Of a stretch of DNA of 64,000 nucleotides, positions 1 through 64,000 are shown piece after piece. This stretch comes from Oopsacas minuta (taxonomy: Eukaryota; Animalia; Porifera), in assembly GCA_024704765.1 (NCBI GenBank), contig JAKMXF010000298.1, positions 62,001-126,000 of the forward strand, given 5' to 3'. The position numbers and the translations under genes are program-made. Below the pieces are notes generated by a model. It did no database searches and was not told where the DNA came from. It was given only the letters and a program-made list of their open reading frames with translations. Positions within the stretch are counted from its first letter, which is position 1. Every line of letters starts with the position of its first letter.

Positions 1-1114
1 CCCAGTCTCGGTGTAGCTCATTATTCTCGTCCGGCTGAGGCCATTCTACTTCACTAATAACATGAGAAGTTTGGAATACTAAAGCTAACCAGTAACTGCC
101 CACGAATTCAGCTACAAAGTTGAAGAGAATTATTTTCCAAACTGGCATATAAAAGTATAAGAGAGTTATTCTGTAATTTATATGCAAGAACTTTCCTATA
201 TAGAATTGAGCTAGCTGAGAATAAGTAGGAATAGTTAGAGTCATAGCGCTATTCCTTCCGTTTCTAAGCAAGAAGAAATCTTGGAATCTAGTCTTAAGAC
301 CTAGAAAGCAGTAGACTAACGGTACATACACGTGCTGGTAGATATAGCGAGGCACCCAAGGCTGGTAACCTTTGATACGACGGATATCTGCTTGATGCTC
401 ATGTGTATAGATATCAGGATCTCTGCCGTCTACATTTGTGAATGGGTGATGTCCCATAGTGTGCTGGTGTATCCACATAAATATAGAAGCACCATGGAAC
501 AGATCATGAACAGCCCCGAATACTCTCCAGACCCAGGGTTTATGAGTTATAGAGAAGTGCGAGGAATCGTGTGTAAATGTCATTGCTACCAATGCAACAT
601 CAAATCCCCAAATAGCTGTCATAAACAGTGAGAACAGCATGTTGTCATGGTTATGCATTACAGTGAAGGTGCAGACAAACGCGAAACCTAGGAAGAATGC
701 ATACCTCACAAACATCCACGGATCATATTTAGGATCTATATTATTATCTTTGAAATATTTGTCAACTCTTTGTTTCAGAGTCCGGTAGAATTCACCACGG
801 GCCGGATAAACCGGCCATTCATTAGTTACCAACTCTCCAACATAAAATTTCTCTAAGATTTTGAAAGCCTTATCACTATGATATGATTCAAATAACTGCG
901 AAATATCACGTCCAGCACCTAACGCAATCTGGTCAGCACCACCTGGATGTTTCTCAATGAAAGAACTGACGTCATAAACCTTCCCGTGAACAGCGACATG
1001 AGCATTATCTCTACGATTGTAAGTAGCAAGTTCCTCACAGGTATAAGTACGTATTGCTTTAGCTGGTTTAACTATTCCATTTGTTAGACAGCCGTTAGCT
1101 ATGATATCTGTCAT
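1..1114 (-). CDS. Cytochrome b5-fused front-end (Delta5-type) fatty acid desaturase, intronless in the visible part, 3' end beyond window edge
   Basis: Hand translation from ATG 1114 is open to position 1: MTDIIANG...KVYDVSSFIEKHPGG (cyt b5 HPGG)...GAGRDISQLFESYH...THDSSHFSITHKPWVW (His box 1)...WIHQHTMGHHPFTNVDGRDPDI (His box 2)...WLALVFQTSHVISEVEWPQPDENNELHRDW. Absent from the ORF track, probably because its stop lies outside the window. Confidence 0.93.
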   Translation of the reverse strand, partial: MTDIIANGCLTNGIVKPAKAIRTYTCEELATYNRRDNAHVAVHGKVYDVSSFIEKHPGGADQIALGAGRDISQLFESYHSDKAFKILEKFYVGELVTNEWPVYPARGEFYRTLKQRVDKYFKDNNIDPKYDPWMFVRYAFFLGFAFVCTFTVMHNHDNMLFSLFMTAIWGFDVALVAMTFTHDSSHFSITHKPWVWRVFGAVHDLFHGASIFMWIHQHTMGHHPFTNVDGRDPDIYTHEHQADIRRIKGYQPWVPRYIYQHVYVPLVYCFLGLKTRFQDFFLLRNGRNSAMTLTIPTYSQLAQFYIGKFLHINYRITLLYFYMPVWKIILFNFVAEFVGSYWLALVFQTSHVISEVEWPQPDENNELHRDW

Positions 1115-1241
1115 TGTCTGGTATAAGAATGTTAAATCATTATCGTAAATACAAATACAGTAACTATTTTACCAACACAACACACAAATATAATATACAA
1201 GCTATGCTAATAGTGTTTACAAAATAAACTAATCCAATCAT

Positions 1242-4033
1242 TTATTTAGGAATTAAAGGCAGTCTTTCGTAGAATAGTATATAAGCTTGTGACTGGAATA
1301 CTTCTTCACTACTAACCTTACTCACCATGGAATCACTAATATAATACCAATCCTCTGCAGGCTGTATGTGTGTACTGAACTCATAAGGATTATGCATGTG
1401 TGTACTAGGATGTGTTACTGGTAAAGTAGGTTTGGAAGCTCCAGCTGATTCTGTAACAATATCCATAGGAACCTCTCCTTCTGTATCTGCTGTATCTGTT
1501 TCTATTCTGTCATTTTGAGGGAATTTAACTTGACTGCTCCAATCAGCAATATTAACATAAGCTATATAGTGTCCTCCTAGCATGCCACCTGAATGACTCA
1601 CTATTCCTCTCAGACAGTATAATATGGAGTTATCACTATCTCTAGCCACAAGTGTATCATTAACACAGTAAGGTGACATGTCTAGTACTAGAGGGAAGCT
1701 TATTTGTTTTCCTATCTTCTGTAGACGTAATCCTACTTGGGAGAATCTTTTGAGATGAATAGTGAGGATAGGAGGTAGAGATTTTATGTGGAATTGTTTG
1801 GTAGCGTCACTGAAAAGACATTTAGATAGATCTATACTTTCTTGACTACCCTCCTTATCATCATCTCCATTATCATCAGATAGCTGAGGATTACAGTGTA
1901 TACATAGATAGTCTCCGTATAGAATTTCAGGAGAGAAGAATTTTGCAAGAAAGTACTCTAACGTATCTTGACCTGAAGGTGTTGGTATTCGCAGTCTAGT
2001 TATATCTTTGGATTTGACTCTTTCTGGCTGTGTATCTGTAGGCTGTGCGTCTGTAGGCTGTGCATCCATAGGCTGTGTGTCTGTGGGTTCTGTAATCTCA
2101 GGACTAGAATGTTCTATTTCCATTTCTTGTCGTGAGTCTGTGTCAGATCCTTTTTGAGTTTGGTCGTTAGGAGATTCAATAGCAGTAATGTTGTCATTAT
2201 CAATTACAACATTATCTATAGGTAGAACAGAACCTGGTCTATTATCAGATATCTCGTCATTATCTTCAGGATTATCAGATTTCTCGTTATTATCTTCAGG
2301 ATTATCAGATTTCTCGTCATTATCTTCAGGATTATCAGATTTCTCTCCATCATCCTTAGGATGTGATGTATTTTCAGATATATCTTCATTATGTTTGTTT
2401 CTATAATTTACATCCATCGAAGCTCTATGTTTAATTCATTCATCCCATTAGTTAGATGCTTATCATGTTCTTTAGAGTCTTTACATTCTTCCTTGCTATC
2501 TCCAACTGTTGTATCAGTATTTTCTCCTTCAATTTCGCTTTTACCCCTATGTTTGGGTATAGGTATATTTGGCGTCAGTTGATGCTCATTGGATGTATTT
2601 TGGAAATCTTGAATACTCATAGTTTTACTGTTCTGCTTTTCTAATCGTTTCTTTTCTTTCTTGCTCAATTTAATTTCACCTTTCTTAAGTTGTTTTTCTC
2701 CTTTCTTCGTTTGGGAAGATTTCGGAGGATTTTGAAGCTTGCTAGGATGCTTCTCAATCGGTAATGGCAATGATATATCTAGAAAAGCTTCATTCACAGA
2801 GAAGATAGCCGTACAAGTGTGACATTTAACCATACTCAGTATTTCTCCACCAAACACATCATCAATAAAAGTACCAGTAAACACGAATATGTTTTTAAAC
2901 TCGCTAACATACTTCTTCAATAACTTCTTCTTTTCTTCAGGATAGTTCTTGAACTCTGTCTTATGTTCTGTTATTTCAAAATGATTCAAAAATGCAACTT
3001 TCAATCGCTTAATTTCCTCGTCCTTAATCATGTCAATTAGGAATCTTAACAACTCATGGCTATCCTGTTGAGAGCCGTTAGCGAACTTTCTATGTTTCTT
3101 AGCTATAGCTTGCTGTACTTTCTTTGGGAGATATCACACACTTTTTTGAATGAGGCTTTTTGCCGATTGACAAATCATGTTGTTTAATCTTAGTTTGTTT
3201 TATGAGGTGGGAGAGAGCATTTGTTAGAGCTCCAGGAGCTGTTGCAGCGTTAGTTATATAACTAAATGTTATAGGCTCTAAATTAGGATGTTTCTTGGGT
3301 ACTAAAGTGAACTCAGTACGATCTAACGTGTAACACAGCTCTCTCTTAAATGTACTCAAATACAGGAGATTCTGTAAGGCTGAATTGAAGTAGCAAGTAT
3401 TACCGAGGTTGTTTAACCCAATTACACGGAAATTACGAGTAATAGTATCTTCTATAGGTAAATCTATATGTGATAGATTCCTACACGGGGAATGAGGTTT
3501 CTTGCTGTTACTAAATACTTTCTTAGCTAAAGACAAACTACTCTCTAACTTCCCTTTTATTAATTCTTGAGCTATATACCTATCACACTTGTAGCACCAT
3601 ATCGTATAATTACTAACACATAACGTTAAACAGTGACTGGGTTCAGATTCATAATGTTTCAGACTATGTTGATTATCGTATCTACCACATCTGGTCTCAA
3701 AGCATTGCATACAGAACCAAAGTTCTCCACTGTCATTATTTGCAGTAGTATCCTCTTTAGATGCAATCTGTGCTTGCATGCAAGCTAAACATTTCACAGA
3801 TTTAATATTACACCCCCCCTTTTTGGCGAGCTTGTTTGTTAGGTGCTATTGGTTGCTGATATTTCCTAACATGTTTACATATAGCTTCATCTTTATCATT
3901 TAATTCTACAGTTTTCATCTTCAGGAGGGTTATCTAGAGCAGTAAGTTCTATATCCTGATTCGTTGGTGGAGTATTTGTAGATTTATCTGCGCTTTTTGA
4001 TTCTGACCCTTTGCCCTTTTTCTTGTTTTCCAT
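1242..4033 (-). CDS. Ubiquitin-specific protease USP16/USP45-like (ZnF-UBP + USP domain), interrupted by four single-base frameshifts
   Basis: Segments: MENKKKGKG (ATG 4033); AICKHVRK; KCLAC...LWFCMQCFETRCGR...HSLKHY...WCYKCD (ZnF-UBP); GLNNLGNTCYFNS (Cys box); QQDSHELLRFL; FGGEILSMVKC; LTIHLKRF; HSGGMLGGHYIAYV (His box); WYYISDS; AYILFYER. The joins need +1,+1,+1,-1 shifts and have no plausible intron. Confidence 0.85.
2026..2085 (-). repeat. 4 x 15-bp coding tandem repeat (TQPMDA/AQPTD-like peptide repeat) in the USP insert
   Basis: Plus-strand units GGCTGTGTATCTGTA / GGCTGTGCGTCTGTA / GGCTGTGCATCCATA / GGCTGTGTGTCTGTG. Confidence 0.9.
2241..2360 (-). repeat. 4 x 30-bp coding tandem repeat (SDNPEDNDEK-like) in the USP insert
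   Basis: Unit ATTATCAGAT(A/T)TCTCGT(C/T)ATTATCTTCAGG at 2241, 2271, 2301 and degenerate at 2331. Confidence 0.92.
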
Positions 4034-4171
4034 TCTATAAATAATATTAATTTTACTAAAAACAATACATTGAGATATGATACTCTCTAAATCAACAAAT
4101 ACTTTGCTACGACAGCTATAAACGAATAATGAATGGGATTATAAAGCAGGAATTATTGGGTAATAATAAAG

Positions 4172-4999
4172 TTATTTCCAATGACTAATCTGTTTCTCCT
4201 TAGAAGTAAGAGGTACATACATAACACCCATAAGAGAAGCTTTCTCTATCTTCCCATCTATTGTTTTAGTATATTTCATTAGGTGTTGATTGCCCCCCTG
4301 CGGTCCTACTGGTATAACTAATCTTCCTCCAGGTTTCAGTTGATCCAACAAGGCTTGTGGTACTTCATCAGCTGCTGCTCCTACATGGATAGCATCATAT
4401 GGAGCTGTTGGAAGGAATCCCAACCTTCCATCTCCTACAACATATTCAAGTTGTCCTATGGTAAGGAGGTCAGCATGACATTTATTCGTATTCTTAATCG
4501 AATAATCGACCAGTTCCTTTATATGCTCTATTCCAACAACCTTGCCCTTATCACCAACTAACAAACTCATACACACACTAAGATATCCAGATCCTGAACC
4601 TACATCTAACGCATTCATTCCTTCCTGTAGATTATCTTGTAACATCTCAAGAGCATATGCATGCATGTGTGGAGCTGATATAGTAGCTTGATAGTTGATA
4701 GACTGAGGGGAATCTTTGTAAGGATTGTAGGTTATGAAATTTCCTCTGTCTACTCTTTTCATAACAACCTCTATTCTAGGGCTCTTAACTATGCCATTAG
4801 CTTTCAATTGATCAACCAGATCTTCATTAGAATCTCCATGTGCTCTCCAAGCCATGTCTCGTGTTTGTAACAGAAGGGGTATACTGGCTAGAGATATGAA
4901 GGGGAGAGTGTAGAGAGAATACAAACAGATCTTTAAGCTAGTTTTCTCTGTAATAAGTTTATTTATCTTATTAGTTAGCTGTTTAAACGCAATCAACAT
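4172..4999 (-). CDS. PCMT1: Protein-L-isoaspartate O-methyltransferase with a 48-aa N-terminal extension
   Basis: Core starts [13 protein letters not shown] (ATG 4855); [57 protein letters not shown] motifs; C-terminus KEKQISHWK. Confidence 0.95.
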
Positions 5000-5191
5000 A
5001 TCCTGTAATGAGGAATATTATTATCCTTTTAACTTAGACAACACAAGCCTATACCAGCAACATGATATCTAATAATAATAATAGTCAGTTAATGAAAAGA
5101 TAATTAAACTAACAATTTACAAGGCTATATAATCGTTATCACTCAAAAGATAAAGTTAACTCGTTCCATAGTTATATACTCAAAAGTTCAT

Positions 5192-6037
5192 TCATTCATC
5201 TTTCCCAAACTTCCTTTTATACCTCTCATGAGTAGACTCAGAGGATAGCAATACTGTATGATTCTGGTACTGTTTGGCGCGTACAAACTGAGCATCTGTA
5301 GAGAATATTCTATCTAAAATCTCCCAGTTACTGAAATTACAAACAAAGCTGTAGTGATGGAAATCATGATGTTCATTCGGATACACAAATGGCAGATGAT
5401 ACCCAGAATGGTCTATAATATTCTTAAACTGTACTATCAACACCCAAATTATAACGAGTAGCATGTGTCCACCGAATATGAGAGGTCCAACAATAACTCC
5501 GAGTCCATTAGAGATGAAATGCTCTATAGGATGAGTATACAAGCTAGCAACAGCATACGGAGCAGTGAATTCATGATGCATTTTATGGATATGTTTGTAG
5601 AAGAATGGAACATGTAGTAAACGATGTGTGCAGTAGAACCAGACTTCCTGTGATAAGATATAGCACAAGACAAGGAAAATACTCTCTAGAAAAGATGGTA
5701 ACACCGTGCTGGAAGATAGACCACGCATAGCTGCAATCTTAGGGAAAGGAAGTAGCACAAAAAAAGATATGACAATTTGATTAAACGCTGTGACAGCAAA
5801 AGTATGCATAAATTTCTTTGCATCAATCGGAGGTATGTTCTTATCAGGCTGTATCTTATATTTAGCCAAAAAGACAGGTTTTCCTGTCAAATCAACAAAG
5901 CTGAAGACAGCAATAAAACTCCAGTAGATTAGGTTAATAGTCACCAATGGTAGAATGACAAAGATATTGAAGTTATCATGATTACACAAGTCAAGGGTGA
6001 ATGACCAGATAGAGGAAGGGAGAGACAATAATTCCAT
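5192..6037 (-). CDS. FAXDC2: Fatty acid hydroxylase/sterol desaturase family protein (FAXDC2-like)
   Basis: His boxes HRLLH, HKMHHEF, HSGYH and HHDFHH; KYKIQPDKN and YTHPIEH motifs; hydrophobic segments. Confidence 0.85.
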
Positions 6038-6349
6038 AACTTATTTGAGATAAATAAATTCAAAGATATTAAGTTTAACAAATGAGTTAGAATTATACAG
6101 ATTTATCAGAAACTACTGGATCATCTTACATATACAAATTACTCAAAACAGATGCATATGCAACACGTACGCTCATGCACAATCTGATCTCCACTATGGA
6201 TTGTATAACTACATGATGAGATATTATACTGAACAGAAGTACGCTTAAGCTAAGAGTCTAGCATCCGATTGCCCTGCTGATACAATCATGGATGACAGGG
6301 AGTAATTTACAGACAGAGGTTCAACTTAAGCTTGGTATTAGTCAATTAA

Positions 6350-7530
6350 TTAATGGTTCAAGATATTGTTAATATTTTCAATATGTTGTTCATAAAATTG
6401 AGCTTTCTCAACCAATAACTTTATGAGATCATCTTCCTTGTAAATATCCAATAAATCAGGTTCTTCATGTACAACTACTTGTTGAATTTCTTTCTCAGCT
6501 ATACTCTCTGACGTCATAGAAGACACAGACCATAGACTATCCTCTAACTCTTGGGGATTTTCTACAGAGATAGTATTCATCTCTTTAGTGGGAGGAGATG
6601 GTAATATGACAGTTTGTATTGCAACTTCGTTGCTGTTGAATGTTTGTACAGATTGTGTAGTCATGTATTTAACTGTAGGAGATGACTGATGTATAATGTG
6701 CTTAGTTTGTATGATCTTATTACTTTTGCGTATGTTGTTATTATCTGTATTTGTTTCTGCATCAACCTTAACAACAGAGATATGTTCTGTTATGGTTGGG
6801 TCTTGTTCTAATTGTTCTACAGCAATTTTGCTATTGTAATTAGCTTGTGAGAATTCAGCATGTTTATCCCTGGTTTGTGTCTTACAATTCGTATCCGTAT
6901 TCACATCAATACTAGCAATATGAGGAGAAGCTGATGCTGAAGTTTCTATGCAGATATTATTCGGAGTTTTGGGAGTGTTCGGGTTGCTAATAGTATGTTT
7001 ATCTCTGTGTAAGTATTTGTTAGTTAACTGCTCATAATATTCCTGCTTCTTGTTACGGACAGTATTGTACTCACTGATATGAGATGCTGTGCTTGTAGTA
7101 ATGATATCTTGTGTAGGAGAATCAGTACTCGATTTGTGGTTAGATATTTCCTGCTTTCGTTTCACCCTCCATTCCTGTAGAATATCTTCTGCACTATTTG
7201 CTGGTTTGTAATCAGTTACTTTATCAGGATTATTAATAAGTAAATTTTGCTGTCTTGACTTTATCATAATTTTAGACACAGGCACAGGGCTCTCAGAATC
7301 AAATGGGCTACTCGAGAGGTCCAAATACGAATCAGATAATGCTATGTAAGTGTTAGAATTATCTGGAATAGTTTTGTAATTATTCGATTTAGCACATTGT
7401 TGCGATTTCCACCAAAACTCATCTACATCAAATTCCTTATTACGTAACATCTTTAGAGCCGGTGATGTCTCGCGAAATCTAGTTGCCAAGTTATCGATTG
7501 TGGCCTTCTCTTTTGATTGTATTACTAATC
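6350..7530 (-). CDS. PROSER3-like (proline/serine-rich protein 3); 5' end uncertain
   Basis: RFRETSP...DEFWW, EDILQEWRVKRKQE and a C-terminal EDDLIKLLVEKAQFYEQHI helix match recalled PROSER3 motifs. The frame is open back to an AG at about 7531 with no ATG before the RFR motif, so an upstream exon is likely. Confidence 0.6.
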
Positions 7531-8108
7531 CTAATTATGTAATCTGTAAGATTTGCTTTAACTTAATATTCAATTAATTATTGTAAGAATTCTGACTATC
7601 AAAAGATGTGTTATCAACATATTTAAGGTATGTATAAACAGCCCTGAAGTATAATCACCTGTATGGAGGAAGTATTAGCAGAGATAGGAAGTTATTTGAT
7701 AGAACAGCTGAGCTGTGTAGGATGGAATATAAGTACGTATATAGAATACATTGTTATTTACTGATAATGCAATTAATGAGAGATAATAATCTCTTGAAAA
7801 TAACAGAGCGGTTGCACGCGTACATTGCTTTATGCCAATCAGACCACAATAAATAGTTCAGAAATGTGAGATACTCATATACAGTTGTGGTAGCTGAGCT
7901 GGTGATCCAATGATGTTAGAGACAAGTAAACCAGTATAATGTTCATACACCTCAAATATGTGTATATGTAATTATCAGCCCGTATCTATGTGGATATTGT
8001 TGTGTCTTATAGCCCACTGTAGATACACAAATGCTTTCAATTAAATCAAGAAAATGTTAACAGTATTTGTAATTAAAATAATAAAAAATAAAACCTGAAC
8101 ATACGTTT

Positions 8109-8261
8109 TCACATATCCCAACTAGACTTCTTCTCTGAGATCTTATTAGTTTGTGCTCTGCGAGAATCAATCGAGTTAGATAGGTTCAGAATAAGGAATA
8201 GAATAAAAGAGGAACCGACTAGACTCAGGCCAATTATCTGAAACGAAGTAAATCTCCCCAT
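8109..8261 (-). CDS. Putative 50-aa single-pass membrane microprotein
   Basis: Hand translation MGRFTSFQIIGLSLVGSSFILFLILNLSNSIDSRRAQTNKISEKKSSWDM*: one clear hydrophobic helix, AG directly before the ATG. No family recognised. Confidence 0.35.
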   Translation of the reverse strand: MGRFTSFQIIGLSLVGSSFILFLILNLSNSIDSRRAQTNKISEKKSSWDM

Positions 8262-8930
8262 CTTGAATGATCTAAACTACCTATACTGACTTGTGTACTA
8301 CCATTGCAAGATAATATTAATTAATTAACAACTCATATAAGGAAAAACAGTAACGTAAGCGTTATTATAATATTTGATAAATATTTCAAATACTAAATTC
8401 GTAATAAAGAATTTGATAAATTAATCGTATTGAGCCATCTGGTAACACATGAATATTTTCTTAGAAATATCGTATACAATTTTGGAATATAATCGTATTA
8501 GATTAGTCTCAAAAAATAAAATTAACATAGAACGCTTGATTTTATGTTTGATACTTCGCCATTTTTGTATGGTAAATCAGTCACCCAGCTGGCAGATATG
8601 ATTAAATTCTAATTAGTTATACAACAAATCAAATGAATAGTTTAGATGATTATACAATATTGACAGAATATCAAGATAACGTGTGTAACAGATGTACAAT
8701 CTGTGAATTTGAATAAATTTACAACAGAGCATAAATGGCTTGCAGAACAAAGAAATCAAAACAATTGCTGTAACTTGTCAGGAACAGAAAGGTTCTTCCA
8801 ATCTTACAAAGATACCAGCAAGGTTCCCAGATTTAACCTTATGACAATTCAATAAATGATTATTAATAGTACTAACACATAAGTAATTAAGCTAACACGA
8901 ATATTAAGGATTAATTCGACATAATATTAG

Positions 8931-9755
8931 TTATTTAATAGCAGCTGCTCCTGAAATAATTTCAATCAGTTCTTTGGTAATCACAGCTTGTCTAGTACGA
9001 TTGTATCTGAGTGTTAACCTATCAATCATTTCTCCAGCATTCTTGGTGGCAGCTTCCATGGCAGTCATTCTAGAGCTCTGCTCACTGCAAGCACCTTCTT
9101 TCATAGTGTAGAAGATGAGTGAAGCTAGAGAGAACTCGTGGTAGCATTGTAAGACATCATTATCTATATCATCGTATACTGACAACTTCTCAGAAGATTC
9201 TAAAGCATCTACAGGGAATATTGGTATCTTACTAGTGTTGTATGAGATAACTGATTTAAAATTGTTGTAGTAAACAGCTCCTATATCGTACTCAACACCC
9301 GAAGCAATCACCTCCTCAGCTAAACGAGAAGCATCCTCAAACAAAGGAACCTTCTTTCCGTAATCATTTACAGATAATACAATTTTAGAACCATGTTTTC
9401 CCTGCATCATTGATTTTACCTTGTCGCCTATAATAACTAGCTTAGTGTCATAGTTCTCAAGCTCTCCATTCAAATCGGCTCGAATAGACTTAGCTACATT
9501 TGAGTGTATTCCTCCACATAGTCCCCTGTCTGAAGAAACCAGAATAGCGAGGAATTTCTTCTTTTCCCTTTCCTCGGAAGCTAAATCAGTGACTTCATAC
9601 AAAGACCTAGCTCCTACCCCAAAAATACGAGCTGGAGCTAGTTCGCGCTCTGCTCTTGCGAATTTCGCAGCTGATACCATTTTCATAGATTTTGTTATTT
9701 TCTGAATACTCTTCACACTTTTCAGTCGCATTGAAATAAGTTTCAATGTCGCCAT
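8931..9755 (-). CDS. ATP5F1C: Mitochondrial ATP synthase F1 gamma subunit
   Basis: MATLKLISMRLKSVKSIQKITKSMKMVSAAK, SSDRGLCG, EQSSRMTAMEAATKNAGEMI, YNRTRQAVITKELIEIISGAAA. A possible short exon 1 lies at 9915-9906. Confidence 0.97.
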   Translation of the reverse strand: MATLKLISMRLKSVKSIQKITKSMKMVSAAKFARAERELAPARIFGVGARSLYEVTDLASEEREKKKFLAILVSSDRGLCGGIHSNVAKSIRADLNGELENYDTKLVIIGDKVKSMMQGKHGSKIVLSVNDYGKKVPLFEDASRLAEEVIASGVEYDIGAVYYNNFKSVISYNTSKIPIFPVDALESSEKLSVYDDIDNDVLQCYHEFSLASLIFYTMKEGACSEQSSRMTAMEAATKNAGEMIDRLTLRYNRTRQAVITKELIEIISGAAAIK

Positions 9756-10144
9756 AGCGAAATTTAACAACTCTACAATAGTTCAGAGTTGTAAGGTTAA
9801 CCATAACACGATATCCGTACTGATAATTATAGAGCATACGACATATGCGAAATGTAGCACGAATTATTAATATGCTCACGATCAATGCCAGTCTACTTAC
9901 TTTACCTGTTAGCATATCCGCGTTACTATCTCAAGGGCTATGTCGCACTTTAATAATTGAATATTTATTATTAAAAAGTAATATTCGTACTTTAATAATA
10001 TAATAAATTCATTCGCAAGATCGCTTATAGCATACAAGTGATAGAAGAATTACTGATACACGAAAATGCAATACATTACTACAGATCTATCGTATTTAAC
10101 ATTATTAATTGCAAAAACGAGCCTCTCTGCGCCTCAGCTGTTTA

Positions 10145-13100
10145 TTATTTATTGAAAAAGCTTGAAGTTTCATTAAATTTGCTGCATAAGAAAAAGTTGC
10201 AGTGCTGACAGACTAAGAATTTCTTTCCTAGGCTGTTCGACTTCTTCTGTGTTGTAGGAACATCTACAGTCCGTGAACAACCGAAAAAGCTATCTGGTAC
10301 TATCTTAGTTGTCTTACATTTGGAGCAGATTTTAGTTTTACAAAGCTTACAGTTAGAGCCCCACTTTTTCCAGCTAAAACTTGTATAACAAATGTAACAT
10401 ATTTTACCTAACATTGTGTCTTCATACAAACTAGGGTGTATGTAGGCTAGTTCAGCTAGTTGACTCTGCACCCAGTCGTGTCTTAAGCAAGATAACTCTT
10501 GTAGTTGTGACACTCCTGAGTTATAAAGGGGAGATCGCATTCTGTTAGATTTAGAATCAGTAAAAGTACTGGTAGATGGTCGTTTTAGATGTTGGTGATG
10601 TTGTTTTCTATTCTGTCTGCCTTCTTTGGAACCAAGGGAGCGACTGGACCCCCTGGGGTAATAGGAAGAGGATATGAATGGAGACATGTCTCTAAGATAA
10701 GGATCTCCGTAGATACTCTGATACTCAGAGCCTTCTCCATAAGATGATTCATCACAATTAAGTATCACAGTCTCTCTAGATGATAAAATACACGTATAAG
10801 TATATACTCAGTAGTTATAATAAAGATCTAACAAACCTTGAGGTGGAACGTGTACACCCTCTAGAAGATTGTAGGTCCAGAAGATCAGCTGATGAGCTCC
10901 TGGGGTAATATGTCTCTCGATCATTCGTGAGGTCGTCAAGAGAGCAGTAGCTTTCACCATGATAGTTTACAGGACTAGGCCATTGAGACATGGAATTCCT
11001 ACCTGAATCAGTACTTTGTGAGGAATTAGAATCTCTATCCATTTCTTTTTGAATAGGAACTCTATGTATTTTTAACTTTTCATAAGGTAGAGATACAGAT
11101 CTCCCGTGTACTATAGCTTGCCTCTCTGTACCCTCTATATCATACTCATCTAAACACTCTGTCTTAGGGGGATAGTAACGTTTAAGCGGGTAGTATCTCT
11201 TTAGGGTTTTAATCTTATGGAGATCTATCGTGTATCTATAGAGACAAATTGGATAAGATAATGTATTAGAAATGAATAAATAAATAAATAGTATTATTTA
11301 CCTTCTCTTAAATTCAGGAGGTACTTCTCTGAGCGGAGGAGCTTGGTGTATTTCATCCATTAACATCTCATGAGGTGTACTAGCCCTTGTTGCAGGATCA
11401 GGTTCATTTATAACTCTATCTTTCATAGGTTTTAATGTGTATCTCTTATGTTTAATACTTTCTAGTGTGTCTCTGAAGGGATCTGGCTTGCTGTCTAGTC
11501 TCTGATGTGAGTTAGTCTTAATGTGACGCATATTCTGTTTGTCATAACCCCTTATTTGAGTTTGTAGGATTTGTAAGTCAGTTACTTCTGTGATATTCTC
11601 AAGATCACTTTTTTCAGCATCTAAGAATGTACTAGCGTTCTTCAAATCGTATTCACGTGAGTCAATCGACTGTATTATTTGATCCCATGACCTCAATCTC
11701 TCATTGAAATTAAAGTTGTCTAGGTTAAGATTACAGCTGTAATACTCATCTACCATTTCTTTACACACCTGTGCGTAGTGAGAGTGTAGAGTATCTCCAG
11801 AATGTTCCTATACACAGAATTGCATCAATAATTATCATAAATAAACGTATGATGTATTGAGATAGAACATACCTTTCTCTCGAAGTAGTGCGATCTACAT
11901 CTGTATATGACGTCATTCAGGCCGAAGATATGATTTGGTGTTTTAACAGAGTGTCTAGGACTAATGATAGATTGAGTGGGAGTAGTGGTGACATCATCCA
12001 GAGCTTTTGTTCTAAAGTCAAAAAGCATATCTTGTGTATCTCCATCTCCGAAAATGGGAGAGCCTAGAGTAATGCAAAAATATGATTATACAGTGATATT
12101 AATAAAACCTGTACGTTACTGAGTAGTCTGACAAGCAATTAAGGGAAGTACTGTGAAATTAAGTACAATTAATGTCCTCCCTTGTAAATAATCTGAGTAG
12201 ATTACAGATATCTCTGATGATAATATAGTAAAAATACACTCCCTGTAATTTAACTACCTTGTGTAATTAAAATAAAACATATAAGCAATACAATAACTAT
12301 ATTAACTAAGGGAGAACCACGCCTACTCACATCTAATATGTGGCCATTGTAAGTTCAAAGACTGTGATAATAATTAGAGTATAAATTTCCATAGAAAAGC
12401 AATTATGAAAGTTAAACATTTGTTAATAGAGATGTGAGTAATACGTATTAATCAATGCACAATCAAATAACATGTAACATAACTAAGAGTTTGTAAAAGC
12501 TATAATCTATGCAAATATTCTATTGAATTTTGGAATGTATCAGTGTAAGAAAAGAATGTTTAAGAGGATATTTATATTAATTTTAATATATTAAACTCAC
12601 CAATAGAAGGTGTTTCATCGCCTGAATCCAACATAACTTCAATTAAATCAGATAGTTGAGGTGATAACTCTCTCTCTTCAGAATCCTCAAGTCTGTAATC
12701 TAATGCATTATAGAGCATGACAGCTAGAGGCCCTATCAAATCGTATTCAGTCGCATTGCTAGCTAGACTATTAGTGCTTGACCAGTCGGAATCACTATCA
12801 GTTGTACTGGAAGTGCTAAAATAGCGCAAATTATAAATAAAATTCACACAAATGGCAATAATAAACACTTACGTTGCTCCACTGTTACTAGTTGAAAACC
12901 TTGAAGAAATAACTTTTTTATCAAACTTCAACTCTCCAGATCTATTCAACAACACAGCTTCCATTGGTAGCTCATCACTGTCTTCAACATATCTATCAGC
13001 CTTCTGAATATTATCTGGTGTGTAAATCCATGGTCCAGGTAACGACTTCAATTCAGAAGCTGCGTTGTAACAAATTCCCCAAGCTTGCTCTTCAGTGATA

Positions 13101-13150
13101 GGACATGAGAATCTCTCAAGAATTAAGTTTAATCTGATGCTACTACTCAT
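10145..13150 (-). CDS. SPIRE: Spire actin nucleator, multi-exon (KIND, WH2 repeats, Spir-box/modified FYVE)
   Basis: KIND start LILERFSCPITEEQAWGICY, HYAQVCKEMVDE; WH2-like TLESIKHKRYTLKP and PHEMLMDEIHQAPPLREV; C-terminal CYICYTSF...CKLCKTKICSKC zinc finger; GT-AG introns (e.g. donors at 12872, 12600). Confidence 0.9.
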
Positions 13151-14567
13151 AGTATATATGATAATGACACAATAGAAATGAATATATTTCTATACAACTA
13201 AGAGTTGCTTCTATTTATAAAATACTGAATCACTGGCTTAGCTATGTGCTATGTACCAGGGCTGAAGGATAGTATATTCAAGGTTGAACTTATATTTTCA
13301 AAAAAGTGTTGCATTCCTTTTCAATATTTATAAATTACAAATTTGGAGCTCGATCTTTGTAATGCACTGTGCTTGTATATATTAAATAATTAATAATGGA
13401 GGTTTAATCCCTAAATATGCCAATATAGTTGACATATTCCTGAGTAATTAAAGTATCATAAAATTACGTTTGGACTAACATACACCGGCTTTACATCCGT
13501 GATAATTCGCGAACTATTACTCAATTACATTAGCTGTAATTATTTGCTCAGAAATAAGAATAATTTGGTAAAATCGAACAATTATTACCATCAAAATAAC
13601 TTTATGAAAATTTACATGATAGCACTTCCCTAAATGAGAGGCTAAGCCTTGAAGTTATATCATATGTACATGTGGGAGAAGTTCAATACATTCCTAATAA
13701 GTAGCAAGGCAAATTGTCTCCACAGTATATTACCATTTGAAATCATTCATTACATAGTATTGGTTTGTTATCAGTGTTTATGATAAAAGAATGTTAAATA
13801 TGCCTTACAACTGAAGGTTATAGATCATTGAGAAATATTGGAGAGATGGTACGGGAGTATAACGGAGGTAGAAGGGCGAGACATAAATGCAAGTACAATA
13901 TAATACAATATACATAAGAGAGGGAGGTTAAAGAGCAAAATATGAAATTATTTATTCTATGGAAGTAAGCACTGATTTCCATGGATATTTACTCCCATTG
14001 AAATAACTCTAACTCTCAACTTGGCTTTAAGGAATGTAAGTTCTGTGTGTATACCGGTGAGAAGGCTAGCTCTTATGAGAATAATAGTTTTCTAGAATTA
14101 TACCAGATTTAGCAGTAAAGACTTATAACCTTGAGTTATGATAACTTAAATCATTGAACCTAAGGTTACTTACAGTGAAGGACACCACATTCGATGTTGA
14201 CTTGAAACTGATTGGTAGATAAAGATAATCAAGAAGCACTAATATGGAATAGCATCAAAATGCTAGAATTGAATATAATGATCTTAGTAGAATTACTTTT
14301 ATGTTCATCGCAAGTTGTATTTCTTACAATAATAATGAAAATAATTGTATTACTTTCTGTAAGCAATTAATTTGTAACTTTCGAAAAGGATTACAAATAT
14401 GGAATCGAGCTGAAGTGAAGTTACAAGAACGCTAATAAAGTGGTAATACAATTTATAGGTAATCTGATCATATTACGGAGTATAAGACAAGTGCACCTGA
14501 AGGATGATTCAATAGAATTAATTTACAAAATATTGTTAACTGAAAAAGCTTAATTTGTGTTTTAGAA

Positions 14568-14760
14568 AACAGACTAATAGTTATGAACAGACTAATAGTT
14601 ATGAACAGACTATAGTTATGAACAGACTATAGTTATGAACAGACTATAGTTATGAACAGACTATAGTTATGAACAGACTATAGTTATGAACAGACTATAG
14701 TTATGAACAGACTATAGTTATGAACAGACTATAGTTATGATCAGACTATAGTTATGATCA
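14568..14760. repeat. 17-bp minisatellite (AACAGACTATAGTTATG) x about 11
   Basis: Two 18-bp variants (extra A), eight perfect 17-mers, one ATCAG variant and a partial unit, head to tail with no spacers. Confidence 0.97.
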
Positions 14761-14977
14761 TTTTACTGTACAACTTGCCAGCTGGGAGAATACGAATTTG
14801 TAAAATCGATAGGAATATTAAAATAACGAACACTTGAATTGATGTACTAATCCAATTGATATTAATAAAATAGTTGTGAAAACAGTGTTAAAAGCATGAA
14901 ATTTAGAAGATTGAAAACAAAAGCAATATATATAAAACAACGTAAAATAAACAGTACATAACTCACCAACTTAAAAA

Positions 14978-17900
14978 CTAACTATCCAGAAGACTATTCA
15001 AAGATTGATCTGCATAAAAATACATTTTTCTGACGTCAAAGTTCGGAGCCTCCCTACACTCCTCCATAAACTCTTCTATAGCTTCCTTCTGTAGAGATTG
15101 GCTTATACGGGGACCCATGTTAGCAATATGACCTATCAGGGTCATAGCACTGATCTGTATGGAAGGAGGGCATTGTTCTGCAATGCAAGGTAAGAAACAG
15201 ATCTCACATAATATCTTTGTGAATAGTTCAGCCTGTTGAAAGCAATACTCCAAAGCTGTAGAGTTTGATAACGAGTGAATAATAGAAGCAAATAAGTTCA
15301 GAATTGAGGCAAAAGCAGTTATTATTAGAGGGGAAATAGTCGATTGATTTGTGTGACAAACAAGTTTATTGAAACATAACACAACCACATTGATAGCAGA
15401 GCCAAATGCACTCTCAAAGGTTGAAGGAGTGTATATAACCCATCTCTGGAAAAAACTATAAAAGGCAATTAGATAATATTACTCCAGAGTATGGGTTTTG
15501 CTATAGAAATGGTGTTATCAATAATCATATAAAAATCATCATAAAAGTAGCCGAGTTCAAGGATTACCTCAAGCTAAACTTATCTGATATAAGTGTACAC
15601 GTAAGGGGAAATTAATAATTTTAACAGAGGCCTTATAAACTAATATTACAGAATTATAAGTTGAATAATTCATTGTTATAATGAGATATAACTCTAGATC
15701 TTTCTCGTCAATTCCGTGTACACTGTTACAGAATATTAATTGAGAACATTTACAAATTACTTTATAATAACAAGCATGCGTGAAAGTAAACAACAAAACA
15801 ATATCTGCTTATTTGTTAAATTTAATTGTAGTCAAAATGAGAGTTATGGTAGATAACATTGAAAATAAAGATATAATAATTGCTGAAGTTCCTTTCTGGT
15901 TACACTAAAGATAACAAAAGGTGGCATCCAGAAAGTTTAAGTTTACACACATGTAACGTATTTTCAGTTCAATATATTTAATATTAGACAATCTCAGACC
16001 ACAAATCAACATATACACTGTATAAAGTTAAGATCAAAATATGAACCACAAATCAATTGGATAAATTCCCATAAATAAGTATGTATTCAGTCATAGCGAA
16101 GTAATATCTCTTCATAAGCTCCTCTTTGCTCGGGATGGAATGTGTGTGCATGTTTAAGTATGCTATAAAATATCTTTACTACTTGTTTACGATTAGGACG
16201 GAGAGATGGGAATAAATCTTTTAGAAAGATAAACGGCCTTCTTGCTGTTTGTTTAAGTTCATTGAAGGTTTCCAGAATTTGCTCTGTTTGAAAACTATAA
16301 ATACTTCTTCTCTCAAAAGATTCGCTTCCATTCATCAACTGGAATGACTGATATGAGCTATCCTCTACCTCAGGTAGTTGGGGGCTGGGACAAGGAATAG
16401 GAGCATCAGGTACCAGGGATAAATCCTCTTCAATTTGCATTGGATTAACCTCAATATTTTCAAGTGAATAATCTGCCTGTAATCCGTTAACCGATAAATT
16501 TGAGGTATTACGTATAATAGATGTAGTATGGCTAGTAGATGATTCAAGTAATCGTGAAAAGTTAGTTGAAGATATCGTCTCATCTCTATGCGTATTCGGC
16601 AAAATTATGCTCTCTAGCTCACTCCACTCGGGGTTATGATACAAACTAGTTACATGTCTATTAGCTAGCAAATAGCTATCTAACCTGGTTACATGGTGAC
16701 GTAGTTGTTTCTTAGGCCATACAGAATTCGTAGTTTTTATAATATCAGTTTCTGAATCTAGGTTTTTCCTCAGCTGAGAATTATTCATAGAAGTTACATA
16801 ATCAATTGCTAGCTTGTTCTTCTTCTTTTGACGTTTAGGTGGTCGCTCTAATTCCTCATCAATAGCTCCTAATACACACTGGCTAAATGCCTGACGTACA
16901 TTCCTGTTGCTAGGCACAGGACTAGTCGCGGTATAATGCATTGGAGATATGTTCCCATTTGGTAAATCTATATCACTGTTAAACGAATCACGTACTTGAC
17001 CGAATGAATTATCAGCAAATGATAAGTTAAACGGACCACCTAGATCATCGTTCTCCCTTCGATCTAGCGTGAGATTATTCGTGTCTAACATAATGCTTCT
17101 ACTCGGAGGAAGAGCAATAGAATTATCAGATGCAGACTGCATTACGATAGAATCGACAGACACAATTGGGGAATTCTCGTAGGCAGTGTAACTAGAATAA
17201 GAGATGAGATTAAGGTTAGACAGCACACCAGTCAATAGTCGGTCTGTCTCAAAAGATTCCACTTCCCCCACACAGTTTGTAAGTATTAAATTGGAGCCTT
17301 TATTATTGGTGGAGTCTACAAGGTCAATACTGAAGCTGTGATGCTTTTTCAAGTCCTTATACATATCTTCTACTTCTACCAACAAGAACTTAGTCTGTCT
17401 CTTATAAATCCTAGCTATACCCAGCATCAAAATAGCAGCTAATCGCAGAGCCATTGGCTGGTTTGGTGCAACAACTTCTCTGCAAGCCATTTGGATATTG
17501 ACAGATAGAAGCTCTCGTTTGTTTAGGAAACTAGCAGTAGAATGGTTGAACCCGGCTGTACCAGCAATCCAAACTATCCCTAATCGCCCACGTTTCCCAC
17601 ATAGCAAATGAATTGGGTAAAACATTGTGATAATATAATCTTAATGGATTTTAAAGTGTCTTCTTATCAAATATATAGTGCCAAGATTAATATTAATCGT
17701 AGCAGAGGGAAATTCTTTATAATTAATTAAATAAGTTGGTAGATAACACGCGCTTAAGATGCAAAACTTGGTTACGCAATTCATTAAAAGCATTTTCTTA
17801 TGGAATTGAGTCTAGACATTATAACATAGTGAATAAAGCAAAAATGTAGAACATAGCCATAACAATAAAATCCAACATGTGTGATGTGGCTTGAGTAAGT

Positions 17901-20508
17901 AATGTATATTGCAAACAAATAAATGCAAAAAGTCTAAGCCAACTTATACAATTTACAGAGCAAACAAGCTAAAATCGTGTGCGTAATCACAGGTGTGTAT
18001 TTTACTAGAAATTATACCACACATACCACAAATATGCATCGGGCAAAATTCTGGCGTAAGAGAATACCACAGTGAGTACAGGTCTGAATTCCAGTAATCA
18101 TGTATAATTTCTCCGTGAAAGCGTAAGATAATTACTTAACGGATATTCAATTAAAATAGCTAGCTGATAAGATATGAAAACAATATGCTAGGTAAGATAC
18201 GAACCTGTTTATGGCGATAATAATCTCTGGGTTAGGTAGCACATTCTCTAATAACTGATTAATATCTCGAAAGATCTCCTCCATTATAGACTTAGCCTTC
18301 TCTTTAACATTCTCAATTACTATTATCAATAGCTCTAGAACAATACAAGGAACTGCTACATATGAATAATCAGTCATCTTCTGGGAGAATGAGAAAAGCA
18401 TGTCACACACGAAATTAAAGACCTTGTTCATGTTAGCCATTATATAATGATTCATTTGGTTGTATAAAGCAATTAGAAGTAGAAGCATCTCCTCCAAACA
18501 CATACAAATCGGTGGAGTGAATACAGGAGACAATTTAATTAGTTTGTGGATAAAATCAATCAGAGAAAATACAAAAATTCCCAAATCGTTTTTAAACTCA
18601 TCTTGATATTTACCAACACAGGTGTTTATTAGTAAACAATTCACAGAGACAATTGCACAAGATGTGTTCTTCTCATCACGAGAGAATAGTTTGAGAGTCT
18701 TCTGATCTTCATTCTGGAAATATTTACCCATAACTGTGACGATTTTGGTAATTAAATCTGGTATAAATGTGATACATTTGAATGGAGAATTTAATATTAA
18801 ACTCTGTATAGCATTACCAATACTGATAATGGTATTAGCTACGGTAGTATTGCAGAGAGAAGCGTATAGTTGATGGAGAAGTTGAGGGAACTGTTGACTA
18901 ACAATATCAGCATGAGTATGAGGATTTGATAGAAAATATGTTAAAGCTACACTCAATATTTTATCAATAGAAGGATCACAGCCTAAGCTATTCTTAATTG
19001 CTATGAGAATACTCTCAGTATTGTATTTGGATAAATTATGGACACATGCCTCCGTGGTTTTGTGAGAGATAAAATCTGTTTTGATTAAATTCGGATAATA
19101 GAGAAGAGCTGTGGAGATGAGAGAGGCTGCAGATTCCTTATGTCTATAAGACACATCAATAAATAATTATCACAGATAAATATTCAATCAATTCCTTATA
19201 TAGAAATGCTATCTTGTCATACAAGTTCGCAACACAAAATTAGGAATCACCAAATTTAGCATTTGTAATGTCAGACAAAATATACGTAACAACCTGAGTG
19301 ATTCACAATTTTGCATTATTTGTAAGCACCCGTGGTCCACTTAAATATTTAGCTAACAATCAAAGCACAAACCTAGTCATTTGAGGTTCTACAATAGTAC
19401 GTATTGCAAAAGAGAATAGATTCCTGAGAGCACTATCAAGATACTTATCAAGTTCTCCACAGTGTAAAGCACAAGACAGTGCTGTAAAGGCTATCCCTTT
19501 CAATTCACAATCAAAATCATAATCTGAAGTACAAGGATTTCCAATGAATGGCACTAGATAGCTAGCTGCATTAAATTTGTAAATTTTACAGAGATAGCTC
19601 AATATAAGAGTAGCAAGGTAAGCCTTTTGGGAATTGAACTCTTTTATAGCGATATTCTCAGAGCTATCATTATAAGATTTTGTCAAACAATTAGTACATT
19701 TCTCTACAATATTTTCTAAGAGAGGTTCTAGAATAACAATCTCTTTGATTGCAGAAGTTCCAACACCTTTCTCCATCTTGAATAAGATAACTTTACTAAA
19801 TTCTAAAACTAATTCAAATCCTTTAATAGAAATGATCAATTCTTCATTAGATTTCTACAACCAATAGATAAATAACAAACAAACCATGGATACGTACTTT
19901 ATAACTTACAGATTCTAACGGCAGCATGACTATATCATGAATCTCAGTGAAATATGGATCTAGTTGATCTGAGTATATAGCACAAACTTCAATCAAACAG
20001 TTCATAGCCTCCAAGCGTACATTGGGTTTCTAATTATTGGGATAATCAACTCAGAACCATGGATAAGAATACAAATCAAACTTACATTATCAACTCCAGC
20101 AGCAGAACACATTACCGCTAATAATATCTCTCTCTCTTTAGCACACTTAAAATTCTGTCCAGAATAAGGAATAACATTTCTCAAACCTTTCAATGCTTCT
20201 ACCATCAAGTCCGATTCTCCTGACTTTACGAATTGAGAGTAAATGGAAAGTAGTGCATTCACGTTGTTCTGTGTCTTAAACTAAACAACAATTAATAAGT
20301 ACACATAATAATAATTGTGTAGAATAAACAAACTCACGAGTGAGTCAGATCTAAGCTTAGCTAATCCACACAAAGTTTTCTTGCACTCTCCAAGATTAGG
20401 ATTCTCAAATATAGTCCTTAGATTCAGCTGCATGTCAAGCACCTCGCATAACGAGTAAATATGTTCATTAGGTACAAGAATAAACTTAGAAGATTGGTTT
20501 ATTGACAT
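14978..20508 (-). CDS. Divergent importin-beta (KPNB1)-like HEAT-repeat protein, multi-exon, apparently lacking the N-terminal IBN_N region
   Basis: NFKCAKEREILLAVMCSAA aligns with importin-beta NFDKESERHFIMQVVCEAT; KSNEELIISIKGFELVLEF with IDEVALQGIEFW; last exon ISAMTLIGHIANMG...YFYADQSLNSL with ACAAGLIGDLCTAFG...ATWATKELRKL. GT-AG introns can be threaded through; one large intron at about 15456-18204. Confidence 0.75.
16087..17625 (-). CDS. REC8: Rad21/Rec8-family kleisin, Rec8-like, intronless, nested in the importin-beta-like intron
   Basis: N-terminal MFYPIHLL...LGIVWIA...LRLAAILMLGIARIYKRQTKFL kleisin motif; C-terminal winged helix RKQVVKIFYSIL...EQRGAYEEILL. Divergence pattern is closer to Rec8 than to Rad21. 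Confidence 0.8.
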   Translation of the reverse strand: MFYPIHLLCGKRGRLGIVWIAGTAGFNHSTASFLNKRELLSVNIQMACREVVAPNQPMALRLAAILMLGIARIYKRQTKFLLVEVEDMYKDLKKHHSFSIDLVDSTNNKGSNLILTNCVGEVESFETDRLLTGVLSNLNLISYSSYTAYENSPIVSVDSIVMQSASDNSIALPPSRSIMLDTNNLTLDRRENDDLGGPFNLSFADNSFGQVRDSFNSDIDLPNGNISPMHYTATSPVPSNRNVRQAFSQCVLGAIDEELERPPKRQKKKNKLAIDYVTSMNNSQLRKNLDSETDIIKTTNSVWPKKQLRHHVTRLDSYLLANRHVTSLYHNPEWSELESIILPNTHRDETISSTNFSRLLESSTSHTTSIIRNTSNLSVNGLQADYSLENIEVNPMQIEEDLSLVPDAPIPCPSPQLPEVEDSSYQSFQLMNGSESFERRSIYSFQTEQILETFNELKQTARRPFIFLKDLFPSLRPNRKQVVKIFYSILKHAHTFHPEQRGAYEEILLRYD

Positions 20509-20569
20509 TCTTAGCTAATTAACAAATTCATAAAAAGTGATAAACATATAAATATATATTCTAATAAAT

Positions 20570-21958
20570 TTAATTAATACTCATGAACTTCCATTCTCCA
20601 CTACTTGTAGACTCTAATACTCCTTCTATACCATCTCTAGCTCCTCCCCAATTATCTGCATAACAGAATCTAGATCTATACTTCCAATCTTCATTTATAC
20701 CTTCACGATATATACTTTCATTTTCTTCACAGAATACACTGTTATCTTTTAACACATCTCCACTCATGACGTCATAAATAACAGGTCTATACGGTACACT
20801 TGGAAATGCAATCAATACTTGTTCGCTCTGAGTTATATAACCTTTGTATCCAATCATATTCAATCTTGTATTTGTGTTAGCTGGGTTATATAGCACACAT
20901 TTATTGTAAGTTCTTGTATCCCATAAAGCTAACTCTCCGTTCTGTTTCTGTACTAGAATATACACATCGTTAAGTATAGGTTTAATCCAAACTAACGGAG
21001 ATTTTAGTTGTTTCTTAACTTTACCAAATAGCTCAGCTACTGGGGAACTAGGAAATGTTCTTAGATCCCAAATAAGACCTTTACCATTCCTAAGACCAGA
21101 TACGAGTAGAGGAGAATGTTTACAGAATCCTTGACACAATACTGTAACATTATTCGTAGAACAACTATATTGTTTTTCACGCTCTACATCATAGAAATGC
21201 TGTTTCGTTTCCCCACCTATTCCAAACTGTCCACAACTTGTAAACGGAGATGTGTTAGTGGTAATATTCCATGGACTCTCTTTCATTACATACGGTTTGC
21301 TAGATATCTGTATACCCCTGTCAGAATAGGGTAATGCACTTACAAATTCTGTTAATTTGTATGTTAGCAGAGTACTTGCATTTGAGTTAAAGGGTCCATC
21401 CCTTTGGAACCCAAATAGAGCCCAATGACTACCATTTACAGTAGCCCAGTCGCACCCTGTGTAGTTAGTATGATAAAATAAAAATTGTGTAATTTCGTCA
21501 AACTTCAAAGAATGTTTGTTTTTCTCATCAATAGTAACAAAATAAATTCTAAATTTGCTCTCCATTGGGTTGCTATACAAGTCAGAGAATTTCTTGATTA
21601 AATAATTTCCATCTTGACTAACACACAAATCTTCAAGGTTATCAAATTGAGTGGTTCTGCTCTTTTCTACAGAGAGAAGTTTTGGAATAGAATATTTCCA
21701 AGTGATTATTTCTAATCTACGAATATATTCTATTCCGCTAATCACACCTTGTTGTTGTGATTTTAAGAGATTTATAGTATTTACTCGTGGCTTTACAGAT
21801 TTAGGGAATTCTGTGTTTTCTGTTAAACTGGGGGTCTGTTTTGGTCTCTTACCTGCAGGGAGATTGGGATAGAGGGATCTATCAGTTTTGGGAGGAATCT
21901 TAAAATATCGTTTCTTTTCAGTATCGAAATAATATCCAGGAATATTTCTAGATGCCAT
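20570..21958 (-). CDS. DCAF4: DCAF4/WDR21-like WD40 CRL4 substrate receptor
   Basis: N-terminal IPGYYFDTEKKRYFKI motif; WD repeats with WDLR and WDTR (WDxR) motifs. Confidence 0.8.
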   Translation of the reverse strand: MASRNIPGYYFDTEKKRYFKIPPKTDRSLYPNLPAGKRPKQTPSLTENTEFPKSVKPRVNTINLLKSQQQGVISGIEYIRRLEIITWKYSIPKLLSVEKSRTTQFDNLEDLCVSQDGNYLIKKFSDLYSNPMESKFRIYFVTIDEKNKHSLKFDEITQFLFYHTNYTGCDWATVNGSHWALFGFQRDGPFNSNASTLLTYKLTEFVSALPYSDRGIQISSKPYVMKESPWNITTNTSPFTSCGQFGIGGETKQHFYDVEREKQYSCSTNNVTVLCQGFCKHSPLLVSGLRNGKGLIWDLRTFPSSPVAELFGKVKKQLKSPLVWIKPILNDVYILVQKQNGELALWDTRTYNKCVLYNPANTNTRLNMIGYKGYITQSEQVLIAFPSVPYRPVIYDVMSGDVLKDNSVFCEENESIYREGINEDWKYRSRFCYADNWGGARDGIEGVLESTSSGEWKFMSIN

Positions 21959-22040
21959 AAACTATAAAATTATCAATTCGTATCAAGTTAAGAGAATAAA
22001 TTTAGTGTTCATAAATATTAATATATACAAAAGTAGATAT

Positions 22041-22865
22041 TTATGTACTATCACACTGTCCACAAGATAGATGTTCATTAAATATAGAATGCTTCGGTGG
22101 AGTACTAGGTCTTGTTATCCACTTATGATCAGGACAGAAACTATGACAAACTCCTTCTAGCCAAGTATCTATAGAACAGAAATGATATTCCATATTGTAA
22201 TAGGATTTAGAAACGAATCTATAAGATTCAAGAACCTGGACTGTCCCTTTAAACCAACGTGATCCAATCGTTTTATCTCCATCACCAAGCCATACTTCAA
22301 CATGCACCATATCATGTATTTGCCTCTTGCGGTTGTTGTCGAAATACGTAGCACTAACAAACACTAAGTCACCTGGTTGCATTTCATCAGTACTAGCTAG
22401 CTTAATAGGCAGTGTATCGTACATATAAGCTTGATTCCACGGCCCTATGCAGAACTGGAAATCAGTACAGAGATCTCTGAGAACTCTACGCACTAGTCCG
22501 CAGCAATCTAAGAATAATTCTCTCTTATAATATATACAATCTGGCGTATGGTAACGTCTAGCATATGGAGTACCGATATAGCTGTATAGTTTAGAGATAA
22601 ATTTCCCACGAAGTTCTAATTTCTCTTTTGAATTAAGAGCTACAGGTATTGCTGGAAATTGTTTCTTCTTCTTCTTCTTAGTTTTAATTCGGTGTATTTG
22701 TTTCTTCTTGAATTTAAGAAATGCATTTTGTAAGTCAATAGTGTGTGTAGTATCCTGATCAGCTGATTCGCTATTAATATCTATGTTAAATGCTATGCCG
22801 TATGGAGCAGTTTCTATATGCACTTTAGATAGGGATATGACGTCATTATTAAAGGACATAGCCAT
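22041..22865 (-). CDS. NlpC/P60-like papain-fold cysteine hydrolase
   Basis: YIGTPY...LDCCGLV (catalytic Cys), MQPGDLVF, HVEVWLG (catalytic His); basic KKKKKKQ tract upstream of the domain. Confidence 0.7.
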   Translation of the reverse strand: MAMSFNNDVISLSKVHIETAPYGIAFNIDINSESADQDTTHTIDLQNAFLKFKKKQIHRIKTKKKKKKQFPAIPVALNSKEKLELRGKFISKLYSYIGTPYARRYHTPDCIYYKRELFLDCCGLVRRVLRDLCTDFQFCIGPWNQAYMYDTLPIKLASTDEMQPGDLVFVSATYFDNNRKRQIHDMVHVEVWLGDGDKTIGSRWFKGTVQVLESYRFVSKSYYNMEYHFCSIDTWLEGVCHSFCPDHKWITRPSTPPKHSIFNEHLSCGQCDST

Positions 22866-22959
22866 TTGAAATGTTAACTAATAATCTGAATAAAATATTA
22901 AATAATATATTACCTTTAATTAACCTGATAGTTTCCAAAGAGATATCTAATTTACTAAT

Positions 22960-24101
22960 CTACAAAACAGAACTTTTCGTATCTATATTCCAAGCTTCTG
23001 TGAACTTAGAACATATAACAGCACATGTATATGCTGCCGATAGAGGATAGTTACTGATGGAAACAGTCTCTTCTGTGTATGACACACCTCTCTCCTCTAG
23101 GGACCCATGAGCAAATGCTCCGATCACAAACACGATAGGTTTCTCATCTGTCGCATAAACCAAAGGATCAACAAATTTCTTAGATTTATGAGAAGTTCCA
23201 ATCTAGAATATAAAACGATAAAATATAATTATTGCATAAGAGTCTTTACCTTCAAGCAGCCAGTAGGTAAATGATCTGTGATCGGGTTCTTTATTATTTT
23301 CAACAGAGGGACATGACTGTCATTGCCTGCAGCTCTTACAACCAACTTCTGTAGTAACTGTACCATAACTCCGCAGAAACGGTCAAAGGTCCTTGGAATA
23401 CGTGTTTGTGGTGATATCTGTATCAATACATTCTTTTCTGTATGTATAAATATCTAAAAACATTAACCTGGAATAGCAGGTAATTTCAGGTAGAGTATCA
23501 TCTCGTAAACTCTTCACTATTAGCTATGTACATTAAGACATTATATTCGTAAGCACGATAAGATGTCTACACTCCTTATATGTAAACCGATAGAGTAGAT
23601 ATTCTATTGATAAACATGAACCAGGACATGATAGAGAATGACATCATGATGTCTAATGAAACTTAAGAAAGTTTGTTTCATACTATAGTATTAGATCCTT
23701 TCCAACCAAAAAGTGCAGTTACTTGAAGTGTAATCAGAAAATGCCAATTAACCAACTTGTAGTAATCCAGCTTGATTGAGAGGAGAATCGAGTAACATTA
23801 ACAAACACTGATGAACTATATCAGGTCTTGCTAGCGACGGATCTCTCCCTTCCTTAGTCAGTAAGCTATGATGTTTATCACTAGTCAACAGCTGGTAGCC
23901 ATCTCTCTTTGTGAATCCTGTTTCTATACTAGCTCCTTCTAGAATTACAATCAGTCTCTTATCGTTAGAGTCTTTGTTGAGTCGTTTCGGAACTGGAATA
24001 TACTCCTCAACAGGTTCTTCATCGCTATCCTTCTTCTCAGCCATCTGCTTTAGTTTTCTGCGTTTCTTACCGGAAAGTCGTTTGGGAAATCTGGCCGCCA
24101 T
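22960..24101 (-). CDS. EMG1: 18S rRNA pseudouridine N1-methyltransferase EMG1/NEP1, 3 exons
   Basis: [63 protein letters not shown]; introns at about 23752-23456 and about 23250-23205. Confidence 0.95.
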
Positions 24102-24292
24102 AAATACTTAGAATTAGAGAATTACATAATTGAGTAAATTCGTTTGGGAGAAGGAATAATTACATAAGAATAATTACATAGAGAATACTTAATTATCTAT
24201 AAGGAAAATTAACAATCATATATAGGAAATTAAAGAGAATAGAGTTTAAGCGAAGAACAAGTGAGAAAATTGGGCAAGTCAGTTTTCTATCC

Positions 24293-25885
24293 TTAATCAA
24301 AATCCCAAGGAGCCAAACATCCGGCTGCCTTAGCAGCTTTCTCCCATTTATCAGCCTCCCATGGTGATTGTACATCATCTACAACAGACTGCAAATAACT
24401 ATCCAAACGTTCAATCAATAATTCTACAACATTGGGATAAGATTCTTGCACGTCATAGCGCTCATAAGGATCTTGTTCCAGATCAAATAGCGTTACAGGA
24501 CCATATCTACTGTCTATGTAAGAAGATGGGTTAGTTTCCTTTGAGAATTGATAATCAGATGTACCCATTGATTCACAGGTATCAAATGAGTATGAAATAG
24601 CAGTATTAAACTCAGGGGGAGGTGTCCAGAAGCAGTAAGGGGGATAAGATTCAATAGTACAATTAGCCCATGCACCAGTTAACAACTTCCACTTACCTAG
24701 ACGAATAGCACCGTTTACATATCTCCCATCATATAACTGTAAATTATGTAATATCTCAGATCTAGGCGGATACATATTTTCTCCCATTCCCTCAGATATA
24801 ACATCCCATTGATTAACCCCGTCTAAATTAACATCTTTTGTTACACTACCACCGGCTAGGCTAACCAAGGTAGGATACCAATCACTCACATGAAACAAAC
24901 TACTCTCTATTCTCCCAGGGTTCTTAATCAAAGGACTGTGTATAAAAGCAGGTACACGAATACCACCTTCAAAATACGTAAGCTTAGATCCTCTCAGAGG
25001 ATAATTACTCCCCTGTCCATCTGGTATGGGCCAGCCTCCGTTATCTGATGCGAAAACTAACACTGTATTATCCCAGAAGTTCCCATCTTTCTGTTTTAAT
25101 ATATTAACTAATTTAGCGATACTATAATCCAATGCAGTAACCATACCCAAAGTTTTACGTCTATCAATACTACGGACATCATAATATAAATGTTCAAACT
25201 CTTTCGGCACTTCGATAGGATTGTGTATATTCTGCATTGCTAGATACATGAACATAGGAGTATTGGAACTGTGCTGCTGTATTATACGCTCAGCTTCTTG
25301 TATGTATAAATCTAATGAGTAAGTTCCATTGTAGTTAGGTACACATTTGCTGTTGTTATGTAGGTCTAGACACCAGTTGGGTGGAGGTTGTGTCCATAGG
25401 TCATAAGACGTATGAGTAAAGTAGTGAAGATCAGCTCCGTAATAGCCGAAGAAACTATCAAACCCTCGGTTAGTAGGAAGGTATTTAGGATTATAATATC
25501 CGAGATGCCATTTACCAATCCCATGAGTTGTATAGCCTAGTTCTCTCAATCTCTCAGGAAGTAGAGTGAAGTTCAACGGAAGGCCGAGGGCAGATTTAAT
25601 ATTAATCGACCCTATCTTCTGGAACCCGAGGTGAATCGGATACCTGCCTGTCATAAGACTAGCTCTAGTAGCTGTACATATAGGCTGGGTATAGTACTGT
25701 TCTAACCTCACTCCATCAGCTGTTAGATTATTAATGGTAGGTGTTAGAACAGATTTACCATGATACCCTACATCATAGTATCCTAGATCATCAGCTAGTA
25801 TAAATACTATATTCGGTTGTATAGCACTAGTCAGTACTACTATCTCTGTCAGGGTGATGAAAACCGCGAATAATCTCATACCCAT
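24293..25885 (-). CDS. Arylsulfatase B-like sulfatase, copy 1 (secreted/lysosomal), with CTATR motif
   Basis: Signal peptide; PNIVFILADDLG; CTATRASLMTGRY; GKWHLG; SDNGG; LRGSK; HVSDWYPTL; single exon. Confidence 0.93.
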   Translation of the reverse strand: MGMRLFAVFITLTEIVVLTSAIQPNIVFILADDLGYYDVGYHGKSVLTPTINNLTADGVRLEQYYTQPICTATRASLMTGRYPIHLGFQKIGSINIKSALGLPLNFTLLPERLRELGYTTHGIGKWHLGYYNPKYLPTNRGFDSFFGYYGADLHYFTHTSYDLWTQPPPNWCLDLHNNSKCVPNYNGTYSLDLYIQEAERIIQQHSSNTPMFMYLAMQNIHNPIEVPKEFEHLYYDVRSIDRRKTLGMVTALDYSIAKLVNILKQKDGNFWDNTVLVFASDNGGWPIPDGQGSNYPLRGSKLTYFEGGIRVPAFIHSPLIKNPGRIESSLFHVSDWYPTLVSLAGGSVTKDVNLDGVNQWDVISEGMGENMYPPRSEILHNLQLYDGRYVNGAIRLGKWKLLTGAWANCTIESYPPYCFWTPPPEFNTAISYSFDTCESMGTSDYQFSKETNPSSYIDSRYGPVTLFDLEQDPYERYDVQESYPNVVELLIERLDSYLQSVVDDVQSPWEADKWEKAAKAAGCLAPWDFD

Positions 25886-26012
25886 ATAAGCTAATAATTA
25901 AATTATATCATTATTCTAATTTGTATAATCATGTAAAGATACAACAATAATATAATTAACAACTAAGTGAAATATACAATAATTACCAAAAAGTGAAGAG
26001 AAGTTATTTCTA

Positions 26013-27614
26013 CTATTCGTCCTCGAAATTCCATGGGACAAAACATCCAGCTTCCTTAGCTGCCTTTTCCCAGTTAGCTTCTTCCCAAGGTTCATCAACA
26101 GATGACAACATAGAGACCTTATAACGGTCCAGTCGTCCAATCAGTATATCTACAATATTAGGGTATAGATCTTTAAGATCATGTCTTTCATAAGGATCTT
26201 GCTCTATGTCAAATAACATAACAGGATCGTATAGAGTCTCTTTATATGAAGATTCAGATTTGGATATATGAGCTTTATTAGTCTGTTCAGGGAATGGATG
26301 AGCACTCGTATGTAGCGTATCACTTGTATGGAGTAACAAGCCTGTATTGAACTCAGGGGGAGGTGTCCAGAAGCAATAGAAGGGGTAAGATTCAATAGTA
26401 CAATTAGCCCATACGCCAGTTATAAGTTTCCATTTTCCTAGACGAATAGCACTGTTCGTATATCTACCGTCATAAGCTTGTAAATTGTGTAGTAACTCGT
26501 ATCTAGTATACACAGTCTCACTTGCTCCCTCAGAAATGACTTTCCATTGGTCGTAACCATCTATTTCTTCCTTATCACTGGTACCACCTGCTAAGCTAAG
26601 CAAGGTAGGATACCAATCACTCACATGAAATAAACTCCTTTCAATCCGCCTAGGGTTCTTAATCAAAGGACTGTGTACAAATGCAGGGACACGAATCCCA
26701 CCTTCAAAGTAGGTGAACTTAGCACCCCTCAATGGATAGTTACTCCCATGGCCATCTGGTATAGGCCAACCTCCGTTATCAGAAGCGAATATTATAACTG
26801 TATTCTCCCAGAATTCATCTCCCTTCTTCTTCAAACTAGCTACAATCCTTGCAATACTGTAATCCATAGCAGTCAATATACCCAGAGTCTTACGTCTATC
26901 AATGCTACGGACCTCATAATACAAATGTTCGTATTCAGCAGGCACTTCTAAAGGAGTATGTACATTTTGCATTGCATAGTACATAAACATTGGAGTATCA
27001 GCATCATGCTTCTCGACTATACGTATAGCCTCATCAGTATACATGTCTACAGTATAAGTACCATTCCTTTCTACACATTTAGTATTGTTATGTAGGTCTA
27101 GGCACCAATCAGGTGGAGGCTGTGGTGTGACGTCATATGATGTGTGAGTGAAGTAATGAATCTCAGAGCCGTAATAGCCGAAGTATGTATCAAATCCTCG
27201 ATTAGTAGGAAGATATTTAGGGTTGTAGTAACCTAAATGCCATTTACCAATTCCATGAGTAGTATAACCTAGTTCTCTTAACTTTTGAGGTAGTAAAGTA
27301 AAGTTTAGACTGAGACCAAATGATTGAGCAGGCTTAATAGAACCAATGTTTTGAAACCCAAGGTGAATGGGATATCTTCCTGTCATCAGGCTAGCTCTGG
27401 TTGGGGTACACTCTGGTTGTACGTAGTATTGTTCTAACTGAACCCCCTCAGCTGTTAAATTGGTTATAGTAGGTGTGAATACAGATGCACCATGATATCC
27501 TACGTCATAGAATCCCAGATCATCTGGTAAGATGAACACAATGTTCGGCTGTCTACTGCTTACAAATGATACCCCATACAATAGGATGAGGATAGCAACT
27601 GATAATATAGCCAT
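26013..27614 (-). CDS. Arylsulfatase B-like sulfatase, copy 2, with canonical CTPTR motif
   Basis: Signal peptide; PNIVFILPDDLG; CTPTRASLMTGRY; GKWHLG; SDNGG; HVSDWYPTL; tandem paralogue of copy 1. Confidence 0.93.
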   Translation of the reverse strand: MAILSVAILILLYGVSFVSSRQPNIVFILPDDLGFYDVGYHGASVFTPTITNLTAEGVQLEQYYVQPECTPTRASLMTGRYPIHLGFQNIGSIKPAQSFGLSLNFTLLPQKLRELGYTTHGIGKWHLGYYNPKYLPTNRGFDTYFGYYGSEIHYFTHTSYDVTPQPPPDWCLDLHNNTKCVERNGTYTVDMYTDEAIRIVEKHDADTPMFMYYAMQNVHTPLEVPAEYEHLYYEVRSIDRRKTLGILTAMDYSIARIVASLKKKGDEFWENTVIIFASDNGGWPIPDGHGSNYPLRGAKFTYFEGGIRVPAFVHSPLIKNPRRIERSLFHVSDWYPTLLSLAGGTSDKEEIDGYDQWKVISEGASETVYTRYELLHNLQAYDGRYTNSAIRLGKWKLITGVWANCTIESYPFYCFWTPPPEFNTGLLLHTSDTLHTSAHPFPEQTNKAHISKSESSYKETLYDPVMLFDIEQDPYERHDLKDLYPNIVDILIGRLDRYKVSMLSSVDEPWEEANWEKAAKEAGCFVPWNFEDE

Positions 27615-27738
27615 ATAGCTAGCTAATATGAGAAATAATCAAAAGTATTAAAGTTCTAATATAAACGATGTAAATAAATAAAATGGTTTGGAAATATAAA
27701 TCAGTCAAAATATATACGAGTTTACCTTTATATACGAA

Positions 27739-29241
27739 TTAAAAGTGCTTACTTTCTGCTGTTCCTAGGTCAGCCTCATGCATATACCTAAAATCTTGTA
27801 ATTCCGACTTTTCTTCCCGAACAATTCCGTAATCGATTATAATATTATCATCAGCGTTACGACCTTCTAAGATAGCATCATCCTCATCATCCCAATCTCC
27901 AGCATCAAGGATCACAGTCCTGTCTCCAGGTCCGAAGCCAAATGGAAGGAACTTTCTCATCCTAGCCTCCAGCAGTTCCTGTTTCTCTTTATCACTTATT
28001 GCCTCACTATTTGTAGCAGATTTAGTTGATGCAGCCAAAACACCTAAGTCAGTACCTTGCTGTATTTCAGGAGATAAACTAACAACCCAGCATGGAACTA
28101 GTTGACTTGGGTTTGTAATAACATAGAAAGTTCCTCCATCAATAATACGGAAATTAGCGACAGGCCCGCTTTGCAACGGTAACTTTAATCCTGGTATGAG
28201 GGCACATACCAACAGCTTAGAAGATCTTGTATAACCCATACTTACAGCGGGAGAAGTACCCACGTAAATACCAACTCCATAAGCAGATCCATTCAAAATA
28301 CGAACTTTCTCAGTTCCTGGTAAAAGTAGTCCCTTTGAAACGATTGAAGGAAGATTCCTCTCAGCAGTTCCATGATATACTATCTCAACCTTACAAGAAA
28401 AGTTCTTAGCTCTCTTATACTGTTTTTCCATAAGATTAATTCTATCCTGTGTTGCTATAAACCGTTTTGCCAAACCAGGTCGTAAAACATTTTCAACTCC
28501 ATTAACTCTATATCCAGCAGTTTTACAATTATCAATAATATCTCGTAGAGAAATGAAAGAGGAAGGGTGTATAACGGGCTCATTAGTTTGGTCATAAGAT
28601 GTACTGTCTGTGTGTTCCATAATAGAACAATCAGCTGTTGTTGTTATTGATGTTTTGTATGTTGTATACTCTTTATCAATTTGTCTGTGTAGGGAACTAT
28701 CCAGGAGTTTTTCCTTTTTGTATAATATTGTCTTCTCACAAGAATCATGTACCTGTTGTATAAGATTATAAAGCATTGGCGATCCTCTTTGATCAAATGC
28801 ACTCTGTAGTAATTCGTCATAGAGCTGGTCAGTTTCGGAAAAAGATAAAATATAAGATTCAGAATTGTTGACCTGAAATATAGGAATCGAGTTAGGATAG
28901 TCAGGGGGTAGTTGGAATGTGATGGATATTTCATCCTCCTTCTTAATCTTAGAGTCCCCAAAGCATATACCAACTTCAAATATTCTATCATCATCACTAG
29001 GATATTTAACCCTCTCATAAATGGTAGTTAAAATAACTTTCTCATCTTCAATAATCTTCCCACACTCCTCAATACTTATCGATGTGAACGTCTGTGTATC
29101 TACCTTGCTCTCATCGATTATTTTAAAGAACACATCCTCAAACTCCTTTAAGCTCTCTAGCTCAGCCTCTGTTTCACAAGTGCCGTTTTCAATATCTACA
29201 TTAGGAATGCTCTCATTCGTTGTATCGCATCTAGCCGCCAT
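27739..29241 (-). CDS. RWD-domain + PARP-like ADP-ribosyltransferase-domain protein
   Basis: RWD: ELESLKEF...ITFQLPPDYPNSIP; ART: VYHGT...SIVSKGL, AYGVGIYVG, LLVCALIPG. First in-frame ATG is at 29241 (the ORF track starts at a TTG). Confidence 0.75.
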   Translation of the reverse strand: MAARCDTTNESIPNVDIENGTCETEAELESLKEFEDVFFKIIDESKVDTQTFTSISIEECGKIIEDEKVILTTIYERVKYPSDDDRIFEVGICFGDSKIKKEDEISITFQLPPDYPNSIPIFQVNNSESYILSFSETDQLYDELLQSAFDQRGSPMLYNLIQQVHDSCEKTILYKKEKLLDSSLHRQIDKEYTTYKTSITTTADCSIMEHTDSTSYDQTNEPVIHPSSFISLRDIIDNCKTAGYRVNGVENVLRPGLAKRFIATQDRINLMEKQYKRAKNFSCKVEIVYHGTAERNLPSIVSKGLLLPGTEKVRILNGSAYGVGIYVGTSPAVSMGYTRSSKLLVCALIPGLKLPLQSGPVANFRIIDGGTFYVITNPSQLVPCWVVSLSPEIQQGTDLGVLAASTKSATNSEAISDKEKQELLEARMRKFLPFGFGPGDRTVILDAGDWDDEDDAILEGRNADDNIIIDYGIVREEKSELQDFRYMHEADLGTAESKHF

Positions 29242-30115
29242 AATATCATACAATACCTTATATGGTTAATAAAATAATTATATAAGAGCACTAGCGTAAT
29301 AATATTATAAGTGGTGAAGTTTCGTGGATTGATAGAAATATTACATGAATTTTTGTGGAATTTTGAGTCCATTAACCAATGCTAACTGGATACCTGTGAT
29401 AAGAGCAGCCCTACTCACAGTACACAATACACAATATAGTAGTGTTTAAGCTAGTTTATCTATACGTATTAGGTGTATGCATTGATTGAGTGTGGCAGGA
29501 GATATCATGGCGGTCAAATCGTCTGCAAAATAACACAAAATTAGGCTGAAGAGCGTATCCACAACACAGCCAATATGAGGAGCATAGAAGAATTGTGCAG
29601 TGAATAACAAGAGTGTGGTTAGTTCTCGTCTAGCTATCCAAGTTAATTAATCAATAAATATTTAGCAGCTAGTTTGTGTTAGCTAATCCAGTCTAGTCTG
29701 ACAGAACTCGTGTTCCCGTAAGTCTTACCCTAATTAACCATGGTAAAGGGCAAATTTGATTACAGGTTGAAATTTGAAAGATAACTCAAGCGCTATACGC
29801 ATAAACCAAGTGTGTGATAATTATAATCCCAAACATCTAATAAGAAATTCATATGACGTCATGCTTCATCAAATGCAGAGCAATCCTGGGATAATCTTCC
29901 AATTTATAGTATATCAGTGAGTCAATACTAAGCAATGGTTCAATCTAAGTATAAATATACATTGAATTAGATAACCAGAGGTCAAATCAATTTATGTTTA
30001 TAATACCCACTCGTAATTTGGACTAGATATTCAAAACAAGCTTATTAGCAAGTAATTAACAGTTGTATTATTGAATTAAAAACATAAGGGAGAGTAACGA
30101 GGACATTATATCAAA

Positions 30116-31177
30116 ATGTCTGACACGATTGGAAGCCAAATTCAAGCTTTGAGCAGAGATACTGCATTTCATCTACCTTATTCACAATTCGTTTTCCAAC
30201 AAAATCCATTTTTCGCGGAAAATCAAGCACTGCAACAACACGCAGCAAACATGTACAACGAGAGCAATAACAATTTGGAGAATTCCTTTCAAACAAGATC
30301 GAATTTCGCACTACCGGAAAATACTGGCCAATTGAAGAGAGAGAGAACCCCTAATAATTTCTCCTCAAACTGTCAACAAATACCCAAGTCACGCAATAAC
30401 ATGCAAGGCATGAAATGTCGGAAGCAAAGTTCAACTCAGTTAAGCCCCCATCTAGATGATGAAGACGGGAAACAAGATGAAAAGCCTCCATACTCGTATG
30501 TAGCACTAATAGCTATGGCTATCAAACATTCACAAGAAAAGCGATTGACTCTTAGTGGGATTTATCAGTTCATAATAGAAAAATTCCCTTATTACTGTAA
30601 GAATAAGAAAGGATGGCAGAATTCGATTCGACACAACCTATCGCTAAACGAGTGTTTCAAGAAAGTCGCGAAAGAAGGAGGAGACAGGAAAGGGTGTTAC
30701 TGGACTCTGGACCCATTATGCGAAGAGATGTTTGAAAATGGAAACTTCAAACGGCGAAAGCGAATGAGACGACCAATCAAACAATCTCATCCCAAACAAC
30801 CAATATATTTTTCAGCTCGAAACCAGCTCGAAACCCAAAATCTACTTCAACAACTTACTCCCACCTGTACAAACTGGTCAAGCTGTGCTACACCCACCGT
30901 ATGCACTCCTAGTACACCGTTATATTCCCTCCCATCACCGAGCTTAGCAGCAATGCAGCCTAACTTCCTACCACATGTAGCAATGAGCACAGATCTCACA
31001 AATAATTCACTGTACAACTCGCTGCCTAGCATGAATCAGAGGATAGATACTGGATCGCTGGGGGGATACTTTGCTGGTACAGGAATGGGAGCGATCCCCT
31101 TACAGGCAGTAGCTCTCTTACAACAACGACAATCCGAAGTTCTTGCCAACCAGCAATTTAAAGTGGAAGAGTCTTAA
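30116..31177 (+). CDS. FOXL2: Forkhead transcription factor FoxL2, intronless
   Basis: [31 protein letters not shown]...[50 protein letters not shown] is the FoxL2-type forkhead domain. Confidence 0.93.
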
Positions 31178-32382
31178 TGAAAACCAATTGTAACCGAGAT
31201 GACAATAATGGAGTTCATTTAGTATCCATGCTTTTATTATAAATAATAGGGTACTTTCATTGTGTCGTCTAGTGTACTTACAGTATTTTAACTAATTTTA
31301 ATAAATGATATTATAACAAAATTATATGAATTTAGTCAAAACAAATTCTGTTATAATTTACAAAAGAGAGCAGAAACAATTAGTATTTCATTACGGAATT
31401 AGAGGTGATAGCTAGCAAAATTATTCTCAAAGTTCAAGGTCAAATTCCATGAATAAACAATGATGTAATATGCATCAATTCTGATCTTAGTATCAGAATC
31501 TCTAAAAAATTCAAGATTGTCTAGAAAGGAAAACGTGATATATGCAAAAATACTCGTATGTGGTCAAATAATATAGAAAACTTAAGTCATCTTAAGTCAT
31601 GATACTCGTAACCATTATAGGGCTAATTAGACAAGTAAGTACTGGATGGACCAAATCAGAAATGTGTGAGAACATGAAAGCGGGAATGGATGAGAGAAAC
31701 GAATAACCACAAAATATTTGTGAGCGATTATTAATAGCTTTGATATGAGAGCATTTTACCTTCAAACGAAATAATTAATAATTTCTTATGAACATGACAG
31801 AACTAAAACGTTTACCAAAGTATTGCCCATTAATGGTGTATTTGGTATGGGAGCCCGCCGCTATGTGCAGTTGACCATTGTACAGAGATATGCAGGTTTG
31901 AATGTATACTATTTCTATCTCAAGAAATAAATTTGTAAGTGAATTATAAGTTTACGAATCACCCTCCAATGTTATGACAGAATAATATATTCTACAAACC
32001 CAGATTTACCTTAACAGTAACTACGATGTATTTACAATATTTATTTGTGTAAACATTAAATATACATGAGTCAAATTTGTATAAGGTATGAATTTAAAAT
32101 TTGAATGATTCTGGGCGGATATATTGTCCCACTGTGGTCAGGTGCTCAATTAACCATTTGGCTAATTAAACAACAATAAGATACTAATTTATGCAAAGAC
32201 AACCATTATTAATTAATATGCAAAATAAGTTCAGCTATCACTATATTTAGATTAAAGTCCTACAAGGATTTTTACATGTAAACACAAGTTCAAAAGTATC
32301 TTAAATACGAAAATTGCAACAACTAATTAAATGACAGAAAAGAAGACAACATTGCTATTAATTGGACAAAATGTGTAATATA

Positions 32383-33205
32383 TCAAATCGCCAAACCTTC
32401 AAAATTTCCATTAAAATCATCATCAAAATAACCATTGTTCCCATTATTATCAGGTTTATCAGGTTTATCTCTCTTCTGAGTTTCTATTCTGCGAGATTTT
32501 CTCTCTGCCTTCGCTAGCTCTTTTCTCTTTTTATTTGACAGAACTGGTACACTCTAAATGAATACTTACTCGATAATACAAAGATTTCGAAATGAGATAG
32601 CCCTGCGAACAACTTCCATATTTCTAACTCGTAGTTATGTGTTCTTTAGAATAATAATTACTTACATCTCGTTTCGTATTTCCCAGACACATCCCTCGAT
32701 CGCATGTTTCTGTAAACATGTCCGAGTAGAACTAATTCGTAAAATGATACGATTTCAAAGTTATTTTGTGGACGGAGACAATACTAATTAACGATAACAG
32801 TGTTTATTCATGTGAATATATAGAATTTTACTCCTAAATACACGCTATATATGTCACACAGGAAAAGTGGGTAAGTCCGTGATTATATAATCACTAACAT
32901 CGTCGTTAATCACAAAATGAATGTTATTATTTAGAAATTAGTATAAACTGCTACGATAGCAATGTTATAATATTGTGCAATGAATACAATCCTTTACTAT
33001 GAGTAAGGGAATTCGTTGGTCTGTTTACAGTTCAAATGACATCAGGTTTACCGTATTTACCCAATAAAGTATTAGTATTGTACATTTATAGGAAATTACA
33101 CCTTGATTAAGTTCATTCATATTTTGACTGAATACTGTAAGATATGAATAATTACTGTGTATATTTGTACCTGTTGTTTCTTGCTTGCATTATTCTTAGC
33201 GTTAG

Positions 33206-33261
<56 letters not shown>

Positions 33262-36200
33262 GGTTTTTCCTTAGGCTCATTCATGGGAACTTTCTGCTGC
33301 TTTTGCCTCTCAATGTCATTAACCTCGTTCTTAATTGGTTCAATAGGGAGAGCAGAGCTTTCTTCTATAAGAATAGAGTATTTAACAGTAGATAATAACT
33401 GTAAATTTAAATATGGCAATGATTGCAAAGTTAAAATAGAAACGGAAAGTGATATTACACAAGATAGTTATAAACTAGCCAATTAGTAGTTTATTAAGAC
33501 TAATACAATGTAATTATGTCAAACTAATTAGAGCAATTATAGCGTCTAAATCCCGTTTAGCAAACAACTCTAGGGTTATGTGAAATTGTGAATTGATCCT
33601 TTGTGTAAAGTTAAAATATTGGCCACTGAATATTGTATATGAAATAATAACCTATTCAAGATCTACAAAACATCTGTAAGGCTAGACTGGTGGTAGTATC
33701 TTCCTCCTACTGTAATTTCCAAGACAGCTTAAAAGCCAAGACGATAGTAATACTATCCAAGAATGTAAAGAATTATTGATTTCTTGTTGTACATTTCTGA
33801 CTCTTTAATAAAGATGGTTCATACTGCATAATTCATAGATGCAATTTGTGACGATTCGTCTGATAGGGCTAGATGAGATGATGAGAAATCAACCAGCATG
33901 CACTATTCCAATAAATTGGAGAAAAGGCACAAACAACAATGTTCCAATAATTAAGATGAAATGGGATCTCTAATCTAATTATGCAAAAGGTCAATTAAAT
34001 TTGTTTATAGCGATTGTGTAGCAGTCACAACTACATGTATATGATGAGCATAATGTATTTTGTTTTTCTAACAAGAACTCTAAGTATAACAGCATTACTC
34101 AAGACGTTGCATTTGAGAACTGTAAAGAGCTATAATATCCTATCTAACACTCAAAATATTATTATTATGCATGAATAAATCAGAATAAATACTCCAATTC
34201 ACCATTCTATGGATTTTACTACCATAAAGACGAACTGATTGTTACATACCCATATTGTTATTATGAAATATTTTAACCCCCTGCAGTTCACAGAATTTGG
34301 AAATGCTATAAAATTCAACAACAAATGGACGTTAGAACACGCTACAGATTAGCCAAGCAGAAATCTAATAGAAAGATTCTAATAGCGATGTTAGGAGTAA
34401 CAATCGCGTTACTCGTACCGATGTATCCAGCATTTATACACCCGTATATCAGTGGATTGAGTTATCAGGATTTGAGGAAAGAAGTTTGGAATCGGAAAAA
34501 GTGACATAATTAGTTTAGTGAAAATTAAATTATTATATGTATTATGATTCTAAATATATTGATTATTGAATACGAACCTCCAATACTTATAATCTGAAGC
34601 ACTTGTACTATTGCTGAACCTATGTCCCAATCATTATCTTCTAAGGCCTGACAAATAGTAGAATTATCCTATATAACAAAGCAAGTAAATAGGAGCACAT
34701 AGTTACAAAACATGAATTCTAAACTGAAGCTCACTTGACAACCTGTTGCTTCGAATACTTGAGTAAATAGGTCATCGAATCCTGGCTTTGCATTAGCGCC
34801 TCCAATTTGAATTGTTTTAGCTTCAGCGTGTTGATATGTTTGTGTAGATTTTATTGGTTTAGTTTCTTTAGATTGGCTAATACTTGTGACCTAAATATAC
34901 ATAATAAATATGAATAGCATAACTCTTAATTCGTTACCTATACACTACCTTTACAGGAGGAGGTCGTTTCTCTTCCCCTTGTATAGCTGGTACAACTGAT
35001 GAATAATGATCCTCTTCATTATGATATGCTAGATGTAACGCTAGCTTAGCTGCTATCCCCGAGTTAGCTTCAATAACCCAGGGCATTTCATCTAACTGAT
35101 GAATTACTATGTCACAGTTACGTAGTCGAGCAAATGCCACGAGAGTTTCGTTACCACCGAACACGCCATCTTTAGACAACTCTTTGACTACAAAATACAA
35201 ATATATTAATGAAGTTCACTAAATTTTCATACAATATTCCTCTTATATAAGTGCATTAATAATTACATATAAAGACACGAGTATTCTAACTCCAAGTTTC
35301 CAACTGTATTCTCCCCTGTTTGATTAGCATTTGAATAATTTCTTCAGCTTCCATCTCACTGATTAAGTTCTGCTCTTTTATAACATCTCTGAAAGCAGCT
35401 AGGACACTACTTGGCATCTCTTTTGCATTACCCGCAATTAATACCATACAATTTTCGTCTAAAAGCTTTGTAATTATTAGTTTCTTTTCAAGAATTACGT
35501 GTTGAACATATGATTTCTGTTCGTTGTCCCTGGAGAAAGCTGTGAAGAAGTTCAACATGTTTGAACTTTCCAACTGTTTCCATTCTTTTTCAAAATAAAA
35601 ATCTTTCGAACAAGAACGACAACCAAAAAACAAATAATTCGAATTAATCCCTCGTGAGGTTCTCTGTAATATAATCGATCTGAAAGGTGCTACCCCAGTG
35701 CCTGGACCAACCATGACCAATGGTACTGTTTCAGAATTGTTCAATTTAAAAGTCGCCTGCTTAATCCAAACAGGAATAGGATCACCTGATTTTAAGTTAG
35801 CTAGCCAATTAGAACATAATCCTAATCTAGGTTTAGGAAGTTTAGTCTTATATTCAATCCTAGCAATTAATAAATGTATCTCTCCAATATGTATCTGTGG
35901 TGATGAAGCTATTGAGAAAGCTCTTGGTCTGATAGCAGGGATAATATCAAGGAGGTAGGTGAGTGGAATAGCCGCACTGCTCTGAGGGAAATCCTCAAGT
36001 ACTTCAAGTAGAGTCTTCCTAGGACGATAGCAATAATCGAACAGATCATCTTGTCCCTCTGCAGAAGAGAACTCTATCAATCTCTCTCTCTCCTTCTCAT
36101 CAGGAGATAGCTTACTTAACAGAGAGAAGAATGATCTACGCGGTCTGCTAGTCAGATCAATGTTATAAGCCAAATCCAATAGACGACACACACTCGTGAT

Positions 36201-37519
36201 GTTACAGGGAATATTACGACTGTCTTCATTTGGAGAGATATACACCATAGTATCAGGATTTAAGTTGAGGAGGGTTAAGAACTTGTCTACTGTATCTACG
36301 GAATTTCTAGGTTGTATCATAGCTATATCACCAGGACAATAGCACAGTTTAGATGTACTAGTATCTAATACTATAAGTCTTGTGTCTTGAAAATGATCTT
36401 GTCGTGTTATTCTATCATTAGATTTTAGTTTAGAGATATAAGGAGAGTATTCAGAATAGCCAGATGAGATTGGAGTAGATTTATTGGCTATTGGATCTGT
36501 TGAGATGTTATACTTTGGAGGTGGTAAGCTGCTATCTGGTCTAATTTCTAACCCAGGAGGAAGTGGGAATAATGACAGAGCTTCTAAGCATACTCCAGAC
36601 ATCCAAGGCAATACGACAGCATCCAACCCTAAGTCATGTTGCTCATCTGCTAGCGCTAGTGGATAGAAAGAAATACCTCCCAATTGTCTCACGCGTTTAT
36701 CAACGCGTTTAGCTACAAAGTTAAACTTCTGATAAGAAGAGTCGCCTAGCCCAAGAACAGCGAACAGACATTTCTCTAAAGAATTGTTCGGTAGCTCGCG
36801 TCTTAAAAGGAATTTCCAAGAAAGTTTCATATTATCTGGCTCTTCTCCTTGTCCAGTCGTAGAGCATATAAATACCACAACACGCTCAGTGATAAGATTC
36901 TGCATTACATAACTATCCATTGAACAAACTCGTACTTTAAAATGTCTGTTTCTGAGTAGGGGACATAGCTCTTCTGCTATATCTTCAGCAGTACCAGTCT
37001 GTGAACCATATAGCACAAGTATACGTCTAGCATGATCCATAGCTTGTAAACCTCTAATTTATCTAGTTAACTGAATTTATATTATAAATATACTATATTG
37101 AACTTACTAAACGCTTCTAGAGTCATTCCTTCTTCTACAAAAGGTCTGAAGTCCGGAGCATTATCTAGAATAAACTGACAAATATGTGCTCTGTACTGCC
37201 AATGTTTAGTGTGATCTTGTTCATATTGATCAGCTAAAGCTCTGAATAAACAATTCCTAAACAACAAACAAAAAACTAAACAAAATAAATTGTGTATAAA
37301 ATCATAGACTATTTACCCATCACCCATGATCTGCTGTAATTTCAGGCCTCTAGTTCTAAGCTGTAGATTTAAACTAATAAAAGATTTATCATTTTCATTA
37401 AGATACTGTCTAGCTTGTCTCTGTCTACGCAGAGCTTTCCTCATGTGATTATTCCTCATATGTTCTTGCTGTCTGTTATGTTGAGAAGCGCTCCCACGTT
37501 TCTTGCCGTTTTTAGGCAT
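32383..37519 (-). CDS. OTUD3: OTU deubiquitinase OTUD3-like, about 7 exons, host of two nested genes
   Basis: Exons approximately 37519-37316 (ending GDG), 37258-37108 (NCLFRALADQ), 35187-34946 (GVFGGNETLVAFAR...HLAYHNEEDHYSSV), about 34890-34735, about 34668-34579 (UBA-like ICQALEDNDWDIGSAI), 33364-33171 (polyQ), 32553-32383 (NKKRKELAK...GLAI*). Phases checked at several junctions. Confidence 0.85.
33214..33259 (-). repeat. Pure (CAA)n microsatellite encoding polyglutamine in OTUD3
   Basis: Plus-strand (TGT/TTG)n; the exon reads KPK-Q14-HQH. Confidence 0.92.
34325..34504 (+). CDS. SMIM20 (MITRAC7/phoenixin precursor)-like microprotein, 59 aa, antisense in an OTUD3 intron
   Basis: Hand translation MDVRTRYRLAKQKSNRKILIAMLGVTIALLVPMYPAFIHPYISGLSYQDLRKEVWNRKK*. 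N.R-TM-YP...P and C-terminal VW match human SMIM20 ([28 protein letters not shown]...KVWSD). It is one residue below the ORF track's apparent 60-aa cutoff. Confidence 0.65.
   Translation: MDVRTRYRLAKQKSNRKILIAMLGVTIALLVPMYPAFIHPYISGLSYQDLRKEVWNRKK
35286..37040 (-). CDS. NDOR1: NADPH-dependent diflavin oxidoreductase 1, intronless, nested on the same strand in OTUD3 intron 2
   Basis: LVLYGSQTGTAED (FMN), STTGQGEEPDNM, LGLGDSSY, RAFSIASSP, VMVGPGTGVAPFRS, FFGCR, FSRD, YVQH, C-terminal QLETWS. Confidence 0.96.
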   Translation of the reverse strand: MDHARRILVLYGSQTGTAEDIAEELCPLLRNRHFKVRVCSMDSYVMQNLITERVVVFICSTTGQGEEPDNMKLSWKFLLRRELPNNSLEKCLFAVLGLGDSSYQKFNFVAKRVDKRVRQLGGISFYPLALADEQHDLGLDAVVLPWMSGVCLEALSLFPLPPGLEIRPDSSLPPPKYNISTDPIANKSTPISSGYSEYSPYISKLKSNDRITRQDHFQDTRLIVLDTSTSKLCYCPGDIAMIQPRNSVDTVDKFLTLLNLNPDTMVYISPNEDSRNIPCNITSVCRLLDLAYNIDLTSRPRRSFFSLLSKLSPDEKERERLIEFSSAEGQDDLFDYCYRPRKTLLEVLEDFPQSSAAIPLTYLLDIIPAIRPRAFSIASSPQIHIGEIHLLIARIEYKTKLPKPRLGLCSNWLANLKSGDPIPVWIKQATFKLNNSETVPLVMVGPGTGVAPFRSIILQRTSRGINSNYLFFGCRSCSKDFYFEKEWKQLESSNMLNFFTAFSRDNEQKSYVQHVILEKKLIITKLLDENCMVLIAGNAKEMPSSVLAAFRDVIKEQNLISEMEAEEIIQMLIKQGRIQLETWS

Positions 37520-37667
37520 TAAAATGCTAAAAATTACATAAATTGGTTATGAGTAAACTGTTTTACAGAATAGTATATTGTTCTGCCATTTACAAGAAAA
37601 TACTAGTCACTAAGAATGCCAACAATAAATATGAATAATGGAGCAATAAATCAACAGCTGGTAATAG

Positions 37668-40600
37668 CTAAGAATCATGTATGACGTCAGATTTTTTACT
37701 CCCCTCCAGTTCAAATGGTGGGGGATCATTTTCAGGGATGGTAATCTCAATTTGGTTATGTGTGGGTGTGTTCGTCTCTGTGCTCTGTACAGGAGGCAAT
37801 GGAGGTTGTATAATTATAACCTGATCAATGTCTAGTATGTCTGTATGACTAATCTCAACCAGAGGACTGCGAGTAGAGGGTTTTGAATCTGTTGGTGGCG
37901 ATGTCACGGTGAGCACAGTAGTAACCTGGCCTGGAAATAATTCATGCATCAAGTTTGGTAGAAATTCGTGTATGATGTGGCATGTAGTATCCCATAGAGA
38001 AGCATTGTTAAATTGAATTTTAGAATTTTCAAATATATCAGCTGTTTTCATCACAAGTAGCATGTTTTTAAGACACTCAGGTATAGCCTCACAGAGAAGA
38101 TCTGAATTCTCAAGTAACATGTAATGTTTCATATAATCCAATATTTGTATCCATAAATCAACGAATTCAGGTAATGCCTGTAGATTAGTTAAATGTTGTA
38201 AGAATACTTTACAGAGGATAGTAATAGATCTTGTACGCGTCTCCTCTAATGAAGATGAAGTAATAGATTTATCCTTTTTGAGAAGATAGTCTAAAAGAGG
38301 GAAGAATATCCTCTCTAAACAATTCAACCAATTTCTTACATGCATATCAGCTAAATGCGGAGATAATAGAGATTTCTGTAAGACAGTAAATGCTGATTGT
38401 CTGAGGCTACGATTACGTGAAGTAGCAAGGTTAGCCATACCCTGTAGCAAAGGACAATAACCTTTAACCCATGCTACTCGCTTAAGGTCAGAGTTCATGC
38501 CTTCTGCAGTGAAATGTAACTCATCTAATGCTATCTGAGTACAAATCTCATGTACATGATTAAATGTTACTACCAATAAATTCAAGCATTTTTGTTGTTC
38601 CTTTTCCCAGAATGGGACAGACAGGAGATTGGAATTAGGATTGGTCTCAGCTGTTCTGGGATTTATAGGATCAGAAGATGGAGGTAGATGGGAGGTAACC
38701 TCAGCAAATGTGCGGACTGCATGTGTGAAAGCAAGGATGTTAGTAGCGGATAGAGAAGGACAATGATCTAAGAGTAGAGAGCTAATTAACGTCAATGCCT
38801 GTTGATATGAGTCTAGGCAAGATGTGAATCTATACGGTACTGGGCATAGAGTTAACCGATCCTTCGGATCAAGAGAGAACTCCCAAGGAACTTGTAATAT
38901 CTTTTGACTTATCCTAGAGTTATCACTTGTAGTTCTAGCTAGCTCATTTCGAAATGATACTAAATCAGGACAACAACCAGAACCTGTTAGCTCAACAATC
39001 GCGAAAATAACCGACCAATCATGCACTCTACGTATCAACAGATGTCTTGTAGATATTATCTTTCTAATACCAGCTAATAGTTGTGCTCCTATCTCTGTCA
39101 GGAGTGTTTGGGGTATACATAGAAATATCTTGAGAGACTGGAGAGCTCTCTCACTCATTGAGCCCATTGAAAATAGACTATTTATAGCCTGTAGGAGAGA
39201 GACAACAGCACGCTCACAAAACCGCAGAGAAGACATACCATTTAGAATTAACGAGAAAAGATGGGTTTCTAATTCCTGCCAGAACGAAGCAGCTCTATCC
39301 CTGTTCGTTGTTGTAATCTTAACGAGTAGTTCAAGAAAGAAAATTGACTTTTCTTCTTCAGCATGACTCATTGTCTCTTGATTATTTTGACTGAAAGTAA
39401 TTAGAGATCTAATTAGCTCCTGAAGAGAAGCTAAACAGAGATACTTAGTGTCTTGTAGGAGTTTATCGATGTTACAATTACGTATGCACTCTAATGCAGA
39501 TTCTTTTGCTTTAACCTCGTTAGCATTTGGTACTCTCTGGCTGTCAGAAGTCATGTAAGATAGTATTGAGGATATAATAGAAGCATCTTGCTTGTTACCA
39601 GCATTCTCTGTGTATGAAATTATCTCTTCAAATTCAGTGAGATAGTTCTCGACAGATAGAAGCTCTATCGGGAATAATTGAGCTTGGTATATACGGAATA
39701 AGCTTAAGAGAATATCCTTCCAACCTAAAAAGAACAATTACAGTCAACTCTGTTATATCGAATACGGATATATCGAAGTATGTAATTACACAAATTTTTC
39801 GGTCCCAAACCATCAAAGTAACAAATACTTAATCTGTGTTATACCAAAGTAATTATCACGGTCCCTTTAACTCCGATATAATGAGAGTTGACTGGATTCA
39901 TAGAACAACATTTAACTTACTATCTCGCATGATATTTCCGTGAGCAATACAGATATCAAATACAGCAGATATAGATAGCTTAGCATGGCTGCTTGATCCA
40001 AAGAGTAGAACAAAATCTTCCAAATTTTCTACGGGACTTAACAAGTAAGAGAAATTAGAAACTGTGTGTATAACTTTATCAAGGATAAACGGTTGATTGA
40101 AATGAGAAGACACTAAACTCAATTGCTTGAATCCCTCAATAGCTTTAAGTATTATAGCCTCACAAGTAGCATTCTCAAACACGAAAGATAACACAGATAT
40201 AGTTGGTCTCCATATCAAACCGAAAATATCTTTATCATATTCTGGGATAAGAGCAGGGAAGAAATCATAAAACTGAGCCTCGGGGCTTGTAGATAGTTTG
40301 CTAGCCATCTTCCATAAATGTTCATCTAATACAATTCCTCCCTTCTCTTCAGGAATAACGATTTCATTCTCTTTTATATCAGTATAAATACCCCTCAACA
40401 TCTCAACAGGGAAATTCTTTCCACCATTCATTTCACGTTGTATACGATTAAAAGCTTCAAAACTCATTGGATCTTTAACCTCAGGATTATGTTGATCTGT
40501 ATTCAGCATTAGAATTGCATATGTTAATACAAAAACAGCATCAACATTAGCGAATACATTTCCTATACCATTTTCATTCTCTTCTAACCAGTAATCAGAG

Positions 40601-42866
40601 AATATTTCCATTACACGTTGTATTACCGGAGCTTCGCCAGAGAGGCGAATCGATTGATTGAATTCTCTCACAGCTGATAGTAATGGTAACCCATTGAAAT
40701 CTGATTGTTTAATAAATTCTGTTAGAGTAGTCTCTAACTTTTTATTACAGAGGTATTCACCTAAGGAAATGTATTATAACAATTATACTCAGCATTTTAT
40801 AAATAAATAACAATGAACAACATTTACAGTCACCTCCAGTTATATCGAAGCTCAAGGACCGAGATAATGACTTAGATATAACCGATAAAAATTCATTACT
40901 TTGACGGTTTGCGGCATTTTTGTATAATTTCAGGCTTATTGGATATATCCGCGTGTTCGATATAGCGGCAGTTGACTGTAATATATTCAGATAACAAACT
41001 CACCAATAGATTTCTTGCTCAGCCAAGGATTGCGCTTTAATAGAACCGCTACTTCCATCGGTTCTGGAGGATTCTTTAGAAGTTTATGAGAAATAAAGTA
41101 CTCAATTCCTTCTGATGGTTTTTGGGTAAATGCCAGACTACCAGCTAATAATTCTTTCTTAATAGAACGGATATTAACAGCATCTTCTGGTGTCAGTTTT
41201 CGTGATTTCGCAGAATCTACCTGAGCTGTGCTGTCATCAGAGTTAGCTACAGTATGGTGACGTGCGATATTTCGCGATATATTAACTACAGCTTCACAAG
41301 CCAGCATATGCAGTGTTGACAATCCATTCTGTGAATTATCCAGATTTGACAGGAATATGCATGTATCTTCAAATAAATTTCGCTGATATAAACAACAGTC
41401 ATAATTGATATAAATGTCTCTCGCGAAATTCGGTGCGTTCAGAATTTGCACTAAATTCTCCATAATAATCTCTTTTTTAGCAAAAAACAGTTTTTCATTG
41501 CTTACCATCTCCATTAATTTATTATAGAATATCTCAAGTTGAAGCTTCAAAAAACTGCGAAACGTCACAAATAGAATATACGCGTTCTGTAACACACTAG
41601 CGAATATCTGTAAACTATCATGACGTAACAGAAACACCAAATATTTACACACATTATCCTGTATCAGTTTCACAAGTGTAGGGAAACAATCCAAGTTAGC
41701 AGGCAAATTCTCCAAAACAGTTTTCAATAAATTCAAACCAATCTTCAACATTTGTGTAGAATTCCTCTTATCAAACGGATTAATGAGAGAAGCTACAAAC
41801 CTAATAGATTCTTTAATACAAGGCAGACCATAAGGTTGGTACGGAGGCCTCTCTTTGGTATGATTTAGCTCAGAATTAGTGATATTATTAGACAGCTGAT
41901 ATGCATCAGTTAATACTGGTATATCAGTGGTAATCTCTGTATCTTCTATATCTATACAAACGGAGAGAAGTATAAATTAATAATACAGGGGATAAACAAT
42001 CACTGACCTAGCAAGCCATTAGTTGAAGGATTATCTTCAATCTTATCAGTTACCACTTCCTCAGTACCTCTCCCCATGTCTTCTGTATAAGACTCACTAT
42101 CTCCTGTATAAGAAGTAGAATCTGACAAATTTTCCCTCTGTAAGGTCACTTCCTGTTCGCTCTCAGAATGATTCTCTTCTGTGAAATCTCTCGCTCTCCT
42201 AAGGATGTGACGTAACAAATCATTCAAGGTCTCTTCAGAGTCTTTTCTTAACAATTCAGAGAGACGAACTTCAAAACAAATCCTGAAACAGGATTGCAGA
42301 CATTCACATATATTCTCATTGGATAAGAACACACCTAACGGACTAGTAATCATATTCCTTAGTACTGTCAGTATCCAAATGAGAACCACTTCATCCTTAG
42401 CTTGTTCATTACCTTGAAACCTCGTGTGTGTTATAACGTGAGCTAGCGTGTCTATTGACTCCATAATACCTACAAAATTATATAACTATTGATTGCCTTT
42501 TATGGTAATCTCTCTTATAATTATACCTTTAGAGTTAGCACTGATAACCTCGTAGATAATAAACTTGTTAAGACTAAGCAGTGCTAGGCCTGTGATATAA
42601 CCGCTTATACTCTCATCACGTATAATACCAATGAAGGGGGCTAGTAGCATACTACAATCTAGCTCAAATAGATCTGATAGAGAGATGAGAGTGCTCCGCA
42701 GGAAATAGAGACTTTTAAGAAATTCGTCAGGTTCCTCATCAATACTGCGAAATGTAGAGGTTGTACCCCAGCGAGATGTTGATACTTTCCGCATAGAAGT
42801 GATGAGAGTTGTAATCTCATTCTGAACAATTTGTATTGAGCGATGTTGTGTATTCTTATCATCCAT
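37668..42866 (-). CDS. GBF1: Golgi brefeldin A-resistance Arf-GEF (Sec7 domain), multi-exon
   Basis: ITGLALLSLNKF, VITHTRFQG...DEVVL, PYGLPCIKE, YINYDC, IRLSGEAPVIQRVME, YAILMLNTDQHN, HDS domains; GT-AG introns, two enlarged by MITEs. Confidence 0.95.
39741..39894 (-). mobile_element. Tc1/mariner (pogo/Tigger-like) MITE, family A, in a GBF1 intron
   Basis: TIRs CAGTCAACTCT(G/CA)TTATATCG at both ends; TA on the left, right TSD eroded. Its reverse complement aligns with the copies at 40827 and 51895. Confidence 0.85.
40827..40978 (+). mobile_element. pogo/Tigger-like MITE, family A, in a GBF1 intron
   Basis: TA|CAGTCACCTCCAGTTATATCGAAGCTCAAGG ... CGATATAGCGGCAGTTGACTG|TA: imperfect TIRs with TA target duplication. 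Confidence 0.88.
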
Positions 42867-42902
42867 AAGTAACTATACTATACAGAAAAATATTAGCATT
42901 TA

Positions 42903-43008
42903 CAGCTGTAAGAACTCATTGTGTGTAACAATTCATGTCCTTATAACCGGCATAAATATACAGGAATATATGAGAACCGTTTGCAGAGGGTGTTGCATAT
43001 ATCCGGTG
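42903..43008 (+). mobile_element. MITE family B (eroded), between CCDC175 and GBF1
   Basis: Homologous to 49741-49863 (CATGT.CTTATAACC.GCATAA.TATACAGGAA.ATATGAGAACC.TTT); TA at both ends. Confidence 0.7.
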
Positions 43009-43067
43009 TAATTAATATATGAATATATTTTGTTATATACTTTAATACGAACACAGTGATACAAGGC

Positions 43068-46000
43068 TTAATAGTTGTCTTGAGGAGAAGATAGATTTTG
43101 TAGGTTAGTTTTCAATAATGTTAGTTCATCTCTCATTCTGTTACAAATAGAACTTAAGCTCTCTTTCCTATAAATAGCTATCTCAGAGAACTTAGACATA
43201 CTGACTAACATCTCTCTATCTCTCGAACTAGCTGTCTTCTCTAACTCCTGGTCTTCTCTCCAGTCTATATGTAGCTTACTTTGATACTGGTTCATCTCTT
43301 CTAAAAGTAAGCTACGTACCTCTTCTCGTTTTGAGACTAAATCTAGCATGTTTGATTGATCATTTGACAACTTGTCAATTGTCTGTTTGAAGTGATCGTT
43401 TTGCATCTCAACCACTCTTACCTTATTCGTAGCTTCCCAAAGAGACTTTTCTAACTCAATCGCTTCTTTTGAATACTCTTTAATAAGATCCCTGGTGTTT
43501 GCTCTTTTAGTGAGAATCTCAATCTTGAGATTTTCCTGCATACATCTTAATGCATTTGTTTCACTAGTCATTCGTAGTATTCTCTCATTCAGACCTGATT
43601 TCTGAGTCTTCAGCTCTATTACCTAAATACCAAGCAATTACTACAGATTAACCATGGATAACAGCATATCCGTCCTACCTTGTCTTGCACTAATTTGTAT
43701 TGCTCGCTAGCAGCCCTCAATTCTTCCATTACCTCATTCAGTTTGTCCTCTTGCTCTATTCTATCTGGTTCAATGAGTGCTAATTCAGTATTAATATCTC
43801 TAATAGAACTCTTCAATACTTCAATATCATGTGTATCTTTATCCTCAATTATTCTAAACTCACTACTCTCTGTGTCTAACTCAGATTGTAGATGAGTAAG
43901 GAGATTCATATGTTCAGATATTTTCTCTTGTAATACAATCATTTCTTTTGTATATTTTGATTGATCTTCTTGTGCAGTAGACATACGTTCATTACTGCTT
44001 GCAGAAAAGTCAGTCTCTTCCTTCTTTTTAGTTTGAAACTTAGTCTGTAGAGTTTGTAGCTGTATTTCAACATTATGTCTCTCTTCTGCACGTTTCTCTA
44101 ACTGATCTTTAGTAGCAATTATCTTATCTTTGAGATAGGTTATTCCAGCTGAATGACTCCCCTACGATGCATTAGTAATAATTATTAATTACAAAGTTAC
44201 AACTATTATAATAAAATGCTAATAATGAAACGTTTCCATATTGACCAGCCACTAAACGATTTTCCAATTAAGTAAACCTGTGTGAAGACTATTGGCTATT
44301 CTTAGATATCAGTTAAATTGTCATTATGGATATTTTCCATTTTATTTTCTAGATAAAATATTTACTTCTAAGTTTTCGTATCTCTTCTCAAGATCCTTAT
44401 TCTCTTGTCTTAGTCTCGTAGCCTCGTCTGCTTCGGAAAGTAGAGACCTCTTAGACCTCTTCTCAACATCTTTTACAACAGATAGTTCATTAAATACAGA
44501 TTTGCTTGCTCTCTCTAAAGCTCTCACTTCCTTTTCTAACTTCTTTTTAGTTGTTCTCAGCAGTTCATTGTTGATATCTACTTTCTCTATTTCTTCACGC
44601 AGAGTAGCTATATCCACCTGTAAATACACATTAACCATATAAGGACAACTATTGTCATATAATTATATTTACTTTACCTCGTATTTCTCACTCTTCTCAT
44701 TCATTTCCTTCCTAGCTGCAGCTTTCTTAGCCTTCATTTCAGGTATTTTGACAGTATAACCTTGTAGCAATAGAGAATTAGTCTCACTTTCATTATCAAG
44801 GCTAGCAAGATTGGATCTGCAATGAGAAAGATTGTCTTCAGATTTCTTGAGTTTACGCTTCTCAGTATTAAGGTCAATCTCGCTATCTTTAAGCTCATCC
44901 TTAACTAGATACAAATCACGTTCTCCTACTGCATTTGACTTTCGCAGTATATTTCTCTTTTCTATTGTTTCTAATACCACAGCAGTTAAATTCTCTTTCA
45001 GAATTCTATGTTTTTCAATATCTGTCTTCAATTCATCCTTTAGCTGAGTAATACGAAATTCCAGCTCAGAGATTTCTTTGTTAATGTCCTCCAAACTCTC
45101 TTTCGCTTCGTTCAATGATATCTGTATCTCAGCCCTAATCAAGGAGAATTATACTATAATTTGCTTATAATAGAAAATTTTCATAAATTATTTCAATACA
45201 AAAATCACATAGGAATTGCCTCATCAATGACTTCATCTTGCGAGAATGAACTAATTTATAAAAGTACAATTATAGGAGATATTAAGCTTCCAACCAAACG
45301 AGCATTTAATTGGAAGGAAGACCGTTAGGCACACAGATATGGCATCAAAGATGTCAGTTTAGAGATTGGCTTCATTCACTAATATAATAAATAAAGCAAA
45401 TAGCGCAGAATCAATACAGTAACTAACATGTGGAAGTATATTTTGGTATCAATCATATTGACTTTATGTATAACCAGCAATGCATTGCCTACAATAAAGC
45501 AGAATAATGAACTGATAGAAGATGAGGGTGGGAAGATCATCAAGTATACAGAGGAGCTGCTGAAGCTCTGGGTAGAATGGGAGGAATGGAAACATGAACA
45601 TTCTAAAGTATACCAGGATAACAAGGAGAATGAGCATAGATACCAAATATGGTTACAAAACAAGAATAAAATCAACACACACAACTCTGATAAAACAAAA
45701 TCACATAAATTAGGAATGAATACGTTTGGAGATTTAACACATGAAGAATTCAAAAGTATGTATCTATCGAAATCACATTATAAACTACAAAGAAATGGAA
45801 TCAAGTTCTTACCACCCCTGGGATTAAGTGACTTAGCTGATGCTGTCAATTGGACATCAGAAGGGTACGTGACACCTGTTAAAAGCCAAGGACAGTGCGG
45901 TTCATGTTGGGCATTCAGTACAACCGGTGCTTTAGAGGGACAACATTTCCGATCTACTGGTGAACTTATTTCTATGTCAGAGCAGAATCTTCTTGATTGC

Positions 46001-47307
46001 TCATCTAAATACGGGAACCAGGGATGCTCGGGAGGATTAATGGATTACGCTTTTGAGTACATTAAAGATAACGGTGGTATTGATTCAGAGGATAGCTATC
46101 CTTATGAGGGAGTAGAAAATGAATGTAGATACCGGAAGGAAGAATCTGTTGCTACGCTATCAAGCTATGTAGATATACCCAGTGGAGATGAATACACGTT
46201 ACAGCTAGCAATAGCAAGTCAAGGTCCTGTCTCATTGGCAATAGACGCTTCTCAATCCTCATTCCAATTCTATCGTAGTGGAGTGTATGTAGACAAAAAT
46301 TGCAGTAATAAAGAACTTGACCATGGAGTTCTGGGAGTAGGATATGGTGTCGAAGGGGATCTGGATTATTGGCTGGTTAAAAACAGCTGGGGAACTATAT
46401 GGGGAGACCAGGGATATATAAAAATGCTACGTAACGGTGATAACCAATGTGGAGTCGCGACAGTGGCTAGTTACCCTTTAGTATAACTCAATCTATATAA
46501 TTGTAACAATATTTGCAAGTGTTTCTCTATAAAATACATTCATGGTATATTTTGTATATTTTCTAATTATTAAAATTGATTGTGGATAATAGTTAGAATT
46601 TTAGATAGAAGAAGCGCCAATGTTTGCATTTAGTTCAAAGGCTAATTCAATGCATTCATACACTCATTGGTTTTCCTATATAACATGTAGTATTCAGGGA
46701 AATCAAATTCTCTCTAAGACAATAGACAATCTGCTCTAAACAATTGAAAGTAGTAAGAATGTTAGATATCATAATTAGAAACAATTTTAACTACAAACCT
46801 CATTGTCAACATTTCATTCAGATAGTCAATAGCAGAATCGTATTGTTTCTGTAGAGTTTTCATAGTAGGTATCAGAACGGATGTATGTAGATCAGTGATT
46901 TCTTGTTCTTTCTTCAATCTCTCCATTTCCTCTTCCATAGCTACGAGTTTATTCTGTAGATCATCTATCAGTGCTTTGTTAGACATCCTTGCAGACATAA
47001 CAACCTGCAGTATTTCCGTTTGAATGGCAGTTGGCATGTTGTCGAACTTGTATCTAAGTGCACTGCATCGAATTGTCTCAGATTCTAGAGTTTCATGAGC
47101 TTTCTGACATTGTCTGTCAATATCTGACAGTTTTGACGTTAATTTTTTGATGATAGGAATAGCATCTGATATCGAGTGATTGGGAAATAAATTTTCACTC
47201 TGTACTAGTAACTCTTTAGTACGTAATATCTCTGTAGATTCTACTTGAATTCTCTGCTGTTCAGCTTTACAAACATCAATCGTTTGCTTATCTAATGAAA
47301 GCGCCAT
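43068..47307 (-). CDS. CCDC175: CCDC175-like long coiled-coil protein, multi-exon
   Basis: LESETIRC...MPTAIQTEI...SARMSN...LNEML aligns with human CCDC175 LEIESMEL...LPNSIKREL...DARRLN...LNQTM, and the C-terminus also aligns. Intron 45135-46798 (AG|GTTTGT...TTAG|G, phase-consistent) holds cathepsin L. Confidence 0.7.
45428..46486 (+). CDS. CTSL: Cathepsin L-like cysteine protease, intronless, antisense in a CCDC175 intron
   Basis: Signal peptide; ERFNIN-like (E..R..IW..N...I..HN); MNTFGD; [11 protein letters not shown] (catalytic Cys); LDHGVL; VKNSWG. Confidence 0.95.
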
Positions 47308-47595
47308 GTGTCTATTTGCTAGGAGATGTGACTATCTTCCTATTTCTTATCAAATTAAGAGTTTGCTTTGCTAGAGCAATGTCTTTACGGAAAATATATC
47401 GTGATGTGTATTTGTATCTGTTTTTTACACCAATAACCTCCTTGGGAGTTACAACTGGCATATAGGATTAATTGCTAGGATAATATAAATACAGTAGAAC
47501 TAGGATAAGACTTACCCCCCTCAGTACGTACCAACCGAATTCAACTGTACATGAAACATTAAATAGATAAGAGTTCTGTGGGTATAAACTAAATT

Positions 47596-48567
47596 TCAGT
47601 CTAAACCTTCTAATCTATTACAACATAAAGATGGTAGAACATTCCAATTATAAATATAACCAGGAACTGTATTGAATTCCTCGCTACATATATTACCTGT
47701 CAATAGATACAGTTTGTATTTTTCTCGCATGCTGTTAGGGGTTTCCTTATGAGTTATGATATAATTATCTGTACAGCCTCTAGATTCGGATTCAGTATTA
47801 AATCTGTTATCATGTTTTCTTGTGATAGCTAGTGTACTAAGCCAAGCACCGATTGTAATATCCTCATTATTATACTGCTTAAGATAGTTTGAATTAGCAA
47901 CAATATAATGCACAAGATCAGAACTTAGAATGTAACCACCACCAAATGCAAATGGTAAATATTTATCACAAATATTCCATTCATGTTCAGCCCATTTACC
48001 AGAACGTTTTACAGAGGCTCGTCCATAGAAATAGCCCCAATACAACCTGGAATGAGGTAAAGCTTCCTCTTTTATCGTTTCCAATAAATGGTCAACAAGT
48101 ACAAAACTATCATCATCACATTTCAACACGAAATCAGTCCTGATATTTTTATTCACCCATTTGAAACTCTCAACAACTTTAGCGGTGAGCATTTTATAGC
48201 TTTCTAAAATATTTCTCAATAAAATAATATCTTGAAATAACTCCAGTTCTTTCTCAACTTGTTCTTGAAGTTTCTGTTCATTATTATTTCCGATTACAAA
48301 CTTGTAATCAACATTAGCTAATTTTTTATGTTCATTTAGCCATGTTTCTCTTATAGCTTTTCTACGCTCAACATTTTCCCCAGCTGATAGAATAAGTATA
48401 AATACCGTGTATGGATTGTCTAGCGACATAACCCAATTCCTGATTTGTGTAGAAGGACACTTTTTGTTTTCATCTGTCATATAAACGTTATAAAAATTGA
48501 AAAGTAACTGGATGAATAAAACTACGATAGTGAGAGAGAGTATATGTGAAAATCTATAATTCTTCAT
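47596..48567 (-). CDS. B3GALT6: Beta-1,3-galactosyltransferase 6 (GAG linker galactosyltransferase II)
   Basis: Type II TM; KCDDDSFV, YWGYF, AFGGGYILSSDLV, EDITIGAWL, RFNTESESRGC, YNWNVLPSLCC. Likely start MKNYRF at 48567 (TAG 2 nt upstream) rather than 48612. Confidence 0.9.
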   Translation of the reverse strand: MKNYRFSHILSLTIVVLFIQLLFNFYNVYMTDENKKCPSTQIRNWVMSLDNPYTVFILILSAGENVERRKAIRETWLNEHKKLANVDYKFVIGNNNEQKLQEQVEKELELFQDIILLRNILESYKMLTAKVVESFKWVNKNIRTDFVLKCDDDSFVLVDHLLETIKEEALPHSRLYWGYFYGRASVKRSGKWAEHEWNICDKYLPFAFGGGYILSSDLVHYIVANSNYLKQYNNEDITIGAWLSTLAITRKHDNRFNTESESRGCTDNYIITHKETPNSMREKYKLYLLTGNICSEEFNTVPGYIYNWNVLPSLCCNRLEGLD

Positions 48568-48692
48568 TTCTAAAACACTGAGCAACAAATAAGAGCTAGA
48601 CATAAAGTTCATCCCTCCGCCCGCCGGTTATTAGAAATTATAAGTGTATATGCATTTTAATATACTTGTTAACAGCTATTATTATCAGTTGA

Positions 48693-49250
48693 TTACGTTA
48701 TAATTTCATTCTCCATTTCTACAGGTTTATAATTAGTTTCCATATTACTACTCTCCTCTCTAGCTTCAGTATGACTTGTTGTTATAGAACGTATCTGTTT
48801 ATACCAATCCATTCTCCGATTCTCGAGTGTTCTTGGTTTTCTCCTGACTACCTTTAAAGTTCGTATTTTACTTCCTTGTGTGTTTGTTGCTGGCTTAAAT
48901 TTAGAGTATCTTCTTGAAATTGTATTTCTGGTGCTTTTCAACATAGATTGTATCACTGAATTGAGTAATATTTGAGATACAGCTTCCCCCTGATTAGATT
49001 CTATGTTGGAACCTGCTCTCTGGAATAATTCCATGTATTTATCACAAGTTTGCATAATCTCATTCTCAAACTGTGTGGATAATAATGATTTCAATAGCTC
49101 TATTGCTTCTAGAGTTTCACTATTATTTGTTGTAGAAGTTGATGTATTCGTGTTGTTGTTGTTGTTTATTAGTTTGTTGTGAGGCTTAGATCTCTTGTTG
49201 AACAACAATCTGGTATAGTCTAGCTGTGGAGAAGAGTTATCAGGCTCCAT
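48693..49250 (-). CDS. DNTTIP1 (TdIF1)-like protein, dimerisation domain only
   Basis: IELLKSLLSTQFENEIMQTCDKYMELFQRAGSNIESNQGE aligns with DNTTIP1 LELLRAVLQPSINEEIQTVFNKYMKFFQKAALNVRDNVGE; the C-terminal domain is not seen. Confidence 0.6.
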   Translation of the reverse strand: MEPDNSSPQLDYTRLLFNKRSKPHNKLINNNNNTNTSTSTTNNSETLEAIELLKSLLSTQFENEIMQTCDKYMELFQRAGSNIESNQGEAVSQILLNSVIQSMLKSTRNTISRRYSKFKPATNTQGSKIRTLKVVRRKPRTLENRRMDWYKQIRSITTSHTEAREESSNMETNYKPVEMENEIIT

Positions 49251-49364
49251 TTATGTAGATTATTCTAAATACACAAAAATGACAAAACCTGATAAAAATA
49301 CTTTGTGTGTAATTTGAATCGTTATATATATATATATGCACAATAATTATAGCATAATTAGAAA
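49251..49364. promoter_or_regulatory. Candidate bidirectional promoter between divergent DNTTIP1-like and MED7 genes
   Basis: Only 114 bp separate the two divergent ATGs; contains a (TA)7 tract at about 49323-49336. Confidence 0.45.
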
Positions 49365-50262
49365 ATGGCAGAAAAATCAGAGGGTGTATCAACCTATCCG
49401 TTACCCCCAATGAAGTATTATAAAATTTTTACAGATGAGAATATAGCCAGGGGACATGTACCCGAGGCTCCACCCCTCCCTACAGGAGAGTACCTTGTAT
49501 TCGGACTACCTTACCACGTAAACGATCCCCTTATAAGACCCTTAGAAGATCAGAACATAACCAGATTGTATAAGATAGGTGACGAGACTACTCGTGTAGA
49601 AGAAATGAAGAAATTGAATAAAAGCATTCTTCTAACATTTCTAGACCTGTTACATATCTTATCTAATAACCCTACTTCTCCTGATAGAATAGCTCGTATT
49701 GAACATCTACAGGTATGTATACCTTCTTTACAAATATGTACAGCGGATACTGGTTATAAGAATACCCTTGGGAGTAGCGATACATGTTCTTATAACCAGC
49801 ATAATATACAGGAAAATATGAGAACCATTTTCTAGAGGATGGTGCTTATAACCGGCATACATGTACTTTAAAATTAATTCATAATTATTGTAGCTATTAT
49901 TCATTAATCTCCATCACTTGGTGAATGAGTTTAGACCGCATCAAGCTAGAGAAACAATCAGAACAGTTATTGAACATCAATCTAAGCAAAAATTAGAAGC
50001 AGAAAAGAACATACAGATTGCTCTAGAAAAGTCTAAGAACACACTCAGCTATTGTCAGGACAAATTGAATCAGTGTTTAGCTTCCAGACCCCAATACAGC
50101 ACTGTACCCCATAGTATAATTCCAGTGACCTCACATGAAGACACGAGATACGAAGCTAATCCTACCATGCAAGATTTCAGTACAGAGAGACAACTGCATG
50201 ATGAGATGGTCACCTTATCTTCTCATTTAGAAGGCATTATCCAGCAATCTGGTGTGATTTAA
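49365..50262 (+). CDS. MED7: Mediator subunit 7, 2 exons (49365-49712, 49894-50262)
   Basis: YPLPPMKYY, PPLP.GEY.VFG, LKKLNKSIL.TFLDLL; exon 2 LLFINLHHLVNEFRPHQARET; CAG|GTATGT donor and TTGTAG| acceptor in phase 0. Confidence 0.93.
49741..49863 (+). mobile_element. MITE family B in the MED7 intron
   Basis: TA|CAGCGGATACTGGTTATAAG ... CTTATAACCGGCATACATG|TA: about 20-bp imperfect TIRs and TA TSD. Confidence 0.8.
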
Positions 50263-50354
50263 TATAACCGTATGATATGAGCTAATATGTATTGATATAC
50301 TATTACTTATACCCAATTCTTATTAATCTCATTATCTCTTGTTAAGTTAGCTAT

Positions 50355-51779
50355 ATGGATGTTCTACGAGCTTACGATCCTGCTAAATTTGTCGTAAATG
50401 CAGTTGGGATAAATGAAACTTCCGCGAGGATATTCATATCTATATCAGTAGCCTTTTTACTATCTTTCCTGTACAGACCAATTATATCAAAACAACCTTC
50501 TATTCCACAACATATTATAAATGCAGTTATAGGATCCAGTTTATTGTACTACTGCTTTGGGAATGAAGTTCTCCACTTGGTATTCGATGTAGTTATCGTG
50601 ATATTTATACTGAAGACGATTGGAGGTACATTTATAAGTCTTATTTCTACCTGGATAATTGTGTTCGGACATCTCTTATACGGGTACTATAACATTATAA
50701 CATCAAATAATGTAGCTAGACTAGACTGGACTATACCCGGATGTGTTCTATGTCTGAAACTAATCGGTTTGATATCAGATCTATACGATACTGTCCAGGC
50801 AAATAAGAGAGGAGAGACAAATCCAAAGAAAATTCCTCTAAAATCAAATAGGATAGGGGTATTCGAGGTAATTGGGTATTCTACTTGCTTCACTACATGC
50901 ATAGTTAGTCCTGTTATTAGCTTCCAAAGATATGTAGATTTTAGCAATGGGACATTATTCGACACAGAAACTATACCTAATAGTATGGGATATGGGATTA
51001 TGCGGTTTTCAATAGGTCTCCTATTTGTATCTATCTATTCGTTACTCCTACCGTATGTGCCAATTGATTATTTCGCAAGTGCTGAATTCGTTGCAAAGCC
51101 TTTCGTATATAAATTCTTCCTAGCAGCTCTGAGATATAAAGTAATTTTCAAGCAATACTCATCTATTTGGCTTTTGAGTGAAGGAGCATGTGTAGTAACA
51201 GGTCTCTCATATAAGGGCAAGAACAAAGACGGTTCTATTGACTGGTCTGGTTGTGCAGGAATACACGTTATTGAGTTAGAAACAGCTATATACATGCAGC
51301 AGATAATAAACTCATTTAATCTTACTACAAACGAATGGGTACTACAGCATGTTTACAAGAAATGTAGATTCTTAAACTCTAAAATAGCTTCTCAATCAAT
51401 ATCGCTATTATTCCTGGCTGCTTTCCATGGATTTCTACCGGGATATTTCATATGTTTCGCACACGAGATAATCGTTGTAATTGTGGAGAAACAGTTTATG
51501 GATTACGGTACAATGAAGTTAGGTCCGTTTTCTAGCTGGCCTCTAATCCTCAGAATCATTTCTATTCCATTCTTATTTCTCTATCAATTGTTTGGTATGA
51601 CATTAACAGTAGGAGTATTCCAGTTACTGACACTAGAGAGATGTCTTACCTTCATGGGAGCTCTCCATTACTACACTATATATGCGTATATTATCCTGGT
51701 GCCGATTGGTAAGTATCTTGAAATACAAGTGAAGAAGGAAAAGAAACAAAATCTGACTGAGCGAGAAAAGCACGAGTAA
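50355..51779 (+). CDS. MBOAT lysophospholipid acyltransferase (LPCAT3/MBOAT5-like), copy 1
   Basis: Multi-TM; WTIPGCVLCLKLIG, WLLSEGACVVTGL, SFNLTTNEW, FLAAFHGFLPGY (catalytic His). Confidence 0.9.
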   Translation: MDVLRAYDPAKFVVNAVGINETSARIFISISVAFLLSFLYRPIISKQPSIPQHIINAVIGSSLLYYCFGNEVLHLVFDVVIVIFILKTIGGTFISLISTWIIVFGHLLYGYYNIITSNNVARLDWTIPGCVLCLKLIGLISDLYDTVQANKRGETNPKKIPLKSNRIGVFEVIGYSTCFTTCIVSPVISFQRYVDFSNGTLFDTETIPNSMGYGIMRFSIGLLFVSIYSLLLPYVPIDYFASAEFVAKPFVYKFFLAALRYKVIFKQYSSIWLLSEGACVVTGLSYKGKNKDGSIDWSGCAGIHVIELETAIYMQQIINSFNLTTNEWVLQHVYKKCRFLNSKIASQSISLLFLAAFHGFLPGYFICFAHEIIVVIVEKQFMDYGTMKLGPFSSWPLILRIISIPFLFLYQLFGMTLTVGVFQLLTLERCLTFMGALHYYTIYAYIILVPIGKYLEIQVKKEKKQNLTEREKHE

Positions 51780-51894
51780 TAGATCAGACGATAGGTAGGA
51801 ACTGATTTACATAATTTTATGAATTACAATTTTGAATCATTCTTTGTTACCTTTCATTATGCTATAATTCTTATTATAATGTTGTATTGATATA

Positions 51895-52059
51895 CATTCA
51901 ACTCTCCTGTTATATCGAAGCTCAAGGGATGGCGATAATTACCTAGATATAAGCAGATTTCCATATGACCGATGAAATATACGGATATCTGTATTAGTAC
52001 AATTTCAGGCTTCGATATAAGCGGGTATTTCTATATATCGATATGATGGAGGTTGACCG
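51895..52059 (+). mobile_element. pogo/Tigger-like MITE, family A, between the MBOAT paralogues
   Basis: TA|CATTCAACTCTCCTGTTATATCGAAGCTCAAGGG ... TCGATATGATGGAGGTTGACCG|TA; internal AATTTCAGGCTT shared with the 40827 copy. Confidence 0.82.
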
Positions 52060-52089
52060 TACTAATATCTCCAAATATTTGTAAATAGC

Positions 52090-53502
52090 ATGGATACTCT
52101 AGTATCCGCAATGAATATGATGGACCTAGCTATTCCATTCGCTAGAATATTAAATATAGAAGATATCCCTGCTCGTATAATCATAACTCTTCTAACTAAC
52201 ATACTAATATCTGCTCTATTCACTAATCTTATACAGAAAACATCAATAAATGCGCAACACTATTTCAACGGATTAATCGGGGTAATAGCAATGTATTATT
52301 GCTTCGGTACACAGATATGGCATGTAGTGATTGATGCCATATTATTCACTGCACTAATCAAGACATTAGGTGGACAGCTGAGTACTGTGATTATTACTTG
52401 GATAACAGTATTGCCACATCTTCTATACGGCTACTATCATATAGTTATGTCTGGGATAGAGGCACGTACAATCTACTGGACAATGCCACACTGTGTTTTA
52501 ACACTCAAACTTTTGGGCCTTTCAATCGATTTGTTCAGTACGAGACAAGTTAAATCTAAGCAAAATAGCTTAGAAAAAGCGCCTTTAGAAACTGAAAATA
52601 TATCAATCTTAGAAGTGTTTGGTTTCGTATTTTTCTATCCTACATCCTTAGTCGGCCCTCAAGTACAATTCCGTCGTTATAAAGATTTCGTAGATGGCAA
52701 GCTCTATGAAAGAGATAGAATCAAAAGAAATATTCCTTACGGTATCAATAGATTTATAGCTGGAATAGTTGCTGGTCTGTTCTTTTCAATTTTAGTACCC
52801 TACGTTCCAATCAACCATCTGGTCTCTAAGGAATTCGCTTCATCTACCTTGCTGTATAAGCTCAGCTATACAGCTCTAAGACATTTCATAGCATTAAAAC
52901 AGTACTATACGGTATGGCTATTCTGCGAGGCTGCCTGTGTATTCACAGGGGTATCATACAAATCAGAAGACAAAGAAGGAAGTGTGGATTGGTCTTCTTG
53001 TGCTGGAGTGAAATTGATTCCATTAGAGACGGCATATAACACACAAATGGTTGTAGAATCATTCAATGTAACTACGAATGAATGGGCAATGCAATACGTA
53101 TATAAGCGATTTAAATTTCTAAATAACAAACTACTTTCCCAACTCATAACATTACTATTCATTTCATTATGGCATGGTTTCTATGTAGGATACTATTTAT
53201 GCTCTTTCTGGCAGATTCCTATCCTACTGTTAGAGAAAATCGTTACCCCTTTATTACTTCTATCAAAACAACCTAAACATGCACGCTATATAGCTTATGC
53301 ATTAGGGGTAATCTATCGTTATCATACAGTGTCAATTCCATTCACATTCTTCCAATTACTAACATGGGAGAGATGCTGGGCATTCTCAAGTGCGATTCAA
53401 CATTGTCTATTCATTGAGTATGCAATTGCTATACCAATATTCATCGTGCTAACCTCTATGAGACGCAAACCAAAAAAGAGAGCCGAAAATTCCACCGATT
53501 AA
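52090..53502 (+). CDS. MBOAT lysophospholipid acyltransferase (LPCAT3/MBOAT5-like), copy 2
   Basis: WTMPHCVLTLKLLG, LVGPQ, SFNVTTNEWA..YVYKR, FISLWHGFYVGY; tandem paralogue of copy 1. Confidence 0.9.
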   Translation: MDTLVSAMNMMDLAIPFARILNIEDIPARIIITLLTNILISALFTNLIQKTSINAQHYFNGLIGVIAMYYCFGTQIWHVVIDAILFTALIKTLGGQLSTVIITWITVLPHLLYGYYHIVMSGIEARTIYWTMPHCVLTLKLLGLSIDLFSTRQVKSKQNSLEKAPLETENISILEVFGFVFFYPTSLVGPQVQFRRYKDFVDGKLYERDRIKRNIPYGINRFIAGIVAGLFFSILVPYVPINHLVSKEFASSTLLYKLSYTALRHFIALKQYYTVWLFCEAACVFTGVSYKSEDKEGSVDWSSCAGVKLIPLETAYNTQMVVESFNVTTNEWAMQYVYKRFKFLNNKLLSQLITLLFISLWHGFYVGYYLCSFWQIPILLLEKIVTPLLLLSKQPKHARYIAYALGVIYRYHTVSIPFTFFQLLTWERCWAFSSAIQHCLFIEYAIAIPIFIVLTSMRRKPKKRAENSTD

Positions 53503-53619
53503 GATTCGATCCTTTGAATTAACGAACTATTTAATAATTTTAGATTATTCTAAATATAATTAAAGTTTAATAAACATCGATTTATTAATTATAATAATCA
53601 AATCAAGTAGCAATATTAG

Positions 53620-56600
53620 CTATTCTATAGGATGAGACTCTTCCATTACCTCATCTGTACGAGCTCTCTTACTTCTATTTCCTTCCTCGTCACTTTCATG
53701 TTCAGAATCTGTACCATCAACAATTTCATCAAACTCATTCAAAGCAGCATCAACAGCTGCAGTATTTATTCTAAAATCTCTAGCAGTACTTGTCTTAAAA
53801 CTCTCCAACAAATTACATTTACATTTCTTTGAAAGTTGTATAAGGAATCTTTCATATTGTTCTAACGCGAAAATTAAGTTCGGATAAGATCGTGCTTGTT
53901 TCATAATCTTTGTTTTTGATATAGAAGTAGGCCGCATGAATAATCCATCCTTTTCTTTACCCTTCTCTTTCTCTTTTCCCTTTCCTTTTGTAAAGTTTCC
54001 ATTTTCAGATTCTAAGCTCTGATAATGACTAATAAAAATATACATTTGTTGCTCTAAATGTGTGCCGGTATATGAGATAACTTTCTGAAACTTCTCACTC
54101 ATCTCCCCGATACAATTATGGTATAGACTTATATGATACTTAACAGCCTTTATGAAAGTGTTATATAGTTTCGTACATAATTTCGGCAAATTATCCGATA
54201 CTGTTCCTAGAGGAAATGATGTTTGTATTATGTGATGGAAGGTAGCTACTAGAGTTAATAATCTCTGTGATAGCATATCGTAAGTTGATTCATGGGTTTC
54301 GTCATTTGATGGTCGAGCTAGTTTCGTTATAAGCCAGTCCGTTTCATCTAGAACCTTCTCTAGCATGTTAAAGAATAGTGTGCTAACCGTAGGTGTAACA
54401 TTTCGCGAGGTAACAATCCTGTAATGTAATTCATCATCTACTTCAGTTTCATTATCAACATCACCGAGAATTAAATGAATATCCTCAGCTATTTTACGGA
54501 AAAAACTAACCCCAGATTTCAGTTGTAAATGAAGAGTAAATAAATTCTCCAACAGTTTGCTCGATGCTACAAGATCACTGAGTTGTTGTTGACTACAGAA
54601 CCTATGCATCCAGTCATAAACCTCAATAATCTGTGTGGATTCAATAGGTAACCAGCTGTGTAGAATCTGACAGATCTGTAGTATGAATAAAGCATCTTTA
54701 GTTGTGAATCTATCATGTTGCTGGGTAAATATTCCTAGAAGTATAGTCTGGAATCCTTGTAGATGTAAATACACTATTTTAGCTATTTCTTCAAGGTTAT
54801 TCTCATCAGCACTTTGTGGGGTGTTATCTGGCCGAATATTCACGAGGAATTTGAGTTTAGCTTGACTCATATGTTTCTGAATATAAATGAATAGTAGAGA
54901 CAATGCTTCAAACACAAACTGGTCCAAAGCTCTACCTCTATCACGTTTCCATGCTCCAGACCTAGACTGTATTATAGGTGTATAAACGTGACGTAATAAC
55001 ACACGTCCTAGTTGGTAAGCTTTCTTAAAGGTTTTCTCCTGATACAGCCAGGGAGAGTCTAGGATATACCCATTCGTTTGTAGCTCCTGTAGTCTTAATA
55101 TAACCGCATTAAAACAGTGTCTAACCAATGTAACATTCTGTCTGAGATCAGTTAACGCAAGCTCGTGATCTGGGTTGTTATCGCTTAGCAAACTAGTAAG
55201 GATATGAACTAGAGAAGTGAATGTGAATGATGTCATATCGTTATCCTTGTGCTGTGCTACCATACTCCTACGTGCTGGCAGTAGCTTCTCCTTTATGAGG
55301 GTCAGTATACGCTCACATTTAAGAAATAGTAGCAAAATCCTCTCGGATAATTGTGACGTAATTTCATCGCATAGAAAACTATACTCGATTAGTGCTTCAT
55401 AAACTCCTATCAGCGTTCTTGCAATAAAACAGTTCTTCTTACCAACAGCTACTCCAGTGAAATCTGAGTTTATATTCAACTCAAAATCATCTAAACTAGC
55501 ATCAATCATTTTCTGTGTTAAACTATCAAGACAACCCTTAACTTGATATAGAATACCCTCTGTATCTAGTGTATCAATCTCAGAGCTACTCAATCTGCTT
55601 ACAACTTTAAGATAACACAGTTGTACGCTGGTTATAAGAGAAGGTAATGATTCAGTAGGGATAAAATCTATCCCAGAGAACTGGAATAACATGTCTAATT
55701 GAAATACAGCTGGTTGTACTGCCTCTCCTACACGGTTCTCTCTGGGTATATAAGACTTGAGATGGCTTAATAGCATTTCTAAGATAGGTGTATCTAATTG
55801 AGGATTTACACATATTACGTCATAAAATCCGTTATACAGCACCTGTTTGACGTCACTAGTCTGTGAAAGTGATCTCTGTAGAATACCCAGAACCTCAAGA
55901 CAGAGGCCCTCGTTGGCCTCAGGGGTGATAGCCGGACGATCTCGGATATCCACGAGGATCTGACTGGAAGAAAATGGTTGTGAGATTGGACGCTGTGAAC
56001 ACAGAGTCAATAGACCTTCTATGTTAATTTTAAACTTTTTTAGCACTGATAGAAACCCATACACCCCAATACATCTAGCTGATCTACTCTTCATGAATAG
56101 AGCTTTACGCATTTTTAATAACAAAGCATCTCTTAAGGTTAAACTGTATTTTATAAGTGGCTGGATTGCATCAAGAAATGTATAAGCTATATTTAAGGGT
56201 AGAGCTGTTATATAATCCAGGGCCTCAGTCACACGCTGTGTACAGTCTAGCACAAGTTGTGGAGAAGAGCTTATTATAGTTTTGAGTAGATTTAAGTACG
56301 GCATTTTACCTGAATTGTAAGTTAGAGTTACAATCTGTTCTAAGGCACTGCTTAGAATGTGTTCACGAATACCCCCATGTAGTTTAAATATTTCACTAAC
56401 AATTCTCACTCCTAAATCCGCGGTTTTCGCGAGGGGATCAGTTGATAAAGTGTTCTCTCTCAATTTAGATGATGAGTTATATATCAAGCTAATACCTAAC
56501 TTCACAAACCCTTGCATTACTGTTGAATCCCAACCATTTGTCTTTTTAACAGTATCTATCAGTATGACGTCATATTTTTCACTTTCTCTAATCTCACTCA

Positions 56601-57624
56601 TAATTCTCAGCATTTTAGACTGAATCAACTTATCTTCATCTCTATAGCTCTTTAAAATCAATGAATATAATGAATCAGATATGACCAGTTGATATCTCTG
56701 TGTTCCCATCATAGCTATAAATGTTGATATTTCAATTTTACTGATAGTATGCTCCTCACTAGAAACTAGTTTAATTAGCTTCAAAATCTCCTGACAGATT
56801 ATCCTATTCTGTGACAGATAGGTTAATATTAGTCCATATGATTCATGAAGGTCACAAAGCGTAGCTATACCTACTATCTTAAGCTCCATATTGTTGTATG
56901 CTAAGTCTATTGCAGCAAGAAAACTACTAACTCTAGAGGAATTTAAGGAGGTTATTAATTCCTTAATGACAGCAGGGATATTCTGTGGCTCTTCGTTACG
57001 AGATAGTGTCGCCATACATTTGTCTATAAATACTCTGAATAGTTGCTCAGTTAGTTGGACATTCTTCAATGCTTTCGTCAGCGGTAGAACAATGGAAGGA
57101 TGCCAGGGCGAAGCGCAAATAGTGTTTACAACTTGAGTAGGAATTGCGCTTTGTTTCACCTCATCTGTTTCTGGGCTGTCTAGTAATGTTAATTCGTGTG
57201 TAGTATCAATATCCATGGTTTCTAAATCACCCATAGTTAAATCGTGGTCATTTACAATGGTAAGCAACTGTGTGAGCAATTGGAATGCATGAGGTTGTAC
57301 CATTTCCCCACGTTTAACAATAGAAACAAAGTACTCAGTTAAGTTAACGACCCCTTGAATACTGAGACCACCAATATGCTCAGCTAACACTGATAAAACA
57401 GGACTAGTTAATGATGGATCAAACTTGTTGTTATTCGTCATAACATTAATACAATCTTCAATTAGAATTACAATATTATCAAGCTCATTTCCAGTGGCAT
57501 TAGAGGAGATAGAATCTTGAGTTAAAAGACTATTCAATTCTTGTTCAATCGTCAGAGCATATCTGCTCCTATTAGCATCATAAGGATGAGGGTTTAATAG
57601 GATATGTTGTATCTGTGATGTCAT
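53620..57624 (-). CDS. FANCI: Fanconi anemia group I protein, single exon, 1334 aa
   Basis: LKMRKALF (ubiquitinated Lys region), S/TQ cluster CSQRPISQPFSSSQ, LSQTSDVKQVLYNGF, PNLIFALEQYERFLIQLSKK, TARDFRIN. Confidence 0.93.
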   Translation of the reverse strand: MTSQIQHILLNPHPYDANRSRYALTIEQELNSLLTQDSISSNATGNELDNIVILIEDCINVMTNNNKFDPSLTSPVLSVLAEHIGGLSIQGVVNLTEYFVSIVKRGEMVQPHAFQLLTQLLTIVNDHDLTMGDLETMDIDTTHELTLLDSPETDEVKQSAIPTQVVNTICASPWHPSIVLPLTKALKNVQLTEQLFRVFIDKCMATLSRNEEPQNIPAVIKELITSLNSSRVSSFLAAIDLAYNNMELKIVGIATLCDLHESYGLILTYLSQNRIICQEILKLIKLVSSEEHTISKIEISTFIAMMGTQRYQLVISDSLYSLILKSYRDEDKLIQSKMLRIMSEIRESEKYDVILIDTVKKTNGWDSTVMQGFVKLGISLIYNSSSKLRENTLSTDPLAKTADLGVRIVSEIFKLHGGIREHILSSALEQIVTLTYNSGKMPYLNLLKTIISSSPQLVLDCTQRVTEALDYITALPLNIAYTFLDAIQPLIKYSLTLRDALLLKMRKALFMKSRSARCIGVYGFLSVLKKFKINIEGLLTLCSQRPISQPFSSSQILVDIRDRPAITPEANEGLCLEVLGILQRSLSQTSDVKQVLYNGFYDVICVNPQLDTPILEMLLSHLKSYIPRENRVGEAVQPAVFQLDMLFQFSGIDFIPTESLPSLITSVQLCYLKVVSRLSSSEIDTLDTEGILYQVKGCLDSLTQKMIDASLDDFELNINSDFTGVAVGKKNCFIARTLIGVYEALIEYSFLCDEITSQLSERILLLFLKCERILTLIKEKLLPARRSMVAQHKDNDMTSFTFTSLVHILTSLLSDNNPDHELALTDLRQNVTLVRHCFNAVILRLQELQTNGYILDSPWLYQEKTFKKAYQLGRVLLRHVYTPIIQSRSGAWKRDRGRALDQFVFEALSLLFIYIQKHMSQAKLKFLVNIRPDNTPQSADENNLEEIAKIVYLHLQGFQTILLGIFTQQHDRFTTKDALFILQICQILHSWLPIESTQIIEVYDWMHRFCSQQQLSDLVASSKLLENLFTLHLQLKSGVSFFRKIAEDIHLILGDVDNETEVDDELHYRIVTSRNVTPTVSTLFFNMLEKVLDETDWLITKLARPSNDETHESTYDMLSQRLLTLVATFHHIIQTSFPLGTVSDNLPKLCTKLYNTFIKAVKYHISLYHNCIGEMSEKFQKVISYTGTHLEQQMYIFISHYQSLESENGNFTKGKGKEKEKGKEKDGLFMRPTSISKTKIMKQARSYPNLIFALEQYERFLIQLSKKCKCNLLESFKTSTARDFRINTAAVDAALNEFDEIVDGTDSEHESDEEGNRSKRARTDEVMEESHPIE

Positions 57625-57793
57625 AAAAATTAACTAAAAAATATTGTAAAAGTGCACTGTTCATATCTAATATCTAATAGGCATATAGTGGACCATCTTC
57701 GCCAAAAACAGTTCGTATATTATGAAATCAATTTATCGATAAAATTTCAACATGACAATGACTTCGTAATGTTCATAGTGTAATTACAGTTAT

Positions 57794-58666
57794 CTACATA
57801 TCAGTTCTAGATCCTAGCCTATCTCTAAGCTCATTAATCTTCCTTCCTAGATTAGCATTATGAGCCTTGAGATATCGTATCATATCAGCCTGTTTGTCAA
57901 GTAACTCTTCTACATTCTCTGTATCATCGTCTCTAGAGAAACCAATCCCTGGTGGTGCTGATAAAAAGGGTACAACAGCCCCATCCTCAGTACCAATTGT
58001 GTCAGGCTTAGGTTTAGTGTAATTGAATCTGAGAGTAATCGCGAAATATATGATTAACCCAACACCACTCACAATAACCTCAATGCCAACAATAATTGTT
58101 ATAAAGTAATCGAATCTGAAAGTAGACAGCTGTATGAGATAAGTCAACTGACGCTCAATTGAAAATACCAATACAATAGCTGCTAGTCCCGTAGAGTATA
58201 CAATGAATGGGATCCTACGTATATTCCTGAGACGTAGATAAAGTCTTAAGTAACCTCTTAGACGTATTTTGTTGTGAAAATGCTGAACAATGCGATCAAT
58301 AATGAAAACAATAATCCATAAAAATACATGAAAAAGTGCGTAAAAAGAAAATTTATTCTTAAAAGCGACAGATTCGAATTCGGTGATGTCTGGTAGAAAA
58401 TAAATATCAATAAAACAAGCAAGACTGTACACAATTAAAACGAATAGCTCGAACAGAGAGAGGTAACCAGTCAGTATGTATTTGAAATGATTACGAGTAC
58501 ACATTCTAATAACTGTACTATTATTTAGTGAACTACCTCCTGATGAACCTCTAGCCCTGGGATGTATTATTGCTTCTGGTATATCATCATTTGTGGTGCG
58601 TTTGGGAGATCGTTCAGCTGTTTCTGTATAGAAAAACCCTCCACGAGTCTCGTTTAAACTAACCAT
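57794..58666 (-). CDS. TMEM192: Transmembrane protein 192 (lysosomal)
   Basis: Four TM segments, H...R.RGYL..Y and C-terminal ELLDKQADMIRYLKAHNANLGRKI. Likely start MVSLNETRGGFFY at 58666. Confidence 0.85.
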   Translation of the reverse strand: MVSLNETRGGFFYTETAERSPKRTTNDDIPEAIIHPRARGSSGGSSLNNSTVIRMCTRNHFKYILTGYLSLFELFVLIVYSLACFIDIYFLPDITEFESVAFKNKFSFYALFHVFLWIIVFIIDRIVQHFHNKIRLRGYLRLYLRLRNIRRIPFIVYSTGLAAIVLVFSIERQLTYLIQLSTFRFDYFITIIVGIEVIVSGVGLIIYFAITLRFNYTKPKPDTIGTEDGAVVPFLSAPPGIGFSRDDDTENVEELLDKQADMIRYLKAHNANLGRKINELRDRLGSRTDM

Positions 58667-58918
58667 ACAAGCTAATACTAAATTGTATCGAGAATTGGTA
58701 AATAGAAATGCTACAAACATTGTTGCCAGATCGAGGACAAAGTTCCTATATTTCGGCCTTGGAATGAACTTTTGACTTATGGCAAGAACTTGGCATGAAC
58801 CAATGAACTTTTGGAAATAACTTCGTGGATACAACAACTGGCTACAAAATTCCAATAAAAACTTATTTCAAATAAATAAACCCGATCAGCATACATATAA
58901 ATATAATCTCAATTCGTA

Positions 58919-61900
58919 TTACAATTTACTAATCGGCTTAACACGTCCATTGAATGCTATTTGTATCACTTCAGGAATGTTTGAAACGAAAACAAACTGA
59001 ATTTGTGATTGCAAAGATTTTGGTATTTCAAAAAGGCTTTTTCTATTCTTACTCGGCATCATTACCTTCTTAATACCGGCTCTATGAGCACCTAGAACTT
59101 TCTCTTTAATTCCTCCAACTGGTAGTACCATTCCTCTAAGCGTAATTTCACCTGTCATAGCTAGATCAGGTTCAACCGGTTGTTTTGACAGGAGTGACAC
59201 GATAGCTGTCAAAATCGTAACTCCAGCAGATGGACCATCCTTCCCTACAGCACCTGCTGGGAAGTGTATGTGTATATCTGTAGTACTAGGTTCCCATTCC
59301 AATCTGTAACTAGCCAAATTAGATTTAATCCAATTCAGAGCTAGCTGAGCTGACTCCTTCATAACATCCCCTAGATTACCAGTTAGTGTAAGTTTACCAC
59401 TTCCATTCATCTTAGAAACCTCCACGAACAATATTTCTCCTCCAAAGCTAGTCCAAGCAAGCCCAGTAGCTGTCCCTGGTCTAGACACCCTCTCTGCTAT
59501 ATCATGCTCAAATATAGTTGGACCAAGGATTTCCTCAATTGCAACTGAATCAAGATTAAAAGTCTCTACAGATTCATCTACTCTTGCTTCTGCTATCCTC
59601 ACAGCTACAGCTCTACACACAGTAGCTATCTGTCTTTCTAGCTCTCTAACTCCAGCTTCCCGTGTGTAATTAGCTATAGATATATTTATAATTCTAGAAC
59701 ATTCTATAAAATTCTATAAATACTCACCAATAAGAATCTGTGTGCTATTACTGGGTATATTAAGATGCTGTGTTTCTAATCCATGTTTCTTAAGCTGTTT
59801 CGGTATAAGATATCTCTGAGCTATTTCAACCTTCTCTTCCTGTGTATAACCTGGTACTTCTATCAACTCTAATCTATCTCTAAGAGCTGGTGGTATTGTA
59901 TGGGTCATATTGACAGTACAAATGAATAGAACAGTTGAAAGGTCAAAGGTGATGCCAAGGTAGTGGTCTACGAAGGAGTGGTTCTGTTCTGGGTCTAACA
60001 CCTCAAGGAGGGCTCCAGCTGGGTCTCCTTGTACCCCTCTATTTAGTTTATCCACCTATAAGCAATAGTTTAATACAACTGTTTAAAATTTAAGCCTCAG
60101 TTAGTTGGAAACTTGTTTCAGGAAATATTGTCATTATTATCTCACCATTTCTCATTATAATATAAGAAGAAATTTTTTCCATGAATTTGACATTTGTTTT
60201 ATGATAACGTCATAAAATAATGAGATAATGACATCGTGTGGAGCTGAAACAAGTTCTCATTAGCAGGTGCCTTATAGTATTCATAATATACCTCATCCAG
60301 TAGTATAACCGGGTTATTAACTCCCACAGACTTGATTCCCTGTAGAATCCTCCCAGGTAATGATCCTATATAAGTCCTTCTATGTCCTCTTATCTCAGCC
60401 TGGTCTGCTACCCCTCCTAGAGATATTCTATGGAACTTTCTACCCAGAGTATCTGCTATAGCCTTTGCTATACTTGTCTTACCAACACCAGGAGGACCTA
60501 CGAAACACAAAATAGGACCTCTGAGATCGTTCTTGAGACTCTGGACAGCTAAATACTCCAAGATCCTCTTCTTAAGCTTATCCATACCGTAGTGATCAGC
60601 ATCTAAATCTGTGTTAAAGCGAATTTTATCGAGTCAGTTATCGGAGGTAATACAGCAAATTATCATTGCAAAATCCACCATCCATGGTTAAAACGAATAT
60701 TCATATAGGGGATTGTTTTACCTAATCTAGCTTTCTTAACATCAACACTATCCTTAGTAGATTTGCTCCAAGGTAGATCTAATAAGAATTCTAGATATCT
60801 TAATGATACATGATACTCAGGGTTATGTGATTGTATCTTCTCCAACTTAAGTAATTCCATCTCAGCTGCTTCACGTGCATGTGGAGGTAGATTACCTGCT
60901 TCTAACCGATCTCTTAGCTTAGACATTACATCTCTAGGCTGTTTAGTGGGAGATGGTTGTCTAGACTAAAATATTTATAATACGAGCATACCATATTGTA
61001 TGAAATATAGTGTAAGCTCCATAAACGTGGTATCAGTCCGTATGGGACCAGGAATTCTCTCTATTCATTTTTCACTCCATTTCCCATTTTCACAGGTCCC
61101 GTTTGTGGAGTTACACTGTATTTGATATGCCAAGCTTACGAAATTATCTATATCATCAAAGTTTCCATATTTCCTCAAAACCGTGAGAGGAAAGTTATCT
61201 GTACTTCTCTTCTCATGTGGTATCAGCTGAGCTTTCTTCTGATAGATATTAATGAAAATTTGAAAGCGTTTCTCAAGTTCAATAGCTCTCAACAGATCTA
61301 GCTTATCACTGAAATCTAACTCTAAGAATGAAGCGAGGAGATCAGGGTATAATTCAGGGGGTGTAGCACGAATAGTAGTGTATAATTGACGAGAAGTTCT
61401 AGAGCTTAGTGTAGTACGGATTGATTTGATAAATTTCTGAGCTTCAGTCTGAAATTGCTTCACACTATTGGGGAGGTTATTCACATCAAGTTTAGGATCT
61501 TCATGATTATAACGCACTTTATAATACTCCCCTACATGACGTAGAGACTTCACACGAATACGTCCTAAACCTGTCATAAATATCTATAAAGTATATAAGA
61601 ATTAAGTCAGAGATTTTAGTAAAGAATAAATTTGAGGTTACTTGGAAATGAGGTTTAGGATTCGATCTAGCAAGAAGTTTGTTAATTTTGACAGAAGTAC
61701 CGATTTGGTTCTCAACTACAAGTCTCTTCTTCTTCATGTCAGATGTTTGGAACCTGTCAAACTCATCAGCTGTCAGAGGTAGAACAATCAGTATTTTATT
61801 CATCCAATTATCATCATTCCAAAACTCTTTCTCAATTAGTGTAATACTCTCGCCAGTATTCTTACCATAGTTTAGTGTTAATCTACCAAATGCTACTGGT

Positions 61901-61968
61901 AGTATAATAAACTCCTTAATAATCAGGACAGGAGCTTCCTCACCGAATTGAAACAGATTGAATGACAT
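58919..61968 (-). CDS. LONP2: Peroxisomal Lon protease, multi-exon
   Basis: N-domain SNPKPHFQ|IFMTGLGR; Walker [10 protein letters not shown]; ILLDE|VDK; GKDGPSAG (catalytic Ser) and GGIKEK (Lys); C-terminal SKL PTS1; canonical GT-AG introns. Confidence 0.95.
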
Positions 61969-62008
61969 AAAGCTAACACAAATAACAAGAGATATAAAAA
62001 TGATATAC

Positions 62009-62136
62009 CAAACAGTTCCTAACCTTCTTCAATAGCGGACCACCTATAGTACCAATTTTAACACATTTGTGGACTCCCTTCCTGCTGTCGTCAGTAGATC
62101 ACCAAGGATACATGGACCCCAGGTTTGGAACCGCTG
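62009..62136 (+). mobile_element. hAT-type MITE between POLR1C and LONP2
   Basis: Ends CAAACAGTTCCTAACCT...GGACCCCAGGTTTGGAACCGCTG (imperfect TIRs like Charlie-type hAT termini); flanking 8-mers TGATATAC / TCATATAG match at 6 of 8 positions. Confidence 0.65.
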
Positions 62137-62256
62137 TCATATAGAATCTACCTAGCAACGAATCAAGAATGCAATATAAAGTGAATAGAGTTGTATACTT
62201 CACTCTTAAAACGCTTAAATCATATAGAAATATAAAAGATACTCAATAAAGTACTA

Positions 62257-63327
62257 TTAAGTTTGTTTAGCTATCTCTCCTATAAAATAATCACATTTCT
62301 CCATTAATATCTTAATAGACTCCTTCACAATGTCAATAGCAGGTAGAACTCCAATAGATTCTACAGTGAAAATAAAATGATCACTAATTCTTGATAATTC
62401 GACCAAATCTTTGAGTTCTTTATGTCTACACACTTCTCTAGTAGCTGTATCCTTCCTGGCATCAAGTACAAAAGCTACATCGATATTATTCACGGTTTTT
62501 AGACCGATTACTCCCTCAGCGAAACAAGATTGTAGTTTCCTAGCTAATTCACCTGTGATGGGTTCCAATAGCTTTATAGAAGGTAATAGTCTATAGGTAG
62601 CAGTTGCGACAGGTGAAAACTTAGCATGATCCTTGCCTACACCCTTCACACAGTGCAATTTCATTTTAATCTCCTGTCCAGGTCTCAGTTTCATAATTAA
62701 GATATCATCTTGACAAGTCTTGACCTCTCCCAACAGCTGTGCTTGATCACCAATAGGAACCCATTTCATATGACGTGTGTATACATTAGAATTCTTATAC
62801 TTCTCCTCTGGTAATGTAGCGCCTACTGATGCAGCTTTATTGTGTGAACACTTTATACTAAGCTCAAATTCTAGAACTGAATTAGAGTCTACAATTAGTT
62901 GGTTCTTTTCGTTATAAGCGGGGAAATTGAATAGCCTATTAGATTAGAAAATTTAGTTAAAATAGCAAAATTAGAGTAGGGGGTGAATACGTCATAATTA
63001 CCTTGGATCAGCTTTAATAGGAATAAGCCCCATCCTGTGTGCTAACACATCATCTGGCATGACTGACGTATTATTCATCATATACACCTTTTCAATAGCC
63101 ATAATAGGAACTTCTGCTAGCATTATCCTACGGTAAGCATTAGCTATAGAAGCATCAACTCCAATTAAATCAAACTGAATCTCCTCGTCTGTTTTGTACT
63201 TTATATCTACACGGATATCTTTCAGGTATTGCTCAAATGTTTTACCTGTTTCAGCGTGTACATTCTTTGTATCAACTTTGGTCTCACTCAATATTATCTT
63301 TGATTTTATATCACTTAGCGACGCCAT
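62257..63327 (-). CDS. POLR1C: RNA polymerase I/III shared subunit RPAC1 (AC40), 2 exons
   Basis: FDLIGVDASIANAYRRIMLAEVP, LAHRMGLIPIKADPR|LF, KLRPGQEI, GVGKDHAKFSPVATA.YRLLP, HFIFTVES.G; intron 63001-62936. Confidence 0.96.
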
Positions 63328-63351
63328 AGCTAAATTGGAATTTAACGTAGC

Positions 63352-63379
63352 TGATTGATTGATTGATTGATTGATTGAT
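63352..63379. repeat. (TGAT)n tetranucleotide microsatellite upstream of POLR1C
   Basis: About 7 tandem TGAT units. Confidence 0.9.
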
Positions 63380-63486
63380 AAATAATATACAAATTTAAAA
63401 TATTGGATAAATAATAAACAAACAAATTCCATTCAAAATCTGGGAGGTTAGGAAAACATAAATGTACCAGAATCAAGCGACTCTAG

Positions 63487-63834
63487 TCAGTATTTTAGGG
63501 ATATATATATGGCAAAGTACAACAGTAGAAAGACCACGCCCATCAAAGTGACAATTATCCCGATAACAAGGAAGATAATTGCGATAACACGAGCTATTCT
63601 GTTATACAATATAGCTTTATCGTATTCACCCTTCTGAAACTTCAGGTATGCTATAACTAGGAATATTCCAGCTAGTAGGCCAGGAAATCCAAACATAAAG
63701 TATCCAAGTATAACTAGCACAGCTGTAATCAACAGAGCTCTTTCAGTAATGGGTGCTTCCTGTGTTTGGAGAGTAGCCCCATCAGAAGTGTTGGTCCTCT
63801 GTTGCGATACTAACGCAGTTTTCTCCTCAGTCAT
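63487..63834 (-). CDS. CD225/dispanin (IFITM/PRRT-like) small membrane protein
   Basis: Two hydrophobic segments separated by ...FQKGEYDKAILYNRIARVIAII..., matching the dispanin G-D/E-Y...A...S/N..A pattern. Confidence 0.6.
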   Translation of the reverse strand: MTEEKTALVSQQRTNTSDGATLQTQEAPITERALLITAVLVILGYFMFGFPGLLAGIFLVIAYLKFQKGEYDKAILYNRIARVIAIIFLVIGIIVTLMGVVFLLLYFAIYISLKY

Positions 63835-64000
63835 AATATATGCTAAAATTATAATTATTAATGCATTATCATTACAAGGATTTTGACCAGTAACCGGATT
63901 TAACTACGCCTTATAATAATTGGAAAGTTTAATTAGAATCTAAAGTATGATAATGGTAATACGTATAAGGAATTGCTATACTCAAAATAGTTATTTCCCT

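Follow-up and report, generated by a model that had tools for sequence, protein, structure and literature searches.

Spliced-leader trans-splicing in a 64-kb stretch of the genome of the glass sponge Oopsacas minuta

If an AG stands immediately upstream of a start codon, it may be the acceptor of a spliced leader (SL), or it may simply reflect the composition of the genome. This question is raised by a 64-kb stretch of the genome of the glass sponge Oopsacas minuta (JAKMXF010000298.1; hereafter the window), in which an initial annotation had noted acceptor-like AGs before most starts and had proposed that most mRNAs are trans-spliced. Hexactinellid sponges have been listed as having SL trans-splicing (PMC7986045, citing Douris et al. 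2010), and the O. minuta genome paper makes no mention of trans-splicing or operons (PMC10280926). The process is therefore already published for hexactinellids and absent from the genome paper of this species.

All 20 of the upstream motifs quoted in the initial annotation are present, each occurring once and ending at the ATG of the gene named, and the gene names are backed by Pfam. For counting, a list of 29 starts was compiled independently, with the start set mechanically at the earliest ATG in the first coding exon; for B3GALT6, TMEM192, and POLR1C, this start differs from the one chosen earlier. A YAG ends within 10 nt of the ATG at 19 of the 29 starts (66%), close to the earlier estimate of about 20 of about 30, and within 15 nt at 22 (76%). 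Among all 2357 ATGs in the window, the corresponding frequencies are 37% and 48% (p=0.002 in either case, binomial). Additionally, mononucleotide shuffles of the 40 nt upstream of each start yielded 6.6 +/- 2.3 of 29, and 19 was reached in 0 of 2000 shuffles. The excess is accounted for by TAG alone (15/29 vs 24%, p=0.001), and CAG, AAG, and GAG are not enriched near these 29 starts. The "AAG within 5 nt" pointed out earlier for FAXDC2, EMG1, and NDOR1 is therefore without statistical support. An AAG can nonetheless serve as an acceptor, as at MBOAT1 (Table 1).

TAG is common in an AT-rich genome, and the first ATG of an open reading frame always follows an in-frame stop, such that composition and ascertainment might produce this pattern with no splicing meaning. 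The null rate is already 36-37% within 10 nt, the lower value coming from the first ATGs of 498 short random open reading frames, which share the stop-then-ATG ascertainment; even against this null, the excess holds (p=0.001). TAGs in frame with the start, possibly plain stop codons, make up 5 of the 19 YAG sites, but the excess also persists once in-frame TAGs, which could bound the reading frame, are removed (14/29 vs 25%, p=0.006). A stricter, reader-independent set of mechanically defined reading frames reached only p=0.05 (13/23), and one marked TAG, that of "CCDC175", is the stop codon of an upstream open reading frame (uORF) that is read through by an RNA contig. Conversely, the reverse-complement control motif CTR occurs in only 7/29 of the same windows, the upstream tracts are T-rich as at cis acceptors, and a leader is found at three AGs in RNA, as described below. 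Composition does account for a share of the individual sites, not for the whole signature, for which it is a very improbable explanation. The YAG-before-start signal is genuine, at ~1.8-fold. Since the background is high (37%), a third to half of the individual YAG examples could be due to chance, and the enrichment implies a non-chance YAG at roughly half of the starts.

Contigs from sequencing runs (Logan, k=31 assembly) were compared with positions 45380-51379 (6 kb) of the window; the RNA evidence consists of assembled contigs from one sample, not of raw reads. Run X4 acts as RNA, with a depth of 0 to ~2990 and a GT..AG joint that excises the 181-nt MED7 intron. Runs X1 and X3 act as DNA, with an even depth of ~65-100, and are colinear and unbroken across positions 47476, 49266, and 50345; for instance, the DNTTIP1 and MBOAT1 acceptors are traversed colinearly by X1 records 5 and 7, respectively. 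At these same three positions, X4 carries identical non-genomic letters, each time meeting a genomic AG. The common end of this foreign leader is …AATCTTCATAAAAAAACTTAC, then AG; the three genes that bear it lie on both strands, and a search of the 64-kb window allowing up to 3 mismatches gave no match to it. All three joints are at an AG (TAG, TAG, and AAG) with a T fraction of 0.50-0.70 in the upstream 20 nt, and X4 record 19 continues colinearly from 47476 to 46798 after its foreign letters. Among the junctions listed, at least 3 of the ~7 transcription units in the 6-kb stretch bear the leader; the stretch has 57 more loose ends besides those listed. Spliced-leader trans-splicing occurs in this stretch. 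The mechanism proposed in the initial annotation is supported by a shared leader from outside the window, joined to AGs of three genes in RNA only, while its extension to most mRNAs is conjectural.

Table 1. AG sites near start codons in the window. Positions count from the first nucleotide of the window; predicted sites derive from the sequence only.
Gene	Motif	Positions	Strand	Status	Remarks
DNTTIP1	TAG	49265..49267	-	SL acceptor (RNA)	X4 loose end at 49266, 21 foreign letters (reverse complement AATCTTCATAAAAAAACTTAC); exon begins 49264; ATG 49250, 14 nt downstream
MBOAT1	AAG	50344..50346	+	SL acceptor (RNA)	X4 loose end before 50345, letters AAAAAACTTAC; exon begins 50347; ATG 50355, 8 nt downstream
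Coiled-coil ("CCDC175-like")	TAG	47475..47477	-	SL acceptor (RNA)	X4 record 19, 11 foreign letters (reverse complement AAAAAACTTAC); exon begins 47474; first ATG 47461 opens 49-codon uORF; main ATG 47307
MBOAT1	TAG	50348..50350	+	marked earlier	4 nt downstream of RNA junction
"CCDC175"	TAG	47312..47314	-	marked earlier	stop codon of the 49-codon uORF
Desaturase	CAG	1118..1120	-	predicted	3 nt before ATG 1114
USP	TAG	4035..4037	-	predicted	1 nt before ATG 4033
PCMT	CAG	5003..5005	-	predicted	3 nt before ATG 4999
Importin-like	TAG	20515..20517	-	predicted	6 nt before ATG 20508; 61 nt past DCAF4 stop
DCAF4	TAG	21962..21964	-	predicted	3 nt before ATG 21958
NlpC/P60-like	TAG	22878..22880	-	predicted	12 nt before ATG 22865
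Sulfatase-1	TAG	25891..25893	-	predicted	5 nt before ATG 25885
Sulfatase-2	TAG	27619..27621	-	predicted	4 nt before ATG 27614
NDOR1	TAG	37054..37056	-	predicted	13 nt before ATG 37040; also AAG at 37043-37045
OTUD3	TAG	37527..37529	-	predicted	7 nt before ATG 37519
GBF1	TAG	42873..42875	-	predicted	6 nt before ATG 42866; T-rich tract ahead
Cathepsin L	CAG	45417..45419	+	predicted	8 nt before ATG 45428; no junction among those listed
B3GALT6	TAG	48570..48572	-	predicted	2 nt before second ATG 48567; none near first ATG 48612
MED7	TAG	49359..49361	+	predicted	3 nt before ATG 49365
MBOAT2	TAG	52086..52088	+	predicted	1 nt before ATG 52090
FANCI	TAG	57634..57636	-	predicted	9 nt before ATG 57624
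TMEM192	TAG	58672..58674	-	predicted	5 nt before second ATG 58666
LONP2	TAG	61973..61975	-	predicted	4 nt before ATG 61968
POLR1C	TAG	63330..63332	-	predicted	2 nt before ATG 63327; first ATG 63432 opens low-complexity stretch encoded by AATC repeat
CD225-family	TAG	63843..63845	-	predicted	8 nt before ATG 63834

None of the AGs that had been marked from the sequence matches any of the three junctions seen in RNA. At MBOAT1, the marked TAG could be an alternative acceptor; run X5 has an A in place of the G at the acceptor used in X4. The marked "CCDC175" TAG, which the X4 contig passes unspliced, is 163 nt downstream of the junction. DNTTIP1 was without an entry in the earlier list.

The start-proximal YAGs had also been described as similar to the genome's own intron acceptors, and this likeness is borne out. 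The acceptor is TAG in 10/10 cis introns in the window, and the T fraction in the 20 nt upstream is 0.475 at cis acceptors and 0.45 at start-proximal YAGs, relative to 0.32 at all YAGs (p=3e-6). In the 20 nt before start-proximal YAGs, T exceeds A (9.0 vs 6.6, p=0.014), and therefore the T-richness is strand-specific and not plain AT-richness. Start-proximal and cis acceptors are indistinguishable, and each AG might instead end an intron in the 5' UTR, with a non-coding first exon upstream. However, same-strand spacers between genes (n=18) have a median of 132 nt and a range of 54-312, too short for the upstream exon and promoter for which the initial annotation had likewise seen no room, and these spacers must also fit the 3' UTR of the upstream gene. 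Similarly, the acceptors of the divergent DNTTIP1/MED7 pair are only ~92 nt apart, and a single foreign sequence, absent from the 64 kb, is found on three genes on both strands. Ordinary cis-splicing is thus hard to credit as the source of the signature.

To our knowledge, the A-rich leader resembles no common adapter. An artefactual origin of the shared letters, whether from an adapter in the library, a template-switch oligonucleotide, or a chimeric assembly, would fit with Logan contigs from a single sample that have just 11-21 loose letters, but is extremely improbable, since each of the three joints coincides exactly with an AG after a T-rich tract rather than with transcript ends of varying position, loose parts of fewer than 31 letters would be expected from a k=31 graph at a sequence common to many transcripts, and a leader was found in another glass sponge by an independent study (PMC10282587).

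Spliced-leader trans-splicing at start-proximal AGs is therefore very probably the best explanation of the signature. The genes form trains on one strand, spaced by ~130 nt, and a short leader from an SL RNA encoded elsewhere would be joined by the spliceosome to an ordinary 3' splice site. This site would consist of a T-rich tract and a TAG, sometimes an AAG, a few to ~15 nt before the first ATG, and the leader (3' end …AATCTTCATAAAAAAACTTACAG) would open the mature mRNA, with only a very short 5' UTR of the gene itself behind it. We infer that the remaining AGs in Table 1 are for the most part likewise used, that the trains of genes are transcribed together as polycistrons, and that the leader originates from a small Sm-type SL RNA.

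An SL RNA gene has the layout of a leader, then GT, then an Sm site (AAUUUUGG-like) flanked by stem-loops. Neither Rfam nor tRNA scans of the 64-kb window gave any hit, which excludes the multi-copy element in the MED7 intron as an SL RNA or tRNA gene. The 23-nt leader had 0 matches in metagenome contigs, a collection that does not include this sponge. The leader followed by GT had 10 matches in prokaryote genomes, again a collection without this sponge; all were in unrelated bacteria and approximately the number expected by chance. A literature search with the leader letters returned only Staphylococcus primer papers, and an exact protein look-up for the transcript contigs gave no record for DNTTIP1 and placed cathepsin L on the genome contig only.

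The sponge belongs to the same animal class as the hexactinellids with reported SL trans-splicing, and the mechanism is the same, with a short common leader placed on mRNA 5' ends at a 3' splice site. In Aphrocallistes vastus, a leader of ~37 nt was reported on only 4% of long reads, in a study that, unlike the present one, is without acceptor or operon analysis (PMC10282587). As in C. elegans (SL1/SL2), a T-rich tract and an AG precede the ATG by a few nucleotides, same-strand spacers are ~100 nt, and the leader is on promoter-proximal and downstream genes. In contrast to C. elegans, there is no sign of an SL2-type leader, the last 11 letters being identical; the acceptor motif is TAG, where C. 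elegans has TTTCAG, and polycistronic precursors are putative in O. minuta. Oikopleura dioica similarly has a very compact genome, tiny spacers, acceptors abutting starts, and one SL; it belongs to another phylum, its leader is unrelated, and operon transcription has been demonstrated there, whereas in O. minuta it is presumed from gene arrangement.

Operons were stated in 2021 not to have been reported in hexactinellids (PMC7986045, a review-type statement). In the window, same-strand gene spacing is of the ~100-nt order seen in operons, and the leader is carried both by DNTTIP1, the first gene of a run, and by the downstream genes MBOAT1 (82 nt past the MED7 stop) and coiled-coil (120 nt past the B3GALT6 stop). 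The last 11 letters of the leader are the same at first and downstream genes, and no separate SL2-type leader was seen among the listed junctions. Tentatively, most Oopsacas genes might be in true operons, that is, polycistronic units that include same-strand genes nested in host introns and are resolved by a single leader that is also placed on promoter-proximal genes. If true, no operon-type genome architecture would have been described in sponges before, and both the published gene models and the mean intergenic distance, stated as 2 kb, would need revision.

Since SL acceptors show where the true 5' ends and start codons lie, they would help to correct errors of annotation that are visible in the window. 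For instance, the NCBI models fuse DNTTIP1 and B3GALT6 as one product, and split a coiled-coil gene that has cathepsin L inside its intron. SL trans-splicing has a scattered distribution among animals, and it is debated whether this is an ancestral trait or one that originated repeatedly. A glass sponge with SL trans-splicing at a large share of its genes, in operon-like trains, would be a well-placed, early-branching data point.

Transcripts of three genes are demonstrably SL trans-spliced. Assembled contigs were examined over positions 45380-51379, a segment that includes six or seven gene starts. Depth is even (~65-100) in runs X1 and X3, which are thus evidently DNA. Run X4, from the same sample, ranges in depth from 0 to ~2990 and has a GT..AG joint that takes out the 181-nt MED7 intron (49713-49893), and therefore behaves as RNA. 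The initial annotation had read the AGs ahead of start codons as SL acceptors, and the common non-templated leader that this reading predicts is present: X4 contigs carry identical foreign letters at at least three places, on both strands. At all three junctions the genome side opens with AG and the two bases preceding it are not AG, so …CTTACAG is the leader's own end, and the AG removed as acceptor is the genomic one. DNA contigs run unbroken across all three positions, and a search of the whole 64 kb with up to 3 mismatches found no match to the leader. Loose contig parts of fewer than 31 letters would be expected from a k=31 graph at sequence common to many transcripts. The last 11 leader letters are identical at the promoter-proximal gene, DNTTIP1, and at the downstream genes; since the leader is seen at DNTTIP1, MBOAT1 and the coiled-coil gene, it serves both kinds alike.

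RNA-proven acceptors and their leader junctions (foreign letters in mRNA sense)
Gene	Acceptor	Positions	Strand	ATG downstream	Stop codon upstream	Junction	Foreign letters
DNTTIP1	TAG	49265-49267	minus	14 nt		49266	AATCTTCATAAAAAAACTTAC
Coiled-coil gene	TAG	47475-47477	minus		B3GALT6, 120 nt	47476	AAAAAACTTAC
MBOAT1	AAG	50344-50346	plus	8 nt	MED7, 82 nt	50345	AAAAAACTTAC

DNTTIP1 heads a minus-strand run, head to head with MED7, and its acceptor is ~92 nt from the predicted MED7 acceptor, so that any outron must be very short. At two genes, RNA displaced the acceptor previously marked. The TAG chosen for MBOAT1 lies 4 nt downstream of the AAG to which the leader is joined. In run X5, which has a different organism label and is 95-99% alike, A replaces G at 50346; this would abolish the AAG acceptor in X5, a hint that the adjacent AAG and TAG acceptors turn over. 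The TAG proposed for the coiled-coil gene ("CCDC175"; 47312-47314) is instead the stop of a 49-codon uORF (47312-47461, minus). Its ATG (47461) is the first after the proven acceptor, 13 nt downstream, and its stop ends 4 nt ahead of the main ATG (47307), a layout that suggests something like termination-reinitiation, or else the uORF possibly encodes a separate small protein. The RNA contig of this gene is colinear from the leader junction to 46799 and is then spliced to 45134, removing a 1664-nt intron (45135-46798, minus), and the reading frame is open across the joint. Cathepsin L (45428-46486, plus) sits antisense within this intron, and the NCBI annotation breaks the coiled-coil gene into two models of 181 and 583 aa.

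Each string quoted in the initial annotation occurs once in the window and ends at an ATG. In a list of 29 starts built independently of it, each taken as the earliest ATG in the first coding exon, 19 have a YAG (TAG or CAG) ending no more than 10 nt before the ATG, and 22 have one within 15 nt. The corresponding background over all 2357 window ATGs is 37% (10 nt) and 48% (15 nt), and in a set of 498 short random ORFs YAG precedes the first ATG in 36% (binomial p 0.001-0.002 against both backgrounds). Shuffling each upstream 40 nt (2000 trials) gave 6.6 ± 2.3 of 29 and never reached 19; the reverse-complement motif is found at only 7/29 starts. Because an in-frame TAG could be a mere stop codon bounding the ORF, these were taken out, leaving 14/29 starts vs a 25% background (p=0.006). 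A stricter mechanical ORF set gave 13/23 (p=0.05). The excess is confined to TAG (15/29 vs 24%, p=0.001), with CAG, AAG and GAG before starts at background level. The signature is real, yet only ~1.8-fold above a high background; single examples are unreliable taken alone, and the marked AGs are a probabilistic guide only.

All ten cis introns placed by ORF structure or RNA (in GBF1, POLR1C, LONP2, MED7 and the coiled-coil gene) end in TAG. In the upstream 20 nt, the T fraction is 0.475 at these cis acceptors and 0.45 at start-proximal YAGs, against 0.32 over the 4364 YAGs of the window (Mann-Whitney p=3e-6). Upstream of start-proximal YAGs, T exceeds A (9.0 vs 6.6 of 20 nt, p=0.014), which argues for a strand-specific tract rather than mere AT-richness. 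That most mRNAs are trans-spliced, as initially proposed, is plausible.

The window is AT-rich (GC 31-38%) and extremely gene-dense, with most ORFs on the minus strand. Pfam backs the assigned names of cytochrome-b5 desaturase, USP, PCMT, FA hydroxylase, RAD21/Rec8, DCAF4, EMG1, two sulfatases, RWD-PARP, forkhead, NDOR1-type reductase, GBF1, cathepsin L, B3GALT, DNTTIP1, MED7, two MBOATs, TMEM192, Lon protease, POLR1C and CD225. The forkhead gene (ATG 30116, plus), the sole developmental transcription factor of the window, has no YAG closer than 50 nt to its start and is 875 nt from its divergent neighbour; it may be one of the genes without trans-splicing. In POLR1C (minus), an (AATC)n microsatellite (63340-63400) lies between the first ATG (63432), use of which would add a low-complexity N-terminus, and the likely true start at 63327. 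The MED7 intron contains, at 49747-49860, a short dispersed repeat whose hairpin arms are 16 nt long; a related copy (42940-43000) is just upstream of GBF1. The repeat's DNA depth relative to the flanks is ~5x in X1 and X3 and ~30x in X5; it has no Rfam family match and is not a tRNA.

In 18 same-strand neighbour pairs, the stop lies 54-312 nt (median 132) from the next ATG or acceptor, a spacer that has to fit the 3' UTR, poly(A) site and acceptor. Same-strand spacing of this size is found in nematode and Oikopleura operons; the window shares it at the level of gene layout. Operons are plausible here. For 47596-49250 (minus), the NCBI annotation gives one 511-aa product with DNTTIP1_dimer and Galactosyl_T domains. 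Between DNTTIP1 and B3GALT6, however, lie a stop codon and 80 nt of spacer, and therefore the model fuses two adjoining genes.

SL trans-splicing in hexactinellid sponges was reportedly first described by Douris et al. in 2010. As the initial annotation stated, it is already on record there (PMC7986045; PMC10282587); hexactinellids are listed among SL trans-splicing groups, with operons not reported for them (PMC7986045). In the Aphrocallistes vastus genome, which has many nested genes, a leader of ~37 nt is on only 4% of long reads (PMC10282587). The O. minuta genome paper gives a mean intergenic distance of 2 kb, and its text does not contain the terms trans-splicing, spliced leader or operon (PMC10280926). 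A literature search for Oopsacas or glass sponges with operons returned no paper making that link. Because the mechanism is already known in this animal class, the finding is only modestly novel; what makes it valuable is the extent of SL use, the genome architecture and the correction of gene models.

Follow-up and report, generated by a model that had tools for sequence, protein, structure and literature searches.

A Mortierella-type front-end desaturase gene in the glass sponge Oopsacas minuta, a candidate for the Delta5 step of demospongic-acid synthesis

The stretch of 64,000 nucleotides analysed here (the window) comes from the glass sponge Oopsacas minuta and corresponds to positions 62001-126000 of contig JAKMXF010000298.1 (C298:62001-126000). 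It starts inside a gene that almost certainly belongs to the Mortierella-type clade of Delta5 fatty-acid desaturases. Judged from its sequence, this is probably a functional, intronless nuclear gene for a front-end fatty-acid desaturase of the endoplasmic reticulum membrane with its own fused cytochrome b5. By analogy with the characterised members of the clade, Delta5 regioselectivity is also likely. We tentatively propose, at a level somewhat short of probable, that it encodes the enzyme that inserts the Delta5 bond in the very-long-chain Delta5,9 acid pathway of sponges, and that the gene dates from the opisthokont ancestor, has persisted in sponges and cnidarians and has disappeared from Bilateria, in which Delta5 chemistry passed to FADS-type enzymes.

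The gene and its protein

In the minus-strand frame running from position 1114 to position 1 of the window, translation gives 371 sense codons from the ATG and no stop, and the other two minus-strand frames of the same interval are crowded with stops. The full ORF occupies C298:61729-63114 (L001:1229-2614) on the minus strand and encodes 461 amino acids without an intron, with its stop codon present. The preliminary description, which gave no strand, quoted four desaturase motifs, and all four are present in the minus-strand translation. It also remarked that the gene was missing from the ORF list. This is so for a single reason: the list omits ORFs that run off an end of the window, and this one runs off its start. 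The 3' end and the third histidine box, which it proposed to retrieve, were recovered from the contig outside the window, where QTVHH (residues 399-403) lies at C298:61906-61920.

The protein carries features of the front-end class (Table 1): an N-terminal cytochrome b5 domain with its HPGG motif, three histidine boxes, the third of which opens with glutamine, and two hydrophobic hairpins. The H-x3-HH spacing of the second box is typical of the Mortierella-type clade, FADS enzymes having H-x2-HH. As in the family in general, NADH-cytochrome b5 reductase would supply electrons, which the fused heme would hand on to a di-iron centre bound by the histidine boxes. Oxygen activated there would strip two hydrogens from the acyl chain and leave a cis double bond near its carboxyl end.

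Table 1. Coordinates of the desaturase gene, its protein features, two neighbouring genes and the other membrane desaturase genes of the genome
Feature	Position	Strand	Residues	Details
Desaturase CDS, 5' part	window 1..1114	-	1-371	Codons 1-371 of a 1386-nt intronless CDS; ATG at 1114
Desaturase CDS, 3' remainder	C298:61729-62000	-		272 nt ahead of the window start; holds QTVHH and the stop
Cytochrome b5 heme-binding domain	window 830..1039	-	26-95	Pfam PF00173, E 8e-22
HPGG motif	window 938-949	-	56-59	In the cytochrome b5 domain; invariant across aligned relatives
FA_desaturase domain			164-434	Pfam PF00487, E 1.4e-28
Hydrophobic hairpin 1	window 572..721	-	132-181	Two predicted membrane spans; Kyte-Doolittle peaks 1.77 and 1.87 (for both hairpins a simple hydropathy scale, which is no topology predictor)
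Histidine box 1, HDSSH	window 557..571	-	182-186	Translation and alignment
Histidine box 2, HQHTMGHH	window 446..469	-	216-223	Translation and alignment
Hydrophobic hairpin 2	window 71..169	-	316-348	Leads into the clade motif LALVFQTSHV; hydropathy and alignment
Ubiquitin-specific protease (USP) gene	window 1242-4033	-		Read as several ORFs; zf-UBP and UCH in relatives of 922-948 aa
FA_hydroxylase gene	window 5192-6037	-		281 aa; PF04116, Pfam family level only; 'FAXDC2' of the preliminary description
FADS-type front-end desaturase	C354:567083-568471 (L003:979-2367)	+		Intronless, 462 aa; HPGG, HDFGH, QIEHH
DEGS-type sphingolipid Delta4 desaturase	C312:155127-156164 (L005:1336-2373)	-		345 aa; distinct from the gene studied
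SCD (stearoyl-CoA, Delta9) desaturase	C133:22925-23920 (L007:694-1689)	+		Intact, 331 aa

Place in the desaturase family

Relatives were collected with a word-index protein search, which returned 142. Among the matches listed, the closest are four ENA proteins, 70-88% identical to the desaturase. The sponge matches include Amphimedon (59%, named 'acyl-lipid (8-3)-desaturase-like'), Ephydatia, Halichondria and Corticium, and some twelve anthozoan proteins that carry a source name match 90% or more of the query's length with an identity of 40-53%. These are joined by a Capsaspora 'delta-5 fatty acid desaturase' (48%), a Sphaeroforma protein (47%) and proteins from the Mortierellaceae (about 45-46%; for example, a Gamsiella match at 46% named 'delta-5 desaturase'). 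No Dictyostelium protein is found among the best 120 of the 142 relatives. In the alignment the query and the clade have five signatures in common (HDxSHF..TH, QHxxGHHxYTN with its H-x3-HH spacing, DxRRIK..Q.W, LALxFQxxHV..EVEWP and NxQxxHH). The proteins of Mortierellaceae, Capsaspora, cnidarians and sponges all have them, whereas FADS proteins do not.

A phylogeny that includes the FADS enzymes, as the preliminary description advised, was obtained from a careful IQ-TREE run (LG+C20+F+G4 PMSF, 61 proteins, 470 columns, Dictyostelium sequences not included). The query falls outside metazoan FADS, and the split between the Delta5-type clade and metazoan FADS has a support of 100/100. It lies in a group of six ENA and Logan proteins (100/100), taken to be hexactinellid. 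This group is nested in a sponge clade of 15 sequences (100/99), which is sister to the anthozoans (97/89). Going outward from the sponge and anthozoan clade, the tree adds Corticium (100/96, the animal clade), then one EukProt transcript, then Capsaspora with the ichthyosporeans (96/93), and then fungi, including the Mortierellaceae Delta5 desaturases. The gene tree thus follows the species tree, and we therefore conclude that the gene descends vertically from an opisthokont ancestor. Motifs, tree and named matches bear out the lineage originally suggested for the gene, that is, a Mortierella-type Delta5 desaturase and not a FADS enzyme. The accompanying view that such a gene is unusual in an animal genome has to be abandoned: the same clade is found in demosponges, a homoscleromorph and anthozoans, and its descent is vertical. 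Within Porifera, whose coverage the preliminary description wished to see checked, members are present in demosponges and in the homoscleromorph Corticium in addition to the glass sponge.

The family assignment is in itself routine. It is not new, because the public annotations of sponge proteins (orthologues are annotated automatically in NCBI) and the 2018 paper on cnidarians already imply it. In that paper, Surm et al. found that the cnidarian members cluster with the M. alpina Delta5 enzyme (clade C); amoebozoan proteins are also mentioned, with a clade assignment that is ambiguous in its text (PMC6010785).

One reference for comparison is Mortierella alpina DES5 with its orthologues in the Mortierellaceae (acyl-lipid (8-3)-desaturase). 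It belongs to the same clade and length class (446 amino acids versus 461 in the sponge) and has the N-terminal cytochrome b5 with HPGG as well as HDxSHF, QHxxGHHxYTN, DxRRIK, LALxFQxxHV and QxxHH in common with the sponge protein. The two differ in that identity is about 45%, the host is an animal, and the third box reads NHQTVHH in the sponge but NYQAVHH in Mortierella. The sponge and cnidarian proteins (Amphimedon, Ephydatia, Halichondria, Corticium, Actinia, Acropora) are orthologues or co-orthologues with 46-59% identity and all of the motifs. The glass sponge has a single copy of the clade, whereas demosponges have three to four paralogues. Metazoan FADS1 and FADS2 resemble the query in their fused cytochrome b5, their three histidine boxes and the glutamine in the third, but they are only 22-25% identical to it, their boxes are HDFGH, H-x2-HH and QIEHH, and the tree separates them.

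The Delta5 desaturases FadA and FadB of Dictyostelium discoideum are members of the same family by literature and NCBI naming only. They form 5,9- and 5,11-dienes from monoenes, the type of reaction suggested here for the sponge enzyme. Reportedly they turn Delta9 monoenes into Delta5,9 dienes, and the M. alpina Delta5 enzyme is said to do the same when expressed in canola.

One further occurrence of the family concerns the midge Polypedilum vanderplanki, which carries two Mortierella-type desaturases (P0103 and P0106) on one 36.9-Mb contig. They lie outside the animal clade, and their grouping with a protein of a basidiomycete yeast is weak (91/74). They may represent a horizontal acquisition in a bilaterian that would otherwise be expected to be without the clade.

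Genomic neighbourhood and selection

The genes of the window and its upstream flank are arranged in the order ATP-synthase gamma, an unknown gene, FA_hydroxylase, PCMT, USP, desaturase, FWWh, RFC, DNA glycosylase and ALDH. The same order is found around an 85% identical orthologue on a 437-kb contig (L009) and, minus the hydroxylase, around an 88% identical orthologue on a 422-kb contig (L006). Since both relatives show this microsynteny on contigs of 420-440 kb, the gene is native and not contamination. Comparison with the syntenic 88% orthologue gives dN 0.065, dS 1.65 and dN/dS 0.04, and therefore indicates strong purifying selection on the desaturase. A copy found in the sequencing run of another study has about 97.6% nucleotide identity and no indels; within the CDS it departs from the gene studied by 19 synonymous and 6 nonsynonymous changes.

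Two points could suggest that the ORF is contamination, an assembly error or a silenced remnant rather than a working sponge gene: the search for sequencing runs returned no RNA run, and the ORF has no introns in spite of the animal genome. The published mean for O. minuta is, however, just 1.59 introns per gene (365 scaffolds, about 61 Mb, 36 +/- 2.1% GC; PMC10280926). The assembly used here (61,460,524 bases in 365 contigs) places the ORF on a 526-kb contig with typical animal genes. The GC content of the window (35.2%) matches that of the genome, the query groups with other sponges in the tree, and its catalytic motifs are all intact. Together with the conserved gene order in two relatives and the low dN/dS, these observations make such an origin very improbable.

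The preliminary description also drew attention to 'FAXDC2', another lipid enzyme in the same co-oriented block. The co-orientation is confirmed, both genes being on the minus strand, but a special link between lipid genes is not: the unrelated USP and PCMT genes lie between the two, and the hydroxylase neighbour, kept in L009, is absent from L006. Since the block is kept in L009 with its unrelated genes and has lost the hydroxylase in L006, we regard the arrangement as plain microsynteny between close relatives with no sign of functional coupling, and adjacency was rejected as functional evidence. FA_hydroxylase genes are in any case numerous in this genome (at least ten, including a tandem pair on C310).

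Several other observations were made in and around this block. The USP gene ends 128 nt ahead of the desaturase ATG, and an acidic motif, SDNPEDN[DN]EK, is repeated three times in its coding sequence at about positions 2216-2389 of the window. In L006, the interval between USP and the complete desaturase gene, only about 128 nt long in the window, is occupied by a partial tandem copy of the desaturase (L006:8620-9273). This copy covers residues 101-319 with 78.5% identity and is annotated as a gene of 154 aa. The ENA sample that yielded the 88% orthologue also contains a full-length copy with 70% identity (P0004; L008:10001-11377). This copy has an unrelated neighbourhood and a different contig coverage label, and is either a paralogue in that sponge or from a second species in the sample.

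Partner enzymes and a possible role in Delta5,9 acid synthesis

The preliminary description linked the gene to the very-long-chain Delta5,9 acids of sponges, and its statement that glass sponges carry them is supported for hexactinellids: according to PMC2992992, which cites Thiel 2002, many of them hold Delta5,9 acids of C26-C32. Demosponges and cnidarians make Delta5,9 acids as well (PMC2992992). Tracer work shows that in sponges 16:0 is first lengthened to 26:0, after which the Delta5 and Delta9 bonds are introduced in either order, and as of 2013 this pathway was described without any identified enzyme (PMC3826146). The preliminary description likewise knew of no characterised desaturase, and in agreement with this our literature search, with subscription journals outside its coverage, found no gene-level identification of a sponge Delta5 enzyme. 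Nor did the literature searched contain a fatty-acid profile of O. minuta.

Four types of membrane desaturase are encoded in the genome: the Mortierella-type gene, a FADS-type gene, DEGS and SCD. The last of these requires a comment. A six-frame PF00487 scan of the genome gave three loci only, which suggested that SCD is absent. This was rejected when a search with the back-translated pattern GEGxHN[YF]HH recovered an intact SCD gene. The scan had missed it even at E 10, and negatives obtained from that scan need caution. There are also at least seven ELO elongase genes. The partner activities for a Delta5,9 pathway, that is, the SCD Delta9 desaturase and ELO elongases, are thus encoded in the same genome.

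Among named proteins, the FADS-type gene is closest to FADS2 of echinoderms, molluscs and vertebrates (45-54% identical), and there is no demosponge or cnidarian protein among its top 120 relatives. In the analysis of Surm et al. (2018) the FADS clade contains all bilaterian Fads, with the cnidarian enzymes in two other clades (PMC6010785). The presence of such a gene in a glass sponge may push the origin of the clade back, or it may be the result of a transfer.

If the Mortierella-type gene is the Delta5 desaturase of the Delta5,9 pathway, its physiological role would include placing a Delta5 bond in Delta9-unsaturated or saturated C24-C30 chains to give the Delta5,9 'demospongic' acids. By analogy, we consider such a role quite possible, if not yet probable. 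Demosponges abound in Delta5,9 acids, and their three to four paralogues of the clade speak for it. Against it, identity to the closest characterised enzymes is only about 45%, and a few changes can be enough to alter the regioselectivity of a front-end desaturase. The gene could also be a classical PUFA Delta5 desaturase that forms arachidonate from 20:3n-6 and EPA from 20:4n-3 and contributes little to the very-long-chain Delta5,9 acids. The best-characterised relative, the M. alpina enzyme, uses C20 PUFA (the level of identity to the Mortierellaceae orthologues is given above), and a FADS-type, Delta6-like partner and elongases are present in the genome and could complete a PUFA pathway. 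Enzymes of the Mortierella-type clade, however, also accept Delta9 monoenes, and the expansion of the clade in demosponges is again to be set against an exclusive PUFA function, which we consider rather unlikely; a dual role remains compatible with these data.

A different assignment would give the sponge Delta5 step to the FADS-type gene at C354 and leave the Mortierella-type gene as a Delta6, Delta4, Delta8 or sphingolipid-chain enzyme. The FADS-type gene is full length and related to FADS2, and some of the Mortierellaceae orthologues of the gene studied are automatically named 'sphingolipid delta-4 desaturase'. To our knowledge, however, all characterised members of the Mortierella-type clade are Delta5 fatty-acid desaturases, and the genome encodes its true sphingolipid Delta4 enzyme, DEGS, at another locus. 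Mollusc Delta5 enzymes of the FADS type do yield non-methylene-interrupted acids (PMC3826146), but demosponges and cnidarians both make Delta5,9 acids, and neither group is represented among the top 120 relatives of the FADS-type gene. On this evidence we think this assignment distinctly unlikely.

Sponge membranes are characterised by the very-long-chain Delta5,9 acids as their signature lipids, which serve as markers in chemotaxonomy and ecology. Tracer studies of the 1980s mapped how these acids are made, and the corresponding enzyme was not found at the gene level in our literature search. In the compact genome of O. minuta, the 1.4-kb intronless ORF described here, the FADS-type gene and SCD make up a very small candidate set. 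The value of the Mortierella-type gene lies in offering a long-standing question of biochemistry a compact candidate that can be tested directly.
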